The notes: generated from the letters alone by a model not told the origin. 64,000 nt of DNA from an uncultured delta proteobacterium (GCA_963706575.1 CAVPNL010000004.1:384001-448000), one strand, 5' to 3'; positions 1 through 64,000 are shown, counted from the stretch's first letter. Made by a program: numbers and translations.

Positions 1-341
1 CATTTGAGTTTTTCCAGCTTTTTGCGATCAGCACTGCGTTGTTCTTCCGATATAAAATAGCGCCGCTGCATTTTGCGCTGCCTATCATCGTAATAGAAAT
101 AAAAAGCGCCGTTTTCCCCAACGATACCATCCACCGGCCACATGCGTGCGATGTGATCACACCAACCCGCCGGCCGGCCGGTAATGGGAATCATGTAGAT
201 GCCCGCCTTTTTCAGATCCTCCATCGCTGCAAACACCACGGCCGGCAGGCGGCCGTCAAGGGTAAGCGTGTCATCGATATCCGCCAGAACATATCGGATG
301 TTTTTTTTGACCGCTTTGGGCATTTTTTCAATCGGTTTCAT
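1..341 (-). CDS. HAD-superfamily (IIB-like) hydrolase, 5' part only (runs off the window)
   Basis: Not in the ORF track. Hand translation from ATG at 341 gives MKPIEKMPKAVKKNIRYVLADIDDTLTLDG...ITGRPAGW...VGENGA, i.e. HAD motif I (DxDxT), motif II (TGR) and the Cof-type ENGA. Confidence 0.85.
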   Translation of the reverse strand, partial: MKPIEKMPKAVKKNIRYVLADIDDTLTLDGRLPAVVFAAMEDLKKAGIYMIPITGRPAGWCDHIARMWPVDGIVGENGAFYFYYDDRQRKMQRRYFISEEQRSADRKKLEKLK

Positions 342-513
342 TTTCTACCCCTGAACCATTTTTAGGATCGCTTCTTTAAATGTTGCTTACCGATGTGTCG
401 TTAAGCTTGTCAATAATAAATCAATCAAATTCCTATGAAGGGAGCCTTAACAAATAATAATGATTAAAAAATAATCTGCTTATCTGGAAAGCCCAAGTTC
501 CATTAAATAAACC

Positions 514-533
514 CTCTGTGGGAGCGGCTTCCA
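514..533. repeat. Isolated half of a GTGG-type REP
   Basis: ctctgtgggagcggcttcca is identical over 20 bp to 56789-56808. Confidence 0.65.
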
Positions 534-665
534 CATTCAATATCACTTTTTCTTTCCGGATAACCAGAAAAATAATTTTTGGAGCTTTTTGTTTCCAATC
601 CAAAAAAAAGTATTATATTATCTAGTTTCCTAATGTTGTGTTCTGCAAATAAGTTACAAAACGAT

Positions 666-732
666 CGTCATTCCCGCGCAGGCGGGAGTCCAGTTCAAGG
701 ACGCCTGGATTCCCGCCTGCGCGGGAATGACG
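666..732. repeat. 67-bp palindromic repeat (ATTCCC-N8-GGGAAT, dRS3/REP-like), copy 1
   Basis: cgtcattcccgcgcaggcgggagtccag...ctggattcccgcctgcgcgggaatgacg; near-identical inverted copy at 9901-9967. Confidence 0.9.
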
Positions 733-1956
733 AATGGAAGGAATACGATATTGAGAGAGGCGCTACTCACAGCAATGGAAGATGCCGTTCATGAAGTCAG
801 GAAGTGGCCGCAAAAGGAAGTCCGGATATTTCATCATAATGATTCCGACGGGCTCACCTCGGGAGCCATTCTTACAACAGCATTTGAAAGGGCCGGTTTT
901 AAGGTGCAACGCTCATGTTTGGAAAAACCATATCCGAAGTTATTGCACAAAATTTATGAGCAAACGGGTGGTTTAATCATATTCGCGGATTTCGCCGGCC
1001 GGATTGCACCCCTGCTCTCAGATTTAAACCGCAGCCGGAACCTCACCCTCATCTTGGACCATCATGTGGCCGAACCTGCCACCGACCCCATGGTGCACAA
1101 CCTGGATCCGGATTTATACGGGCTCAAGGGGGATCGCGACATATCCGGTTCCACAACCTGCTATCTCTTTGCCAAAGCCCTGGACCCTGCCAATAACGAT
1201 CTTGCTCATATTGCTGCCATCGGTGCGGTGGGAGATGAGTTTTTTGTGGATGGTTGTCTGGCCGGTGAAAATCGTGATGCCGCTGCCCAAGCCGTCAATC
1301 AGGGTAAACTGCAAATCCACAGACATGAAACCGGTGAGCGTTACTATTTAAATACAGCCAGTGGGACCGTCGCCTGTGACGAACTCGGTGCTTATCTGGA
1401 CACCCTGGGTGCCGCCGGCTATTATCAAAATGGACCGGACATGGGAATCCGGGTCTGTTTGGAGGGCACTTGTGCTGAATCAGACCGGATGCTCAAAAAG
1501 TTGCAGGCCATTCAAAATAAAGCCTTTGAGAATGAGATTTCAAAAATTCAGTCTGAAGGGTTGAAAAAAACGGCAAACATCCAGTGGTTCCATGTCGAGA
1601 ATCGATTTGCACCCATGGGCGTCAAAATGATCGGTGTATTCTGCGATGCCATCAAAAACTCCGATGCTGTCGATAAACACCGTTACGTTGCCGGCTTTCA
1701 AATCATTCCCAACGAAATCCCGGGGTTCGGGCCTATCGAATTCAATGAGGTCAAAATTTCCATGCGGGTATCTACTCAGATAGAGGTGCAAATCCGGACC
1801 AACAAAAAAATGGGGCTCAATATTTTATTGCCCGAGGCAACCAACAAACTCGGCGGCTTCTCTGATGCCTGCCATAGCTTGACAGCTGCCACAACCGTGG
1901 CCATCGGCAAAGAGGAAGCGTTGATTCAGGAAATGGAAAAAATACTCAGTGAGTAA
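727..1956 (+). CDS. DHH-family phosphoesterase (RecJ/NrnA-like)
   Basis: Motifs HHNDSDG, FADF, ILDHH and GAVGD; 409 aa. Start uncertain because the ATG lies inside the repeat. Confidence 0.8.
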   Translation: MTNGRNTILREALLTAMEDAVHEVRKWPQKEVRIFHHNDSDGLTSGAILTTAFERAGFKVQRSCLEKPYPKLLHKIYEQTGGLIIFADFAGRIAPLLSDLNRSRNLTLILDHHVAEPATDPMVHNLDPDLYGLKGDRDISGSTTCYLFAKALDPANNDLAHIAAIGAVGDEFFVDGCLAGENRDAAAQAVNQGKLQIHRHETGERYYLNTASGTVACDELGAYLDTLGAAGYYQNGPDMGIRVCLEGTCAESDRMLKKLQAIQNKAFENEISKIQSEGLKKTANIQWFHVENRFAPMGVKMIGVFCDAIKNSDAVDKHRYVAGFQIIPNEIPGFGPIEFNEVKISMRVSTQIEVQIRTNKKMGLNILLPEATNKLGGFSDACHSLTAATTVAIGKEEALIQEMEKILSE

Positions 1957-2017
1957 TTTCCTGCATTAACTATCAAATAATTCTGAATATTCGATATCTC
2001 AAAGCAATAATCTTAAT

Positions 2018-2138
2018 GTTGGAGGTTTGAGGTTAGAGGTTGGAGGCAAGAATAATTGAAGTTAAAAATTGATCCTTTTTTGCCTCAAACCTCAAGCGAA
2101 GCGCTCCTCAAGTGAAACGGTCCTTGAGCGAAGCGCTC
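2018..2138. repeat. Heptamer tandem-repeat hairpin (GTTnGAG)n ... (CTCAAnC)n with AAGCGAAGCGCTC motifs
   Basis: gttggag gtttgag gttagag gttggag ... cctcaaac ctcaagcgaagcgctc; related sequence at 60950-60990 and inverted at 62878-62976. Confidence 0.75.
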
Positions 2139-2233
2139 TTTTCTCCGTATTGCATATATGTGGTGAAAAATTATTCTTGAACTGTGGTTAGCAAGGTAGC
2201 GTATGTACAACTTACGAAACAAAGGAGAAAACT

Positions 2234-3172
2234 ATGGGCAAAGGATCGGCGTTTGGAAAGACCATACTGATTGGAGATGCATTTGTGTTAAGAGAGGTTC
2301 CCGCCATTGTCTCTTCCATACCGTTTGAAACCGAGTGCGTCGTTCAACGATTGGATGAAGGGCAGGGCTGGATATTGGAGGACAACCGAACGGAAGTCCC
2401 GGGATACAAGGAAAAGAAAAAGGACCAACAGGTCGACTCCATCAACCGAATTCTTGAGGTGATGAACGTCGATGCGCAAAAAAATCCCATTAAAATCACC
2501 TATGGCGGATCGCTGTTGGCCGGCAGCGGCGTTGGTGCCAGTGCGGCAAGCTGTGTTTCGCTGGCCCGGGCCCTGAACGATGAGTTTAATCTAAATCTTT
2601 CCATTGAAGAAATTAATCATATCGGCTGGGAAGGCGAATTCGCCTATCACGGAATCCCCAGCGGTGTTGACAATACCGCTTCGACATACGGCGGGTTGAT
2701 CCTGTATCATATCAAGAATGAACAAACGAACTGGGAGCACATTAATCTAAGAGAACCCGTCGAAGTGGTATTGGGCAACAGCGGCGTGACGGCCGACACC
2801 TCAAAACTGGACGCGCATGTTGAGGCCCAGGAGGAAAAAGAGCCGGATTTGTTTAGCCAGCGCCTGCAAACTGTCAGCGATCAGGCACTTGAAATGAAAA
2901 AAGCCTTAGAGGATTACAACCTGGAAAAAGTGGGCCAGATCATGACCGCCAACCATAAAATTCTGATTGAGATGGATCTTTCCCATGAGACGCTGATTTA
3001 CCTGTGCGACAGGGCGATTGCACTCGGTGCTTTAGGTGCCAAAGTCACCGGTGGCGGCCGGGGCGGTTACATGAGTGCCCTGACCCCCGGCAAAGACCTC
3101 CAGGAAGTCGTGGCAAAAACCTTCGAAGATGAAGGCTATAAAGTTATCAGGGCCACAATCGGCGGAAGCTGA
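2234..3172 (+). CDS. mvk: Mevalonate kinase (GHMP kinase family)
   Basis: GKTILIGD, ATP loop LAGSGVGASAA, E..YHGIPSGVDN, GAKVTGGGRGG; RBS aaggag. Confidence 0.75.
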   Translation: MGKGSAFGKTILIGDAFVLREVPAIVSSIPFETECVVQRLDEGQGWILEDNRTEVPGYKEKKKDQQVDSINRILEVMNVDAQKNPIKITYGGSLLAGSGVGASAASCVSLARALNDEFNLNLSIEEINHIGWEGEFAYHGIPSGVDNTASTYGGLILYHIKNEQTNWEHINLREPVEVVLGNSGVTADTSKLDAHVEAQEEKEPDLFSQRLQTVSDQALEMKKALEDYNLEKVGQIMTANHKILIEMDLSHETLIYLCDRAIALGALGAKVTGGGRGGYMSALTPGKDLQEVVAKTFEDEGYKVIRATIGGS

Positions 3173-3226
3173 TGGGAGTAACTATCCCCCAGTTTCTCAA
3201 GATCTGATGCAGTTCACGAATATACC

Positions 3227-3420
3227 TAGAACCCATCTCAAAAATGTCTTTTGGCCCAATATCTTTGTTGGTGCCTCACTTCAAATCCTCGACATACAAC
3301 AGTATGCCTCCGGTTTCGACCCACAAACATTATAGGATCAGGCGGGAAGTCCCGCACAGCGGGGAAAACTCGGCCCCGCCGCGATCTTGAACCAAAATCC
3401 TATTTTTGAGACGGGTTCTA
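3227..3420. mobile_element. 194-bp MITE, copy 1
   Basis: Terminal inverted repeats TAGAACCCATCTCAAAAAT / ATTTTTGAGACGGGTTCTA; non-coding; second 194-bp copy inverted at 45369-45562. Confidence 0.88.
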
Positions 3421-4389
3421 TTATCCCTCCGCCTCCTTTTCGAGCTCATCCAGTCTGTCAGGCTCCGAAACAGCAATGTCCACAAGGCTCTTGGGGATGG
3501 AACTCTGCTCGCACATAACTCTGATTTCTTTCTCCTGATCGCTGAATTCCATGATTTCGCGAATGGCCTCGATGTGTGCGAGCATCTCATCCGGCGGAAT
3601 TTCTTCCAGCGCAGGTCCTGCAGCCGCTGCCTTTTTCTTTGCGGCCGCCTCTTCTTCCAGCCTTTGTTTTTCCTTTAGCTCCGCTTCCATTGCCTGTTTG
3701 ACACTATTGATCGCGTCCTGGTCAACTTTCGCCATCTCGATTATCAATTGTTCGGAGACGTCTTTCTCAAAAAGGTGCTTGACCTTTTCTTCGGTGGACT
3801 TGCCTTCTACGGCCTCGAGCAGCTTGGCTACTCTTTTCCTCTCAGCGCGTTCCTTTTCCACCTCGGTGTTCACCTGGTCCAACTTCTCCGCGGTAATGTC
3901 CAACCCGCTGGTGATCACTTCGGGATCCACTTTTTCCTCAATGAGCAATCGGATACCTTCATCGTCGGGCAGGTCTTTTGCCTTGGCAATCAGCAGATCG
4001 AGTTTTGTCTTCTCGACAATCTGTATGACATCCGCTCTGCGCTCGGATCTTTTGAGTTTGGGCCATGCCTTTCCGATGTCTCCGATGAGCTTATCGGTTG
4101 CAAGATAAGGGTCAGCCACGTCCTCCAGTGTAAGTGCCTCGATCGCAGTCTTGAAATCCTGCATAAGGGGCCTTCCGACTTTGTGCGCTTCATTCATTGC
4201 CCATCTCAATTGAAGCATGTTGCCCCCATGACGCGAAACATTGTAGCCCGCATTGTCAAGTTCACCCGCCATCCGTTGAATCGATGCTTCCAGGTTTTCC
4301 CCTGAGAGGCCCTGCGAGTCGAGCTCAAGGATATTCTCCTCGATTGACAACCAGAGAGGCTTTTTTTCTGCTGAGTCGCTTGTCGCCAT
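3421..4389 (-). CDS. Hypothetical acidic, helical protein
   Basis: 322-aa ORF with RBS aggag, Glu/Lys/Ala-rich, no motif recognised. Confidence 0.8.
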   Translation of the reverse strand: MATSDSAEKKPLWLSIEENILELDSQGLSGENLEASIQRMAGELDNAGYNVSRHGGNMLQLRWAMNEAHKVGRPLMQDFKTAIEALTLEDVADPYLATDKLIGDIGKAWPKLKRSERRADVIQIVEKTKLDLLIAKAKDLPDDEGIRLLIEEKVDPEVITSGLDITAEKLDQVNTEVEKERAERKRVAKLLEAVEGKSTEEKVKHLFEKDVSEQLIIEMAKVDQDAINSVKQAMEAELKEKQRLEEEAAAKKKAAAAGPALEEIPPDEMLAHIEAIREIMEFSDQEKEIRVMCEQSSIPKSLVDIAVSEPDRLDELEKEAEG

Positions 4390-4642
4390 TTTCCATTCTC
4401 CTTTTTAATGTTTTATACCGGTAATAGATGCGCCGTCCGAATTTCTCCGAAACAGTGTTTTTGATTCCCTCTGGAATAAAAATAAGTTGATAAGAACCTG
4501 CATTTCCAGGAAAAGACCATAAGATTATAGAGAAGCATCCATATGAGTCAAGGAAAAAAATACAACTTATATAGAGCGTCAGACCGGCCTGCACTCATGG
4601 CCACCCGCGCACTGCAGAACTCGCCTGTTTTTGTTGCCCCCT

Positions 4643-5497
4643 TCATTCAGATTTGCGGCTGAAGTAAAGATTGGCCAGAGCAACCAGTGATGTGCCCACG
4701 ATCAGCAAAAAAGAGATCGCATTGATCACCGGCGTGCTGCCGTCTCTGACCTGAAGATACAGGTTAATCGGCAGTGTCGCCTCGTAGCCCACCAGAAAAA
4801 GCGTGGTGTTAAAATTCTCAAAGGACATCAGGAAAGCGATTGCTCCCGCCCCGATAATGGCCGGCCTTAAAAACTTCAGCGTGATATGCCAGATCACCTC
4901 GAAACGGTTGGCCCCCAAGTTCAGAGCCGCTTCTTCCAAAGTGCGGTCAAATTTCCTCAGGCGTGCGGACACCACCAGTGTGACCAATGTGGCAATGAAT
5001 GAAAACTGGCCCAGGACGACCAGCCAGAATCCGGGGCGAAATAACTCCACATCAATGTTCCAGCTCGTCTCGAAATAGGTGCCCAGCGTATTGCTGAGCA
5101 GCAGGATCGAAATTCCCAGAATCACTCCCGGAATGACCAGCGGCGCGAGCATCAGAAAATAAAGCAGCTGTTTAAAACGAAAATCTTCCTGCTCGAATAG
5201 AAAGGCGGCACAGGTTCCCACCGCCATCGACAGCAAGGTCACAAAAAAGGCCACCCGGAAACTTACCCAGATGCTGTCCAGGTTGATCTGATCGTGAAAA
5301 ATTCCAACCCGGGATGGTAAATCGGCCGTAAACCATTCCACCGTAAATCCCTGCCAGGGTAAAGACGGAAACTGGGAATTGTTAAATGCCAGGACGCAGG
5401 TCACCAGCAGCGGTGCAAACAGGAAGGCAAAATATAGAATCACATAGAATTTAAAAACCCGATTGTAGGTTTTTGAGGTTGGCAGTGTTCGTATCAT
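4643..5497 (-). CDS. potC: Polyamine-type ABC transporter permease (PotC-like)
   Basis: Hydrophobic, EAA loop LEEAALNLGA, overlaps the upstream permease (ATGA). Confidence 0.85.
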   Translation of the reverse strand: MIRTLPTSKTYNRVFKFYVILYFAFLFAPLLVTCVLAFNNSQFPSLPWQGFTVEWFTADLPSRVGIFHDQINLDSIWVSFRVAFFVTLLSMAVGTCAAFLFEQEDFRFKQLLYFLMLAPLVIPGVILGISILLLSNTLGTYFETSWNIDVELFRPGFWLVVLGQFSFIATLVTLVVSARLRKFDRTLEEAALNLGANRFEVIWHITLKFLRPAIIGAGAIAFLMSFENFNTTLFLVGYEATLPINLYLQVRDGSTPVINAISFLLIVGTSLVALANLYFSRKSE

Positions 5498-6351
5498 TGC
5501 ACGACTTTTTTAAGGTTTTGTCGGGTCAGCTTTAATCCCAGCCAGACGATAATGGATGAAAGAACCAATAACAGAAACCCGAAGGCTGATCCCTGGTTCC
5601 AGTTAAAACTGGCAATAAACTGGTTGTAAATCTGTTCCGTAAACCACAAAGAGTTCTTGCCGCCCATCAGATTGGAGGTGAGATAATTACCCAGCGTCAG
5701 CATAAAAACGACGATCGAACCGGATACAATCCCCGGGGTGGCATGCGGAATGATAATTTTGAACAAAATGGTCCACATATTGGCACCCAGATCATAAGCC
5801 GCCTCCACAAGGCTGTTGTCGAGGCTTTCCAGTACCGAAATAATCGGAACCACCATAAAAAGCATGGACGTGTAAACCAGGCCCAGGATCATAGTGGAAT
5901 CTCTATAAAGCATTTCGACGGGCTGTCCCAGAATCCCCACTTTGGTCAGAAAATGATTGATGACGCCGCTTTCTCGCAACAAAATCATCCAGCCGTAAAC
6001 CCGCACCAGCTCGCTGACCCAGAATGGAAGCAAGAGTAGAACCAGCAAAAATCCCTGGAATTTTGGCGCCACCACTTTGGTAATGAAAAAGGCAACCGGA
6101 AGGGCGATGACAAAGGTCAGAAAGGTGACCAGAATAGAATAAATCGCCGTACGCACAAATGTCAGCCAGTAAATGGGTTCTTCAAAAAAATTTAAATAAT
6201 TTGAGAGGCTCCAGACCATCCGGCCTTCGTCATTTTCCAAACGAAAAGACATGACCAGCAAGTCGATCTGAGGCAAAACGATCAGAAGAACCAGCCAGAG
6301 CAAAACCGGTGATAAGAAAAAAAACAACCCCCATCGTTTTTGATTCTTCAT
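5494..6351 (-). CDS. potB: Polyamine-type ABC transporter permease (PotB-like)
   Basis: LLPFWVSELVRVYGW and LVEAAYDLGA motifs. Confidence 0.85.
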   Translation of the reverse strand: MKNQKRWGLFFFLSPVLLWLVLLIVLPQIDLLVMSFRLENDEGRMVWSLSNYLNFFEEPIYWLTFVRTAIYSILVTFLTFVIALPVAFFITKVVAPKFQGFLLVLLLLPFWVSELVRVYGWMILLRESGVINHFLTKVGILGQPVEMLYRDSTMILGLVYTSMLFMVVPIISVLESLDNSLVEAAYDLGANMWTILFKIIIPHATPGIVSGSIVVFMLTLGNYLTSNLMGGKNSLWFTEQIYNQFIASFNWNQGSAFGFLLLVLSSIIVWLGLKLTRQNLKKVVQ

Positions 6352-6371
6352 GGTAATAAATCCCGGTTGAA

Positions 6372-6540
6372 AGGTTCAGGGTTCAGGGTTCCGAGGTAGG
6401 GCGGGCCTCTGCGCCCGCCGTTCAGAGGTCGGCACGGAGGCCGACCCTACTCGTGTGTGCCATCTGTGTTCTTTTATTCAACCTTTGAACGCTGAACCAT
6501 GAACCATGAACCTCTGAGCCCTTGAACCTCTGAACCTGTT
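6372..6540. repeat. Composite element: (GGTTCAG)n/(TGAACC)n heptamer arms enclosing a GTAG-type REP doublet (6396-6450)
   Basis: ggttcagggttcagggttc-gtagggcgggcctctgcgcccgcc..tcggcacggaggccgaccctac-...tgaaccatgaaccatgaacctctgagcccttgaacctctgaacc. Confidence 0.8.
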
Positions 6541-6543
6541 CAC

Positions 6544-7647
6544 TCAGTCCTGATTGTCCTTTCTGGGAAAGCAGATTCCGGACTGTTGGTCCCATCCTAT
6601 TTCAATTTTATCGTTTTTCTGTATGTAATCATATTGGTGTGTCTGAGGTAAAGCGACGAGTAACTCCGTATCGGCATCAAGCGGATGGGCCAGCAGCCGG
6701 CTGTTGGCGCCGTCAAATAGAATATCCTTGACGATTACCTCAAATCGATTCAGATCGGAAAGGCCCGGATCAGGTTGAATCAGCATGGCTTCCGGCCGCA
6801 GAAAAAGATCGACTTCGGCTCCGGACTGCAGATCCTCTCGAACCTTGGTGCGAAATACCGGCCCCTCGGTGGTCTCGACTTCAGCGCGGTTATCTTTGCA
6901 TTGGCGGATCCGACCGGACCAGGCATTGTTATCTCCGACAAACTGAGCCACAAAAGGGGTTTCCGGGTTGTTGTATAAAACCTGAGGCGTGTCGATCTGT
7001 TCGAATACTCCCCTGTTCATCACCGCCACATGATCCGACATCACCAGGGCTTCGGATTGGTCATGGGTAATATAGACAAAGGTGGTGCCGACTTTGGCCT
7101 GCAATTTTTTCAACTCAACCTTCATCTGTTCTCTGAGTTTCAGATCCAGGGCGCCCAGGGGCTCATCTAATAATAAAACCGCCGGTTCCAGCACCAGGCA
7201 TCTGGCGATGGCCACGCGCTGTTTCTGACCGCCCGAGAGCTGGTCAACTTTTTTGTCCCCGAATCCAACCAGGTCCACCCGCTCTAAAATGGTGGTCACT
7301 TTTTCGTTAATGACCGCCTTACTATCGCCACGTCGCTTTAACCCAAATGCAATATTCTCCCCGACGTTCATCATCGGAAAGAGGGCCAGATGCTGGAATA
7401 TCAGGTTTACCGGCCGTTTATTCGGCGGAATGCCGAGCATGCTTTGGCCCCGAATCTCGATGTTGCCCGCCGTCGGCTCGGTAAGGCCGGCAATCATGCG
7501 AAGCAAAGTGGTTTTCCCGCAACCTGAAGGGCCCAGAATAGAAAAAAACTGACCATCAGGGACCTCAAACGATACATTGTCAACTGCCATGAAGTCTTTA
7601 AACTTCTTGGTGACATTTTTAACCGCCAGATCGATCTGCATATGCAT
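6544..7647 (-). CDS. potA: Polyamine-type ABC transporter ATPase (PotA-like)
   Basis: Walker A GPSGCGKT, LSGGQKQR, LLLDEP, C-terminal TOBE-like region. Confidence 0.9.
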   Translation of the reverse strand: MHMQIDLAVKNVTKKFKDFMAVDNVSFEVPDGQFFSILGPSGCGKTTLLRMIAGLTEPTAGNIEIRGQSMLGIPPNKRPVNLIFQHLALFPMMNVGENIAFGLKRRGDSKAVINEKVTTILERVDLVGFGDKKVDQLSGGQKQRVAIARCLVLEPAVLLLDEPLGALDLKLREQMKVELKKLQAKVGTTFVYITHDQSEALVMSDHVAVMNRGVFEQIDTPQVLYNNPETPFVAQFVGDNNAWSGRIRQCKDNRAEVETTEGPVFRTKVREDLQSGAEVDLFLRPEAMLIQPDPGLSDLNRFEVIVKDILFDGANSRLLAHPLDADTELLVALPQTHQYDYIQKNDKIEIGWDQQSGICFPRKDNQD

Positions 7648-7682
7648 CCTAAGGTAAATGACTATTTTCGGTAAGAGGAGAA

Positions 7683-7717
7683 AGGGGGCTTTCCAGCAGG
7701 TACCAGAAAAGCCCCCT
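7683..7717 (-). terminator. Stem-loop between the SBP and ATPase genes (attenuating or stabilising)
   Basis: agggggcttt...aaagccccct inverted repeat. Confidence 0.55.
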
Positions 7718-7769
7718 ATTTCAGATTCTTGGTTTGGTGATTAAATTCGCTTTTCGCTCTTCTGGATGT

Positions 7770-8840
7770 TTATTTGGCCGCTTTGACCTTATCCAAAATC
7801 TTGCCTTCGATTCCTTCTATCTTCGCCGGAACCGGAGGATACCATTTAATATTCTCGATATTTGCCGGGGAAAAACTGCGCTCAAAGTTGGCGCGAATGT
7901 CAGCTTTCACGAATTGGTTCGCGCCTTTGGAACAGTTTGCCGTTGTATCCGAATTGGTAAATTCCGCAGCGTTTTCCGGACGCATTATGAAATTGATCCA
8001 TTTGTATGCGCCCTCCACATTTTTCGACTTCGCAGGAATGGCAAAGGTATCAATCCACCCAAGTGCACCGCTTTTGGGCGCAAAAAAGTCAATTTCCGGG
8101 TTTTGAGCATGCACTTTCCAGCCGCCTTTATCCCAGGCCATGGCCAGATGAACCTCTCCGGTCATTAACGCTTGTAATAAAGCATCCCCGTTGGTCCAAT
8201 AATTCTTAACTAGACCTTTGGCGTCAATCAGGGCCTGTCCGACCTTTTCCATCAGCGCCTCATAAGCATTCGCATCTGCGTATTTCGCAAAGGGATCATC
8301 TCCCATGGCAAAAGCCAGCGCTATCAAGGTCGGTCTTTTGAGTCGATAACTGATTCTGCCGGCATACTTTTTGTTCAGCAAGTCATTATAATCCTGGACG
8401 TCGGGCGCAAGTTTTCTATTGACAACAAGTCCGGAAGACCCCCAGCAGAAAGGCACGGCATGCGGTTTGCCGCCGACCATCGTGTTATTCTTGACAGCCT
8501 CGAGCATAGAGGGAAAAAATTGATCGGCTTTAATTTTGGACAGATCGATCGGCTGGTAAATGTTAAACTTTTCCTGAACCGAAGAAATACGATCCTGGCT
8601 GGGCTGGGCCAGATCGAAACCGGCGCCGCGGGTCGCGCGCAATTTGGCAATCATTTCTTCATTGCTCGAATTTGTTGGCATGACTTTAATTCCGGTTTCT
8701 TTCTCGAACTTATCGAGCAGAACCTTAGGTGTATATCCGGACCAGGTAATTAAGCGCAAAGTCTCTGCGGCATAGGCACCACCCACAACCGAAAATAGAA
8801 ATGCAAAAATCAAGCATAGAATAAAAATTGTTCTTTTCAT
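7770..8840 (-). CDS. potD: Polyamine-type ABC substrate-binding protein (PotD/PotF-like)
   Basis: Signal peptide MKRTIF...AYA, LITWSGY, SNEEMIAKL, WIDTFAIP; ATG at 8840 with RBS aggagg. Confidence 0.8.
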   Translation of the reverse strand: MKRTIFILCLIFAFLFSVVGGAYAAETLRLITWSGYTPKVLLDKFEKETGIKVMPTNSSNEEMIAKLRATRGAGFDLAQPSQDRISSVQEKFNIYQPIDLSKIKADQFFPSMLEAVKNNTMVGGKPHAVPFCWGSSGLVVNRKLAPDVQDYNDLLNKKYAGRISYRLKRPTLIALAFAMGDDPFAKYADANAYEALMEKVGQALIDAKGLVKNYWTNGDALLQALMTGEVHLAMAWDKGGWKVHAQNPEIDFFAPKSGALGWIDTFAIPAKSKNVEGAYKWINFIMRPENAAEFTNSDTTANCSKGANQFVKADIRANFERSFSPANIENIKWYPPVPAKIEGIEGKILDKVKAAK

Positions 8841-9152
8841 GTTGAGTGTCCTCCTTTCGATTTGATTAATCTGATAAAAAAATGGGGCCATCTAATTAAA
8901 TCATCCCCACTGATAAGAAATGAAAATAACGACAAAATGCGGAATCGATGAAGACTGAATTACTGATTCATCCCCAATTAAAACAGCAATCCACTGATCG
9001 GTTGAAAAGAATATTCGAATGAAGCCTGCTACTTTTGTATATAAGTTGTATTAATCGGTTATGTCGGCTATTTAGAAAGGAACCCGTATTGGGGCCGGCT
9101 GCAGTTCAAAAAACCAAGTTTTGGGTAAAAAGTCAATCGGTATGTTTAAAAA

Positions 9153-9836
9153 ATGAAAAAGCTTACCATCATCTGGGATTTTGACGGAACCATTCTGTCC
9201 CTTGCGCCTTTGGACAGCGAGCAGTCATTATTGCAATACCGGATGAATCAGCCGGAGAAACGGTTCGGTTTGCTGAAAAAAGCGTATGTGAAAGCCATCA
9301 TTTATGCTGATCAACACGAGCGGATGCGCAGGGTCTTTAAAAAATCCTACATCCGGTTGTTAAAAGGCACGCCAACCAGGATGTTAGAGGACGTCTGCCG
9401 CGATCTGGCTGAAAACATTTCAACGGCGGACCGCAGGGTGTTTTGGAAATTAAAAGCGGATGGATATGACATGATAATACTGAGCTGCGGCACTGCCGAT
9501 TTAAGCGAGCGTATCTTAAGATTTGCCGGGCTTTTTGATTGTTTTAGCCGGATCGCGGGCAACCGTTTTCAGTTTGATGCCGATCGAATTGTCGGAATGC
9601 AGCTGCGACTTCCGAATCCGGAGGATAAGCTGACCATGGCCAAAAAGTTAAATTTGTCACCGGATCAAACGATGGTGGTCGGAGACGGTTATACCGATCT
9701 GCCGCTTTTAAATTGGGCCTCGATTCCGGTTATCGTGGACCGCAGCGGCCACAAAAAAAAACAATTTACCTCCCATAATTTTTATTTTATATCCTCAATT
9801 CCGGAAATAATGAATATCATCGAAAAAAAAACGTAA
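9153..9836 (+). CDS. HAD-superfamily hydrolase (IB/phosphoserine-phosphatase-like)
   Basis: WDFDGT, LSCG, K, VGDGYTD motifs. Confidence 0.8.
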   Translation: MKKLTIIWDFDGTILSLAPLDSEQSLLQYRMNQPEKRFGLLKKAYVKAIIYADQHERMRRVFKKSYIRLLKGTPTRMLEDVCRDLAENISTADRRVFWKLKADGYDMIILSCGTADLSERILRFAGLFDCFSRIAGNRFQFDADRIVGMQLRLPNPEDKLTMAKKLNLSPDQTMVVGDGYTDLPLLNWASIPVIVDRSGHKKKQFTSHNFYFISSIPEIMNIIEKKT

Positions 9837-9900
9837 AATAGTGCGGTGCCCCAAAAATATATTCTAAAATATTTTTGGGTACTGAAGCCTGTTACCCACA

Positions 9901-9967
9901 TGTCATTCCCGCGCAGGCGGGAATCCAGGCAGTTTTGAACTGGACTCCCGCCTGCGCGGGAGTGACA
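9901..9967. repeat. 67-bp palindromic repeat, copy 2
   Basis: Reverse complement of 666-732 with a few changes, mostly in the loop. Confidence 0.9.
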
Positions 9968-10021
9968 GTCATTTTGTACCCTATTTACCGGACACAACAA
10001 TAGCATCAGACAGGCAACTTA

Positions 10022-11020
10022 ATGAAAAAGAAAAAGCTGATCGTTTTTGATATGGACGGGGTTCTGATCGATGTCTCCGGGTCGTATCGCGAGACGGTTC
10101 GACAAACGGCCAGGCTCTTTTTTAAAATGGCCCCTTCATCAGATAAATTGCCGGAACCTCTTTTTCCGCTGACGGATCTGGCGACCGTCAAGCAAAGCGG
10201 CGGTCTCAATAACGACTGGGATTTATCCTGCCTGGTGATCAGCCTGTTATTTAACGTGATCGAGAAACCACCGGTTTATGAGCGTAAAGACCCCTGGGAC
10301 CGCTACCGGGAAACGATCAGCCAGTGCCATATGGCTGCCCTGGCCCAGTTTCTCAAATCAACCCCGACACCCCTGTCGAATTTGCTTCGCAAGGCCGGTA
10401 TGACTCAAAACGACTTTATCTATGGCTTATATACGGGTGACGTGGGCAGCGGCAACATCATCAAACAAATTTTTCAGGAAGTGTATTTAGGAAAAGACCT
10501 GTTTGAAGCCACCTACGGGCTGGTTCCGCAGTTTTACCTTGATGAAGGCTTTAATCAGCGCGAGCAGCTTCTGATAGATAAACAGCTGCTTGAAGAACTG
10601 GCTGCAAATCATATTGTAGCGATTGCCACCGGCAGGCCCAGGGCCGAGGCACATTACCCGCTGCACCATTTTGGTATCAGAAAATATTTTGCAAGCGTCA
10701 TGGCGCTGGAAGACTGCCTCGAGGAAGAAGCGCGCCGGCAGGAAACGGAGGCCCAAAAGGTTTCACTGAGCAAACCCGATCCCTTTATGCTGGACGCCAT
10801 CGCAGACAGCCACAAAGATCTCTTCACCGAATCCTATTATATCGGTGATATGCCTGACGACATGCTGGCCGCTAAAAAATCAGCGGGCGGGTACACAGCC
10901 GTCGGAATGATCATGTCGGCACCGGATAAGGAAAGTCTTAAAAAAGAGCTTAAGCGCGCCGGCGCCGACACCATTCTTGAAGATTTCAATCAGCTAAAAG
11001 GTCTTGTAGAGACCGGTTAA
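10022..11020 (+). CDS. HAD-superfamily hydrolase (IA) with large cap domain
   Basis: FDMDGVLID, GGLNNDWD, ATGRP, KPDP, IGDMPDD motifs. Confidence 0.85.
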   Translation: MKKKKLIVFDMDGVLIDVSGSYRETVRQTARLFFKMAPSSDKLPEPLFPLTDLATVKQSGGLNNDWDLSCLVISLLFNVIEKPPVYERKDPWDRYRETISQCHMAALAQFLKSTPTPLSNLLRKAGMTQNDFIYGLYTGDVGSGNIIKQIFQEVYLGKDLFEATYGLVPQFYLDEGFNQREQLLIDKQLLEELAANHIVAIATGRPRAEAHYPLHHFGIRKYFASVMALEDCLEEEARRQETEAQKVSLSKPDPFMLDAIADSHKDLFTESYYIGDMPDDMLAAKKSAGGYTAVGMIMSAPDKESLKKELKRAGADTILEDFNQLKGLVETG

Positions 11021-11057
11021 AAAAAGCCGAAATACCACCGGGATATTTTCAGCGCCT

Positions 11058-12410
11058 TTATACCAGACCCTGGTCAAGGGTGGCATTGGCAACCCGCACA
11101 AATCCGGCGATGTTGGCGCCGACCAGATAGTTGCCGGGCACGCCGTAACGTTCGGCCACATCCAGGCAGTTCTGGTGGATGTTTTTCATAATGGTTTTAA
11201 GGCGCCTGTCGACCTCCTCTGCCGACCAGTTCAGGAGCATTCTGTTCTGGGCCATCTCCAGCCCCGATACCGCCACCCCGCCTGCATTGGCGGCCTTGGC
11301 CGGAGCAAAGAGCAGTTTTTTATCCATAAAGATTTTGACCGCTTGCGGTGATGACGGCATATCGGCACCTTCGCAGATCAATTTGATGCCGTTGTTAAGC
11401 AGGTTGAAAGCATCATTTTCCCCGATCTCATTTTCGACGGCACAGGGAAAGGCGCAATCGGCCCGTTGATTCCACAACGGATTGTATCCCAGTGAGGTGT
11501 CGGCTTCCGTGTAATCCGTTTCGGAGTATTTATCGATATATTCCTTGATTCTTCCCCGTTTCATATTTTTCAGGCGTTTGACGAAATCCAGCTTTTTTTG
11601 ATCAATGCCTTCCGGATCAAAGATAAAGCCGGATGAATCCGAAAGGGTCACGACCTTGCCGCCCAGTTCGATGATTTTTTCGGCCGTGTGCTGCGCCACG
11701 TTCCCGGAGCCGGATACCAGACAGGTCTTTCCTTCCAGAGATTCATTGTTCGCAGCGAGCATCTCGGCGGCGAAATAGACAATGCCGTATCCGGTTGCCT
11801 GGGGGCGAATATGGCTGCCGCCCCACTGCAGCCCTTTGCCGGTCAAAACACCGGCAAATTCATTGCGCTGTTTTTTATACATGCCGAAGAGATAGCCGAT
11901 TTCCCTAACCCCCACCCCCAGGCCACCGTCAGGAATGTCGGTATCCTGGCCGATGTGATGGGAGAGCTCGCTCATATAACTCTGACAGAACCGCATGACC
12001 TCATCATCGGATTTTCCTTTGGGTTCAAAATCGGACCCGCCCTGGGCGCCCCCCATCGGCAGAGTGGTGAGGGCGTTTTTAAAAGTTTGCTCAAATGCTA
12101 AAAATTTAAGGATACCCAGATTGACCGACGGGTGAAATCTCAACGACCCCTTAAAGGGACCCAGGGCGCTGTTCATTTCGATCTGATATCCCCGATTTAC
12201 GCGCACCTGCCTTTCGTCATCCATCCACGGAACCCGAAACAGTATGACGCGCTCAGGTTCCGTAATCCGCTCTAGAATACCCAGCTGACGATACTCCGGG
12301 TGGTGGTCCAAAACCGGCTTTATGGTGTCGACGAACTCCTTCACCGCCTGATGAAATTCTTTCTCCCCCGGATCCCTTGCCAAGATCTGCTTCAAAGTTG
12401 TATCTGACAT
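11058..12410 (-). CDS. gdhA: NADP-type glutamate dehydrogenase homologue with substituted catalytic residues
   Basis: Full-length GdhA (EPER, LRFHPSVN, GSGNVA, KAANAGGV), but GGGKGG reads GGAQGG and PAGDIG reads PDGGLG. Confidence 0.85.
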   Translation of the reverse strand: MSDTTLKQILARDPGEKEFHQAVKEFVDTIKPVLDHHPEYRQLGILERITEPERVILFRVPWMDDERQVRVNRGYQIEMNSALGPFKGSLRFHPSVNLGILKFLAFEQTFKNALTTLPMGGAQGGSDFEPKGKSDDEVMRFCQSYMSELSHHIGQDTDIPDGGLGVGVREIGYLFGMYKKQRNEFAGVLTGKGLQWGGSHIRPQATGYGIVYFAAEMLAANNESLEGKTCLVSGSGNVAQHTAEKIIELGGKVVTLSDSSGFIFDPEGIDQKKLDFVKRLKNMKRGRIKEYIDKYSETDYTEADTSLGYNPLWNQRADCAFPCAVENEIGENDAFNLLNNGIKLICEGADMPSSPQAVKIFMDKKLLFAPAKAANAGGVAVSGLEMAQNRMLLNWSAEEVDRRLKTIMKNIHQNCLDVAERYGVPGNYLVGANIAGFVRVANATLDQGLV

Positions 12411-12463
12411 CTCCAACCTCCTTCAATCGGGTCCGTTGGCACAGACCCGTCAGTTCTAAAGGT

Positions 12464-14047
12464 TTAAGCTTCGATGATCTCTAAAGCTTCCTGACGATAG
12501 GCGTCCATGACATACTGGATGCCGGTGATTTTGGCACATTCTTCCGTCAGGGAGAATAGATCGTCCCGGCTGATATACGCTACTTTCCAGTTGCGAGATC
12601 CGGCCATCAGTTGCTGAAGCCCCACTTTGATTTTATCCACGACGTTAAAGAGTCCGACGGCGCCCAACGGCATGCTGTCGATCTCCGATCCGTATTTGCC
12701 CTTGAGGACTTCATAATTCATAAAAATTTCTTCTTTGGTATATCCGAATTTAGATACGGTGGTCGGCAATCCGCCATCTTCGTCCCGCAGCCATTTTTCA
12801 GCATTTTTGCCGACCATACCCGGGATCATCAATGAGCGGCCCATGCAAACGGCTTTGCAATAGGGTGCCCCCAGCGCCAGCGCTTTGAAAACATGGTCTT
12901 CAGATGAAAAGCCGCCGGCAAAAGCAAGGTCCGGGACGCGCCGGCCGTTTTTGGCAAGCCGTTGACTTAATTCAAAGGCCATGGAATGGAGGTAAATAGA
13001 AGGAATGCCCCACTCGCACATCATGCGCCAGGGACTCATTCCGGTACCGCCGGGTGCCCCGTCGATGGTCAGCAGATCGATATCGGCATCAGACGACCAG
13101 CGGATGGCCATGGCCAGCTCCCGCATCGGATAGGCGCCGGTCTTCAGGGTAATGCGCTTGGCGCCCAGTTTGCGCAGGCGCTCCACCTCCTGCATGAAGC
13201 CTTCCTGATCCACGAAACCCAGACGCGAGTGCCTTTCAAATTGTTTCAAAGGTCCGGCCTTAAAAGCGGCCTGGTGTGCAGGGTCTTCCGGATCCGGTGT
13301 TACGATGTAGCCGCGCCTTTTTAATTCAAGGGCGCGGTCAAGGGAGTCGACCTTGATTTCCCCCCCGATACACTTGGCGCCCTGGCCCCATTTGAGCTCG
13401 ATGGTTTCGACCCCATGCTTATCAATCACATATTCCGCCACGCCATTGCGGGTATCCTCCACATTCATCTGAACCATGATGTCGCCATAGCCTTCATGGT
13501 AGCGGCGATATTCCTGGATACGGCGATCCATCTCCGGCGACTTTTTGATCAGGCCGTTGTCGCCGATTTCCAATTCAGGATCGATCCCGCAAACATTTTC
13601 GCCGCACACCAGACTGATCCCGCTGATGGCGGCGCCGATGGCAAAGTGGTCCCAATTTTTGCGCGCGATATCCGTACTGCCGAGGGCGCCCGTGAAAATC
13701 GGCACCTTCATCTTCACTTTATCGTTAACCCCGTATTCGGTTTCGGTATCGACATTGGGAAAGGTGGCTTTATCAGGATCGGCTTCAATTCCCTTGGCGC
13801 CCAGGGCATAACCCATAATATTCAAATGAGAATAATCCACCGGGTAGTCCTTATCGGCGCCGGCGGTAACGCTGCCAAAGGGTTCCGGATAAAGAAGCTC
13901 CCGTCCCCGGAAAGTGGCTTTGAAAATATCGCAATTTCCCTTGCAACCATCCAAACACCTGCTGCAGATACCGGATTGGGGTGCAATATCGCGAGATCTG
14001 TTCCTGGTCTGAAGCGCATCGTTTGCATTCGGTCGATTGAGATTCAT
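12464..14047 (-). CDS. Stand-alone FMN-binding glutamate synthase family protein
   Basis: IELKWGQGAK, IDGAPGGTGMSP, FAGG, KALALGA...MGR; N-terminal CxxCxxxCxxxC; no glutamine amidotransferase domain. Confidence 0.85.
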   Translation of the reverse strand: MNLNRPNANDALQTRNRSRDIAPQSGICSRCLDGCKGNCDIFKATFRGRELLYPEPFGSVTAGADKDYPVDYSHLNIMGYALGAKGIEADPDKATFPNVDTETEYGVNDKVKMKVPIFTGALGSTDIARKNWDHFAIGAAISGISLVCGENVCGIDPELEIGDNGLIKKSPEMDRRIQEYRRYHEGYGDIMVQMNVEDTRNGVAEYVIDKHGVETIELKWGQGAKCIGGEIKVDSLDRALELKRRGYIVTPDPEDPAHQAAFKAGPLKQFERHSRLGFVDQEGFMQEVERLRKLGAKRITLKTGAYPMRELAMAIRWSSDADIDLLTIDGAPGGTGMSPWRMMCEWGIPSIYLHSMAFELSQRLAKNGRRVPDLAFAGGFSSEDHVFKALALGAPYCKAVCMGRSLMIPGMVGKNAEKWLRDEDGGLPTTVSKFGYTKEEIFMNYEVLKGKYGSEIDSMPLGAVGLFNVVDKIKVGLQQLMAGSRNWKVAYISRDDLFSLTEECAKITGIQYVMDAYRQEALEIIEA

Positions 14048-14428
14048 CGTTTCTCTCCTTGTTTCCCCTGGTGAAAGTTAAAAAATCCGCTCCCCCCTGG
14101 TCGATTATCCCCGTTAACAAGCGGTTTAAACAATTTAGGTGTTACCGCGACCAAAAATCAATTGTCCTTTGCGGAGCGTGTGCGGTAATGGGTCGTTGGT
14201 TTAAATGCATGTCTATATACCAATCCTAAAATTTTGTAAAATGGTTATTCTTACTTTGTGGCACTGATCATATAACGGTAAGGGGGCCAGACATATTGAG
14301 GATTTGAGCAGCTAAAATCATTAGATAGAGGCCGGATAAAATTGCGCGCGGCATAAAAGCTGGAGGATGCTGAAATAGATTATTCTTTAAGACCGAAATA
14401 TCTTATTCCACATGCCAGACACAAAGTA

Positions 14429-15310
14429 TCAGCACATTTGTCGAAACGCTTCATAAGCGTTCTCAAAGCGATCGAGATTTTTCTTAGTGTAGTCCACGTA
14501 ATCGAAATCCAGGGTTGAGTGGATCTCAGAGACAATGCTCCACAGTGTTTCACGCAATAATGATACACACTTCATTGCAGCAAGACGGCGGCGCAGTCCG
14601 TCTGTCACCGCTTCCTGATAGTAGGTCTCCAGGACCCAATCTTCCTGTGCCGGAGATAGCTCATTGTTTGATGACAGATTCGCAAGATCAAATAGCGCTG
14701 TATTGTAGCCCGCATAATCCCAGTCGAGGAGCCAGAGCCGCTTGCCGTCATCAATGAAATTAGCGGCCAGCAGATCATTATGACCGAATACCAATTTTAT
14801 TTCACCGACTGTTTTTTCCAATTCTTCGTTGACTTCAAGAAAGCGCGGAAGGTGGTCGATCATCCGGCTGTTGCCCTCCCGGGCCGTGTGAATGTAGTTT
14901 CGGCAGACATGGAACGGCCAGAAGACCAGTGCCGCACCCATAAAATGTTTTGGTATTTCATTGTGACAGGCATGGATCAGGTGAATAATTCGTTCCAGGT
15001 TGTTCGGCTCACGCACTTCAGGCTCCGTAAGTGTTTTGCCTTCAATGAATCGCATAATAAAGATGCCCTCGGCGCTATAGACAATTTCAGGCGAGATGCC
15101 GGCAGCATAAGCCGCGCGCGCAGCTGCGACCTCGTTAAAGCGCATGACCCCGTGAACCGGGATGTCTTCGCCAACCCGGACGACAAAAAGCTCACCTCGG
15201 TCGTCAACGACAAAATTGGTGTTGGTAATACCGCCAGCCAGAGGTTTAGGCTCTACTGGTGAAGCCCAAAAATCCAAATTTGCAACCCGATCGCGGGTAC
15301 GCGTGTTCAT
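14429..15310 (-). CDS. Choline/ethanolamine kinase family phosphotransferase
   Basis: GGITN, Brenner motif HNDLLAANF, LLDWDYAG. Confidence 0.85.
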   Translation of the reverse strand: MNTRTRDRVANLDFWASPVEPKPLAGGITNTNFVVDDRGELFVVRVGEDIPVHGVMRFNEVAAARAAYAAGISPEIVYSAEGIFIMRFIEGKTLTEPEVREPNNLERIIHLIHACHNEIPKHFMGAALVFWPFHVCRNYIHTAREGNSRMIDHLPRFLEVNEELEKTVGEIKLVFGHNDLLAANFIDDGKRLWLLDWDYAGYNTALFDLANLSSNNELSPAQEDWVLETYYQEAVTDGLRRRLAAMKCVSLLRETLWSIVSEIHSTLDFDYVDYTKKNLDRFENAYEAFRQMC

Positions 15311-15559
15311 GATCTTAGCCTTTTTTTAATATCATCAGAGTATTCTTACGTTCAAGGCTCTATGCTTTGATCAGGCGATCAGAAAAAATGGAAAAAAGAA
15401 TGAAACGAAAAAGCTAATATCAGAGGAATCCGGCGTAGTCAAGTTGCCGTCAACTGCTCTTTGGGAAAAAAGATGTAAAAATAATAAGAACTTTTTTTTT
15501 AAAGGAAGTATAAAAAAATGAATCCTCAATACCATACAAATAGGAAGAACATTTTTCGA

Positions 15560-15587
15560 TTGACACAACTACAAGTTCCACTATAAA
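15560..15587 (+). promoter_or_regulatory. Putative sigma70 promoter for the Liv ATPase genes
   Basis: TTGACA-N16-TATAAA about 100 bp upstream of 15690. Confidence 0.5.
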
Positions 15588-15689
15588 ACCCATCCATAGA
15601 AAGCGTCCTCTTATTACCTGTTTATCTGGAACCAATGAACCTCACTATTTCTATTTACCTCAGAATGACATAAAGGAGCAACAAAGCCG

Positions 15690-16460
15690 GTGACAATACT
15701 CGAAGTGAAGGGATTGAGCAAGTACTTCGGCGGTCTAGCCGCGCTAAATGACATCAATCTCACCATCCAGGAAGGTGAAATAAGAGGAATAATTGGCCCC
15801 AATGGTGCGGGCAAGACCACCCTTTTTAATGTCGTCAGCGGGGTGTACCGCCCCGACTCAGGACAGATATTCTATATGGATGACAAGCGTATCGATGGTC
15901 TTGCTACAAGTAAGATAGCAGAAATGGGACTGGTCCGGACTTTCCAGCGCACAGCCCTCTATCAAGATTTTACCGTCCTCAAAAATGTCACCGTGGCCCG
16001 CCATCTTCATGCCAGGGAAAATATCTTTGGCGTGTTTGCCGGCACGGTTAAGAAATTGGAAGCGGAAAATGTTGAAAAGGCTTCCGAAATAGTGGATTTC
16101 ATGAAATTGGGACCCCTTAAAAATGAGCTGGCGGCAAACCTGCCTCACGGTCACCAGAGAGCGCTGGGTGTTGCCATTGCACTGGCCAGTGAGCCCAAGG
16201 TATTGCTGCTGGATGAGCCCCTGACCGGCATGACCCCGACCGAAAAAGCAGATATGATCGATCTGATCAGAAAAGTGCACCAGCAGGGTATTACTATCCT
16301 GATCGTGGAGCACGATATGAAATCTGTTATGGAACTGTGTGACTATATCAGCGTACTTGATTTCGGTAAACTGCTGGTCGAAGGAATCCCCGCTGAAATA
16401 CAGAACGATGAAACGGTAATTAATGCGTATCTGGGGACTGAAAACATGATATCGGCGTGA
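15690..16460 (+). CDS. livG: Branched-chain-amino-acid-type ABC ATPase (LivG-like)
   Basis: GPNGAGKT, RTFQ, LPHGHQR, LLLDEP, VEHDM, AYLG. Confidence 0.9.
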   Translation: MTILEVKGLSKYFGGLAALNDINLTIQEGEIRGIIGPNGAGKTTLFNVVSGVYRPDSGQIFYMDDKRIDGLATSKIAEMGLVRTFQRTALYQDFTVLKNVTVARHLHARENIFGVFAGTVKKLEAENVEKASEIVDFMKLGPLKNELAANLPHGHQRALGVAIALASEPKVLLLDEPLTGMTPTEKADMIDLIRKVHQQGITILIVEHDMKSVMELCDYISVLDFGKLLVEGIPAEIQNDETVINAYLGTENMISA

Positions 16461-16470
16461 GGTAAAAAAA

Positions 16471-17181
16471 TTGCTTCTTGAGGTTAAAGACATCACGGTG
16501 CATTACTTCAAGGTACCCGCCATTAGAAACATTTCAATAACCGTAGATGATGGTGAAATCGTTGCGCTTATTGGGTCGAACGGAGCCGGCAAAACGACCA
16601 CCCTACGCGCCATCAGCGGTTTGAAACACCCCACTACGGGAGAAATCCACTTCAAGGGTCAGAGAATAGACAAGCTGCCTCCGTATAAGATAAATGCCCG
16701 GGGTATTGCCATGGTTCCCGAAGGAAGACGGGTCTTCCCTCAAATGACGGTGCTGGAAAACCTCTTAATGGGTGCTTTTTTGCGCAAGCAAAAGGACGCT
16801 ATACAAAAAGACTTAGATGAATTGGTCTTCAGGCATTTCCCGCGCCTCAAAGAAAGAACAACGCAGGATGCCGGTACCTTAAGCGGGGGTGAGCAACAGA
16901 TGCTGGCTATGGGACGCGCGCTCATGTCTGCGCCCAAACTGCTCCTTCTGGATGAACCTTCTCTGGGTCTGTCACCTATCATGTGTGGAGAAATTGGAAA
17001 AATCATTATGAATATCCATACCGAAGGCAGAACCGTCATCCTGGTAGAGCAAAACGCCCGTCTGGCCCTGGGGCTGGCCCAATATGCCTATGTTATCGAG
17101 ACCGGCGATATCGCTCTATCCGGCCCGGCTAAAGAGCTACGTGAAAACGATAATGTGAAAAAAGCCTATCTGGGGGGTTAA
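16471..17181 (+). CDS. livF: Branched-chain-amino-acid-type ABC ATPase (LivF-like)
   Basis: GSNGAGKT, VPEGRRVF, LSGGEQQML, DEPSLGL, VEQNA. Confidence 0.9.
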   Translation: MLLEVKDITVHYFKVPAIRNISITVDDGEIVALIGSNGAGKTTTLRAISGLKHPTTGEIHFKGQRIDKLPPYKINARGIAMVPEGRRVFPQMTVLENLLMGAFLRKQKDAIQKDLDELVFRHFPRLKERTTQDAGTLSGGEQQMLAMGRALMSAPKLLLLDEPSLGLSPIMCGEIGKIIMNIHTEGRTVILVEQNARLALGLAQYAYVIETGDIALSGPAKELRENDNVKKAYLGG

Positions 17182-17202
17182 AAACCTAGCCAGATAAATA
17201 TT

Positions 17203-17239
17203 AAAAACCGCCTAAATTTATTGACTAGGCGGTTTTTTT
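17203..17239. terminator. Bidirectional intrinsic terminator between convergent livF and livM
   Basis: aaaaaccgccta...taggcggttttttt. Confidence 0.75.
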
Positions 17240-17262
17240 GTAACTGTAATTATTTTTTTTAT

Positions 17263-18243
17263 TCAGCCTACTTCCGTTGCCGGCACACCACGCAACTTTT
17301 GCCACTGAGCGACAACCTTCGAGATCAAGCTCTCAATACCTCCGGGTATAAACAGCAGCACAAATATAATGGCAAGACCGAAAAACGCAGGTCTTATCTG
17401 TATTAGCGGGCGTGAGAGTTCGAAAGCGGTATACATCACAGATACCCCAATAATCGGCCCCCAGAAGGTATTGGTACCACCAACAACCACCCAGATGAGA
17501 AGGTATAGCATGGTGTGGATGTCGAACAACTTCGGATCAACGGCGCCCAATCGGTGAACCAGAAGCCCCCCTGCTATACCTGCAATGAAACTGCCGATGG
17601 CACAGGCCAACAGTCTGTGTCGGGGAATATTTATTCCGGTCGACGCCGCCAGACCAGGATCCATGGAGATCGCTTTAAAAGCATCCCCGATCCGCGATTT
17701 TTCTATGCGATACAGCAAATACAGTACAATGAGCATGACCACCAGGCTGAAGAAATAGTAGGGAATCGAATCACTAAAATCGATTCCTCCGATTACCGGC
17801 GGGTAGGGGATGCTGATGATGCCCGTGGAACCGCCAAAGGGGTAGCGAAACTTTAGCCAGGTCAACCTGATGAGCTCCGCCAGCCCAAAAGTGGCGATAT
17901 AAAAGCTCCACCCTGTGGTTCTCAGCAGAATCAAAGTAATCATGACACCAAACAGGCAGGCCATTACCCCTCCCACGGGGATGGCTAAAAAGACCGGGAA
18001 ACCGAAATTCTTTGCCAACATGCCGCTGGTGTAAGCACCGACACCGTACAGGACTACATGATACAGCTGCCAGTCATGCACCGTAACGATTAGGCGGTAA
18101 CTCTGGGCAAGGATGATCCAGATAAAGAAAATCATGGCGACTTCAACCAGATATGGCCTGGCAAAAAAGGGGAACATACACAGCCCTATAATTACGGCTA
18201 CCAACGCCCCAATCCTGAATCTTTCGGTGTTAGTTGGTGACAC
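17263..18243 (-). CDS. livM: Liv-type ABC permease (LivM-like)
   Basis: GAYTS, SRIGDAFKAI, VVVGG..TFWGPIIG. Confidence 0.85.
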   Translation of the reverse strand: MSPTNTERFRIGALVAVIIGLCMFPFFARPYLVEVAMIFFIWIILAQSYRLIVTVHDWQLYHVVLYGVGAYTSGMLAKNFGFPVFLAIPVGGVMACLFGVMITLILLRTTGWSFYIATFGLAELIRLTWLKFRYPFGGSTGIISIPYPPVIGGIDFSDSIPYYFFSLVVMLIVLYLLYRIEKSRIGDAFKAISMDPGLAASTGINIPRHRLLACAIGSFIAGIAGGLLVHRLGAVDPKLFDIHTMLYLLIWVVVGGTNTFWGPIIGVSVMYTAFELSRPLIQIRPAFFGLAIIFVLLFIPGGIESLISKVVAQWQKLRGVPATEVG

Positions 18244-19099
18244 GGCCCAATAATCCCTGCGGTCTGATTGGTAATACGAGAGCCATAACGGTAACCGAAA
18301 CCATTAAGGCTGCGACACCGTCGACCAGCGTCGTAACAAAGGTCATGACAAAGCCCATGATAATGGAGGCTAGAACGACCCCCCCAACGCTCCCCATTCC
18401 GCCTACAATCACCACGATGAGAGCAGGTAGGATAAGGTGGCCTGCCAGCGCAGGCGTTACCGCATATATCGTCGACATCAGCCCTCCTGCTATGCCGGCC
18501 AAGGCACCGGCAATGGCCAGGGCCAGGGCCGTCATCATGTTGATGTTTATTCCCTGCAGCGATGCGGTTTCCGGGTCCTGAGCCACCGCTCGCAGTGCGC
18601 GTCCCAATCTGAACCGGCGCATAAAGATCATGAGCCCGCCTATGCAAACAACGGCAAAGGGTATGACAAGAACCCTTTGGAAGGCCACCGAAGCACCCAT
18701 AATCTTAAAGGGGCGCATATAGGGACTGGGGATCGTCCGCATATGCCCCCACCCCCAGACTTCGCCGCAAAAGACTTCGATAACAAACATGAGTCCGGCA
18801 GTCGCAATAAACCCAGCGACCACATCCCCCCGTAATGGTCGAAAAATAGCTCGCTCGATGGCCAGACCAACGATCGCACCTACCACCAGTGCCGCGGCCA
18901 CTGCTCCCCAAAATGGCCAACCACCCAAGGCATAGAGGGCATATACGGTATAGGCGCCTATCATAAAGACGTGGGCATGCGCCAAATTTGCCATTTGCAT
19001 GACGCCAAAGGCCAGAGTCAAACCCACGGCTATCAAAGCATACATACTACTGGCTGCGACCGCGTTAGCGATGGTTTGGATTAAAAGCTGGCTAGTCAT
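18230..19099 (-). CDS. livH: Liv-type ABC permease (LivH-like)
   Basis: YALIAVGLTLAFGV..NLAH, LGRALRAVAQD, VIVGGMGS. Confidence 0.88.
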   Translation of the reverse strand: MTSQLLIQTIANAVAASSMYALIAVGLTLAFGVMQMANLAHAHVFMIGAYTVYALYALGGWPFWGAVAAALVVGAIVGLAIERAIFRPLRGDVVAGFIATAGLMFVIEVFCGEVWGWGHMRTIPSPYMRPFKIMGASVAFQRVLVIPFAVVCIGGLMIFMRRFRLGRALRAVAQDPETASLQGININMMTALALAIAGALAGIAGGLMSTIYAVTPALAGHLILPALIVVIVGGMGSVGGVVLASIIMGFVMTFVTTLVDGVAALMVSVTVMALVLPIRPQGLLGRVTN

Positions 19100-19209
19100 A
19101 CGTTACCTCATCACCTGATTGTAATTCCGATAGCAAACTTTGTTAGAAATAACATTTGAAGAAGTATCCACGGGAGCTGGTGCTCAACACCACTCCCGTG
19201 GATTAAGGA

Positions 19210-20676
19210 TTAGCGCTGATCCCACATCTGTCCGCGTTCTCTTACCGCTTTAAGGACGACGTTTTTGATATTCGCATACCAGGGCTCGAAATTCAAATGA
19301 GCCACAATGCGTTTATCTTTGGCCTTGAGATTAAACATGCACATGGGAACAGGCTCTTCGATCATGTTGTCGATACCAAACATCTCCTTACCGCTCATAT
19401 GCCCCGGGCCAAGGATGGTGGGAAACGACGGCAGCTTCCTCAGGGCAGCCAATATGGCATCGTTGGTAGGCCACTTGCCCGGCGTGTCTTTACCGGCAAC
19501 CTGGGCGCCGATGCACCATGGTATCAGCCAGATCATGTGATCCCAATCGATGCCGGTCATGCGGCGTTTAACGTCTTCAGGAGCCCCCGGACCATATCTT
19601 TGGTTCCACACATCGGTAAATGACTTCTGCCAAGATGTTTCACCCCACCAGGGATCATCCATCAAGGGGAAGCTGTCGATGCCGAATTGAGCAGCGGCAT
19701 AGTCTGCCGGGATCTTGGTGAGGTTGGTTTCCCAGTCGGCATAGTTCTGAACAACCACACCCTTATATCCCTGCAGGTACAACTGCTCCCACATCATGGT
19801 TTGGTATTCGGGCCAGGCCTCACACAGGCTGATAACATCAGGTTTGCTCGCCATTACGGCGGTGATTACCGGGGCGAAGTCGGTTTGGTCAACGGCGAAG
19901 AACTCCTCGTAGACGATATCAAACCCCATGGCCTTGGCGGCGCCGATCTCCCATGCGCCAACCTGGCGGGACATGATGCAGTCCTGAGTGGTTAACGCAT
20001 ATTTCAACGGTCTTCCCAGCTCCTTTTCACTGGGCAAAACCATCCTGGCTATCAGGGCATTGAACATGTTGCACTGAGGGGTTATATCTCCGCCGGCGAC
20101 GACGTATGGCTTCTTCGGATCGCAGTCGGTGGGGACCAGGGAAGCATAGACCACTTTGTGCTTGGTGAGGAAGGGTGCGGTGGAGTTGGCAGCATCACCG
20201 CCAATGGCACTAATGAATTTAACATCATGCTCTAGGACCAATTGGCGGGCACCCTGGAGTGCCTTGGCGGCGTTGGCCTCGTCGTCAAAGGCATGCATCT
20301 TCATCGGATATCTTTTGCCACCGACGAGGAGACCACCGGTCTTATTGACGGCATCAATCCAGATATTATTTCCGGTAAGTCCAGGAAGTCCCCACCCGGC
20401 ATCAGGTCCTGACAGCGCGCAGAGGAAGCCGACGTTAATCGCCTCCCCTTTGGGGTACTTTTTTCCTATCTGCTGATCAGGCAGGTGGCTTAAGATAACC
20501 ATTTCGTCTTCGGAAAGCCCGGCGGGCGCAGATGCCGCTACTGAGGGTAACGCTAGTGCCAAGCCTGACGCGGGCCCGGCAACACCCAAAAGTTTTAAAA
20601 ATTCCCTCCTTCCAATTTTTCCTTTCATATATTGTTTATGCAGCCTATCCAATTTGTCTTGCGGATCATGCTTCAT
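19210..20676 (-). CDS. Liv-type ABC substrate-binding protein with Tat signal
   Basis: GRREFLK twin-arginine motif; VGFLCALSGP, VNKTGG, DFAPVIT. Confidence 0.8.
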   Translation of the reverse strand: MKHDPQDKLDRLHKQYMKGKIGRREFLKLLGVAGPASGLALALPSVAASAPAGLSEDEMVILSHLPDQQIGKKYPKGEAINVGFLCALSGPDAGWGLPGLTGNNIWIDAVNKTGGLLVGGKRYPMKMHAFDDEANAAKALQGARQLVLEHDVKFISAIGGDAANSTAPFLTKHKVVYASLVPTDCDPKKPYVVAGGDITPQCNMFNALIARMVLPSEKELGRPLKYALTTQDCIMSRQVGAWEIGAAKAMGFDIVYEEFFAVDQTDFAPVITAVMASKPDVISLCEAWPEYQTMMWEQLYLQGYKGVVVQNYADWETNLTKIPADYAAAQFGIDSFPLMDDPWWGETSWQKSFTDVWNQRYGPGAPEDVKRRMTGIDWDHMIWLIPWCIGAQVAGKDTPGKWPTNDAILAALRKLPSFPTILGPGHMSGKEMFGIDNMIEEPVPMCMFNLKAKDKRIVAHLNFEPWYANIKNVVLKAVRERGQMWDQR

Positions 20677-21145
20677 ACTTTACCTCCTTTCATTATGAGA
20701 TAGTTTTAGACCATTTGGTCTTGGCCCATCATTAAATACAAGGATGCAGTAGACTATGATAATCCATAAATCGAATAGACTATGATCGTAAGCAGTGATG
20801 AAAACCTTGAGCAAACAAAAAAGGTGTGAGACTAGCAACTCCGGCCATGGACCCAAAAGCCTGTTGAGTCTTTGCCATTTTCAAATATCTGAAGAGAGAC
20901 ACATGCTATCCTGAACACGGGGCCATTCGCCGGTAAAAGTCGAAAAGAAAAAACGAAGTAACGTCGTTTTTTGATTCGCAGCACTGCCCACAATGTCCGA
21001 GTCTATCATGCGGTCTTATCAAAGAGGGAAGAAATTCTACCACCTGTTATATCACGCTTTCTGACATGTCAAGATTTTTTGTTTTGATGATGTCTTAATT
21101 CACGGGCCTAAATCATATAAGGTGATTCATTCAGCGACCGATTCG

Positions 21146-23569
21146 CTAACTGAGAATCTTCTTGCGTTGGGGATCATAAAGCGCCCGATTGGGCTCCCGC
21201 CTGGCGGAGAAAATTTCCGTATAGGCCTCTATTTCATAGCCACCGGTATGATCGGCTTCGGCAACGGGGATATATCCGAAGGCTATCGTTTTCCCGACCG
21301 TATAACCGTAGCCGCAGCTGGTGGTCACCCCGATGACCTTGGCGCCACGAATAATCGGTTCGCTGCCGCGAAGCATCACCGGCTCTTTAACATCAAGCGT
21401 AAAGGTGCACAGTTTCCACTTCGGTCCTTGTTCTTTGACTTTGGCCAGCGCATCCCGGCCGAGAAAATCTCCTTTGTTCAAGGCGACGCAAAATCCTATT
21501 CCGGCGTCATAAGGGGTGTACTCAGGAGTCAGTTCGGCGCCCCAGAGGCAATAGCCTTTTTCAAAATGCAGGGAGTTGATGGCCCGGTAGCCGGCATTGG
21601 CAACACCCAGCTCCTGTCCGGCATCCCAGAGGCTCTCGTAAACATCACAGGCAAATTCGGCCGGAACATAAAGCTCGTAGCCCAGTTCACCGACAAAGGT
21701 GACCCGCAAAGCCTTTGTCGGTGCGTATCCCACGGTAATATCCCTGGATTTGCCGAATCTGAATTTTTCGTTGCTTATATCTTCCCGCGTAATTTTTTCC
21801 AAAAGCTTGCGAGAATTGGGTCCAATAACATTGATGACCGCCAGCGCAGATGTCACATCGCGGAATTTAACCGATCCGTCTGCGGGCATATGCCGTTTGA
21901 TCCACTGAGAATCATGCAGACCGAGGGCCGTTCCAGTAACCAGTAAAAATCGGTCCTCAGCCATGCGTGCGATGGTGATATCCGCTTCAATCGTTCCGCG
22001 TGCATTACACAGCTGGGTGTAGGTGACACTGCCAACCGGTTTATCGATGTTGTTGGCTGCCAGCCAGTTTAAAAACGACAGTGCCCCGGGCCCTTCGATT
22101 TCAAATTTGTTAAACGATGATTGATCAATCAGAACGACATTTTCACGCGCCGATTTGTGCTCGTTGCCGACATGTTCAAACCAGTTGGGGATTCCAAATG
22201 TCAGCTCGTCTTGGGGTTCAACACCATCGGGCGCAAACCAGTTCGGCCGCTCCCAGCCGTATTTGGCGCCGAATACCGCGCCCTTTTCTTTTAGCAGGAA
22301 ATACAGCGGGCTGCGCCGGATACCCCTGGCAGAATGATGCTCCTCACCGGGCCAGTGAATGGTGTAATGCTTACCGTAAATTTCCCGTGTCCTTTCGACA
22401 TTATAGGCCCGGCTTTTGTGGTAGGGACCAAACCGTCGGATATCCAGTGGCCAGATGTCCAGGCTCGGCTCTCCCTCGATAATCCACTCGGCCATCATAC
22501 GACCGGCACCCCCACCGGCGGCAATTCCGAAAGCATTGAATCCCACCGCGACGAATACGTTTTCCAGCTCCGGCGCCGGCCCCATGATCGCATCGCCATC
22601 CGGCGTAAAGGCCTCCGGGCCGTTGATTAATTTGGAAATACCGGCCTTTTTAAGGCAGGGTGTGCGGTCCATGGCCGGTTGGGAAAGCTGCATAAAGTGA
22701 TCATGATCGGAATTCAGCAGCTTTGATGTAAAATCATTCGGCACCCCGTCAACGGCCCAGGGGATGCCGTTTCTTTCATACCCCCCCATCACCAATCCGC
22801 CAACTTCTTCCTTATAGTAGAGCAAATTGTCTTTGTCGCGAATGGTCGGCAAATCTTTCGGTATGCCCTCAATCGGGTCGGTAACCATATATTGATGTTG
22901 AAACGGCACAACGGGCGTATTGACCCCCAGCATCTCGCCGATCTGGTAGCCCCACATGCCGGTGCAATTGACAAGGATTTCACACTGAATATCGCCTTTA
23001 TTGGTTTTCGCGGCTGAAACTCGATTTCTGCCGAATTCAAATCCGGTCACCAATGTATCGCGATATATTTTGGCGCCTTGATTACGCGCGCCCCTGGCTA
23101 AAGCCTGGGTAATGCCGGCGGGATCGGCCTGGCCATCTGTCGGCATAAATGCCGCTCCGATGATGCCGTCCAGGGAAAGAATCGGACAGAGGTCATAGGC
23201 TTCCTTGGGGGTAATCATGTGCATTTCCAGCCCGAAGCTGCGGGCAGTGGTGGCACCGCGCTTGAGCTCAAGCATGCGTTCAGGGGTGCTGGCCAGGTGC
23301 AGACAGCCACTTTTCTTCCAGCCGGTGGCCAGGCCGGTTTCCGCTTCGAGTTGTTCGTACAGGCTGACACTGTATTGCAGCATGCGGGTAATGTTCCGTT
23401 CGGAACGCAGCTGACCCACCAAGCCGGCCGCATGCCACGTAGAGCCGCTGGTTAGTTCTCCCTTTTCTATAATGACGACATCTTTCCAGCCCATCTTAGT
23501 GAGGTGGTAGGCTGTGCTGCAGCCGATGATACCGCCGCCGATTATCACGACCTGTGCACTGTCTTTCAT
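21146..23569 (-). CDS. GcvT-family FAD/THF-dependent amine dehydrogenase (dimethylglycine/sarcosine dehydrogenase-like)
   Basis: GGGIIG, GSTWHAAG (covalent-FAD His), NGPEAFTPD, GWERP, GELGYELY; 807 aa. Confidence 0.9.
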   Translation of the reverse strand: MKDSAQVVIIGGGIIGCSTAYHLTKMGWKDVVIIEKGELTSGSTWHAAGLVGQLRSERNITRMLQYSVSLYEQLEAETGLATGWKKSGCLHLASTPERMLELKRGATTARSFGLEMHMITPKEAYDLCPILSLDGIIGAAFMPTDGQADPAGITQALARGARNQGAKIYRDTLVTGFEFGRNRVSAAKTNKGDIQCEILVNCTGMWGYQIGEMLGVNTPVVPFQHQYMVTDPIEGIPKDLPTIRDKDNLLYYKEEVGGLVMGGYERNGIPWAVDGVPNDFTSKLLNSDHDHFMQLSQPAMDRTPCLKKAGISKLINGPEAFTPDGDAIMGPAPELENVFVAVGFNAFGIAAGGGAGRMMAEWIIEGEPSLDIWPLDIRRFGPYHKSRAYNVERTREIYGKHYTIHWPGEEHHSARGIRRSPLYFLLKEKGAVFGAKYGWERPNWFAPDGVEPQDELTFGIPNWFEHVGNEHKSARENVVLIDQSSFNKFEIEGPGALSFLNWLAANNIDKPVGSVTYTQLCNARGTIEADITIARMAEDRFLLVTGTALGLHDSQWIKRHMPADGSVKFRDVTSALAVINVIGPNSRKLLEKITREDISNEKFRFGKSRDITVGYAPTKALRVTFVGELGYELYVPAEFACDVYESLWDAGQELGVANAGYRAINSLHFEKGYCLWGAELTPEYTPYDAGIGFCVALNKGDFLGRDALAKVKEQGPKWKLCTFTLDVKEPVMLRGSEPIIRGAKVIGVTTSCGYGYTVGKTIAFGYIPVAEADHTGGYEIEAYTEIFSARREPNRALYDPQRKKILS

Positions 23570-23628
23570 AACGCTATTCCTTTGTTGTTACCGGGCAATC
23601 ACTTTAATCCATGTAAACCACGAGTCGC

Positions 23629-23728
23629 ATCCGCAGATTCCGCAGATTAACGCAGATTATTTATAGGTTCACAGCAGCACTAACTGAAATTCTTATCTAA
23701 ATCTGTGAAATCTGCGTAATCTGCGGAT
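23629..23728. repeat. 9-10-nt tandem-repeat hairpin (CGCAGATT)n / (AATCTGCG)n
   Basis: atccgcagattccgcagattaacgcagatt ... aatctgtgaaatctgcgtaatctgcggat. Confidence 0.8.
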
Positions 23729-23740
23729 TTAAATTGTTTG

Positions 23741-24829
23741 TTAGCCAAAGTATTCCCGGATGAATTTAAGAAAGCGTTCGTTCTCTTCATCGGTCCCGGG
23801 TGTTACCCTGAAATAGCCGGTTTTGCCGTGGATTTCTCCGATCTTTTTCAGATAGATTTTATCTTCACGGCCGGCATTTAGGATCTCTTCGGTGGTTTTT
23901 CCGGTCATGCTGCCGTCGATTAGCATGTAATTGCCATTCGCCGGGTACGGCTTAAGACCCAGTTTCTTGAGCTCTTCCGTAAAAATAGCCATCCAGCGGT
24001 TGTTGTGCTCCACCTTGGCCTTGACTTCCTCCGGGTTGTCGATGATCGCTTCGGCGGCAGCCGCAGACATGCGGCTCACGTTCCAGGGTAAAAACATCCG
24101 ATTGAAGGCCGCAATCATCTCTTCGGTGCCCAATACAAATCCGAAGCGGACGCCCGCAAATCCATAGGCCTTGGAAAAAGTCACCGACAAAAATACCTGG
24201 GGATACTCCTTGATCAGCGATGCTTTCGAGGGACGGTCCTGGTTGTAATCCAGATAGGCTTCATCCACACACAACGGTACCCCGGTCTCGCAAAACCGAA
24301 TCAGATCCGCATCGTCGATAAATACACCGGTGGGGTTGTTGGGGTTGATTATCAATATCAGTTTCGTGCGCTCGTTGATCGCATTGAGCATCCCATCCAC
24401 ATCATACTGCAGGTCTTCTTCCCTGACCGGAACCTGAACCACCTTCGCATTGCAAAGCTCCGCCCTTGGCGGAAACAACTCAAATGTCGGCGTCGACAGC
24501 AGAAATTCATCTCCCGGCTGCAAAAATATCCGCATCATCGCGTCGATGGTCTCCGATGATCCGTTGCACAGCGTCACATTGTCCGGCCCCAGATCGTACA
24601 TGGCTCCGATTTTTGTTCGCAACTTCAAAAAACTGTCCGGATACCAGTTGCCGTGCCGAAGGGATTCAACCACCGCCTCGATGACCTTTTCCGAAGGACC
24701 GATGGGGTTCTCATTGAGCATCAGGCGGGCATAGTCCGGGTTGGCCATTGCCTGGTCCAAAATGCCTACATTGTACTCCCTGGACGTATACAGCCAGGGA
24801 ACGATCCAGTCTTTAAGTTCTTTTTTCAT
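23741..24829 (-). CDS. HisC/CobD-like PLP-dependent aminotransferase (class I/II)
   Basis: NENP, NGSSE, NPNNPTG, VDEAY, TFSKAYGFAGVRFG. Confidence 0.85.
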   Translation of the reverse strand: MKKELKDWIVPWLYTSREYNVGILDQAMANPDYARLMLNENPIGPSEKVIEAVVESLRHGNWYPDSFLKLRTKIGAMYDLGPDNVTLCNGSSETIDAMMRIFLQPGDEFLLSTPTFELFPPRAELCNAKVVQVPVREEDLQYDVDGMLNAINERTKLILIINPNNPTGVFIDDADLIRFCETGVPLCVDEAYLDYNQDRPSKASLIKEYPQVFLSVTFSKAYGFAGVRFGFVLGTEEMIAAFNRMFLPWNVSRMSAAAAEAIIDNPEEVKAKVEHNNRWMAIFTEELKKLGLKPYPANGNYMLIDGSMTGKTTEEILNAGREDKIYLKKIGEIHGKTGYFRVTPGTDEENERFLKFIREYFG

Positions 24830-24865
24830 TGTTCTCTCCTTTTTACAAATTTACGAAATAAATTT

Positions 24866-25000
24866 AGGTTTGGAGGTTCAGGGTTCAGTTTTCAAAGGTT
24901 CGGAATTTCCGAATTCAGAAGTAGGGCGGGTCTCTGCGCCCGCCGTTCGGAGGTCGGCACGGAGGCCAATCCTACTTGCTGGCACCTGACACCTGAAACC
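24866..25000. repeat. Composite heptamer arms plus GTAG REP doublet (24921-24975), second copy
   Basis: gtagggcgggtctctgcgcccgccgttcggaggtcggcacggaggccaatcctac is nearly identical to 6396-6450; flanked by ggttcag and cacctga repeats. Confidence 0.8.
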
Positions 25001-26115
25001 TATTTTAAAAGCGTATTGATCGGGGTAAGCTTCAGCCCAAAGGCCTCGGCAACCCCTTTATAGGTCACTTTGCCTTTAACCACGTTGGCGCCCAACTTAA
25101 TTTCAGGGTTTTGCTTCATGGCCTTTTTCCAGCCTTTGTTCGCAATTTCCACCGCATAGGGCAGCGTGGCGTTTGTCAACGCCAGGGTAGATGTCTTGGG
25201 TACCGCCCCCGGCATGTTGGCGACGCAATAATGGACGACGCCTTCAACCGTGTAAATGGGCTTGCCATGGGTCGTCGCCTTGGAGGTCTCAAAACACCCG
25301 CCCTGATCAATGGCTACATCCACCAGCACCGCGCCCTTTTTCATCGTTTTCAACATTTCCCGGGTGATCAGCCTGGGTGCTTTGGCTCCCGGGATCAACA
25401 CGGCACCAACAACAACATCCGCCTCCTTGATGAGCCGGCGTACAGTGGTCGGTTTCGACATCAGCAAAAAGCAGTTGGGGGGCATCACATCACTTAAATA
25501 ACGCAACCGCTCCAGATCCATGTCGAGAATATAGACCTTGGCACCCAGACCGCAAGCCATTTTGGCGGCATTGATCCCCACCACGCCGCCACCGATAATG
25601 ACGACCGTCCCCGGGTCGACCCCGGGCACACCGCCCAGTAAAATACCATGACCGCCCTGGGCCATTTCCAGATACTTGGCGCCCTGCTGAATGGCCATGC
25701 GACCGGCCACCTCACTCATGGGAGTGAGCAGCGGCAGAGATCCATCTGTCCTTTGAATGGTTTCATAGGCGATGCTGATAGATCCGCTCTTGATGAGGAC
25801 CCGGGTCAGCTCCTCAGCCGCCGCCAGATGGAGATAGGTAAAAATGATCTGGTCTTTACGGATGAGGTCATATTCGGCCGGCAACGGTTCTTTGACATGC
25901 ATCACCATTTTGGCGCGCTTAAATATTTCTTTGGGGGTGTCTACGATTTCAGCGCCCGCATCCGAATAGACCTTGTTATTAAACCCGCTGCCCCTGCCGG
26001 CATTTTTCTCTACAAGAACCGTATGCCCGTTCTGTCTCATGATCTCTACCCCGGCCGGGGTCATGCACACACGATTTTCTTCAGTCTTGATTTCCTTCAA
26101 AACGCCAACAATCAT
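25000..26115 (-). CDS. ald: Alanine dehydrogenase, copy 1
   Basis: [44 protein letters not shown]. Confidence 0.93.
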
Positions 26116-26139
26116 GATGATCTCCTTCTAATAAATTTG

Positions 26140-26320
26140 TGTTCCGAGGTTCAGGGTTCAGGGTTCAAAGGTTTGGTATCTGGCAACCACATCTGGCTAA
26201 TGGCTGCTGGTCACTGGTTTCTGGCCAGAAGTAAGAAGCGAGAAGCCAGCGGCCAAAACACCGACCTCTGTCTTCTGTAATCTAACCTCTGAACCTTTGA
26301 ACGCAGAACCATTGAACCCC
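26140..26320. repeat. Nested heptamer hairpins: outer GGTTCAG/TGAACC, inner CTGGnnn/GAAGnnA
   Basis: ggttcagggttcagggttcaaagg..ctggtcactggtttctggccagaagtaagaagcgagaagccag..aacctctgaacctttgaacgcagaaccattgaacc. Confidence 0.75.
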
Positions 26321-27441
26321 TATTTAAGAAGCTTATTAATCGGCTCATACTTAAGGCCAAAAGCCTCGGCGACCCCCTTATAGGTCACCTTGCCTTCGAT
26401 CACATTGGCCCCGGCTTTAATTTCAGGATTTTGCTGCATCGCCTTTTTCCAGCCTTTACTCGCTATCTCTTCCGCATACGGCAGGGTCGCATTATTCAAG
26501 GCCAGGGTAGAAGTCCTGGGCAAGGCGCCGGGCATATTGCTGACGGCATAATGCACGATGCCGTCTATTTTGTAAATCGGATCAGCATGGGTCGTCTCCT
26601 TCGAAGTCTCAAAGCAGCCGCCCTGATCAATGGAAACGTCCACCAGGACCGCACCTTTTTTCATCGTACCGAGCATTTCCCGGGTCACCAGTGTCGGGGT
26701 CTTGCTGCCCGGAACGAGCACGGCCCCCACCACCAGGTCCGCTTTGGGCAGGATATCACGGATGGCGGCCGGACTGGACATCAGGGTGACGCATTGACCG
26801 GTCATCACATCGCTCAAATAGCGCAGCCGGTCAAGGTCGATATCAAGAATGTAGACTTTGGCTCCCAGTCCGCTGGCCATTTTGGCGGCGTTGATGCCCA
26901 CCGCCCCGCCACCGATAATGACGACGGTGGCCGGATCAACTCCGGGCACCCCCCCCAATAAAACCCCGTGGCCGCCCTGCGCCATTTCCAGGTATTTGGC
27001 TCCCTGTTGAATCGCCATGGGACCGGCCACTTCACTCATGGGGGTCAGCAGCGGCAAGGACCCGTCAGCCTTTTGAATGGTTTCATAGGCAATCGATACC
27101 GCCTTGCGTTTAATCAGCGCGCGAGCTAAATTTTCCGATGCCGCCAGATGCAGATAGGAAAAATAAATCTGGCCCTTACGAATCAACTCAAACTCAAAGG
27201 GCTGGGGTTCCTTAACCCGCATGATCATTTTGGCCCGTTTAAAAATATCTCTGGCTGAATCAACGATTTCGGCCCCGGCTTTCTGATAGGTAGCGTTGCC
27301 GAATCCACTGGCCTTGCCGGCATTTTTCTCGACAAGGATCTTATGTCCATGCTGCCGCATGAATTCAACTCCCCCCGGACTCATACACACACGATTTTCT
27401 TCAGCCTTGATCTCTTTTAGAATTCCAACAATCATTTTCAT
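26320..27441 (-). CDS. ald: Alanine dehydrogenase, copy 2
   Basis: Same motif set as copy 1 (VKEP, YLHLA, DVSIDQGG, NMPG); SEVAGP instead of SEVAGR. Confidence 0.9.
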   Translation of the reverse strand: MKMIVGILKEIKAEENRVCMSPGGVEFMRQHGHKILVEKNAGKASGFGNATYQKAGAEIVDSARDIFKRAKMIMRVKEPQPFEFELIRKGQIYFSYLHLAASENLARALIKRKAVSIAYETIQKADGSLPLLTPMSEVAGPMAIQQGAKYLEMAQGGHGVLLGGVPGVDPATVVIIGGGAVGINAAKMASGLGAKVYILDIDLDRLRYLSDVMTGQCVTLMSSPAAIRDILPKADLVVGAVLVPGSKTPTLVTREMLGTMKKGAVLVDVSIDQGGCFETSKETTHADPIYKIDGIVHYAVSNMPGALPRTSTLALNNATLPYAEEIASKGWKKAMQQNPEIKAGANVIEGKVTYKGVAEAFGLKYEPINKLLK

Positions 27442-27522
27442 TTCCTTTCTGAAAAAGGACCATTCATAAAGGCCGGCTGCTCATCAGCACCTTTTAAAGC
27501 GCTTGTCAGGTTATCTTTGAAA

Positions 27523-28725
27523 TCAGGCTTCAAGACATTTGCCTGCAAATGCCACCATTTCCTCGGTTGCATTGGAGAACTGCTCAGCGGTTTTCTCAAG
27601 TGCCGGATGCGTGTTGTATTCATCCCGCGAATAGCCATCCGCGGAACAGCCTCTTTCAAAATAGGGAACCCGCATGAGTTTATCCATTAGATCCTTGGGG
27701 ATATCTTCCAGGATACGATCTTTTTCAAAACTGATTTTTTCGATACCGGGCAGGAAAAGAACCTTATCGATAAAGCTGGGCGGGCAGGTCACAACGACGT
27801 CTGCACCGCTTTTTTCTTCCATATGCCAGATACGATTTTGGCCGTCAACGGTCGGGCCAACGATCAGTGAGCAGGACAGCATCTTGCTCGGCAGATCATT
27901 ATCCTTCAAATACTTGTAAGCCTTTTTGAAAACCGCCAGTTCAGCCAGTCGAATTTCACCGTCGGACAGCTCGATCCCCTTTTCAGCGGCAAAGTCTTTT
28001 AAACCACCGAGGTTACCAAATCGGCCTTCCATGTGGGTAATAACCGAGCGCCACTTACTCAAATCCACCCCGTTTTTCCGGGCGGTTTCAAGCCCCCTTT
28101 TGACAGTGTCGGCACAATCCACCAGCTGGGGCAAAACAAAGGTCAGGGTGTTGTTGGTGGGAATCCCTTTGGCTGTCAGGTATTCAATGACTTCGTAGCC
28201 CTGCTTGGAACCGGGAATCTTGATCATGACGTTGGGGTTAATCGCCGCTATTTCTTCGGCCTGACGGATCATGGCATCCTTATCAAACACGCTGCGCGGA
28301 TCCACCTGCCCCGAAAGAAAGCCTTCCTTGTAATTGCTGGCTTCAAATAACGGCAGATACATATCCGAGCCGCGTTTTACAACCGTCTTGTATAGCTCCC
28401 AGAAAAGCGCCTCTTTATCGAAATCCGGATTCTCAGCCAGAATGTCTTTCGCCACCTTTTCCCAGTAGGCGGGATCATCCTGAATGGCCTGCAGCGAAAG
28501 GGGTGGATTGGTGGTGACGCCCCTGAACAGTTGACTCATCGGATTGTCCCGGTCATACATTCGATTGAATTGCGTCTTTAATAAATCGCGGTCATTGGCA
28601 TCCGCCTTTTCCAATATTTTTTTGCACCAGTTTTCGAAAATAACAGGAGACGAATCCCACCAGATCTCCATACCCGGGCTGATGTCGACCAGCCTTTCAA
28701 AAAAATTTCTTTCTTCCATTGTCAT
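27523..28725 (-). CDS. Transaldolase/FSA-family class I aldolase (atypical)
   Basis: WWDS, GVTTNP, SGQVDPR, NVMIKIP (Schiff-base Lys), NNTLTF. Confidence 0.85.
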   Translation of the reverse strand: MTMEERNFFERLVDISPGMEIWWDSSPVIFENWCKKILEKADANDRDLLKTQFNRMYDRDNPMSQLFRGVTTNPPLSLQAIQDDPAYWEKVAKDILAENPDFDKEALFWELYKTVVKRGSDMYLPLFEASNYKEGFLSGQVDPRSVFDKDAMIRQAEEIAAINPNVMIKIPGSKQGYEVIEYLTAKGIPTNNTLTFVLPQLVDCADTVKRGLETARKNGVDLSKWRSVITHMEGRFGNLGGLKDFAAEKGIELSDGEIRLAELAVFKKAYKYLKDNDLPSKMLSCSLIVGPTVDGQNRIWHMEEKSGADVVVTCPPSFIDKVLFLPGIEKISFEKDRILEDIPKDLMDKLMRVPYFERGCSADGYSRDEYNTHPALEKTAEQFSNATEEMVAFAGKCLEA

Positions 28726-28757
28726 TCCTCCGAAAATGAGTGTTTGGTGTTTGGTGT

Positions 28758-29531
28758 CTAGTGTTTGGTGTTCAAGGTTTCAGAACTTGAGTGATATCTC
28801 CCCAGTTCAATTTCAAGCTTATATTTATCCCCCCTGTGATAGGAGTAAAGCAGTTCTATGGGAATGCTGTTTTCATCGAAGGTGAGGCTTTCGATAAAAA
28901 TGCCGGCGGAATTTTGGGGCAACTCCAAAATCGATGCGATGTTTTGGTTCAAATTCACCGCGCTGATGGTCTGTTTACAACGGGCAAGGGAGACCTTGAA
29001 GTGTTCGGTCATGATTTTGTACATCGAACCGATCAGGTTCATCTCCTGGATGCCGTCAAATATGTCGCTGGGCAGGTAACTTTCTTCATAGACATAGGGC
29101 GTGCCGTCACCAATTCTCACCCGTTGCACATGAATCACTTTTTTGTTGGAACCTAAAAATAAAACTTTGGCAATTTCATCTCCAGCCTGCTCAACCCGTT
29201 TTTCCAGAACCCGGGTACTTTGCGCGATGCCGCTGTCCTGCATCAAATCGGTGGTACTTGAAATGTGCTCGAGTTTATGCCTTAATTCGGCAGGCGTCGG
29301 CGCGGACACAAATGTGCCGGTCCCCTTCTCTTTGCGCAGCAGCCCCTTGGCGGTTAATTCCGCAATGGCCTGTCTGACCGTTGTGCGGGTAACATCACAC
29401 ATCCTGGCCAGTTCAACTTCGGATGGAAGCTGCTCACCCTTCTGGTATCTGCCGGTCTCAATGAGCTCGTTTAACCAGGCGCTGATCTGAATGTATTTGG
29501 GAATTGGGTTGGATGTGTCAACAATTTTCAT
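28758..29531 (-). CDS. GntR/HutC-family transcriptional regulator (wHTH + UTRA)
   Basis: PKYIQI, LPSEVELA, VTRTTVRQA, GTGTFV; C-terminal UTRA ending YHRGDKY. Confidence 0.92.
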   Translation of the reverse strand: MKIVDTSNPIPKYIQISAWLNELIETGRYQKGEQLPSEVELARMCDVTRTTVRQAIAELTAKGLLRKEKGTGTFVSAPTPAELRHKLEHISSTTDLMQDSGIAQSTRVLEKRVEQAGDEIAKVLFLGSNKKVIHVQRVRIGDGTPYVYEESYLPSDIFDGIQEMNLIGSMYKIMTEHFKVSLARCKQTISAVNLNQNIASILELPQNSAGIFIESLTFDENSIPIELLYSYHRGDKYKLEIELGRYHSSSETLNTKH

Positions 29532-29641
29532 CGGGTCATCCTTTTTAATCGGCGCAGCTCATGTCGGTAGAAACCCAAAAAAAGGAATGCGCGCTCTCGC
29601 AGCACCCAAGATGCTGTTTTCACTTATGCAGTGCTTATAAA

Positions 29642-29851
29642 ACCTAAGTTGAGCGATTGTCGAGGTTGCCGCAGCTACAAGGAAGATGTCGTTGCGCTAT
29701 AGCTGACTATGCGGGACGGCATCTGACGCGGTAGATGCGGTAAGATCGGCAATCCCGCAGGGTTTCAAATTTTAAAAATATCAATCGACAGAATTCCTTG
29801 AATATAAGACAAAATGATCCATTTTAAAAATTTGAAACGCTCAATTTAGGT
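29642..29851. mobile_element. 210-bp MITE-like element
   Basis: Terminal IR acctaagttgagcg / cgctcaatttaggt (1 mismatch in 14) plus internal IR gtttcaaattttaaaaat / attttaaaaatttgaaac. Confidence 0.6.
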
Positions 29852-29896
29852 AAAAGAAAGTAGGCACAGAACTGGATAGTCGACTAAATGTTTAGA

Positions 29897-29906
29897 TGTA
29901 TATACA
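29897..29906. promoter_or_regulatory. Putative HutC/GntR operator
   Basis: Perfect palindrome TGTATATACA in the divergent region upstream of the GntR gene; fits the HutC-type TGTA-N2-TACA pattern. Confidence 0.5.
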
Positions 29907-30018
29907 ATAAATCGGATATGCATTGCAACCTAATTTTTTAAATAAATGGGACTTGACAATGAAGTTTTTAAAGTAAGTTTAATACTTAACCAAATGCGGA
30001 AATCGGTGAGGAAAAACA

Positions 30019-31794
30019 ATGACCATCTGGCTGGTGACCCTTATTTTAGTTGTGGCGATGCTTTTGTTGATAACCGAGAAGCTACCGGTGGATCTGACTT
30101 CAATCGGTATCATCGTCGTATTGACAGGCAGCGGAATTTTAGCACCAACCGAAGCCATCGCGGGCTTTGCGAACCCGGCGGTCATAACTGTTGGTGCTAT
30201 GTTTCTGATCAGCAAAGGCATGATCCGCACCGGGGCCGTCGCATTTATCAGTCAAAAAGTAATTGAGTATTCCCGCGGCAGACCGACCCTGGCCATATTT
30301 TTAATCCTGGCCATCGTGGGTACGGCTTCGGCCTTTATTAACAACACCCCCGTTGTGGTTCTGTTTATCCCTATTATTTTAAGTCTCAGCTGCGAACTGG
30401 ATTTCAGCCCGTCCAAATTTTTGATCCCGGTTTCCTATGCTTCCATTTTGGCCGGCACCTGTACGTTGATCGGGACTTCGACCAATATCATTATCAGTGA
30501 TTTGAGTGCCGCACACGGCTTCGGGCCTTTGGGCATGTTTGAGCTTTCACCGCTGGGCCTGCCCATCGCCCTGCTGGGTATATTTTTCCTGATTTTTGCT
30601 GCACCGAAACTGATGCCGAGTATGCACAATCCGGCCTGTGAGCTCAAGGATTCGGAGCATCGGCGTTACCTTGCCGAATTCCAGGTCCCGCGCGAAAGCC
30701 CCATCATCGGTGAAAACCCGAATTCCTACTTTACCGGAAAGTACCCCAGCATGGAAGTACTCGAATTGATCCGGTATTCGCATGTTTTTTATCCGGACCG
30801 GGATCCGGTAAAAATCGCACCCGATGACCTGCTGCTGGTGAAAGGTTCGGCCAATGACCTGGTTGAAATTCTCAACGAAGATGCTGTGGATCTGCCCATG
30901 GCGGAAAAAGATATAAATTTCGCGGCCGAACAAAAGGAATCGCTGATCGTTGAGCTGATCATACCGCCGCAGTCAAGGCTTTTGGGTGAGCGGCTGGTGG
31001 CAAGCCGCCTGCAGCGGGATCCGGATATCCATATCATCGCTATTAAGCGCAGGGAGCTTCATTATGCCGAGCCAAAAGTCAAAGACATCCGGTTAAAAAT
31101 CGGCGACATCCTTCTGGTTCGTCTACCGGAATCATCGGTGGAACGACTGCGCGGCGAGACGGATTTCATCATCGTCGAAGACGTCCATCATGAAATTGTG
31201 CACAAAAGACTGGCGCGACGCGCGTTCCTGATTTTCGGGGCGATGATTGTGACTGCCAGCACCGGGATGGCGGATATTTTAACTTGTGCCATGGCAGCTG
31301 CCTTTCTGATGCTTTTAAGCGGATGCCTGCAGTTGCGAGACGCCTATCGGGCCATGGACGGCCGGGTTCTTTTAATTATTATTGCCATGATTGCACTGAG
31401 TGCCGCGCTGGAAAAAACAGGCGCCTCCGAACTTTATGCCGGCGCATTTCTCAGCCTGCTCAAGGGGCTCAGTCCGGCTTATGTCCTGAGCGGGGTCATT
31501 TTGCTGACCAGCATCAGCACGCATGTATTAAGCAACAACGCCACCGCGATTCTGCTGCTGCCCATTGCGATTTCGGCCGCCCAGGGTATGGGGGTCGACC
31601 CCAAACCGTTTATCATTGCGGTTTGCTTTGGCGCCAGCGCCTGTTTTGCAACACCGATCGGTTATCAAACGAATTTGCTGGTGTATGGTCCCGGCGGGTA
31701 CCGCTTCAACGATTACTTCAAACTGGGAATGCCGCTGAATTTGCTTGTTTTGGTGATGGGTTCCCTTTTCATCCCAATGATCTGGTCATTTTAA
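30019..31794 (+). CDS. SLC13/CitMHS-type permease with TrkA-C domains
   Basis: SAFINNT, GTCTLIGTSTN, central TrkA-C repeats, LSNNAT, TPIGYQTNLLVYGPGGY. Confidence 0.88.
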   Translation: MTIWLVTLILVVAMLLLITEKLPVDLTSIGIIVVLTGSGILAPTEAIAGFANPAVITVGAMFLISKGMIRTGAVAFISQKVIEYSRGRPTLAIFLILAIVGTASAFINNTPVVVLFIPIILSLSCELDFSPSKFLIPVSYASILAGTCTLIGTSTNIIISDLSAAHGFGPLGMFELSPLGLPIALLGIFFLIFAAPKLMPSMHNPACELKDSEHRRYLAEFQVPRESPIIGENPNSYFTGKYPSMEVLELIRYSHVFYPDRDPVKIAPDDLLLVKGSANDLVEILNEDAVDLPMAEKDINFAAEQKESLIVELIIPPQSRLLGERLVASRLQRDPDIHIIAIKRRELHYAEPKVKDIRLKIGDILLVRLPESSVERLRGETDFIIVEDVHHEIVHKRLARRAFLIFGAMIVTASTGMADILTCAMAAAFLMLLSGCLQLRDAYRAMDGRVLLIIIAMIALSAALEKTGASELYAGAFLSLLKGLSPAYVLSGVILLTSISTHVLSNNATAILLLPIAISAAQGMGVDPKPFIIAVCFGASACFATPIGYQTNLLVYGPGGYRFNDYFKLGMPLNLLVLVMGSLFIPMIWSF

Positions 31795-31820
31795 AATTTT
31801 CAAGAATGATAGGGCGAAAT

Positions 31821-32774
31821 TTAAACCGCAACACCGTATTCCTCATTCATGAACTTCAGATTCCCGATTGCATTTTCATATTTGACCTTGCCGTAATTGT
31901 AATAGTCGAATTCGATTTTTGAGATATTGAGTTGAATCAGACTCCATAAAAACCAGTAAATGTCCGGGAATGGTTTAAACAGATCGATAAGATATAGCAC
32001 ATGATCGAATTTGTAACCGTCGCAATAGGCTTCAACAATCTGTATTTCAGCTTTGCGCGGGACCAGGATTTCCTGAAACATGTCCGCAATATCATAATAC
32101 TTGGGTGCCATGCCGGCATACTCCCAATCGATGATATACATGGGCAGCTCGTATTTGTGCAGCGCATCTTCTCTAATGAGTATGAAATTGTCGGCCAGCA
32201 GATCGTTGTGGCAGGGGGCATATTCAGATTCGGGGATGTTGATAATACTCGACAGTTTGATAAGGCGATCGATGGTGCCCGCAATGTCAAATTCCGGATA
32301 GTCCACCTTGAGCCCCCTGAGGATGGCTGACATCTTCATCACTTCCACCAGGGGATTAAAAATTTTTTCCAAATTTACGCCGCTGGTGTGAATTTTGCGG
32401 ATCGGGTCAACGATTTTGGGATACAGCGCTTTGTCCAGAAAGTGATCGTTTGTCAAAACAATGGCATCATCGATGAATTCAACAATGGTAACGCCTTTCT
32501 CAGGCATATATTTGATCATATTGGAGGATACGCCGACTTTTGACATTTCCCGGATCGCCTGGGCCTCATAGTCGCGGTTGATAAAAAGATCGGTTTTATC
32601 CCCGTAGATCCGAACGGTGTAATCGCCTTTTTCAGACTGAACCCGGTACAGTTTATTGGTTATTCCGCCGCTTAGCTGTGTGATATGGACATCAAGGCCT
32701 TTCCATTCCGGCAAAAGTTCATAACAGGCTTCCCGGGTGAATTCCTGATCCAAAAGGCGCGTTGCCGAGCACAT
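31821..32774 (-). CDS. Choline/ethanolamine kinase (LicA-like), second family member
   Basis: LSGGITN, VRIYG...INR..E, PCHNDLLADNF, IIDWEYAG. Confidence 0.88.
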   Translation of the reverse strand: MCSATRLLDQEFTREACYELLPEWKGLDVHITQLSGGITNKLYRVQSEKGDYTVRIYGDKTDLFINRDYEAQAIREMSKVGVSSNMIKYMPEKGVTIVEFIDDAIVLTNDHFLDKALYPKIVDPIRKIHTSGVNLEKIFNPLVEVMKMSAILRGLKVDYPEFDIAGTIDRLIKLSSIINIPESEYAPCHNDLLADNFILIREDALHKYELPMYIIDWEYAGMAPKYYDIADMFQEILVPRKAEIQIVEAYCDGYKFDHVLYLIDLFKPFPDIYWFLWSLIQLNISKIEFDYYNYGKVKYENAIGNLKFMNEEYGVAV

Positions 32775-33174
32775 GTCGATTCCCCTCCTTTTTTTGGTCT
32801 AAAACAGTTCAACCGTCAGTTGCCGGTTTACACTCAATGCCGTTTACTTAAACGCGAAAAATATAACGGAGAAATGCACTGAGTCAATCTCTTTTTTAGT
32901 TGTTGTTTCTGTCTTTACAGATGAGCGCCGTCCGAAGGGACGCTGCTGGCAGGGAGATCACAAAGGTTCGTCCGTATATCTGATATCCGGCGCCAACACA
33001 TAAAACTTGACAGCACTTTATTCAACGATGTAGGTAAACAGAATCAACAAAAAGAAACAGACCTGGGAGGCGATGAACCAGCGCCGTAGCGCCTAGTGTA
33101 ACACGCTTAAACTGTTGCATTTTTATCGATTTGAGTGGAGGTTAACCCAAACACCATGAAAGGAGCCCAGTAGA

Positions 33175-34224
33175 ATGAAAAGACGCGATTTTCTAAAAAA
33201 AGCAGGTGTGGGAGCCGCTGCCGTGGCAGCCACAACGGTAAACGCACCCTTTGTGCATGCGGCCAAGAAAACGACCATCAAGTGGCGGATGCAAACGTAT
33301 GCCGGCCCTGCCCTATCTGCGCATGTCTGCAAACCGGCAATCGATGCCTTTAACAAGGTCGCCGATGGCGAGATGGTGATCGAATTGTACAATTCTGATC
33401 AGCTGGTGCCCACGGGTGAGCTGTTTAGAGCCATGCAGAAGGGGACCATTGACGCCGTCCAGAGTGATGATGACTCCATTGCGGCACCCGTAGACGTGTC
33501 CATTTTTGGTGCTTACTTCCCGTTTGCGTCACGCTACTCGCTGGATGTTCCCGCACTATTTAACTGGTATGGGCTGAACGAAATCTGGCAGGAAGCCTTC
33601 GCTGAAGTAAAAGGCGTCACCTGGCTGAGTGCCGGGGCCTGGGATCCCTGCAATTTCGCCAGCACCAAACCGATCCGACACCTTGCAGATCTCAAGGGAC
33701 TGAGAATGTTTATGTTTCCCACCGGCGGCCGGTTCATGCAACAATTCGGCGTCATCCCGGTGGCCCTGCCCTGGGAGGACATTGAGATGGCGGTTCAAAC
33801 GGGTGAACTGGATGGGGTTGCCTGGTCCGGCATCACCGAGGATTATACGGTCGGATGGGCGGATGTCACCAAATATTATCTGACCAACCCCATCTCCGGT
33901 GCCTGGGCGGGTTCGTATTATGCGAACTCCGATTCATGGAACGCCCTGCCGGAGCGCCTGAAGACGTTGTTCCGTCTTCAAATGGACAGTTCCCACTACT
34001 ATCGGCAACACTGGTACTGGTGGGGTGAGGCGCACTACCGCACCAAAGGTGGTAAATTAGAACTTACCTCCATCCCCGCAGAGGAGTGGAAACAGGTGGA
34101 AGATGCGGCTCTCAAATTCTGGGACGAGACTGCCAAAAAGAGCCCCAGGAGTGCCAAGGTCGTAAAAATACTCAAAGAGTACGCCCAAACCATGAAAGAC
34201 GCCGGTCCTCCCTACCGGTACTAA
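33175..34224 (+). CDS. dctP: TRAP transporter substrate-binding protein with Tat signal
   Basis: MKRRDFLKK, WRMQT, DLKGLR, QTGELDG; the canonical carboxylate-binding Arg position reads F (GLRMFMF). Confidence 0.85.
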   Translation: MKRRDFLKKAGVGAAAVAATTVNAPFVHAAKKTTIKWRMQTYAGPALSAHVCKPAIDAFNKVADGEMVIELYNSDQLVPTGELFRAMQKGTIDAVQSDDDSIAAPVDVSIFGAYFPFASRYSLDVPALFNWYGLNEIWQEAFAEVKGVTWLSAGAWDPCNFASTKPIRHLADLKGLRMFMFPTGGRFMQQFGVIPVALPWEDIEMAVQTGELDGVAWSGITEDYTVGWADVTKYYLTNPISGAWAGSYYANSDSWNALPERLKTLFRLQMDSSHYYRQHWYWWGEAHYRTKGGKLELTSIPAEEWKQVEDAALKFWDETAKKSPRSAKVVKILKEYAQTMKDAGPPYRY

Positions 34225-34253
34225 TGAATTGGGCATCAGCATTTATGATCGCA

Positions 34254-34309
34254 TAGCGGTGGCCTTCCCTGGCTGCAAAATAGAACCGGTCAGGGAAGGT
34301 AGACCGCTA
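34254..34309 (+). terminator. Stem-loop after dctP
   Basis: tagcggtggccttccctggc...gtcagggaaggtagaccgcta. Confidence 0.55.
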
Positions 34310-34517
34310 AAACCCCGGATTAAAACTTCATTGAGCGATTTATTACCAAGAGAAGTGCCGAGATATTGATGCCTTAGGATCCACGAAAACGCTATATCCG
34401 CATTTGGCGGATTTAGGGTTGGGCGCGAATCACTTCTGCATCATGGATTCGGTGCAGATCGTGTAAAAAATCGCTTGATTCAATTATGGGTAAAGGGACT
34501 TAAGGAAAGGGGCAACG

Positions 34518-35030
34518 ATGCCTAAAGCAGTTAAAACCTTCGTGCGCGCTGTTGAGAAAACGAACAAAATTGTAGGCAAGTTCTCCATGTATCTGGTCTT
34601 CGCTATGATGGGGATCCTGCTCTACGAACCGGTTGCCCGAAACCTCTTCGGTAAGTCAAGCATATGGGCGGTTGAGATGGCGCAATTCACGATGGCCGCT
34701 TATTACCTGCTTGGCGGTGGATACTCCATGATTCTCAAAGGGCATGTTAGAATGGATCTGCTCTATGGCCGGTGGTCGGACAGGAAAAAGGCTTTTGTTG
34801 ACGCTATTACCTGCCTTTTCTTAATCTTCTACCTGGTGTTTCTCCTGGTCGGCGCCTATTCCAGCATTGAATACGCTGTCATGTACGGGCAAAGAAATCG
34901 ATCCGCATGGGCACCCTATATGGCGCCCATCAAGATTATTATGGGGACCGGCGTTCTGCTGATGCTGTTGCAGGCGATGGCAACATTTTTCAAGGATCTG
35001 GCAAAGGCGAGAGGAGAAGATATAACATGA
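34518..35030 (+). CDS. dctQ: TRAP small permease
   Basis: Four TM segments, HVRMDLLY motif. Confidence 0.88.
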   Translation: MPKAVKTFVRAVEKTNKIVGKFSMYLVFAMMGILLYEPVARNLFGKSSIWAVEMAQFTMAAYYLLGGGYSMILKGHVRMDLLYGRWSDRKKAFVDAITCLFLIFYLVFLLVGAYSSIEYAVMYGQRNRSAWAPYMAPIKIIMGTGVLLMLLQAMATFFKDLAKARGEDIT

Positions 35031-36352
35031 GCTATGAAATGATTGCGATACTGATATTCAGTTCGATGATGCTCATGCTTCTCACCGGGCAGCGTGTCTT
35101 TGGTGCCATTGGTGGGGTCGCCACTATTTTCGCCCTGATGCTTTGGGGCAAAGGTGCTGCGGAGATGCCCTTTAACTCGGCCTTTGCCTTACTGAACTGG
35201 TATCCGCTGCTAACCCTGCCGTTATTCGTCTATATGGGGTATATGTTTTCCGAGTCGGGAATCGCAAGTGACCTCTACAAAATGTTCCATGTCTGGATGG
35301 GGTCGGTCAAAGGTGGATTAGCCATCGGAACGATGGGGCTCATGGTCGCCGTATCCGCTATGAACGGGTTAAGTGTCGCCGGCATGGCGATTGGTGCGAG
35401 TCTGGCTTTACCGGAAATGCTCAAGCGAAAATATGACAAGGTCATGGTCACCGGCGTCATCCAGGCGGGCAGTTCCCTGGGCATTATGGTCCCGCCCAGC
35501 GTGGTGCTCGTTCTCTATGGCATGATCGCCAGGCAACCTGTCGGCCAGCTATGGCTGGCCGGTGTCTTCCCGGGCCTCCTGCTGGCCGGCTTGTTTATTT
35601 TATACATCGCGATCAGATGCAAACTGCAGCCCCACTTGGGTCCATCGTTATCCAAGCAAGAGCTGGCGACCATAACCTGGGGGCAGAAGTTGCGATTGCT
35701 CAGGGCCGGGGTAGTCCCGCTTGTCATTATTTTTTCCATGACTGGGCTTTTCCTGCTGGGGATTACTAGTCTGGTCCAGTGTTCGGCGGCAGGTGCATTA
35801 GCAACCACCCTTGCCGCTCTCGCCAAAGGCCGGTTAAGCAGGAAGGTGCTGGATGAGACCTTAAAGAGTACGCTGAGCGTTAGCTGCATGTTCATGTGGG
35901 TGATTCTGGCGGCGCTCTGTTTTGGTGCGGTCTTTGACGGTCTGGGTGCGGTGCATGCGATAAAGTCCCTATTTATCGAAAGGTGGGGTCTCAGTCCATT
36001 CGGGATACTCGTGATGATGCAGTTGTCCTACATCCTGATGGGCATGTTTCTGGACGATACGGCCATGCTCATCATTGTCGCCCCCCTTTATGTTCCCCTG
36101 GTAATCAGCCTGGGTTATAACCCGATCTGGTACGGTGTTCTCTACACCATCACCTGTCAGATTGCCTACATGACGCCTCCTTTCGGCTATAACCTTTTTC
36201 TGATGAAGGCTATGGCGCCACCGGAGGTATCGCTGGGGGATATCTACCGCTCGATCGTACCCTTTGTACTGGTTATGCTTGTCGGTTTAATCATTGTCAT
36301 GCTGTTTCCCGGGATTGCCCTTTGGTTGCCCAATTTATATTTCGGGAGATGA
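35027..36352 (+). CDS. dctM: TRAP large permease
   Basis: ATGA overlap with dctQ; PLFVYMG, GGLA, LGIMVPPS, TPPFGYNLF. Confidence 0.9.
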   Translation: MSYEMIAILIFSSMMLMLLTGQRVFGAIGGVATIFALMLWGKGAAEMPFNSAFALLNWYPLLTLPLFVYMGYMFSESGIASDLYKMFHVWMGSVKGGLAIGTMGLMVAVSAMNGLSVAGMAIGASLALPEMLKRKYDKVMVTGVIQAGSSLGIMVPPSVVLVLYGMIARQPVGQLWLAGVFPGLLLAGLFILYIAIRCKLQPHLGPSLSKQELATITWGQKLRLLRAGVVPLVIIFSMTGLFLLGITSLVQCSAAGALATTLAALAKGRLSRKVLDETLKSTLSVSCMFMWVILAALCFGAVFDGLGAVHAIKSLFIERWGLSPFGILVMMQLSYILMGMFLDDTAMLIIVAPLYVPLVISLGYNPIWYGVLYTITCQIAYMTPPFGYNLFLMKAMAPPEVSLGDIYRSIVPFVLVMLVGLIIVMLFPGIALWLPNLYFGR

Positions 36353-36598
36353 AGTCAGTAAATGGTGATCAAGCGCAAGGGGTCTTTTTTGTCCTTAGCC
36401 CTATCAATGGCATTTATTTTTTTAAAAAATTTAGATAATTGGCTTGCTTTTGACCTATGGATAGATTAATCTGTAAACATTCAATAAAGCCCCGTCTTTA
36501 ACTGACGGGCAATTTCTTTCTGAAGGAACAATTACATTTTCCAATGTGAAGTCCTCCAGTTTGAGATTATGAAAATATTAAAGAAGGAGGATATTCAC

Positions 36599-36799
36599 AT
36601 GGCAGAGGGAACAGTTAAATGGTTTAGTGACCGCAAGGGTTTCGGTTTTATTGAGCAGGAAGACGGACCGGATGTGTTTGTTCATCATTCAGCAATCAAT
36701 GCAGAAGGTTTTAAATCTCTCAATGAAGGCGACCGCGTTACTTTTGACATCGAGCAAGGGCAAAAAGGTCCTGCCGCTGCAAATGTGACTGTAGTTTAA
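36599..36799 (+). CDS. cspA: Cold-shock protein
   Basis: GTVKWF, KGFGFI (RNP1), DVFVHHS (RNP2); RBS aggagg before ATG 36599. Confidence 0.95.
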
Positions 36800-36816
36800 C
36801 TTTCGTTTCAGAATAT

Positions 36817-36856
36817 AAAGGGCATCCTTCGATTAGAGAGGGATGCCCTTTTGTTT
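36817..36856 (+). terminator. Intrinsic terminator after csp
   Basis: aaagggcatcc...ggatgccctttt followed by a T-rich tail. Confidence 0.75.
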
Positions 36857-36970
36857 CCTTTGAATTCGTATCTGTCCGATCCGACATTACAAGACCTTAA
36901 GCCCTAAAAAAATCCTGTCCGAATTCCTTTTCATCACCATCAAGACTAACGACCTGCGAGGTAACACAAT

Positions 36971-37156
36971 ATGGCGAAATCACATTTTTCATTTAAAAAG
37001 CGCCAGAAAGAATTGGCAAGGAAAAAAAAACAAGAGGAAAAAAGACAACGCAAACTGGCTAAAAACACTGACATATCAGAGGAGGCTTCCGAGGAGACTT
37101 CAGAGCAGCCTGAAGAACAGTCTCAAGATCAGCCTCTGGATGCAAAAATTGATTGA
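36971..37156 (+). CDS. Small hypothetical protein, basic N-half and acidic C-half
   Basis: 61 aa with RBS gaggt; FSFKKRQKELARKKKQEEKRQRK. Confidence 0.65.
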   Translation: MAKSHFSFKKRQKELARKKKQEEKRQRKLAKNTDISEEASEETSEQPEEQSQDQPLDAKID

Positions 37157-37169
37157 ACCATAAGGGGGA

Positions 37170-38084
37170 ATGTTGTTTCAAGCTTTAGCGGGAGCAGTTC
37201 GGGGCAGTTTATCCCTGATTTTGTATGTTTTGAACACGGTATTCTGGTGCATACCGTTGTTTGTGATGGCGGCCGCCAAGGCGGCGGTTCCTTCGGAATC
37301 CTGGATGCGAAAATGCAGCCGGATGCTAAACGCCATTGCCGAAAACTGGATCTGGGTCAACAACCAAAACCAGAAACTGGTCGGAAATACGGGTTGGGAC
37401 GTTCAAGGTATGGAGACGATGGAACGGTCCGGATGGTATCTGGTTCTGGCCAATCACCAATCCTGGGTGGATATCCTGGTGCTTCAGCGGATATTTCATC
37501 GCAAAATCCCGTTTTTGAAGTTTTTTATTAAAAAAGAGCTTTTGTGGCTTCCAATGCTGGGCCAGGCATGGTGGGCGATGGATTTTCCGTTTGTAAAAAG
37601 ATACACGAAAAGCGATCTCCAAAAAAAACCGCACTTAAAAGGCAAAGATTTAGAAATAACGCGCAAAGCCTGTCAGAAGTTTAAAACAATCCCGGTTTCT
37701 ATTATGAATTTTGTGGAAGGTACCCGTTTCACAAATGAGAAGCATCACAAGCAGCAATCACCCTTTCCTCACCTACTTAAACCAAAGGCCGGCGGTATTG
37801 CGTTGGTGCTCAGCTCCATGGGAGAACAAATTCAGCGCGTACTGGATGTTACCATCGTGTATCCCGACGGCGTCACAAACTTTTGGGCACTTCTCTGTGG
37901 TAAAATCCGCAAGATTAAGGTTCGCGTGCGATCACTGCCGGTGAACGCTGAGCTGCTCGGTGATTATGCCAATGATGGGCACTTTCGGGCCGGGCTGCAG
38001 GATTGGCTGAACAACATATGGGCAGAAAAAAACCGAATCATCGAAGAGATGATGACTTCAGGAACGATGCTTTCCGGCAGATAA
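37170..38084 (+). CDS. Acyltransferase (PlsC/YihG family)
   Basis: NHQSWVD, KFFIKKEL, NFVEGTRF, LLKPKAGG, DVTIVY. Confidence 0.9.
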   Translation: MLFQALAGAVRGSLSLILYVLNTVFWCIPLFVMAAAKAAVPSESWMRKCSRMLNAIAENWIWVNNQNQKLVGNTGWDVQGMETMERSGWYLVLANHQSWVDILVLQRIFHRKIPFLKFFIKKELLWLPMLGQAWWAMDFPFVKRYTKSDLQKKPHLKGKDLEITRKACQKFKTIPVSIMNFVEGTRFTNEKHHKQQSPFPHLLKPKAGGIALVLSSMGEQIQRVLDVTIVYPDGVTNFWALLCGKIRKIKVRVRSLPVNAELLGDYANDGHFRAGLQDWLNNIWAEKNRIIEEMMTSGTMLSGR

Positions 38085-38154
38085 ATATCAAATCAGTTTC
38101 TCAAAGAAATACGATTCCCCACCGAAAAAATCAAATAGAGAATAACTGACAGAA

Positions 38155-39432
38155 CTAGCGCTTATTGATCGGAACAAACTGGGTTTGGGTCGGACCGGTG
38201 TATATCTGACGGGGACGACCGAGTTTCCAGTTGGGATCATCCAGACTTTCTTTCCATTGCGCGATCCAGCCCGGCAGCCTGCCGATGGCGAACATTACCG
38301 TAAACATGTTGGTGGGGATACCGATGGCCCGCAGGACAATGCCGCTGTAAAAATCGACATTGGGATACAGATTGTGCTCAACGAAATAATCATCTTTTCT
38401 GGCAACCACTTCCAGCTCCTTGGCGATATCCAGCAGCGGATCGGATATATCTAATTTGTTTAATAATGAGTCGCACATTTTTTTCATAATCTTGGCCCGC
38501 GGGTCATAGGTTTTGTAAACCCGGTGACCGAACCCCATCAAGCGGAAGGGGTCTTTTTTATCCTTGGCTCTTTCAATGGCTTGCGCCATATTCTTTTTTT
38601 GGGCGATATCGCTGAGCATCTCAATAACAGCCTGATTGGCCCCGCCGTGCAACGGGCCCCACAGCGCGGCGATGCCGGCCGAAATGGCGGCATAAAGGTT
38701 AACCCGGGCACTTCCCACCAGGCGCACCGCCGATGTCGAGCAGTTTTGTTCATGATCGGCATGTAAAATCCAGAACACGCGCAAAGCGTTGACGACATCA
38801 TTATCAATCTCGTAAGGTTTGACCGGCGAATCAAACATCATATTTAAAAAATTGGCGCAGTAAGCCAGATCGGGCCTCGGGTACACTACCTTGTGGCCCC
38901 TTGAAATTTTATAAGATATCGCCGCCAGCGTTCTAATCTTGGACAGCAGGCGGGTTACGGTCATATTAATCTCTTCTTCCAGATTATGAAGTTCAGGGTA
39001 AAAGCTTCTCAGGGCATTGACCATCGACGACAGAATCCCCATGGGATGGGAAGAGCGTGGAAAGTTTTCATAAAAGGCCCGCATATCTTCGTGCACCAGG
39101 GAGTTGTCATTGAGCAGTACCGAAAAACGCGTCAACTCTTCGCGATCGGGCAATCTGCCATGGATCAAAAGATAAACGGTCTCTTTAAAGGTGGCCTTCT
39201 CGGCCAGCTCTTCAACCGGGATACCGCGATACCTCAAAATCCCCTTTTCCCCATCCATAAAGGTAATTGCACTGGCGCAGCTGCCGGTATTGGCATAGCC
39301 GGGGTCCAGTGTGATAAAACCGGTGCTTGCGCGCAGCTGCGAAATATCGATGGCCTTCTCTCCTTCTGAGCCCTCGACAAGCGGAAGTTCATATTCTTTA
39401 CCGTCATAAACCAATTTTATTGTATCTGACAT
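38155..39432 (-). CDS. gltA: Citrate synthase (type II)
   Basis: HADHEQNCST, GPLHGGAN, MGFGHRVYK, YPNVDFYSG. Confidence 0.95.
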   Translation of the reverse strand: MSDTIKLVYDGKEYELPLVEGSEGEKAIDISQLRASTGFITLDPGYANTGSCASAITFMDGEKGILRYRGIPVEELAEKATFKETVYLLIHGRLPDREELTRFSVLLNDNSLVHEDMRAFYENFPRSSHPMGILSSMVNALRSFYPELHNLEEEINMTVTRLLSKIRTLAAISYKISRGHKVVYPRPDLAYCANFLNMMFDSPVKPYEIDNDVVNALRVFWILHADHEQNCSTSAVRLVGSARVNLYAAISAGIAALWGPLHGGANQAVIEMLSDIAQKKNMAQAIERAKDKKDPFRLMGFGHRVYKTYDPRAKIMKKMCDSLLNKLDISDPLLDIAKELEVVARKDDYFVEHNLYPNVDFYSGIVLRAIGIPTNMFTVMFAIGRLPGWIAQWKESLDDPNWKLGRPRQIYTGPTQTQFVPINKR

Positions 39433-39620
39433 CGCTGCTCTCACTTTCAATTACAAAAGGATTTGTGAAGTAACCGATATGCGATTGATTCGTTTTGTTC
39501 TCTTAGTGCAAAATCTCCAGACGCCACTTCTAAGAAAATAAGCTCTATCTGTCAATTCTTAACTGATTTTATCCAGGATCGTTTACTTGTCAAGTTCTGT
39601 GTGGTAAAAAGCTCAAATCT

Positions 39621-39742
39621 GGAGTAATGCAGTAGTGGAGCAAAATCAATTGCGGATTGCAGATTTAAAACGCCATCGTGCATGTCCTTAAAATCCGAAA
39701 TCCGAAATCTACATTCCGAAATCTTGTCTACTGCATTACTCC
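39621..39742. repeat. Nested palindrome: 15-bp perfect outer IR around (AAATCCG)n heptamer arms
   Basis: ggagtaatgcagtag / ctactgcattactcc enclosing ttgcggattgcagattt ... aaatccgaaatccgaaatc. Confidence 0.75.
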
Positions 39743-39820
39743 GGTAACAGCTAGCCTCGACAGTAGCGATAAAAACTCGCAGATCGATTTGTGCTAAACC
39801 ATTCTAGTGGGGGGAACTCC

Positions 39821-40609
39821 ATGTCCTTCAAAGAAAACCTGCTGACCAAATTAAAAATTGACAATCTGGCCCATAAGGTCATTGCCTCGATCGGACCGGT
39901 GGAAAGCGGCAGCAAAGTCGACAAAGTCGCCATGCGCAGCCTGCTGGAAATGAGCTCCTATCAGCATCAGAAAGAGCGGGATCTGGATCTGTACGTCGAA
40001 GCGATTGATCAGGAGCGGAAAAAGATTTTTGTCCTGGACAACGAACTGCCGATTTATCAGACGACCATTGATGACGTGGTCATACGTAAAAGCCCGCTCA
40101 TCAAAGAAATGGTCAAAATCCGCAACATCATCAAAATTCTCAAAGACGCCGATGTGAAGCTGAGCCGCAAAGACGAATCCGTTCTCGCCATTCAAAAAGA
40201 ATGCACCGATCAGCTCGATCTTTCTTTTAATGCCACCGACATCGATGAAATTGCCAGAGACGGGCAGGCAGCTTTGGAAAGGGACTATCCCGAAGGGGTG
40301 ATCGAATGCCTGGAGCTGTTCGCCGAACTACTGGATTACAGGCCGGCACCCAAAGCGTTTCAGCTCGGTCGTCATAAAATTGTCGGGGCGCTGACACCCA
40401 AAGCCGGCGGTGAAGTTTTATATGGCCCCATGATAATTTACAGCCTGATCCACGGCACCCTCAAACTCATCGATGAGCAAATAAGCAGCTTCGATAAAAC
40501 CAAAATAGAGCTTGCGCAACAGGTCGCTGCCGGCAAACAAAAGGCTGCTGTTGAAGGCCCTGACGTATTTGAGTACTTAAAAAATACGGTTTTGGAAAAA
40601 AAGGGGTAA
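39821..40609 (+). CDS. Hypothetical protein
   Basis: About 262-aa ORF from ATG 39821 with a purine-rich RBS; no motif recognised. Confidence 0.75.
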   Translation: MSFKENLLTKLKIDNLAHKVIASIGPVESGSKVDKVAMRSLLEMSSYQHQKERDLDLYVEAIDQERKKIFVLDNELPIYQTTIDDVVIRKSPLIKEMVKIRNIIKILKDADVKLSRKDESVLAIQKECTDQLDLSFNATDIDEIARDGQAALERDYPEGVIECLELFAELLDYRPAPKAFQLGRHKIVGALTPKAGGEVLYGPMIIYSLIHGTLKLIDEQISSFDKTKIELAQQVAAGKQKAAVEGPDVFEYLKNTVLEKKG

Positions 40610-40687
40610 AGTCTTTATCCCGGCCCATAAGGCCGGCGTTATCTACGTTAAAAAATTTACCGGAAATCATTAGGGTATTGCCGCATT

Positions 40688-41062
40688 CTATTTTTTCTTG
40701 CGAGCTTTTTTCGCTTTTTTTATCTTTTGAATGAGGTCGTTCAGGTCGGGCGGTTTTTCGATCACATCCAGAGCCCCGAGTGCTCTGGCCTCGATACGCT
40801 TTTCGTCAGGCACGTTACCGGTCAGAAGGATAATTTGCACTTCGGGCTGCCTTGTCTTCATCAGTTTTAAGGCCTTGAACCCGTCCAGTGCCGGCATCAT
40901 GAAATCCATGATAACGACGTCATAGAATTCTTCTTCAATCATATTGAGGGCATCCTCGGCCGAAGAAGCGGTTGAAACATCCATTCCACGCGCACCTATC
41001 CGCTCTGCAATGATATCTAAAAAATCCTTTTCATCGTCGACGATCAATACCTTTGCTGACAT
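40688..41062 (-). CDS. Single-domain response regulator
   Basis: VLIVDDE, DVVIMDF.MP.LDG, LTG, EKP. Confidence 0.9.
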   Translation of the reverse strand: MSAKVLIVDDEKDFLDIIAERIGARGMDVSTASSAEDALNMIEEEFYDVVIMDFMMPALDGFKALKLMKTRQPEVQIILLTGNVPDEKRIEARALGALDVIEKPPDLNDLIQKIKKAKKARKKK

Positions 41063-41079
41063 GCAATACACCTCGGCAA

Positions 41080-41523
41080 CTAATCATCTTCCAAGACCGA
41101 CCGGGGGGAGGAGATGCTTTCACTTCCCATTGCCGTTCGTATGCGCTCCTCGTGCTCGTCTTTTCGCGCAAACGCCTTCTTGATCTTGCTGTCCAATTCT
41201 TCCGTATCACAGGGTTTCATGAGAAAATCAAATGCACCCAGTTTCATGCCTTCGATCGCAGTTTCCACCGTTCCCTGTCCGGTTAACATGATGACTTCGG
41301 TCAATGGTTTTAATGTTTTGATTTCACGAAGAACCTCTATTCCGTCAGTACCCGGCATGGCCACGTCCAGGATAACCACATCATAGTTGAATTTTCTGAC
41401 CTTCTCGAGAGCATCTTCGCCATCTAAGGATGTGGTAATTTCATAATCGCGAATAGCCAATCGTTCAGATAAAGCGTCAACAAATTGTTCCTCGTCATCA
41501 ACTAATAGTACCCGTGTTTTCAT
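41080..41523 (-). CDS. Single-domain response regulator
   Basis: LLVDDE, DVVILDVAMP, MLTG, FDFLMKP. Confidence 0.92.
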   Translation of the reverse strand: MKTRVLLVDDEEQFVDALSERLAIRDYEITTSLDGEDALEKVRKFNYDVVILDVAMPGTDGIEVLREIKTLKPLTEVIMLTGQGTVETAIEGMKLGAFDFLMKPCDTEELDSKIKKAFARKDEHEERIRTAMGSESISSPRSVLEDD

Positions 41524-41591
41524 ATCCAGCCTTTCTTGTATGACTTATTTCAGGGGTTCTTGAGTTACATGCAAAAAAAATAATTAGCCAA

Positions 41592-42260
41592 TTAATCTCT
41601 GTCAATGTCTTCAGCAATTCTAACAACAATTTCCCGTTCCCCGGGGCTGACTTCCAGCTCAGCCCCGAGCAGACCGCAAAGGCCCTTCTCAGGTTCAACC
41701 GGAAATTGTTTCAATGGGGCTCCCGTCAGACCGCCAAGACCTTTGAAAAAAACCTGGATCCCGGCTTCTGTTTTTTGGGTGACCAGTTCAACCATTTTAT
41801 CTTCACCCGCTGCATCCATTGCAAAATCCAGACATAACCACAGCAGATTCATCAAAAAAAACGGAGAGGTCTTTAACCTCAGCGGGCCTTTATTTAATTT
41901 TGGCTGAACGACAACACCGCGCGTGGATGCAAACCGCCCGGATAAGGCCACCAGCAATTCCAATATGTCATTTAGATCAATGGTTTTGATCGATTCATCA
42001 ACGCTGTGAGCCAGGCGGTTCATGTTTTTCATAATGGCGTCTGCCCGGCCAACCTGTTTCATAACCACCCGGGACATATTTTCCAGTCGCTGCGTCTCGA
42101 TCGCAGCCCCCCGGTCTGCCATGAGTGCAAGGTCCTCGAGAAGCCCGGCATTTTCGTTGATGATCGCCAGTACATTTTTAATTTCATGGGATATCGATGC
42201 CGTCATTTTCCCGAAAAATTGGAGACCGGTCTCAGCGACAATTTCCAACTTGGCACTCAT
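41592..42260 (-). CDS. Sensor-less histidine-kinase-like protein with degenerate ATPase domain
   Basis: H-box SISHEIKNVLAII present; N, G1 and G2 boxes not recognisable. Confidence 0.75.
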   Translation of the reverse strand: MSAKLEIVAETGLQFFGKMTASISHEIKNVLAIINENAGLLEDLALMADRGAAIETQRLENMSRVVMKQVGRADAIMKNMNRLAHSVDESIKTIDLNDILELLVALSGRFASTRGVVVQPKLNKGPLRLKTSPFFLMNLLWLCLDFAMDAAGEDKMVELVTQKTEAGIQVFFKGLGGLTGAPLKQFPVEPEKGLCGLLGAELEVSPGEREIVVRIAEDIDRD

Positions 42261-42311
42261 ATGCAACTCCCTTTTTGAGATGGATTCTGATGGACGGCTC
42301 ATGCGCCGGGA

Positions 42312-44060
42312 TCATAATTCGCCGGCTTCCTTTTGGTCCTTTGACGGCATCTTTAGCGGCAGCCGGATATTGAAACGGGTTCCCCGGCCGAGCTCGCTTT
42401 GAACGCTGATCTGTCCCCCGATCTCCTGAACCAGCGCATAGGTGACGGCCAGGTCGAGCCCCATTCCACCTTCTCCGGTTCTTGAGTAAAAAAAGGGTTC
42501 GAAAACGTGCTTGAGATCCGTTTTAGTGATGCCCGGGCCGCTATCGGAGAAGGTGATCGAAACAAAATCCGTATCCTCACATTTGGCTTCAATCTCAAGG
42601 CGGCCCCCATCTTTCATGGCTGCCATGGCGTTGTTAAACAGATTAAAAAAAATCTGCTCTAATTTGCCACGATCACTCTCAAATTGTGGAATGTTGTCCG
42701 CTAAATCCACCTGGACCGTGACACACCTGAATTCAGCTTCTTTGGCCAAAACGCTTTTGACCTCGCTGACAATTTCCTGCAGTTTGATGGTCTGGATGCT
42801 GACATTGAGATGGCGCGCAAAATTCAAAAGGCTTTTGGTGACCTCTGCGCACCGTTGCACCGTGGCAAGCACCGAGTCCACTATGCTGATAAGTTTCGGA
42901 TCTTTTTTATACGCTTCGGTCAGGGTGAATATATCTTTGATATGTCCGGCCTTCTCATTAATGATGGCCAGCGGGTTGTTAATTTCATGGGCGACACCGG
43001 AAGCCAGGCGCCCCAGGGAAACCATCTTATTGGTGTATTCGGCCTGATGTAAGGTGTCGACGCGCTCCTGATCGGCCTGGTGAATCTGACCGACCAGCTG
43101 AGAGGCAACGGCGAGGGTTACCAGCAATATCATCAAGATGCTTGCTGCTAAAATCCCCGTAAAGGCCCAACCCGTCTTATACCAGGGCCGCATGAGTTCA
43201 CCTTGCTGTTTGACGATCATTAAAATAAAAGGCGTTTCGGGGATATACGCATAGCCGATCACCGCGCGTTCTTTGTTATCGTTTTGACTCTCGAATACCT
43301 GCGCTTTGGGTGAGTACTCCGGGATGCGACCCGGAATCTTATTAAAAACCGAGCCGTAAAACCGGGAAGGCGTTTGCAGCACACCCTCTCGGTTGATAAC
43401 AAACGTGTCGGTTTTTTCCCCGACCTCAAACTGGGCAATCAATTCATTGAACCTTTGCGCATCCAGGGCTGCGTGTAGCACAAAAAATGAGCCGTCCGGC
43501 AGATTCCTTTTGACGGCCAAATCAAAGTGTGGTTCTTCGCGTAATCCCGTGACCAGTTCACTGATATAGACACCTTCCTGTAAGACTTGACGGAACCAGG
43601 GCTCGTTGTGGTAATCCACGCCTTCCAGCTCGTGAGATCCGACGTAGGATTGCTGTACGCCCGAGCTGACGATGACGCCTAAATGCGTGAACCCGCTGAA
43701 TCTTTTATTGAGGTTATCGAGAATCTCAGCGAGGCGCGCCTTATCATTCAATGCTTCCAGGGAATGATCGTGAGCTATAAAATCTAACACCGACCGACGT
43801 TCCGACACAAAAAGGGAAACTGATCGCCACGAGTTCGAAACCAGCTGAGAGGTGCGCAATTCCAGTTCGGCTTCGGTGGTATCCTGATGCAACCGGTAGC
43901 CGGCTAATGCCCATATGATGAGCGGTACGAGCGCCACGGTTGCGGTAACCAGAACCGCTCGTTTCCAGATCCGGCGAAAATCAAAATGGTGCTTATACGG
44001 TCCGCCGATGGCATCTTCATGATCCCAAAAAGCAGGTTTTAGTCTTTTTAAAAAAGGCAT
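42312..44060 (-). CDS. Membrane sensor histidine kinase (Cache-like periplasmic domain)
   Basis: Two TMs, GVAHEINNPL, QIFFNLFNNA, DSGPGI, FEPFF; G2 reads GMGLDL. Confidence 0.9.
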   Translation of the reverse strand: MPFLKRLKPAFWDHEDAIGGPYKHHFDFRRIWKRAVLVTATVALVPLIIWALAGYRLHQDTTEAELELRTSQLVSNSWRSVSLFVSERRSVLDFIAHDHSLEALNDKARLAEILDNLNKRFSGFTHLGVIVSSGVQQSYVGSHELEGVDYHNEPWFRQVLQEGVYISELVTGLREEPHFDLAVKRNLPDGSFFVLHAALDAQRFNELIAQFEVGEKTDTFVINREGVLQTPSRFYGSVFNKIPGRIPEYSPKAQVFESQNDNKERAVIGYAYIPETPFILMIVKQQGELMRPWYKTGWAFTGILAASILMILLVTLAVASQLVGQIHQADQERVDTLHQAEYTNKMVSLGRLASGVAHEINNPLAIINEKAGHIKDIFTLTEAYKKDPKLISIVDSVLATVQRCAEVTKSLLNFARHLNVSIQTIKLQEIVSEVKSVLAKEAEFRCVTVQVDLADNIPQFESDRGKLEQIFFNLFNNAMAAMKDGGRLEIEAKCEDTDFVSITFSDSGPGITKTDLKHVFEPFFYSRTGEGGMGLDLAVTYALVQEIGGQISVQSELGRGTRFNIRLPLKMPSKDQKEAGEL

Positions 44061-44119
44061 TTTTATTTCAACCCGGTTTGGATGTTATTTGGCCTTGAAT
44101 CGAATGGCTTAAACAAAAC

Positions 44120-45349
44120 TTATTTGCTTTTCTCAGCCTTTTTCTGCTGAATTTTTTCATTGGCCTTTTTGATAATTTCACTAAGCTCATTGATGTCCAG
44201 CGGTTTCTGTAAATAGGCAAAAGCACCCAGCTGCATGCACAATTCACGGTCCTCTTCATGACCATGCCCGGTAAGAACAATTACTTCGATTTCCGGGCGT
44301 GTCTGTTTCACTTTCCGCAGCACTTCAAGGCCGTCAATGCCCGGCATTTTAAGATCGACGATCATCACATCCGGTTCATCTTCGTTGATCAGATTGAGGG
44401 CGGATTCCCCGTCATAAGCGACCGCCGGGCCCAGATCGCGCATCAATAACCGTTCAGAGAGCGTTTGCACAAACTCACGCTCGTCATCTACCAGCAACAC
44501 TTTTGAAGGCATTTCAAAATTGTGTTTGCGATAAATATCTGATTTGTGAAAATCTTTGCCGACTCGGGTTGCCACTGCCATGACACCAGGGACCTGCTCA
44601 GCGATCGATCTGAGCTCATCCTGCAGGCGGCTGAGCATCAGGACATGTTTATTGATGGTAATGTTAATTGAGCCGTCTTTGGCGCTAACGTCCACCGTAT
44701 GCCCCTGCCGCGCCAGGGCCACTTCCGTGGCCGCCGCAAGACGAAAATCCACCAGAGCCTGCTTCGAGCTTTCCGTTAGCCGAACCACATCGCTGACGGC
44801 ATTATCGGCAATAAGGCTGGCTGCATCTGCCGGCGTCATTTTATCCGCCGGGATAACGATATCGTAGAGACCCGCATCCCACGGGTCGCTTTGATTAAAA
44901 AGCATATCGATCCACCCAGCGCAATCCGCTTCGCGCTTTTGAACCAGTTTGGCGGCCTCCTTATCCGATACCCCCTGCTCCTGGGAAGCGGCAGTGATTC
45001 GATATTTCAGGCTGGCGATCAAACAAATCCGCAAGGTGTGGCTGATGGTCTTCGGTATCAGCTGTCCGCAAAAACAGGTCACCAGCGCATTGTCCTCGGG
45101 AATCAGTCCGGCAAGTGCCAGTTTCAGAAAAGCAATGGAGCGCTCCTTCTCCTGGGTAAATTTATTGAACACCGAGGTCCCGGCCGAAAAGGCCCGCATA
45201 ATTTTGCTTTCAGCCATCTCCGAGAGCCGGCTGGCCTCGGCAACAACCTCATTGTCGGTAATCAGACGGTATCCGGTGCGGGAAATGACTTCTTCGATGA
45301 CCGGATTTTCATTGCAGAAACTGCCGCTAAACAGGGTGATAATAGACAT
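44120..45349 (-). CDS. Cytidylate-kinase-like / BON-like / receiver fusion protein
   Basis: N-terminal IITLFSGSFC...YDIVI, middle IAEQVPGVMAV, C-terminal REC (LLVDDE, DLKMPGIDG, LTGHG, KP). Confidence 0.8.
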   Translation of the reverse strand: MSIITLFSGSFCNENPVIEEVISRTGYRLITDNEVVAEASRLSEMAESKIMRAFSAGTSVFNKFTQEKERSIAFLKLALAGLIPEDNALVTCFCGQLIPKTISHTLRICLIASLKYRITAASQEQGVSDKEAAKLVQKREADCAGWIDMLFNQSDPWDAGLYDIVIPADKMTPADAASLIADNAVSDVVRLTESSKQALVDFRLAAATEVALARQGHTVDVSAKDGSINITINKHVLMLSRLQDELRSIAEQVPGVMAVATRVGKDFHKSDIYRKHNFEMPSKVLLVDDEREFVQTLSERLLMRDLGPAVAYDGESALNLINEDEPDVMIVDLKMPGIDGLEVLRKVKQTRPEIEVIVLTGHGHEEDRELCMQLGAFAYLQKPLDINELSEIIKKANEKIQQKKAEKSK

Positions 45350-45368
45350 TGATTTAATCCTTCATGAT

Positions 45369-45562
45369 TAGAACCCATCTCAAAAATAGGATTTTGGTTC
45401 AAGATCGCGGCGGGGCCGAGTTTTTCCCGCTAAGCGGGACTTCCCACCTGATCTTAAAATCGTTGTGGGTCGAATCCGCAGGCATACTGTTGTATGTCGA
45501 GGATTTTAAACGAGGCTCCAACAAAGATATTGGGCCAAAAGACATTTTTGAGATGGGTTCTA
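45369..45562. mobile_element. 194-bp MITE, copy 2 (inverted relative to copy 1)
   Basis: TIRs TAGAACCCATCTCAAAAAT / ATTTTTGAGATGGGTTCTA; interior homologous to 3227-3420. Confidence 0.88.
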
Positions 45563-47692
45563 TCATTGTTCAGTGATCCGACATACGGTCTTCAATGGGC
45601 AGTTTTTTTCCGCTGCGCCCCTGTGAGTATGGCGATGGATGGCGCCGATGGCCGATTCAATGGTCGGGTAGATATGATCCTCGCCGATTTTGATAATCAA
45701 ATGCGTGCGTTTCAATACATTCATAACGGCGCGGTTCACCCCGCTAAAAGATATATCAATCCCCGCGCTTCGGACCCGGTCTATTGTCAAAGATAAGGCT
45801 TCTTCACCGGAGGCGTCAAGATCATTGATACTGCCGGCCGAGATGATAATGTGCTTGAGATCTTTTTTGGTTCGCCGCCGATTCCGGATCTGCTCCTCAA
45901 GGTAACTGGCATTTGCGAAAAAAAGCGGCCCGTCAAAGCGAACCACGTCGATATACCTGCACTCTTCCAGGCCGCTGGCGACGGCATCATGCAGCGCCCG
46001 GTCGACATCCAGAGAAAGATCAACGACTTTCGGTCGCATGCTTTTGTAAAGAAAAACGAGGACCGAAAGGATAACGCCCATCAAAATGCCCCTCTCCAGA
46101 TGGGGCGCAAATACAAGCGTGGCGACAAAGGTAATAATGGAAATCGCCCCGTCATACCACTGCGCCCTCCACGCGTGAATAAATCCCCTGATGTTAACCA
46201 ATCCAACCACGGCCATCATGATAATCGCCGCCAGCACGGATTGCGGCAGATAATAAAAAAGCGATGTAAAATATAAAAGAACCACCACCACTGCCAAGCT
46301 GGTAAAGACGCTGGACAGGCTGGAATTTGCCCCGGACTGTAAGTTTACAGCCGATCGGGAGAAAGATCCTGAAGTCGGGTAACTTTGGGCGACAGCGCCG
46401 CAGATATTGGCCAGGCCCTGGCCGATGAGTTCCCGGTTGGGATCGAGCCTTTGGCCGGTGACGGCCGCCATTGCTTTGGCAACGGAGATGGCTTCCATAA
46501 AGCCCAGCAGTGATATGATGACGGCAAAGGGCAACAGATCCAGGATCACATTAAAATTAATGATTGGCATAGAAAGCGATGGTAGGCCCCCGGGAATCTT
46601 ACCAACCACCTCACCGCCTCCCCTCAGCCTCAGGCTGGCCGGTTTAAGCGGTACATTACCCACATGAATACGCCAAAAACGGCCGGTTCCTTTTGCCTTC
46701 TCCGGCGTTGCTCCCTCCGGATAGAATTTGACCGAACCATCTGCCTGTCTGACGCCTTCAAAAATGTAATCCCGTATTATTTTTCTATGGTTTTGGGTCT
46801 GATTTTTATATTGTTCAATTTGAACGGTGATACGCTCGACTGTGTGTTTTATATCAAGTGCTTCAAGTGCCTCCAGCGCCTTTCCGCTGGCCTTAAGATT
46901 AAGGCTCAAAGCAGCCCGCTTTTTTGAAAGCAGCTCAGCAGATTTGATGGCTCGGTTGAATTTCTCGATCGCCGGGCGAATATCGGCAACCTTGATATCA
47001 GCAACATCTACCTGCATCGTCTTTTCAAAATCAAAGCCCCAGGAAAGCAGGGTTGTAACCATCACAGCCACAAGTACATTGGGAATCCGTGGTGCAAACC
47101 GCTTTAATCCATACATAATAATAAAAGCCAGGGTGGCCATAACCAGCGTGGGCCAGTGAGTGTAATGCTCAGCTGCTTGTATAACCCGATAAATTGTTTC
47201 GTGATGGTGAGCGGCTCTTTCCACATAGACACCGAATAATTTCGGCAGTTGTGAGGAAGCGATGATAAGTGCGGCGGCGTTGGTAAAACCGTTAACCACC
47301 GGATGAGAGATGAAATTGACGACAAGACCGAGCTTGAGCACGCCCAGAGCGAACTGAAAAATGCCAACCAGCAGCGCCAGCAATATGGCGTAGGCGATAT
47401 ATTGTTGACTGCCGGCGGTGGCCAACGGCTCAAGGGTTATGGATGTTAAAAGCGAAACCACCGCCACGGGACCGGTGGCCAGCTGGCGGCTGGAGCCGAA
47501 CAGGGAGGCCACCAGGGGTGGAAGAAATGCAGCATACAGGCCGTAGTATGGCGGCAACCCGGCAAGCTCGGCGTATGCCAGAGACTGGGGAATCAGCACC
47601 AGAGCAACCGTCAACCCCGCAAGGATGTCGGCTTTCAGGCTAGCCATTTTATAAACTGCGGGCCAACTCAAAACGGTCAACAATCGATTCAT
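45563..47692 (-). CDS. sulP: SulP-family anion (sulfate) permease with STAS domain
   Basis: AGLTVALVLIPQSLAYA, GSSRQLATGP, NRELIGQG, SFSRSA, RFDGPLFFAN. Confidence 0.92.
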   Translation of the reverse strand: MNRLLTVLSWPAVYKMASLKADILAGLTVALVLIPQSLAYAELAGLPPYYGLYAAFLPPLVASLFGSSRQLATGPVAVVSLLTSITLEPLATAGSQQYIAYAILLALLVGIFQFALGVLKLGLVVNFISHPVVNGFTNAAALIIASSQLPKLFGVYVERAAHHHETIYRVIQAAEHYTHWPTLVMATLAFIIMYGLKRFAPRIPNVLVAVMVTTLLSWGFDFEKTMQVDVADIKVADIRPAIEKFNRAIKSAELLSKKRAALSLNLKASGKALEALEALDIKHTVERITVQIEQYKNQTQNHRKIIRDYIFEGVRQADGSVKFYPEGATPEKAKGTGRFWRIHVGNVPLKPASLRLRGGGEVVGKIPGGLPSLSMPIINFNVILDLLPFAVIISLLGFMEAISVAKAMAAVTGQRLDPNRELIGQGLANICGAVAQSYPTSGSFSRSAVNLQSGANSSLSSVFTSLAVVVVLLYFTSLFYYLPQSVLAAIIMMAVVGLVNIRGFIHAWRAQWYDGAISIITFVATLVFAPHLERGILMGVILSVLVFLYKSMRPKVVDLSLDVDRALHDAVASGLEECRYIDVVRFDGPLFFANASYLEEQIRNRRRTKKDLKHIIISAGSINDLDASGEEALSLTIDRVRSAGIDISFSGVNRAVMNVLKRTHLIIKIGEDHIYPTIESAIGAIHRHTHRGAAEKNCPLKTVCRITEQ

Positions 47693-48055
47693 CGCAAACC
47701 CATCGTTACGATTTTAAAATACCCGGGTCAAGAAAAAGTTCCCATAAATCGAATAATTTACCGGAATATCGGGAGGCTGATGCGCAAACTGCATGCTGTT
47801 TGGCCGGCTGTAATTCTTTGAAACTTTTGAATGCTTGGGATACAATTAAAAATAAAGCTCCCCGCCCTCCGCCTCTGGCGGACAGGGTACACAGGCGAAG
47901 GCAAATACAATCCAATTATTGCACGCGTCCGATGACACGGGTCGTTGCAGACCGCAAGCGTTTGACACCATTAAAAAAATATTTATATTCACACAGGAAT
48001 TACGCCATCTGAATTTAAGACAATTCAAAGATCTCAATCAAGGGAGAAAGAAATC

Positions 48056-49306
48056 TTGTTGAAAAAAGCAACTGAGGCCACCATACCGGAAAAGCCCAGA
48101 CTCCTGAAACAACTGAAAAAGGGGAAATTTAATATTCCCGATTTCATCTATGTTTCGGCATCCGATTTTAAAAACGGAAGATTTGACGATTTAAAGGCTT
48201 TTCTGGGTCGCCACCGGGAGAGTTTTAAAGTGATCACCCGCAGTGCGCATCCCCATGAGGAATTTTTTAAAGGCGGAACCTTTGATTCATTGGAGACCTA
48301 TGCCGATCCGGGGGGTATTCAATATGCGCGAACCAAAATCATAAATCTGGCGAAAACCGCCAAACAGCTGACCATTAAACGACAGCAACGATTCAATCAT
48401 AGCCCTGAAATTGATCCCGAGAATATGGGCGTTATCGTGATGCCCTTTATCAGCGGCACCAGCGTCATGGCCAAAATGATCGGAAATCATTGGGAATTCG
48501 GATACTGTCGCGACCGCGACCATAAAGTCCAGCGGGAACCCTACATTACCAAAACGCCCCATGATACCAGACTGCTGCAGTTATCAGAAGATATTCAGAA
48601 GCACTTGGGCTACCGGTGTGAAATTGAATATGTTGTATCCGGTGAGGGTGAGATCTATGTCGTTCAGGCCAAAGACATTTCTCACATCGAAACCCTTGAA
48701 CAGCAACAAAGTGAAAGATCGATGAAGCTGGATGGCGTTCGCCGGATCAGAAGGAACCACAATTATCGAGAACGGCCGGTTTATGTGATGGACAACAAGG
48801 AATTTTACCTGAAAATTATTGGTAAATGTGAAGATCTGGTTTGGGGTAATAAAAAAAACAAGCCGGCCATTGAGGATATTCTTGAAATTATCGCCAAATA
48901 TCAGCACGGACTGGAAGACTTTGCTTTAAGACACCATCGGTTTGGTATTCTGGGGCTGTCGATTCAAGAACCGGAAGAACTCTATCAGATCGCCAATCAC
49001 TATCTGGATGATTTTCCCGACTTGCAGTCAGCGCTTTCCAAAAGGCTGCATGACAACTTATACAAAATTGACTATTTTTTATCAGAAGCCGATACCCTGC
49101 TGGCCAAAGACAAGTTCAGGATCAATCTTTGCGGTCACGACGCCTACGGCATCGATACGGTTCGCAACCCCATGTGGTCCATATACTGGTATATGGATAA
49201 ACACGCAATAATGGTCAAAGATTTCAAAAGATTGGGATTTAAAACCGGAGATACGATCGGAATCGAAATTGATTCGGATGAAAAACCAATCGTTTATCGT
49301 CTATAA
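48056..49306 (+). CDS. Protein with reduced PEP-synthase/PPDK N-terminal (ATP-grasp)-like domain
   Basis: EKPRLLKQL...NIPDF, VITRSAH..E...GGTFDS, MGVIVMPFI, EIEY...IYVVQAKDI resemble PPDK_N motifs; TTG start. Confidence 0.55.
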   Translation: MLKKATEATIPEKPRLLKQLKKGKFNIPDFIYVSASDFKNGRFDDLKAFLGRHRESFKVITRSAHPHEEFFKGGTFDSLETYADPGGIQYARTKIINLAKTAKQLTIKRQQRFNHSPEIDPENMGVIVMPFISGTSVMAKMIGNHWEFGYCRDRDHKVQREPYITKTPHDTRLLQLSEDIQKHLGYRCEIEYVVSGEGEIYVVQAKDISHIETLEQQQSERSMKLDGVRRIRRNHNYRERPVYVMDNKEFYLKIIGKCEDLVWGNKKNKPAIEDILEIIAKYQHGLEDFALRHHRFGILGLSIQEPEELYQIANHYLDDFPDLQSALSKRLHDNLYKIDYFLSEADTLLAKDKFRINLCGHDAYGIDTVRNPMWSIYWYMDKHAIMVKDFKRLGFKTGDTIGIEIDSDEKPIVYRL

Positions 49307-49419
49307 TGGAGAGATTCGCGATAGTCGGATGTCCGGCTATTTGACCGCTGTGCTTTGAAGCACCCGGGTTGCCTGCTCGAGAATTCCCTCCGGAAAACCA
49401 ACGACCGGATTCATCGTCA

Positions 49420-49965
49420 CTAGGATTTAATCTCATCGCAAATCTTGGCGAACACATCCGACAGGCGCAATATTCCCACGACTTCATCACCGCCGGTCAC
49501 CAGCAGAGAAAGATAAGGCTGCACAATCAGTTGGTGGGTAGCTTCACCCAATGTGGCATTTTCATCAATATACTCACCCTCAGAGGGTGACTGAATAAAT
49601 TCAGCCACTTTCAGCTGGGCTGCCCGTTCACGGACAAACTGCAAAGGCTTTACCCAAAGCGCATTATCTTCGAGCATGTCCTTGATCAAGTCCGGACTGT
49701 ATCCGGATCGCTCCAGCACATCCATGCCTTCCAATTTGCCGTAATTGGGTTCCAGGGCGACCAGGATGTCTTTCATGGTTATTTTACTTACAACCTTACT
49801 GTCCTCATCCAACACCAGTATGGCACGATGTTTATGCCGGGACGGGTCAAGTTTCTTTTGAGCCTTTTCCAGAGCAAAAACCGCCTCGCGCAAGGTCGCC
49901 ACCCGGGGAACCGTTGCATACTCTTTGACCGGCACCATCAATTCTTTTACCGTTATCGTTTTCAT
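49420..49965 (-). CDS. CBS-domain protein
   Basis: VKELMVP, HRAILVLD, VVGILRLSDVF. Confidence 0.85.
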   Translation of the reverse strand: MKTITVKELMVPVKEYATVPRVATLREAVFALEKAQKKLDPSRHKHRAILVLDEDSKVVSKITMKDILVALEPNYGKLEGMDVLERSGYSPDLIKDMLEDNALWVKPLQFVRERAAQLKVAEFIQSPSEGEYIDENATLGEATHQLIVQPYLSLLVTGGDEVVGILRLSDVFAKICDEIKS

Positions 49966-50219
49966 GTTATTCTTTCCAAGTCAGATTTATAGGATGCTTG
50001 TCTGATTTTAGATAAAGTACCCGGCCTAACTATATGCAGAATACATCAAATGTCAAAATGAACCTGAGGTAAATTTATTTCAAAGACTTTAAGGGTAACA
50101 CATTGTACCACTTCAACAAAATGAAATGGGTCGAACCATGTTTACCAGTAAAAAAACTATACAAGTTAGCCGAATTATGATAAACGGTCCCACAATTTTA
50201 TCCCAAAATGGAGGTCGCC

Positions 50220-50783
50220 ATGAAATCATACTTGGTGAAAGATTTAATGGTGCTGCTTTCGGAATATGCAACCGTGAACGAAGACGCAACTCTTTTCGAA
50301 GCCGTCCTGGCTCTGGAAAAGGCCCAGGAAAGTTTTGAGGACAAGCACACCCGCTATCGCCACCGGGCAATTCTGATACTGGATAAAGACGGCCAGGTTG
50401 TCGGTAAACTCAGCCAGCTGGATGTGCTCAGAGCTCTGGAACCCAAGTACCAGGAAATGATCCAGGGCGAGGGATTACACCGGTTTGGGTTTTCAAAAGA
50501 ATTCGAGAAATCCATCTTGGAGGATTATCACCTTTTTGCCAACCCCCTGGATGATCTCTGCCGCAAAGCCGGAGAGCAGAACGTCAAAGAATTTATGTAT
50601 ACTCCCACCAAAGGCGAATATGTATCTGAAAACGCATCTCTGGATGTCGCTATCCATCAATTGATCATAGGGCACCACCAATCATTGCTGGTAACCCGTA
50701 AAGAAAAAATTGTGGGGATTTTGCGTCTGACCGATGTATTTGCCGCCGTGTTCAACAAAATGAAAGCGTGTTTTACAGCATAG
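50220..50783 (+). CDS. CBS-domain protein (paralogue of the divergent neighbour)
   Basis: VKDLMV, HRAILILD, IVGILRLTDVF; RBS ggagg before ATG 50220. Confidence 0.87.
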   Translation: MKSYLVKDLMVLLSEYATVNEDATLFEAVLALEKAQESFEDKHTRYRHRAILILDKDGQVVGKLSQLDVLRALEPKYQEMIQGEGLHRFGFSKEFEKSILEDYHLFANPLDDLCRKAGEQNVKEFMYTPTKGEYVSENASLDVAIHQLIIGHHQSLLVTRKEKIVGILRLTDVFAAVFNKMKACFTA

Positions 50784-50854
50784 ACCCTGAAGAATCTCGC
50801 AGATATTCAGCCAACCCAACTAACGGTTTCGAGGGATAGAGGAGGACTCTTTAA

Positions 50855-52324
50855 GTGACTGAAAATATTGCTGGAACGAGAAATATCGACTGGAAAAAGA
50901 TGGGGTTTCTTTTCCTGGGTATTGTCCTTTTTACAGTGGTCTACTGGGCACCTGCCTGGCCCGATGCCGTCGATCCCATGGGCAAACATTTCCCGCTGAG
51001 CCGGGAGGCCAAGGGAGCCATCGCTGTATTTTTACTGGCCGGAACCTGGTGGGTCTTCGAGGTGGTGCCCATCGGGGTCACCAGCCTGGCCATCGGGGTT
51101 ATGCAGGCGCTTTTTCTGATACGCCCGGCCAGAGACGCTTTTACGGATTTTATGGTACCGGCCGTCATGTTTATTTTTGCCTCGATCATGATCGGTCTGG
51201 TATTCACCAAAACGGGGTTGACCAAGCGCCTGGCATACAAAATGCTGATCATCGTCGGTGAAAAAACCAGTATGATATATCTGGGATGCTTCATCGTCAC
51301 CGCAGCCCTGACCCACATTATGGCGCATACGGCGGTGGCGGCCACCATTTACCCCCTGCTGGTGTCGATTTATGCGCTTTACGGTGAAGGCGATAAAAAG
51401 ACAAAATTCGGCAAGGGGCTGTTTATCGGGATGGCCTATGTTGCCGGTGCCGGTAGCATCGTGACCCTGCTGGGGGCCGCCCGCGGCGCTGTGGCTCTGG
51501 GCTTTTACAAGGATATCGTCGGCCAGGACATCTCGTTTTTTCAATTGACCTGGTATATGTTCCCCGTTGGCTGGATAATGACCTTCATCCTCTGGGGTTT
51601 TTTTATGGTTTTCTTCAAACCTGAAAAAAAAGTGATCCCGGGGCTCAGGGAAAAGGCCCGCCAGCTGAACAGCGAACTGGGCCCATTGACCCGCAAAGAA
51701 ATCAAAGCGGCCCTGATCGTCGGCGCCTGTATTGTGACCATGGCGATACGCCCCTATGTCTCTTTCCTGGAACCCATTGATAAAACCGCCATCATCCTGA
51801 TATCGACCATCCTGTTTTTTATCACCGGCATCATGGACCTCGATGATCTGGAAGCCATACCCTGGAACATTATCCTGCTTTTCGCGGGCGCCATGAGCAT
51901 CGGCAACTGCCTGTGGCAAACCGGGGCTGCCAACTGGATGGCGGTCAACTGGCTGGTGATGTTCCAGCAAGCCAACTGGTTTGTGTTTGTGATGAGCATC
52001 GCTTTTTTCGTCATGATCATGACCAATTTTATCATGAATGTGGCGGCCATCGCCATATCCCTGCCGGTGGCCCTGGTCATCGCACCCTATTTGGGCGTGG
52101 CCGGTGAGGTCATCTTGTTTGCGGCCCTGGTCACCGCCGGAATGCCGTTCTTATTGCTGGTGGGCGCCGCCCCCAATGCGATTGCCTATGACTCCGGGCA
52201 GTTTACGACCGCTGAATTTTTTCTATATGGCCTACCCGCCAGTATCATTCTGATGATTATCACCGGCTTTGCCGTGTTTATCCTCTGGCCCCTGATGGGC
52301 ATGCCGGTGTTAATCGGCGGTTAA
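50855..52324 (+). CDS. DASS/SLC13 anion:sodium symporter
   Basis: WWVFEVVPIGVT, HIMAHTA, TLLGAARG, IPWNIILLF, NFIMNVAA, GAAPNAIAY. Confidence 0.88.
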   Translation: MTENIAGTRNIDWKKMGFLFLGIVLFTVVYWAPAWPDAVDPMGKHFPLSREAKGAIAVFLLAGTWWVFEVVPIGVTSLAIGVMQALFLIRPARDAFTDFMVPAVMFIFASIMIGLVFTKTGLTKRLAYKMLIIVGEKTSMIYLGCFIVTAALTHIMAHTAVAATIYPLLVSIYALYGEGDKKTKFGKGLFIGMAYVAGAGSIVTLLGAARGAVALGFYKDIVGQDISFFQLTWYMFPVGWIMTFILWGFFMVFFKPEKKVIPGLREKARQLNSELGPLTRKEIKAALIVGACIVTMAIRPYVSFLEPIDKTAIILISTILFFITGIMDLDDLEAIPWNIILLFAGAMSIGNCLWQTGAANWMAVNWLVMFQQANWFVFVMSIAFFVMIMTNFIMNVAAIAISLPVALVIAPYLGVAGEVILFAALVTAGMPFLLLVGAAPNAIAYDSGQFTTAEFFLYGLPASIILMIITGFAVFILWPLMGMPVLIGG

Positions 52325-52379
52325 CGGCAAATCAGATCGGTTGAAGCGTTCACCTTAGCTATCAGGGAGAAAGGCTGTC

Positions 52380-53810
52380 ATGAACCAGCTCGCAAAATTA
52401 TTTGATCGCATCATCGGTAAAGTCAACATCAGCTTGAGAGAATTTAACTTTGACGCTGCACAATACCTGAAATATCTTCAAGATTACATCCCGCTGCGTC
52501 AGTTGATCAAATTCTATGCATTTTACGGGGTTACCGGGCAGCAACCGTTCAATTTCCACTTCAGTCGCTCAAACCTGGCCGGCAGCTATTTTTTGGGAAA
52601 TTGCAAGGTTGACAATGCGATTCTCTATAAAAGTGATATCCGGGGCGACGAACTCAAATCTAAAGGCGATATCATTAATTATCAGGGCGTCGATTTTACC
52701 CTGGACCTCGATGAGAAAGTCCGGATTCAAGACAGTATTCTGATTAAGACCCTGGTGCATAATTGTTCCAACGATCCGGCAAATCCCGAATTGTTTCTGA
52801 TTAAAAATGCGGCATCAACACCCTATGCGAATATTCATGGATCCCTGGTGGAAGGTTGTTTCCTGGGACCTTTCGCGACCGCCGATCTAACACGTCTTCA
52901 TGGATGTATCCTTGGAACTTACGCCTATGTTCAAACCGGAGAACTATGGAAGCAGCATGTCGCAAACGGTCGGATCTGGATCAGAAACAACAACCGTTTT
53001 GAATTCTCCTATCGGTTTCCACCAAAGGTATTGGATCGATACATCCATTTTACAATCGGTCAACAGCCAAGCGGTATTTTCATAGATTTTATCAGAAAGC
53101 GGAAGGAACAATTTCAGCGAATATTTGATGCTGTTAATCTAGAGCCGCCCGCTATGGTACCGAAATCTACGTCCTTGAGTCGCTATGCAGTCGTCAGACC
53201 GAAAACACACATTGGTAAAAATGTGCTGGTGGCACAGAGAGCATATCTGGAGAACTCATTTCTGGGCAACGGCGCAAACGCCCAGGAAAACTGCTACATC
53301 ATCAACTCGCGCCTGGAAGGCAACAATGTGACAGCTCACGGCGCCAAATTGGTCCACACCCGTCTGGCTAAAAATGTTTTTGTCGGGTTTAACGCCTTTT
53401 TACGCGGAACTGCGGATTGTCCGCTCGACATCGGCAAGGGCAGCATCGTCATGCCCCACACGGTTATCGACCTCAGGCAGCCCGTGGCCATCCCGGCAGA
53501 TCATCTGGTCTGGGGGTATATCCAAAAACCGAATGACCTCAAATACCACATGTTATCATTGAAAAAACTTGCCGCAGTTCGTCGTCAAAAAACCATCAAA
53601 ACAATGAAATTTCGCGGAAATGGCGCAGCATTTGTCCAATCCTTTCGACACCGCATCCAACACATCCTGGAAGCCAACGGCGCTTACTTTGACGGGAAGA
53701 GGCATCGGGGTCACGCCCAACAGGATCAAAACATATCTTTCAACATTATCCAACCTTACATGATGGGCCCAAAGAAAGGCCTTTTTCCAACCCTGGATAT
53801 TCAGCCGTGA
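52380..53810 (+). CDS. Hexapeptide-repeat (left-handed beta-helix) transferase-like protein
   Basis: HIGKNVLVAQRAYLENSFLGNGANAQENCYI, KNVFVGFNAFL, IGKGSIVMPHTVI. Confidence 0.75.
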   Translation: MNQLAKLFDRIIGKVNISLREFNFDAAQYLKYLQDYIPLRQLIKFYAFYGVTGQQPFNFHFSRSNLAGSYFLGNCKVDNAILYKSDIRGDELKSKGDIINYQGVDFTLDLDEKVRIQDSILIKTLVHNCSNDPANPELFLIKNAASTPYANIHGSLVEGCFLGPFATADLTRLHGCILGTYAYVQTGELWKQHVANGRIWIRNNNRFEFSYRFPPKVLDRYIHFTIGQQPSGIFIDFIRKRKEQFQRIFDAVNLEPPAMVPKSTSLSRYAVVRPKTHIGKNVLVAQRAYLENSFLGNGANAQENCYIINSRLEGNNVTAHGAKLVHTRLAKNVFVGFNAFLRGTADCPLDIGKGSIVMPHTVIDLRQPVAIPADHLVWGYIQKPNDLKYHMLSLKKLAAVRRQKTIKTMKFRGNGAAFVQSFRHRIQHILEANGAYFDGKRHRGHAQQDQNISFNIIQPYMMGPKKGLFPTLDIQP

Positions 53811-53948
53811 AGATGCTCGAAAATCGCGGTCATATGTTTAACACCATTGATCAATTTCTACCCTTTATGGTAATTAAATGGTTATGCCGAATCATAAGAT
53901 CCTTATGAACGATTTTGGCGCGAATAAAAATTATAAGGGAGTTTATCC

Positions 53949-54380
53949 ATGAGTCTCGCAAATGTATTACTGGTAGATGATGAGGTCGAGTTTGTTGAAG
54001 CATTCAGTGAACGCTTAAAGATGCGCGATCTTGAAATCTCAAAGGCGTTCAGCGGAAAAGAGGCACTAAAATTTCTTAAAAAAAACCAAACCGTCGAAGT
54101 TGTTATTTTGGATGTAAAGATGCCGGAAATGGACGGAATCGAAACACTGGCTGAAATCAAGAAGCGATATCCGCTGATGGAGGTCATCATGCTTTCGGGT
54201 CATTCGACGGTCGAATCGGCCATTGAAGGCATGAAAAAAGGCGCTTTTGATTATTTGATGAAACCATGCGATATGGATCAGATCATGGCGAAGGTAAGCG
54301 AAGCGGTGGCGAAAAAACGACGGCATGAAGAAAAAATAATCCAGGCTCGAATCAAAGAAATCACATCGAGGCACATATAA
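53949..54380 (+). CDS. Single-domain response regulator
   Basis: LLVDDE, ILDVKMPEMDG, MLSGH, FDYLMKP. Confidence 0.92.
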   Translation: MSLANVLLVDDEVEFVEAFSERLKMRDLEISKAFSGKEALKFLKKNQTVEVVILDVKMPEMDGIETLAEIKKRYPLMEVIMLSGHSTVESAIEGMKKGAFDYLMKPCDMDQIMAKVSEAVAKKRRHEEKIIQARIKEITSRHI

Positions 54381-54542
54381 AGGCATCCGGGCATAACGTT
54401 AGATCGTCGGCCGCCGTAATTCCCGAATCCCTATATTTTCCTTGACAGGTCGGGGGCATCAAATATATCTATTTTTATCATATAGCCCGATTTAAAAAAT
54501 AAATTTAATTCAGCATAACATAAACAAAAAGGAGGACGTTTT

Positions 54543-55568
54543 ATGAAAAAATCAGGATTGTTTTTGGTATGCGGCTTGATTTCCGTATTTCTTCTGGTCG
54601 GAATCGCCGCAGCAAAGGAAACGGTGGTGGTTTACACCTCATTGGAAAATGAAGAGGTCGTCGAATATCTGAAAGTCGCCAAAAAAGAGCTTGCCGATCT
54701 TGATATTCAGGCCATCCGTCTCTCCACCGGAGAACTGGGTGCCCGTATGCTGGCCGAAAAGGACAACCCGCAGGCCGACTGCATCTGGGGATGGGCGGTC
54801 ACCAATATGTCGGAATTTGTTCCCAAGGGCATGCTGGTAACCTATAAACCCAAAGGCTGGGATAAGATCCCGGCAAACTTCAAAAATCCCGAAGGCTACT
54901 GGACGGCCATCGATTTATATGCAGCCGCGCTGGTTCCCAACACCAAAGTTCTGGCGCAAAAAAATATGCCGATGCCCAAAGGCTGGAATGATCTTTTGAA
55001 TCCGGTCTATAAAGGGGCGCTGATCATGCCGAACCCGGCCAGCTCCGGCACCGGGTTTTTGCAGGTGGCCAGCCTGCTGGTCCTGCTGGACCCCGATTAC
55101 AAGAACAAGCCCGTCGAGCAGAATAAAGCCTGGGAATTTCTCAAAGAACTGGACAAAAACATGGGCCAGTACATCAAAAGCGGTTCCAAACCGGCCAAGC
55201 TGACCGCTGCCGGAGAATATGCGGTGGGCGCCTCTTTTGCTTTTGTCTATTCTTCATTGAAAAAGAAAGGCTTTCCGGTGGCGCTGGTCATGCCGGAAGA
55301 AGGCGCCGGATTTGAACTCGAAGCCAACGCATTGTTAAAAGGCGCCAAGAATGAAGCCGCAGCTAAGAAATTTTTAGACTGGGCCATCAGTGAAGGTGCC
55401 ATGAAGGAATATGCCAAATTTAAACTCGGCGTGACTTATCCGGGTATCGCCGGACCGGCGGACCTGCCGGCCTTAGATACCATTAAGCTGGCCCCCATGG
55501 ATTTCCCGTGGCAGTCTGAAAATCGCGCCAAAATCCTGGAAGTCTGGCAAAACCATTTCCTGAAATAA
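54543..55568 (+). CDS. ABC substrate-binding protein (2-aminoethylphosphonate/Fe3+ type)
   Basis: Signal peptide, VYTSLE, STGEL.AR..AEKDNPQAD, MPNPASSGTG, KFLDWA. Confidence 0.8.
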   Translation: MKKSGLFLVCGLISVFLLVGIAAAKETVVVYTSLENEEVVEYLKVAKKELADLDIQAIRLSTGELGARMLAEKDNPQADCIWGWAVTNMSEFVPKGMLVTYKPKGWDKIPANFKNPEGYWTAIDLYAAALVPNTKVLAQKNMPMPKGWNDLLNPVYKGALIMPNPASSGTGFLQVASLLVLLDPDYKNKPVEQNKAWEFLKELDKNMGQYIKSGSKPAKLTAAGEYAVGASFAFVYSSLKKKGFPVALVMPEEGAGFELEANALLKGAKNEAAAKKFLDWAISEGAMKEYAKFKLGVTYPGIAGPADLPALDTIKLAPMDFPWQSENRAKILEVWQNHFLK

Positions 55569-55592
55569 GCATGCATTGCATGACCTTTTTAA

Positions 55593-55632
55593 AAGACTTC
55601 ATAAATCCTCCCCGGAGGATTTATGAAGTCTT
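55593..55632. terminator. Perfect 18-bp-stem hairpin after the SBP gene
   Basis: aagacttcataaatcctc-cccg-gaggatttatgaagtctt. Confidence 0.7.
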
Positions 55633-55641
55633 GTCTTTCAA

Positions 55642-56751
55642 ATGGACCTATTTATGGAAACCACCTCCAAACAGCTTGTTTTAAAAAACATCAACAAACA
55701 ATTTGGCACGCTGGTGGCAGTCCAAAATGTTGATCTGGTGATCGCACCCGGCGAGTTCGTCTGCTTTTTAGGGCCCAGCGGATGCGGTAAAACCACCCTG
55801 TTGAGGATCATTACCGGATTCGAGCAGCAGACCAGCGGGGATGTCATCTATGACGGCAAAGTGATCAATGACGTGATTCCTCAGAAACGGGATTTCGGGA
55901 TCGTGTTTCAGTCTTATGCCCTGTTTCCCAATATGACGGTGTACCAGAATGTCGCATTCGGTTTAAAAATGCGCAAAATGCCGCCAACGCTGATCGATGA
56001 ACGCGTCAGCGAAATCCTGCAGCTGGTGGGCCTGACTGATTGGGAGCGCCATTATCCTTCTCAACTGAGCGGCGGCCAGCAGCAACGGGTAGCGCTGGGG
56101 CGGGCGATTGCCATCAAACCCAAAGTCCTTCTGCTGGATGAACCCTTGAGTGCATTGGATGCCAAGATCAGAATCCGCCTGCGCACCGTTATCAAAAAAT
56201 TGCAGGAAGAACTGGGCGTTACGATGATCTACGTCACCCATGATCAGGAAGAAGCGCTGGCGCTGGCAGACCGGGTCGCCATCATGCGGGATGGCGAGAT
56301 CAGACAGATCGGTTCGCCCTGGGAGATATATAAACAACCCAAAACCAGTTTTATTGCTGAATTTGTGGGGACCTCCAATTTTATCACCGGAAAGAAAAAA
56401 AACGGTATTGTCCAGTTCGGTCGTTTGGAACTGGCGGTCTCAAACCTGGATGAGACCGGAGACGAAACGGTTTATCTGGCCATTCGACCTGAAAATATTG
56501 AACTGTTCGATGAAGCCCGTTCCGCTGAAAATTATATGACCTCCAATGTGGTTGAAGTTGAGGCCGAGGTTATCAATTTTCTGGGTGCGATCGTAAGAAT
56601 TACCTTCATCCTGGAAGAAGAAGAAATGCTGGTGGACATTTCCGAAAAAGAGTTTGAAAAGCTGAGTTTAAAACGAAAGGATAAATTTAAACTATATTTC
56701 CCGCCGGATGAATTTCATCAGTATTCGGAGTTGTTCAGAAAACTCATATAG
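55642..56751 (+). CDS. ABC transporter ATPase (PhnT/FbpC-like)
   Basis: GPSGCGKT, FQSYALFP, LSGGQQQR, LDEPLSALD. Confidence 0.9.
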   Translation: MDLFMETTSKQLVLKNINKQFGTLVAVQNVDLVIAPGEFVCFLGPSGCGKTTLLRIITGFEQQTSGDVIYDGKVINDVIPQKRDFGIVFQSYALFPNMTVYQNVAFGLKMRKMPPTLIDERVSEILQLVGLTDWERHYPSQLSGGQQQRVALGRAIAIKPKVLLLDEPLSALDAKIRIRLRTVIKKLQEELGVTMIYVTHDQEEALALADRVAIMRDGEIRQIGSPWEIYKQPKTSFIAEFVGTSNFITGKKKNGIVQFGRLELAVSNLDETGDETVYLAIRPENIELFDEARSAENYMTSNVVEVEAEVINFLGAIVRITFILEEEEMLVDISEKEFEKLSLKRKDKFKLYFPPDEFHQYSELFRKLI

Positions 56752-56792
56752 TATTGCCGCAAGGCTTTGTCGTAAGGAAATATTTTTGCTCT

Positions 56793-56841
56793 GTGGGAGC
56801 GGCTTCCAGCCGCGAATATCGCAGCAAGATGCTGCTCCCAC
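56793..56841. repeat. GTGG-type REP doublet (REPIN-like)
   Basis: gtgggagcggcttccagccgcga-ata-tcgcagcaagatgctgctcccac. Confidence 0.75.
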
Positions 56842-56888
56842 CTCTATTATTTTGAAAACTGTGACTGTTGCGCTACATTAAAAATTAT

Positions 56889-58601
56889 ATGGAAACTTCC
56901 TCATCGACCGCTGACACAACCTTGCAGTACCAGGTTTCTGCCGCACGGATGGAAATCGATCGATTCATCATTCCCACCGTCACCATTTTTATCGGCCTGA
57001 TTCTCTGCTTTTTTATGCTTTTCCCCCTGTCGGCAATTCTCAAAATGAGTTTTTTCAAAGGCGGCGAGTTCGCTATCGCCAATTTCACCCTGGCAAATTT
57101 CCAAAAATACTTCACCACGGCTTATACCCTCAGAGCGCTGTGGCACAGCCTGTATGTGTCGGTGGCCACGACAATTATCGTCACGATTATTATTTTCTTT
57201 TTCGCTTATGCCATGACCCGAACGACGATGCGCGCAAAGACCTTTTTCCGCAATGTCATCATGCTGCCCCTTATAGCGCCTTCCATTGTTCAAGCCCTGG
57301 CGCTGATTTATCTGTTCGGCCGCAACGGCCTGATTACGGCGCATCTTTTAAAAACAGACTGGAATATTTACGGGGCCACCGGGATTATTGTTTCAGAAGT
57401 TCTGTATTGCCTGCCGCATGCTTTTGTGATCCTGTACACAACCCTATCGGCAGTGGACATCCGGCTGGATGAGGCGGCCGAAAGTCTGGGCGCATCGCCC
57501 TTCAAGGTGTTTACCCGCATTACACTGCCATCGGCAAAATACGGCATCTTCAGCGCGGCTGCCCTGACCTTCAATTTGACCATTACCGATTTTGGCAATC
57601 CGGTGGTCATCGGGGCCGATTACAATGTGCTGGCCACCGAAATTTATGCCCAGGTCACCAACCTCTACCGCTTTGACCTGGGGGCCACCATCAGTATTAT
57701 TCTACTGGTACCGTCGTTGATGGCCTTCATGTTAAATTATTATATCTCCCGTAAGACATTTTCCATGATCAGCGGGGCTGCCAGACCCGTGATTCCGCCG
57801 TCGCGGCCGTTGAAAAAGATATCCTTCACGATTTATTGCAGCCTGGTCACTTTTGCTATTTTTATGGTATTTGCCACGGTCATCATCGGATCTTTTGTCA
57901 AGATTTGGCCCTATGACTGGTCTCTGACCTTAAGGCATTATAGTTTCCCATCCATCGGCGGCTATTCCGCCATCTGGACCAGTGTGTGGGTTTCTTTAAT
58001 CGTGGGGATTGCCGGCGCATTTATTACGCTGGTTGCCGGCTATGTCATGGAAACGCGCAAACCTTTTTTCAAACAGACGCTTTATCTGTTGTCGGTGATG
58101 CCGGCCGCGATCCCCGGACTGGTAATGGGGCTGGGCTATATCCTGGCCTTTAACAAACCCTATTACCTTTTCTACGGCACGCCCTGGATCATTGTGATCA
58201 ATATCGTAATCTGCAATTTTACCCTGGGCATATTATCCAGTATTTCCAATCTGCGAAACATCGATGCATCCATCGAAGAAGCCTCCATCAGCCTGGGCGG
58301 GGATACCTTCCGGACGTTTTTCAGAATCATATTTCCGCTTTCAAGGGTAGCCTTCTTTCAAAACTTCGTTTATTTTTTCATGCGCTCGATGACCACCATC
58401 AGCGCCGTCATTTTCCTGGTCTCCGCCACCGTCCATCTGGCGGCCATCGAAATCATCATGCTGGACAATGACGGTTGGACCGCAAGCGCCAACGCCATGT
58501 GCACCTGCATCATTGTGATCGTGCTGGTCATGCTGGGGATTTTGCAGATCGTCGCCAAAAAAACGGGTCAGCGCCCGGAAGGGTTGGTATCTGAGGTATG
58601 A
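56889..58601 (+). CDS. ABC transporter fused double permease (PhnU/FbpB-like)
   Basis: Two EAA loops (LDEAAESLGA, IEEASISLGG), ITDFGNP; start chosen at ATG 56889. Confidence 0.85.
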   Translation: METSSSTADTTLQYQVSAARMEIDRFIIPTVTIFIGLILCFFMLFPLSAILKMSFFKGGEFAIANFTLANFQKYFTTAYTLRALWHSLYVSVATTIIVTIIIFFFAYAMTRTTMRAKTFFRNVIMLPLIAPSIVQALALIYLFGRNGLITAHLLKTDWNIYGATGIIVSEVLYCLPHAFVILYTTLSAVDIRLDEAAESLGASPFKVFTRITLPSAKYGIFSAAALTFNLTITDFGNPVVIGADYNVLATEIYAQVTNLYRFDLGATISIILLVPSLMAFMLNYYISRKTFSMISGAARPVIPPSRPLKKISFTIYCSLVTFAIFMVFATVIIGSFVKIWPYDWSLTLRHYSFPSIGGYSAIWTSVWVSLIVGIAGAFITLVAGYVMETRKPFFKQTLYLLSVMPAAIPGLVMGLGYILAFNKPYYLFYGTPWIIVINIVICNFTLGILSSISNLRNIDASIEEASISLGGDTFRTFFRIIFPLSRVAFFQNFVYFFMRSMTTISAVIFLVSATVHLAAIEIIMLDNDGWTASANAMCTCIIVIVLVMLGILQIVAKKTGQRPEGLVSEV

Positions 58602-58680
58602 CAAGGTGAGAATGCCAGACAAACGCCATGGTATGGGCAAAGCCTGTTAAAATTCTTTTTGTGACAAAATTAAATAAAAC

Positions 58681-58707
58681 CTTTGCGACTTTGCGACTTT
58701 GCGTGAG
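58681..58707. repeat. Octamer tandem repeat (CTTTGCGA)n
   Basis: ctttgcgactttgcgactttgcgtgag. Confidence 0.65.
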
Positions 58708-58760
58708 GCCATATTAAGTTCAGCCTAAAGCGGATCCGGTAACCGGATCAAGAAGGAATA

Positions 58761-59684
58761 TTAATAAAGATCATAGGGGGTTAGACTTTCATACCCTCCT
58801 TGCGTTACTAGAATGGTCTGCTCAAACTGGGCGGATAAAGACCCATCTTTGGTCACCGCCGTCCAGTTATCCGCCAGAATTTTCAGTTCCTTGTTGCCCA
58901 GATTGATCATGGGTTCAATCGTAAAAACCATGCCCGGAATCAATCGGATGCCCTGCCCCTTTTGGCCGAAATGCGGGATTTGCGGCGGTTCGTGAAATTC
59001 AAACCCGACCCCGTGGCCGACAAAATCGCGCACCACCGAACAGCCCTGATCCTCGGCATAGGCCTGGATTGCCCAGCCGATATCCCCGACCGTATTGCCG
59101 GGTTTGACCTTTGAAATCCCGCGCTTAAGGCATTCTCTGGCAACACTGACGATTTTGCGGGCTTCGGTTCCGGGTGTGCCTACAAAATATGTTTTGTTGG
59201 CATCGGCATAATAGCCGTTTAAAACCGATGTAATGTCGACATTGACGATATCACCATCCGCCAGGACTCTCTTCCCCGGGATACCATGGCAAACTTCCTC
59301 ATTTATTGAAACACAAACACTTTTAGGAAATCCCCGGTAATTCAAGGGCGCCGGCTGGGCACCGCTTTTTATGGTAAATTCATGCACGATGGTATTGATT
59401 TCATCGGTCTTGATCCCCGGGCGTATCTTATCCTCGATCTGCTCAAAAGTATCCAGCACCAGTTGCCCGGCCTTACGAATGCATTCAATATCGACTTCTC
59501 CTTTAAGCCGAATCTTGTATCTCTGGGCATACTGCGCCCCGGGCTCCCGGCTAACCTGAAGTTCTTTTCCCAAACAGCACTTTTTATATTTTAACCCGCT
59601 GCCGCAGGGGCAGGGATCGTTTCTACCGACTTTCACTGTTTTGCCCTTCTCTCTAAGCAGATTCAATCTAGCTTTGGATAACAT
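58761..59684 (-). CDS. map: Type I methionine aminopeptidase with N-terminal SEC-C motif
   Basis: [47 protein letters not shown]. Confidence 0.93.
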
Positions 59685-59892
59685 GGTTAGATAGCGGTAT
59701 GCGCATCCGCGGTCAAAGTTTTCAATAAGGCGGTTATCATTTTTATTTTGTCAAAGTTGAGATTCTTATTATAATTTTAAAACAAATTCAACCGTTAAGC
59801 AAAGTGAAAAGCAATCCGGATGCATTTTCATATTTGCTATTCATGTAAAAATATCTTAATACCTGAGTCTGCATGAAAGGAGATCCAGGTTA

Positions 59893-60846
59893 ATGTATTT
59901 TGAGGTTTCAGGAGTTACGGTTTCCCCTTTGATCCCGTTTCTGGTGGCATTTTGTGTCTCGATGTTGGTTGCCTCCGCCGGCGTATCCGGCGCCTTCCTT
60001 TTATTGCCTTTTCAGGTCAGCGTTCTGGGTTTCACCAGCCCTGCAGTCTCTCCCACGAATCTGTTCTTCAATATCGTTGCCATCCCCAGCGGTGTCTATC
60101 GCTACATGCGCGAAAAACGAATGGCCTGGCCGTTGGCCTTGGTGATTATTATCGGAACCCTGCCGGGCATTTTTATTGGTGCCCTTATCCGAATTCTTTA
60201 TTTGCCGGATCCAAAAAATTTCAAATTTTTTGCAGGGTGCGTGCTGCTTTACATCGGCCTGAGGCTGGTTCACTCCATGATCAAAAAAAATGACCTGACA
60301 ATTGAAAAAGCCAAAGCCGTAGAAGAACGATTTTATAACGAAAAGAACAAAAAAGTGATTACCGCCGGAACCGATGCAAGGCCGATACCGGCAGTCAGAA
60401 CCGTGAAGTTTTCATTCAAGCGCTACAGCTATAGTTTCTATGGAGAAGTCTTTACATTCAATACGATCGGACTGCTTTTGCTGTCATTTATTGTGGGAAT
60501 CATCGGCGGAACTTACGGTATTGGTGGGGGAGCCATTATCGCGCCGTTTCTGGTTGCCTTTTTTGGTTTGCCTGTATACACCATCGCCGGTGCCACCTTG
60601 ATGGCCACATTTGTCACCTCAATTGCCGGGGTCGTTTTTTATGCCGGGATCGCGCCATTATTTGCCTATACCGGTCTTTCGATTGCCCCGGACTGGACAT
60701 TGGGGGCCTTGTTCGGCGCCGGCGGCTTTCTGGGCCTATATTGCGGCGCCCGGCTGCAAAAGTACCTGCCCGCCAAGATCATAAAGATAATCCTTATTCT
60801 TACGATGACCTTCATCGCCATCCGATATATTGCCAATATATTTTAA
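59893..60846 (+). CDS. TauE/SafE-family sulfite exporter-like membrane protein
   Basis: GVSGAFLLLP, SPTN, GGTYGIGGGAIIAPFL, PDW. Confidence 0.85.
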   Translation: MYFEVSGVTVSPLIPFLVAFCVSMLVASAGVSGAFLLLPFQVSVLGFTSPAVSPTNLFFNIVAIPSGVYRYMREKRMAWPLALVIIIGTLPGIFIGALIRILYLPDPKNFKFFAGCVLLYIGLRLVHSMIKKNDLTIEKAKAVEERFYNEKNKKVITAGTDARPIPAVRTVKFSFKRYSYSFYGEVFTFNTIGLLLLSFIVGIIGGTYGIGGGAIIAPFLVAFFGLPVYTIAGATLMATFVTSIAGVVFYAGIAPLFAYTGLSIAPDWTLGALFGAGGFLGLYCGARLQKYLPAKIIKIILILTMTFIAIRYIANIF

Positions 60847-61067
60847 AATACATTGGGAGCGCCCTACCGGACTTTATGAGCATCCCTTTGGGGCTCGAAG
60901 AGCGGTCCTTCAGACCTTGAGGATAGCAGCACGATATTGTATTCTCCTTTCAACCTCAAGCGAAGCGCTCATCAAACGAAGCGCAGGGACTGCGCCGAGT
61001 GCTCTTCTAGTTACGCGAACGCGAAACGATCAAAGGGATGACAGGAGACTAAAATTTTGAAATCACT

Positions 61068-62087
61068 TTAGAGCCATTTAACTGAATTTGGGGAGTAACG
61101 AAGTGTTACTTTTTGGCCGGGATAGAGGTTTTCCTGCTGGATCTGTTGTTGCGGCAATTTTGAAGTAAACGGCAGGTTGCCAATCAGAATGGTCACCACA
61201 ATTTCGGCGTTGGTTTTCTCCAGTGCCAGGCGCGAAACCATACCTTGCAAAATGTTTGCGTCAGCATCGGCTGAGTTCGTATCGGATGCACCGGCGATGG
61301 AAGTGGGTTCGACAATGGCCACCGCATCAGGTTCCGGTGGTTCAGATACACGGATGTGCTGGCCGTCCGGTAATTTTTTTTCCCAAAGATCGTCTTTATA
61401 AGGGCGCCAGGGGCCGAAAAGGATATTTTCTTTAGCGCTTCCAAATAAGCGACCTTTAAATAGATGCAGAACCTGGTCACATACATCATAAAGCCAGCCG
61501 CGGTCATGGCTGGCAATAATTAAGGTGGTGTTCCATTCCCGGCGCGCCATTAAAGCGGCTTCTTTGATCTGCTGGGCGCTGGCGGCGTCCACATTGGCGG
61601 TGGGTTCGTCCAACAGCAAAATTTCCGGCTTCAATACCAATCGGGCCGCCAGCGCCACCCGCTGGGTTTCTCCCCCTGAAAGCTGATGGGCGGGCGCATG
61701 AACAAAATCTCCCATGCCCACCATATCAAGACCTTTAAAAATTCGGCGCTTTCGTTCTTCTTTTTCAATGCCTCTGATTTTCAGGCCGAATTCCAGGTTT
61801 TTAAATACGGTCGTTGTAAAAAGAAGCGGCAGTTGATCAACCAGAACCACTTCTTTTCGCACACGCTGAAGATAAGTCTCAGAATACTGCACCGGTTTGG
61901 ATTTATAAAGAACACTTCCCGAATTCGGATACTCCAAAAGTGCCAGAATATTCAAAAGGGTGGTCTTGCCGGCACCGTTGGGTCCCTGAAGTCCGTATAT
62001 TGCGCCTTTTTTAAAACCTAATTCGGGAATATCCAGTATCGTCCGGTCACCGTATCTTTTGGTGAGATCTGAAATATTAAATATCAT
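61068..62087 (-). CDS. tupC: Tungstate ABC transporter ATPase
   Basis: GPNGAGKT, LSGGETQR, LDEPTANVD; operonic with tupAB. Confidence 0.8.
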   Translation of the reverse strand: MIFNISDLTKRYGDRTILDIPELGFKKGAIYGLQGPNGAGKTTLLNILALLEYPNSGSVLYKSKPVQYSETYLQRVRKEVVLVDQLPLLFTTTVFKNLEFGLKIRGIEKEERKRRIFKGLDMVGMGDFVHAPAHQLSGGETQRVALAARLVLKPEILLLDEPTANVDAASAQQIKEAALMARREWNTTLIIASHDRGWLYDVCDQVLHLFKGRLFGSAKENILFGPWRPYKDDLWEKKLPDGQHIRVSEPPEPDAVAIVEPTSIAGASDTNSADADANILQGMVSRLALEKTNAEIVVTILIGNLPFTSKLPQQQIQQENLYPGQKVTLRYSPNSVKWL

Positions 62088-62782
62088 CAGGACCGGACCC
62101 TTCCCTGAAACAAATGAAACAAGAGGTTCATCCCGAAGCTCAGACCTAAAAGCACGATGCCCAGGGCTACTGCCAGAGTAAAGGCCCCTTTGTCATATTC
62201 CAGGGCCATAGCGGTTGTCATCGTGCGAGTAAAGCCCCGGATGTTTCCACCCAGCATCATACTGATACCCACTTCGGAAATTACGCGACCGTAAGCGGCA
62301 ATCACAGCAGCCACAATGCCATAACGTGCTTCCCTGAATATCACAAAGGCGGTCTGCAGGCGATTGGCACCCAGGGTCATGGCTGTTTTGCGATAGCGCT
62401 GGTCAATCCTGCTGATGGCTGCAATGGTAAAAGCAGCAACCACCGGTATGATGAGTAACGTCTGGCCGATAATAATTGCCTTTTGCGTATACAGCAGATC
62501 GAAAAAGCCCAGTACGCCACGGCGGGAAATAAAGGCATAAACAAAAAGCCCAATCACCACGGTTGGAACCGCCAGCAGGGTATTCAGGCAGGTAATCACA
62601 AAGCGCTTTCCCTGAAATGATTCGAATGCCACCAGGAATCCGATCGGAATCCCCAGAAGACTTGCAAAGAAAGTTGAATAGCAGCTGACCTTTAAAGAGA
62701 CGGCAACAATGTCAACCATCTCCCTGTCCAGGGAAATGACCAAAGCGATGGCAGAAATAAAGCTGTCAATCAGAAGGTCCAT
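62087..62782 (-). CDS. tupB: Tungstate ABC transporter permease
   Basis: PTVVIGL, SRRG, GRVISEVG, GGNIRGFTRTMTTA. Confidence 0.88.
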   Translation of the reverse strand: MDLLIDSFISAIALVISLDREMVDIVAVSLKVSCYSTFFASLLGIPIGFLVAFESFQGKRFVITCLNTLLAVPTVVIGLFVYAFISRRGVLGFFDLLYTQKAIIIGQTLLIIPVVAAFTIAAISRIDQRYRKTAMTLGANRLQTAFVIFREARYGIVAAVIAAYGRVISEVGISMMLGGNIRGFTRTMTTAMALEYDKGAFTLAVALGIVLLGLSFGMNLLFHLFQGRVRS

Positions 62783-62877
62783 GGTGTTTCCACGATGCGC
62801 TAAAATGCGCTACGCTGCCACAATTGAGGATCTGCCGCGGCGGATCGTTCTTAAATTTAGTAACAGGCAGGGCTTTT

Positions 62878-63010
62878 AGGAGCGCTTCGCTATAGGTTTG
62901 AGGTAAAAACTTGAATTTGGCAATGATCAAAATTGAGTTTCATCAACCTCCAGCCTCAAGCCTCTAACCTCCAACTTATTAACCGGTTAAACTGGCTCAA
63001 CGGGCTCAAC
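62878..63010. repeat. Heptamer hairpin (inverted relative of 2018-2138) plus nonamer repeats abutting the tupA stop
   Basis: agcgcttcgc..ggtttgagg..aacctccagcctcaagcctctaacctccaac..aactggctcaacgggctcaac. Confidence 0.7.
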
Positions 63011-63907
63011 CTACTTGACCGCATCCGGATAAAACAGTTGTTTTCCCAAAAGCCGGTAATTATCGATCACCGCTTGCCCTTTTCCAGAAACCAGCCATTG
63101 GGCAAAGGTCTTGGATAAATCATATTTGACATGCGGGTGTTTTTTCGGATTGATCGGGATCACCCCGTAAGGATTGGCAAGGGCCGGATCGCCCTCGCAC
63201 AGAACGACCAGGTCAATGGGCACGTCCCGACCGAATTTATATTTGATGTAGGTGCCTCTGTCCGCCAGGATATAGGCCTGTTTTTCATCGGCAAAGGTCA
63301 GTGCCTTGCCCATTCCCTGCCCGATGGAAAGGTACCATTGGCCCAATCCCTGAGGATTGATAAAGCTGATTTCAACTTTCTTGCCCTTTTTCACGATGGT
63401 TTGCACATTTTTTTCCAGCGGCAGGCCGGTGGATTCCCACAGCGCCTGCTCTTTGGTATGGGTGCCACTGTCATCCCCGCGAGAAACGAATGCTGCCTTT
63501 GCAGCTGCAATTTTTTTAAGGGCTTCGGCGGCGTTGGTGATTCCCTTTATTGCGGCCGGGTCTTTTTGGGGGCCTAAAACGACAAAATCATTATGCATGA
63601 CCGCATAGCGCTGGGTTCCATAACCTTCCTGGACAAACTTCTCTTCGCGGGCTTTGGCATGCACAAATATGACATCCACATTGCCGTCCATACCGTCCCT
63701 AATGGCCGCTCCGGTGCCTTTGGCAATGACTTTCACCTTAACCCCGGTATCTTTTTCCAGCTCCGGCAACAACACATCCAACAATCCGGATGCCTGGGTG
63801 CTGGTCGTTGTGGACATCTTGATAATTTTTTCCCCCGCACTTGCCAACCCAGCAAAAAATACAGACGTCATAATTATTAATAAAATCAGAATGCTATTCC
63901 ATCTCAT
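63011..63907 (-). CDS. tupA: Tungstate ABC transporter substrate-binding protein
   Basis: TTTS motif, GTGAA, VHA, MHNDF, SRGDDSGTH, DRGTY; signal peptide from ATG 63907. Confidence 0.92.
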   Translation of the reverse strand: MRWNSILILLIIMTSVFFAGLASAGEKIIKMSTTTSTQASGLLDVLLPELEKDTGVKVKVIAKGTGAAIRDGMDGNVDVIFVHAKAREEKFVQEGYGTQRYAVMHNDFVVLGPQKDPAAIKGITNAAEALKKIAAAKAAFVSRGDDSGTHTKEQALWESTGLPLEKNVQTIVKKGKKVEISFINPQGLGQWYLSIGQGMGKALTFADEKQAYILADRGTYIKYKFGRDVPIDLVVLCEGDPALANPYGVIPINPKKHPHVKYDLSKTFAQWLVSGKGQAVIDNYRLLGKQLFYPDAVK

Positions 63908-64000
63908 CGTGGTGTCTCCCTTCAGCGTTTGCCTAAAATTTTCATGTCCTCTACACCTGATCAACACTCTATGCGCTATGCCTCTTTGCTACCCGGATAA

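Follow-up and report, generated by a model that had tools for sequence, protein, structure and literature searches.

The window, a 64,000-nucleotide stretch of DNA from an uncultured delta proteobacterium, contains a core minus-strand run of genes that gene calls and a domain search place in the order gntR-UTRA, TAL_FSA, ald, ald, HisC-like and DMGDH-like (Table 1). A sequence-only reading of this DNA had listed this run together with two kinases, a Liv ABC importer and a TRAP system, all of which are present, and had proposed that a kinase and a transaminase lead to a pentulose 5-phosphate. The region is a core operon accompanied by two separately mobile importer-kinase modules, rather than a single operon. 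The SLC13/TrkA-C transporter, absent from that reading, keeps its place next to gntR in loci of the same genus that have neither K2 nor EtoX, and is probably a genus-level neighbour rather than a pathway member. For dctM, the ATG at 35027 is probably the true start.

Table 1. Features of the locus, with positions counted from the first nucleotide of the window.
Feature	Position	Strand	Basis
Choline/ethanolamine-kinase-family protein K1	14429..15310	-	PF01633
Liv-type ABC ATPases livG, livF	15690..17181	+	profile matches; convergent with permeases
Liv-type ABC binding protein and two permeases (Liv SBP/H/M)	17263..20676	-	PF13458, PF02653
Dimethylglycine-dehydrogenase-like FAD/folate protein	21146..23569	-	DAO+FAO_M+GCV_T+GCV_T_C; best PDB matches DMGDH
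HisC-like PLP aminotransferase	23741..24829	-	TIGR01141 274.1 vs cut-off 276.55
Alanine dehydrogenase 2 (tandem copy)	25000..26115	-	TIGR00518 over cut-off; 76% identical to copy 1
Alanine dehydrogenase 1	26320..27441	-	TIGR00518 over cut-off
Divergent transaldolase-family protein (TAL_FSA)	27523..28725	-	PF00923; fold match to transaldolases
GntR/HutC-type (UTRA) regulator, first gene of core run	28758..29531	-	PF00392+PF07702; homolog in 44/80 tal loci
SLC13/TrkA-C transporter between gntR and K2	30019..31794	+	in 3/80 tal loci
Choline/ethanolamine-kinase-family protein K2, divergent from etoX	31821..32774	-	PF01633
TRAP binding protein, EtoX/Csal_0678 clade	33175..34224	+	PDB 4UAB E 9e-149
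TRAP small and large permeases (etoV, etoW)	34518..36352	+	PF04290, PF06808
PhnS2/T2/U2-like ABC importer, 18 kb outside the region of the other features	54543..58601	+	TIGR03261, TIGR03262 below cut-off

The genes of known ethanolamine and choline pathways were searched for in the whole genome, whose completeness of 91.8% applies to every genome-wide absence given here. There is no EutB in the genome and no CutC over cut-off (two glycyl-radical matches fall below it), and no gamma-glutamylase or its dehydrogenases beside etoX or elsewhere in the window, as the sequence-only reading had stated. The genome has two glutamine-synthetase-family genes, on contigs C6 and C1, neither near the TRAP genes.

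We surveyed 301 genomes of the host's order by profile searches, bearing in mind that related genomes are not independent samples. The HisC-like gene is found in 54 of the 301, among them 39 of the 41 genomes with a tal-close gene (a count that leaves out 8 order genomes with 41-51% homologs in unrelated contexts), 40/43 with kinase K2, 41/44 with the DMGDH-like subfamily, 39/49 with EtoX and 13/14 with a CbbY-like gene. Thus tal, K2 and the DMGDH subfamily are nearly confined to HisC-like genomes, which bears out the recurrence that the earlier proposal called for. The 54 genomes comprise 38 with tal only, 12 with CbbY only, 1 with both and 3 with neither, the gene then lying near a contig end. 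At 60 of 80 tal loci the HisC-like gene lies 44-3144 nt downstream of tal, a clustering far above chance; a transketolase gene occurs in 40 of these loci and ald in 46. Adjacency of the core genes is kept in Desulfobacterales and Thermoleophilia, and the HisC-like gene is the most constant gene of the system. EtoX accompanies K2 in 39 of 43 K2 genomes, and the 10 EtoX genomes that have no HisC-like gene form an internal control: K2 is missing from all 10, and EutB is present in 4, within ~5.5 kb of etoX in 3 (the other 6 have no EutB). An EutB-like match occurs in 6/54 HisC-like genomes. K2 is missing from 14/54, just 2 of which have a K1-type match. Eleven Paracoccaceae-type loci, whose tal genes are 81-85% identical, have no HisC-like gene.

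The HisC-like protein narrowly misses the TIGR01141 cut-off, while a separate HisC on contig C8 scores 332.5 on the same model, and we therefore rejected the HisC-like gene as the HisC of this genome. The two proteins are 28% identical, and the HisC-like gene does not lie with his genes. With HisC and the aromatic ArAT of subfamily I-beta (PMC4703992) the protein has in common the fold family, the PLP residues, the lid Tyr, and an Asn and an Arg that bind the substrate phosphate, and Y19, N165, K220, R228, K328, R341, S92, F116 and W249 are invariant in 55/55 sequences. At the columns of the imidazole-binding tetrad of HisC, Asn/Tyr/Met/Tyr (PMC4703992), its pocket has Ser92/Phe116/Leu118/Trp249, but the genome's own HisC also deviates at three of these columns (Asp, Phe, Phe). 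In the Asn/Arg/Arg set that binds the substrate phosphate, Asn165 and Arg341 are kept and the other Arg is Lys328 in 55/55. The protein is predicted to be a phosphoethanolamine:pyruvate transaminase yielding glycolaldehyde 2-phosphate; its predicted substrate corresponds to histidinol phosphate stripped of the imidazolylmethyl side chain. The two ald copies, the only Ald in the genome, would recycle the alanine to pyruvate, releasing ammonia and NADH.

A kinase/phospho-lyase route for ethanolamine is present in Erwinia and Pseudomonas. The PLP enzyme could likewise be a phospho-lyase that converts phosphoethanolamine to acetaldehyde, ammonia and phosphate (enzyme class in PMC8154272), with the aldolases handling acetaldehyde or something unrelated. 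We consider this very unlikely: known phospho-lyases are relatives of class III aminotransferases, the HisC-like protein belongs to subfamily I-beta, a phospho-lyase needs no Ald, yet ald recurs (46/80 loci), and no aldehyde dehydrogenase is among the recurrent annotated neighbours.

The aldehyde phosphate expected from transamination would be taken up by the TAL-like protein, whose structure model has its matches among transaldolases (best Z 30.9, rmsd 3.3, 333 aligned) at 18-23% structural-alignment identity to solved members. It shares with TalB, FSA and sulfofructose transaldolase the fold, the Schiff-base Lys, the Asp, the Asn and the first phosphate Arg, and D24, N73, Q140, K169, M232 and R235 are invariant in 76/76 family members. 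The column of the acid/base Glu (Glu96 in TalB), which is Glu in the TAL of C. glutamicum and of N. gonorrhoeae, holds Gln140 in 76/76. FSA uses Gln59 together with Tyr131 (PMC13259622), and that pair is also missing, as the Gln is accompanied by Met232 at the Phe/Tyr column (assigned by motif) in 76/76. The family also has an invariant His-Met-Glu motif. Neither known mechanism therefore applies directly to this family, and identity as a canonical transaldolase or as FSA was rejected; of the earlier transaldolase assignment, the fold and the Lys, Asp and Asn stand. The window's copy has Ile at the second phosphate-binding Arg, which is Arg in 53/76. Like sulfofructose transaldolase, the protein appears to have been recruited to a catabolic pathway, and we predict that it adds a dihydroxyacetone unit, probably from fructose 6-phosphate, to glycolaldehyde 2-phosphate to give D-xylulose 5-phosphate.

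The strongest clue to the route is the replacement of tal in relatives by a class II aldolase gene and a CbbY-like phosphatase gene. The latter is present in 12 of the 15 HisC-like genomes without a TAL-like gene, with the aldolase gene beside it in every such locus fetched whole; in 10 of the 14 loci inspected the pair is next to the HisC-like gene, and 5 times it occupies the tal slot. The best solved relatives of this HAD protein over its full length are AtCbbY (E 8e-63) and RsCbbY (1e-38), the next match being at 3e-17. CbbY dephosphorylates xylulose 1,5-bisphosphate (XuBP), a compound made from DHAP and glycolaldehyde phosphate, to xylulose 5-phosphate (PDB 4UAV, 4UAT; PMC10212915). The swap thus points to D-xylulose 5-phosphate, the product that a transaldolase would give, and we infer that in relatives the aldolase makes XuBP and the CbbY-like protein dephosphorylates it. 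CbbY is known for repair of a Rubisco by-product, whereas the relatives' HAD sits in a catabolic operon, and Rubisco was not found in 4 of 5 CbbY genomes tested.

Two alternatives bear on these aldol steps. One is that the logic is the same and the substrate is another amino alcohol (1-amino-2-propanol, serinol, aminopropanediol or a longer amino-polyol) leading to other aldose or ketose phosphates. Fructose- and tagatose-bisphosphate models give similar scores for the replacing aldolase, with all equivalogs below cut-off, and so do not fix its stereochemistry, and the kinase and Liv ligands are not assignable from the comparisons made. We nevertheless regard such substrates as improbable, given that the EtoX clade binds ethanolamine and that the invariant Trp249 and Met37 of the HisC-like protein suggest a small pocket. 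Serinol phosphate and 3-amino-1,2-propanediol phosphate would moreover give DHAP or glyceraldehyde 3-phosphate directly, making tal or the aldolase-CbbY pair superfluous, and the earlier statement that serinol or amino-polyols fit equally well is not upheld. The other alternative is a loose mosaic, in which tal and ald serve housekeeping, the HisC-like protein is a second HisC or an aromatic aminotransferase and the importers have nothing to do with the rest, or in which the core is biosynthetic. The tal gene is the sole TAL-family gene found in the genome and could therefore also serve housekeeping, as could the ald pair; Phe116 matches aromatic aminotransferases, and in many relatives the modules stand in another arrangement or apart from one another. 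We give this mosaic hardly any credence in view of the near-exclusive co-occurrence in 301 genomes, the adjacency kept across Desulfobacterales and Thermoleophilia, the separate HisC, and genomes G001 and G005, which carry this tal plus another. The CbbY step would also be irreversible towards xylulose 5-phosphate, against a biosynthetic direction.

Entry of ethanolamine into the favoured route would be by EtoXVW, an assignment that follows from close homology to two ligand-tested proteins. EtoX matches PDB 4UAB far better than the next entry (2e-18) and is ~65% identical to ethanolamine-bound Csal_0678 (about 211 of 323 aligned positions, counted by eye). It has Phe179 at the carboxylate-Arg column of Arg-type binding proteins, confirming that this Arg is lacking as first read, and a WSGITE motif identical to that of Csal_0678. 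Its Glu222, present in 11/11, is presumably the ligand Glu220 of PMC12410723, if a 3-residue numbering offset holds. Csal_0678 and MED193_10041 are reported to bind ethanolamine, and MED193_10041 not to bind phosphoethanolamine (PMC10132767). The binding-protein clade, without carboxylate Arg, and the B12-independent use of ethanolamine, predicted here, are shared with the gamma-glutamylation systems of Chromohalobacter and Phaeobacter MED193 (PDB 4UAB; PMC10132767). Here the host is a sediment Desulfobacterales, and a kinase with a transaminase/aldolase core stands in place of gamma-glutamylase and dehydrogenases. Both kinases pass the PF01633 cut-off and have the HxDxxxxN and DW(D/E)Y motifs, and they are 25% identical to each other; K2 is predicted to be the ethanolamine kinase. 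The Liv importer travels with K1 (20 of 24 long-enough Liv loci), its inverted livG/F layout recurs in other loci, and no close solved relative of its binding protein was found. Liv and K1 may form a second entry module, the ligand possibly being an N-methylated amino alcohol.

The DMGDH-like protein has the domain architecture of dimethylglycine/sarcosine dehydrogenase, and its best PDB matches are DMGDH (E about 2e-176). It is predicted to be an N-demethylase of methylated ethanolamine or its phosphates, acting before or after phosphorylation, that would move the N-methyl carbon to tetrahydrofolate and pass electrons to ETF and a CCG Fe-S protein. Genes for the latter two are adjacent in relatives and lie on contig C15 in the window's genome. 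Two other full-length paralogs (38%, 42%) are also on contig C15. The N-methyl branch of the route is weaker than the ethanolamine branch.

The main rival, which the sequence-only reading did not consider, is that the core acts on aminophosphonates (2-aminoethylphosphonate or its N-methyl or 1-hydroxy forms), with the HisC-like protein replacing PhnW, the flavoprotein replacing PbfC/D and the aldolase step capturing a phosphono-aldehyde. Phosphonate-associated genes do recur near the tal family. Homologs of the PhnS2-like ABC importer adjoin the core in L081, L117, L120 and L218, directly upstream of gntR in the last three, and are present in 13 of the 14 HisC-like genomes without K2 and in 0/18 controls. 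In 4 Paracoccaceae loci tal has HpnZ-like and PhnX-like genes next to it, in L011 a distant tal neighbours a PhnX over cut-off, and L103, L105 and L109 contain an aminophosphonate-oxidoreductase-like gene. The regulator resembles PhnF/PhnR (below cut-off), and Ald suits PhnW-type chemistry equally. Our scheme shares with the PhnW/PhnX pathway and the PbfC/D demethylases (PMC8154272, PMC10590968) a transaminated 2-aminoethyl-phosphorus compound and the N-demethylation of methylated forms by a flavin enzyme. We still judge this rival unlikely. PhnX, PhnW, PhnJ and PhnA are not over cut-off anywhere in the genome, so that no C-P cleavage is seen and the aldol product would be a dead-end phosphono-sugar. 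The kinases and the ethanolamine-type binding protein make no sense for a phosphonate substrate, and CbbY points to XuBP, which requires a phosphate ester at C5. The PhnS2-like ABC may bring in head groups that already carry a phosphate, or else aminophosphonates.

Taking the observed gene content, homologies, conserved residues, co-occurrence and in-place swap together, we consider it probable that the cluster encodes the catabolism of ethanolamine, and probably of its N-methyl forms, by import, phosphorylation, demethylation, transamination and conversion to D-xylulose 5-phosphate, which would pass to transketolase. The kinase-to-pentulose proposal is thus retained on the strength of EtoX homology, co-occurrence and the tal swap, shorn of its canonical transaldolase. 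Literature searches brought up no description of this route. On it, membrane-lipid head groups would be broken down independently of B12, feeding the two carbons into ordinary sugar-phosphate metabolism, by a gene set common to many relatives of this sediment bacterium. More tentatively, it may represent a widespread undescribed anaerobic pathway in which (methyl)ethanolamine phospholipid head groups stay phosphate esters throughout their consumption, and which involves neither a B12 lyase nor a glycyl radical nor the release of trimethylamine. Such a pathway would have its own phosphoethanolamine transaminase and a family of transaldolases that works without both known acid/base catalysts and can be exchanged for an aldolase together with a CbbY, the latter being a genuine pathway enzyme in bacteria that have no Rubisco.

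In four loci (L038, L047, L050, L053) an APH kinase gene and an MttB gene lie between gntR and tal. These pairs recall the demethylation of phosphocholine by MthK/MthB in the Mth system of Eubacterium limosum (MthK, MthB, MthC, MthA; PMC12155760), where phosphorylation precedes N-demethylation, as may be the case here. The Mth system ends at dimethylaminoethanol and requires cobalamin, whereas the window has a flavin/folate demethylase and consumption would extend to the C2 backbone.

The best explanation of this locus, and a likely one as judged from gene content and distribution, is a real, conserved and modular system that is made up of known families and performs an undescribed route in which (methyl)ethanolamine would be phosphorylated, transaminated to glycolaldehyde 2-phosphate and assimilated as xylulose 5-phosphate (Xu5P). 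All genes listed by the sequence-only reading were recovered, with the same coordinates. On the minus strand the order is gntR, tal-like (a Gln-type transaldolase-family gene), ald, ald, hisC-like and DMGDH-like, with intergenic gaps of 32-204 nt, and the Liv binding protein and permeases lie 469 nt past the DMGDH-like end of the run. The Liv ATPases are on the plus strand, facing the binding protein and permeases, with K1, one of two choline/ethanolamine-kinase-family genes, next to them; the opposite flank of the core carries an SLC13 transporter, the second kinase gene K2 and then the TRAP genes (EtoXVW), divergent from K2. Close protein matches carry Desulfobacterales labels in their sources, and promoter and terminator scans were at chance level (17 versus 18.2; 27 versus 22.2). 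The window's genome is 91.8% complete, which bounds every absence call made in it; of the known ethanolamine and choline lyases we found no EutB there and nothing over cut-off for CutC, and none of PhnX, PhnW, PhnJ and PhnA was over cut-off. No tal or ald gene was found in this genome besides the one tal and two ald genes of the window, and a separate HisC gene on another contig (C8) disfavours the HisC-like gene as a second true HisC.

Coordinates of features in the window and in fetched loci
Sequence	Coordinates	Feature	Remark
Window	727-1956	Archaeal-type RecJ-like protein	Unusual for Desulfobacterales
Window	2234-3172	Mevalonate kinase (over TIGR00549 cut-off)	Unusual for Desulfobacterales
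Window	4643-11020	PotD-like ABC system and two HAD hydrolases	HAD pair found again beside pathway genes in L066, L074, L077, L114, L115, L132
Window	11058-14047	Glutamate dehydrogenase and stand-alone glutamate-synthase FMN-domain protein	Between K1 and the HAD pair; not at that position in same-genus loci L111, L118
Window	54543-58601	PhnS2/T2/U2-like ABC importer	
L217 (contig C1 of the window's genome, G000)	2838-8586	GS-like gene and its flanking genes	
L036, L052, L058, L085	about 10000-21000	Paracoccaceae tal and its neighbours	tal 83-85% identical to the window's

One set of 301 order-level genomes was searched with six proteins. The HisC-like gene is present in 54, and among these 54 fall 39/41 genomes carrying a close tal, 40/43 carrying K2, 41/44 carrying the DMGDH subfamily and 39/49 carrying EtoX; all five genes occur together in 28 genomes. 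The K2 and tal counts bear out the co-occurrence of kinase, HisC-like gene and tal on which the sequence-only reading depended. Since related genomes are not independent, these counts are descriptions rather than tests, and Fisher p-values computed from them were given no weight. The close-tal count leaves out eight genomes whose tal homolog is 41-51% identical; the HisC-like gene is present in 0/8 of these, and all four that were fetched have other contexts.

We confirmed 237 relatives of tal and examined the neighbourhoods of the best 80 (Desulfobacterales, Paracoccaceae, Thermoleophilia and others), counting neighbours at a threshold of at least 45% identity. Among these best 80 of 237 loci, the HisC-like gene occurs in 60, every time 44-3144 nt downstream of tal, and the other counts are ald 46/80, gntR 44/80, transketolase 40/80, choline-type or APH kinase 20/80, etfB 14/80, DMGDH-like 13/80, K2 12/80 and EtoX 11/80. 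SLC13, present in just 3/80, was rejected as a pathway member. The 20 loci without a HisC-like gene comprise 11 of Paracoccaceae type with another context, seven that end less than 2 kb from tal, and two real exceptions. A frequent arrangement is K2-tkt-gntR-tal-ald-hisC-like with etoWVX diverging from it. Four loci have an APH kinase gene and an MttB gene immediately upstream of tal, which recalls the choline system of E. limosum, where phosphorylation of choline precedes its demethylation (PMC12155760).

An MttB-family gene follows the core operon in nine loci (L113-L117, L119, L120, L127 and L132), mostly as two consecutive ORFs with a possible in-frame amber codon (pyrrolysine-type). In about 17/80 tal loci, from Desulfobacterales (L066, L071, L077 and L086 among them), the HisC-like gene is followed by an extra block of genes (for a class IV aminotransferase, an alanine racemase, a CapA-like protein, an Asp/Glu racemase and a D-Ala-D-Ala-ligase-like protein), which we took as a neighbour. 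The distant tal-family members of L122, L123 and L124 (45-51% identity) lie with FGGY kinase, aldolase and ARMT1 phosphatase genes or with genes for a class II aldolase, a hydrolase and a 2-oxoacid dehydrogenase, and may belong to other, unassigned sugar pathways.

The Paracoccaceae tal of L036, L052, L058 and L085 has as neighbours genes for an HpnZ-like dehydrogenase, a PhnX-like HAD, AP_endonuc_2 proteins and a family-5 ABC system, with a CbbY-like HAD in two loci and the HisC-like gene absent; these gene sets probably offer an alternative way to the same C2 aldehyde or to a related one. The HpnZ-like and PhnX-like genes of these four loci also speak for the core processing aminophosphonates rather than ethanolamine phosphates, as do a PhnX gene that neighbours a distant tal and, in three actinobacterial loci of the tal family, an aminophosphonate-oxidoreductase-like gene, and the distribution of the PhnS2-like ABC importer is compatible with this as well. 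Of the 11 apparent HpnZ-like matches near tal, four are genuine and seven are an ORF overlapping tal. Flavin demethylases acting on methyl-2-aminoethylphosphonate are known (PMC10590968). However, a C-P cleavage enzyme was not seen in the window's genome and the kinases would serve no purpose for a phosphonate, so we regard aminophosphonate processing as improbable.

For ethanolamine as the substrate, the TRAP binding protein of the window matches PDB 4UAB at E 9e-149 (runner-up 2e-18), with identity at ~211/323 positions as counted by eye. This structure is Csal_0678 with ethanolamine held through Glu220 (PMC12410723), and the protein is without the carboxylate Arg (PMC4646407). Phaeobacter EtoX, encoded in a gamma-glutamylation operon, binds ethanolamine with a Kd of 7.9 uM and does not bind phosphoethanolamine (PMC10132767). 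EtoX occurs without the HisC-like gene in 10 of the 301 genomes; K2 is present in 0/10 and EutB in 4/10 (not found in the other six), in three of them within ~5.5 kb of etoX, so the known catabolic neighbour of the EtoX clade, where present, is an ethanolamine enzyme. Strict mutual exclusion of EutB and the route was rejected as not clean, as a weaker EutB-like match in frames of 734-768 residues occurs in 6/54 HisC-like genomes. Gamma-glutamylation was likewise rejected: a second GS-like gene, on contig C1, adjoins glutamate-synthase-like and SoxA-like genes rather than etoX. We take this cluster (L217) to resemble an N-methylglutamate (methylamine) cluster.

Across 55 HisC-like sequences, Tyr19 (lid), Asn165, Lys220, Arg228 and Arg341 never vary, Lys328 always stands in the column of the second substrate-phosphate Arg, and the pocket consists of Ser92, Phe116, Trp249 and Met37 (residue roles from PMC4703992). 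These residues would fit a small phosphorylated amine, a weak test because the HisC encoded elsewhere in the genome likewise differs from the tetrad described. Known bacterial routes for ethanolamine and choline include kinase/phospho-lyase, B12 ammonia-lyase, glycyl-radical lyase and gamma-glutamylation. That the HisC-like enzyme is itself a phospho-lyase is very doubtful: phospho-lyases are class III enzymes (PMC8154272), and ald and CbbY would be left unexplained.

The best evidence for glycolaldehyde phosphate as the aldehyde comes from genomes in which tal is replaced. Fifteen of the 54 HisC-like genomes are without a close tal, and their fetched loci encode a class II ketose-bisphosphate aldolase of 291 residues together with a HAD phosphatase whose best solved relatives are the CbbY proteins of Arabidopsis (E 8e-63) and Rhodobacter (1e-38; next 3e-17). 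The CbbY-like gene is present in 14/301 genomes; 13 of them also carry the HisC-like gene, and 12 of these 13 are without a close tal. In the three HisC-like genomes that have neither a close tal nor a CbbY-like gene, the HisC-like gene lies near a contig end. The aldolase and CbbY-like pair adjoins the HisC-like gene in 10 of the 14 loci examined and in five stands between gntR and ald, in the place of tal; of the remaining four loci, three are truncated at contig ends and one (L122) has another context. Rubisco was not found in 4/5 CbbY-like genomes tested. Xylulose 1,5-bisphosphate (XuBP) has been prepared from DHAP and glycolaldehyde phosphate by aldol addition, and CbbY converts XuBP to Xu5P (PMC10212915). 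Profile scores do not fix the stereochemistry of the replacing aldolase. Xu5P also arises when a dihydroxyacetone unit is passed to glycolaldehyde phosphate with the stereochemistry of transaldolase, so two unrelated enzyme solutions would lead to one product. An irreversible phosphatase of the CbbY type would make assimilation the direction. A housekeeping transaldolase as sole explanation is disfavoured by this swap and by the patchy distribution of tal (5/22 genomes of the window's genus), though it may hold for the window's genome.

The predicted model of the TAL-like protein (pLDDT 81) matches transaldolases with a best Z of 30.9 (rmsd 3.3, 333 aligned). For its acid/base positions we assumed TalB numbering and motif-based column assignments. 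On these columns, all 76 full-length members have Gln140 at the Glu of solved transaldolases and Met232 in a column that is Phe in solved transaldolases and Tyr in FSA. In FSA, Gln59 is used together with Tyr131 (PMC13259622); the family shares the Gln of FSA but not its Tyr. The two columns match neither known pattern, and His231 (75/76) and Glu233 (76/76) are candidates for the acid/base catalyst. At the position of the second phosphate Arg, 22/76 members, the window's copy among them, have Ile.

We found no description of phosphoethanolamine transamination to glycolaldehyde phosphate and on to Xu5P in the full texts of bioRxiv and of PubMed Central papers under Creative Commons licences; older subscription work could contain one. 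In sediments, the head groups ethanolamine and choline are important sources of carbon, nitrogen and phosphorus, and the proposed route would be an added one that retains the phosphate, yields NADH and assimilates the C2 unit via the pentose phosphate pathway. Of 301 genomes sampled from the order, 54 carry its marker, the HisC-like gene, and Thermoleophilia too have the tal-HisC-like pair. The route would also give a function to three so far unassigned families (HisC-like, Gln-type transaldolase, and CbbY outside carbon fixation) and offer a natural glycolaldehyde-phosphate route for engineering C2 assimilation.

The entry modules vary. Relatives of the Liv binding protein were examined in 80 metagenome loci, the best among 93, with 24 of them long enough to judge K1, which is present in 20/24, with a more distant kinase in two of the other four. 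The DMGDH subfamily adjoins Liv in 11 of the best 80 of 93, in several orientations, and the HisC-like gene and tal are found in 2/80 and 1/80, so Liv and K1 together make up a mobile module linked to the demethylase. PDB holds no close relative of the Liv binding protein or K1, and the ESM Atlas gave generic names alone for this binding protein and for tal. Amino alcohols other than ethanolamine are possible substrates, mainly for Liv and K1; serinol and amino-polyols, proposed as equally good fits, were rejected as such on chemistry. K2 is absent from 14 HisC-like genomes, two of which have a K1-type match, and a PhnS2-like binding protein is present in 13 of the 14 (eight at 80-92%, five at 39-43%) and in 0/18 controls without the HisC-like gene. 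For the PhnS2-like ABC importer no phosphonate-degrading gene was found in the window's genome (91.8% complete), and on the simplest reading it would import ready-made phosphate esters where the kinase is absent. Among the genomes tested, the importer found in the window is distributed in line with the HisC-like gene; L117, L120 and L218 have the importer directly upstream of gntR.
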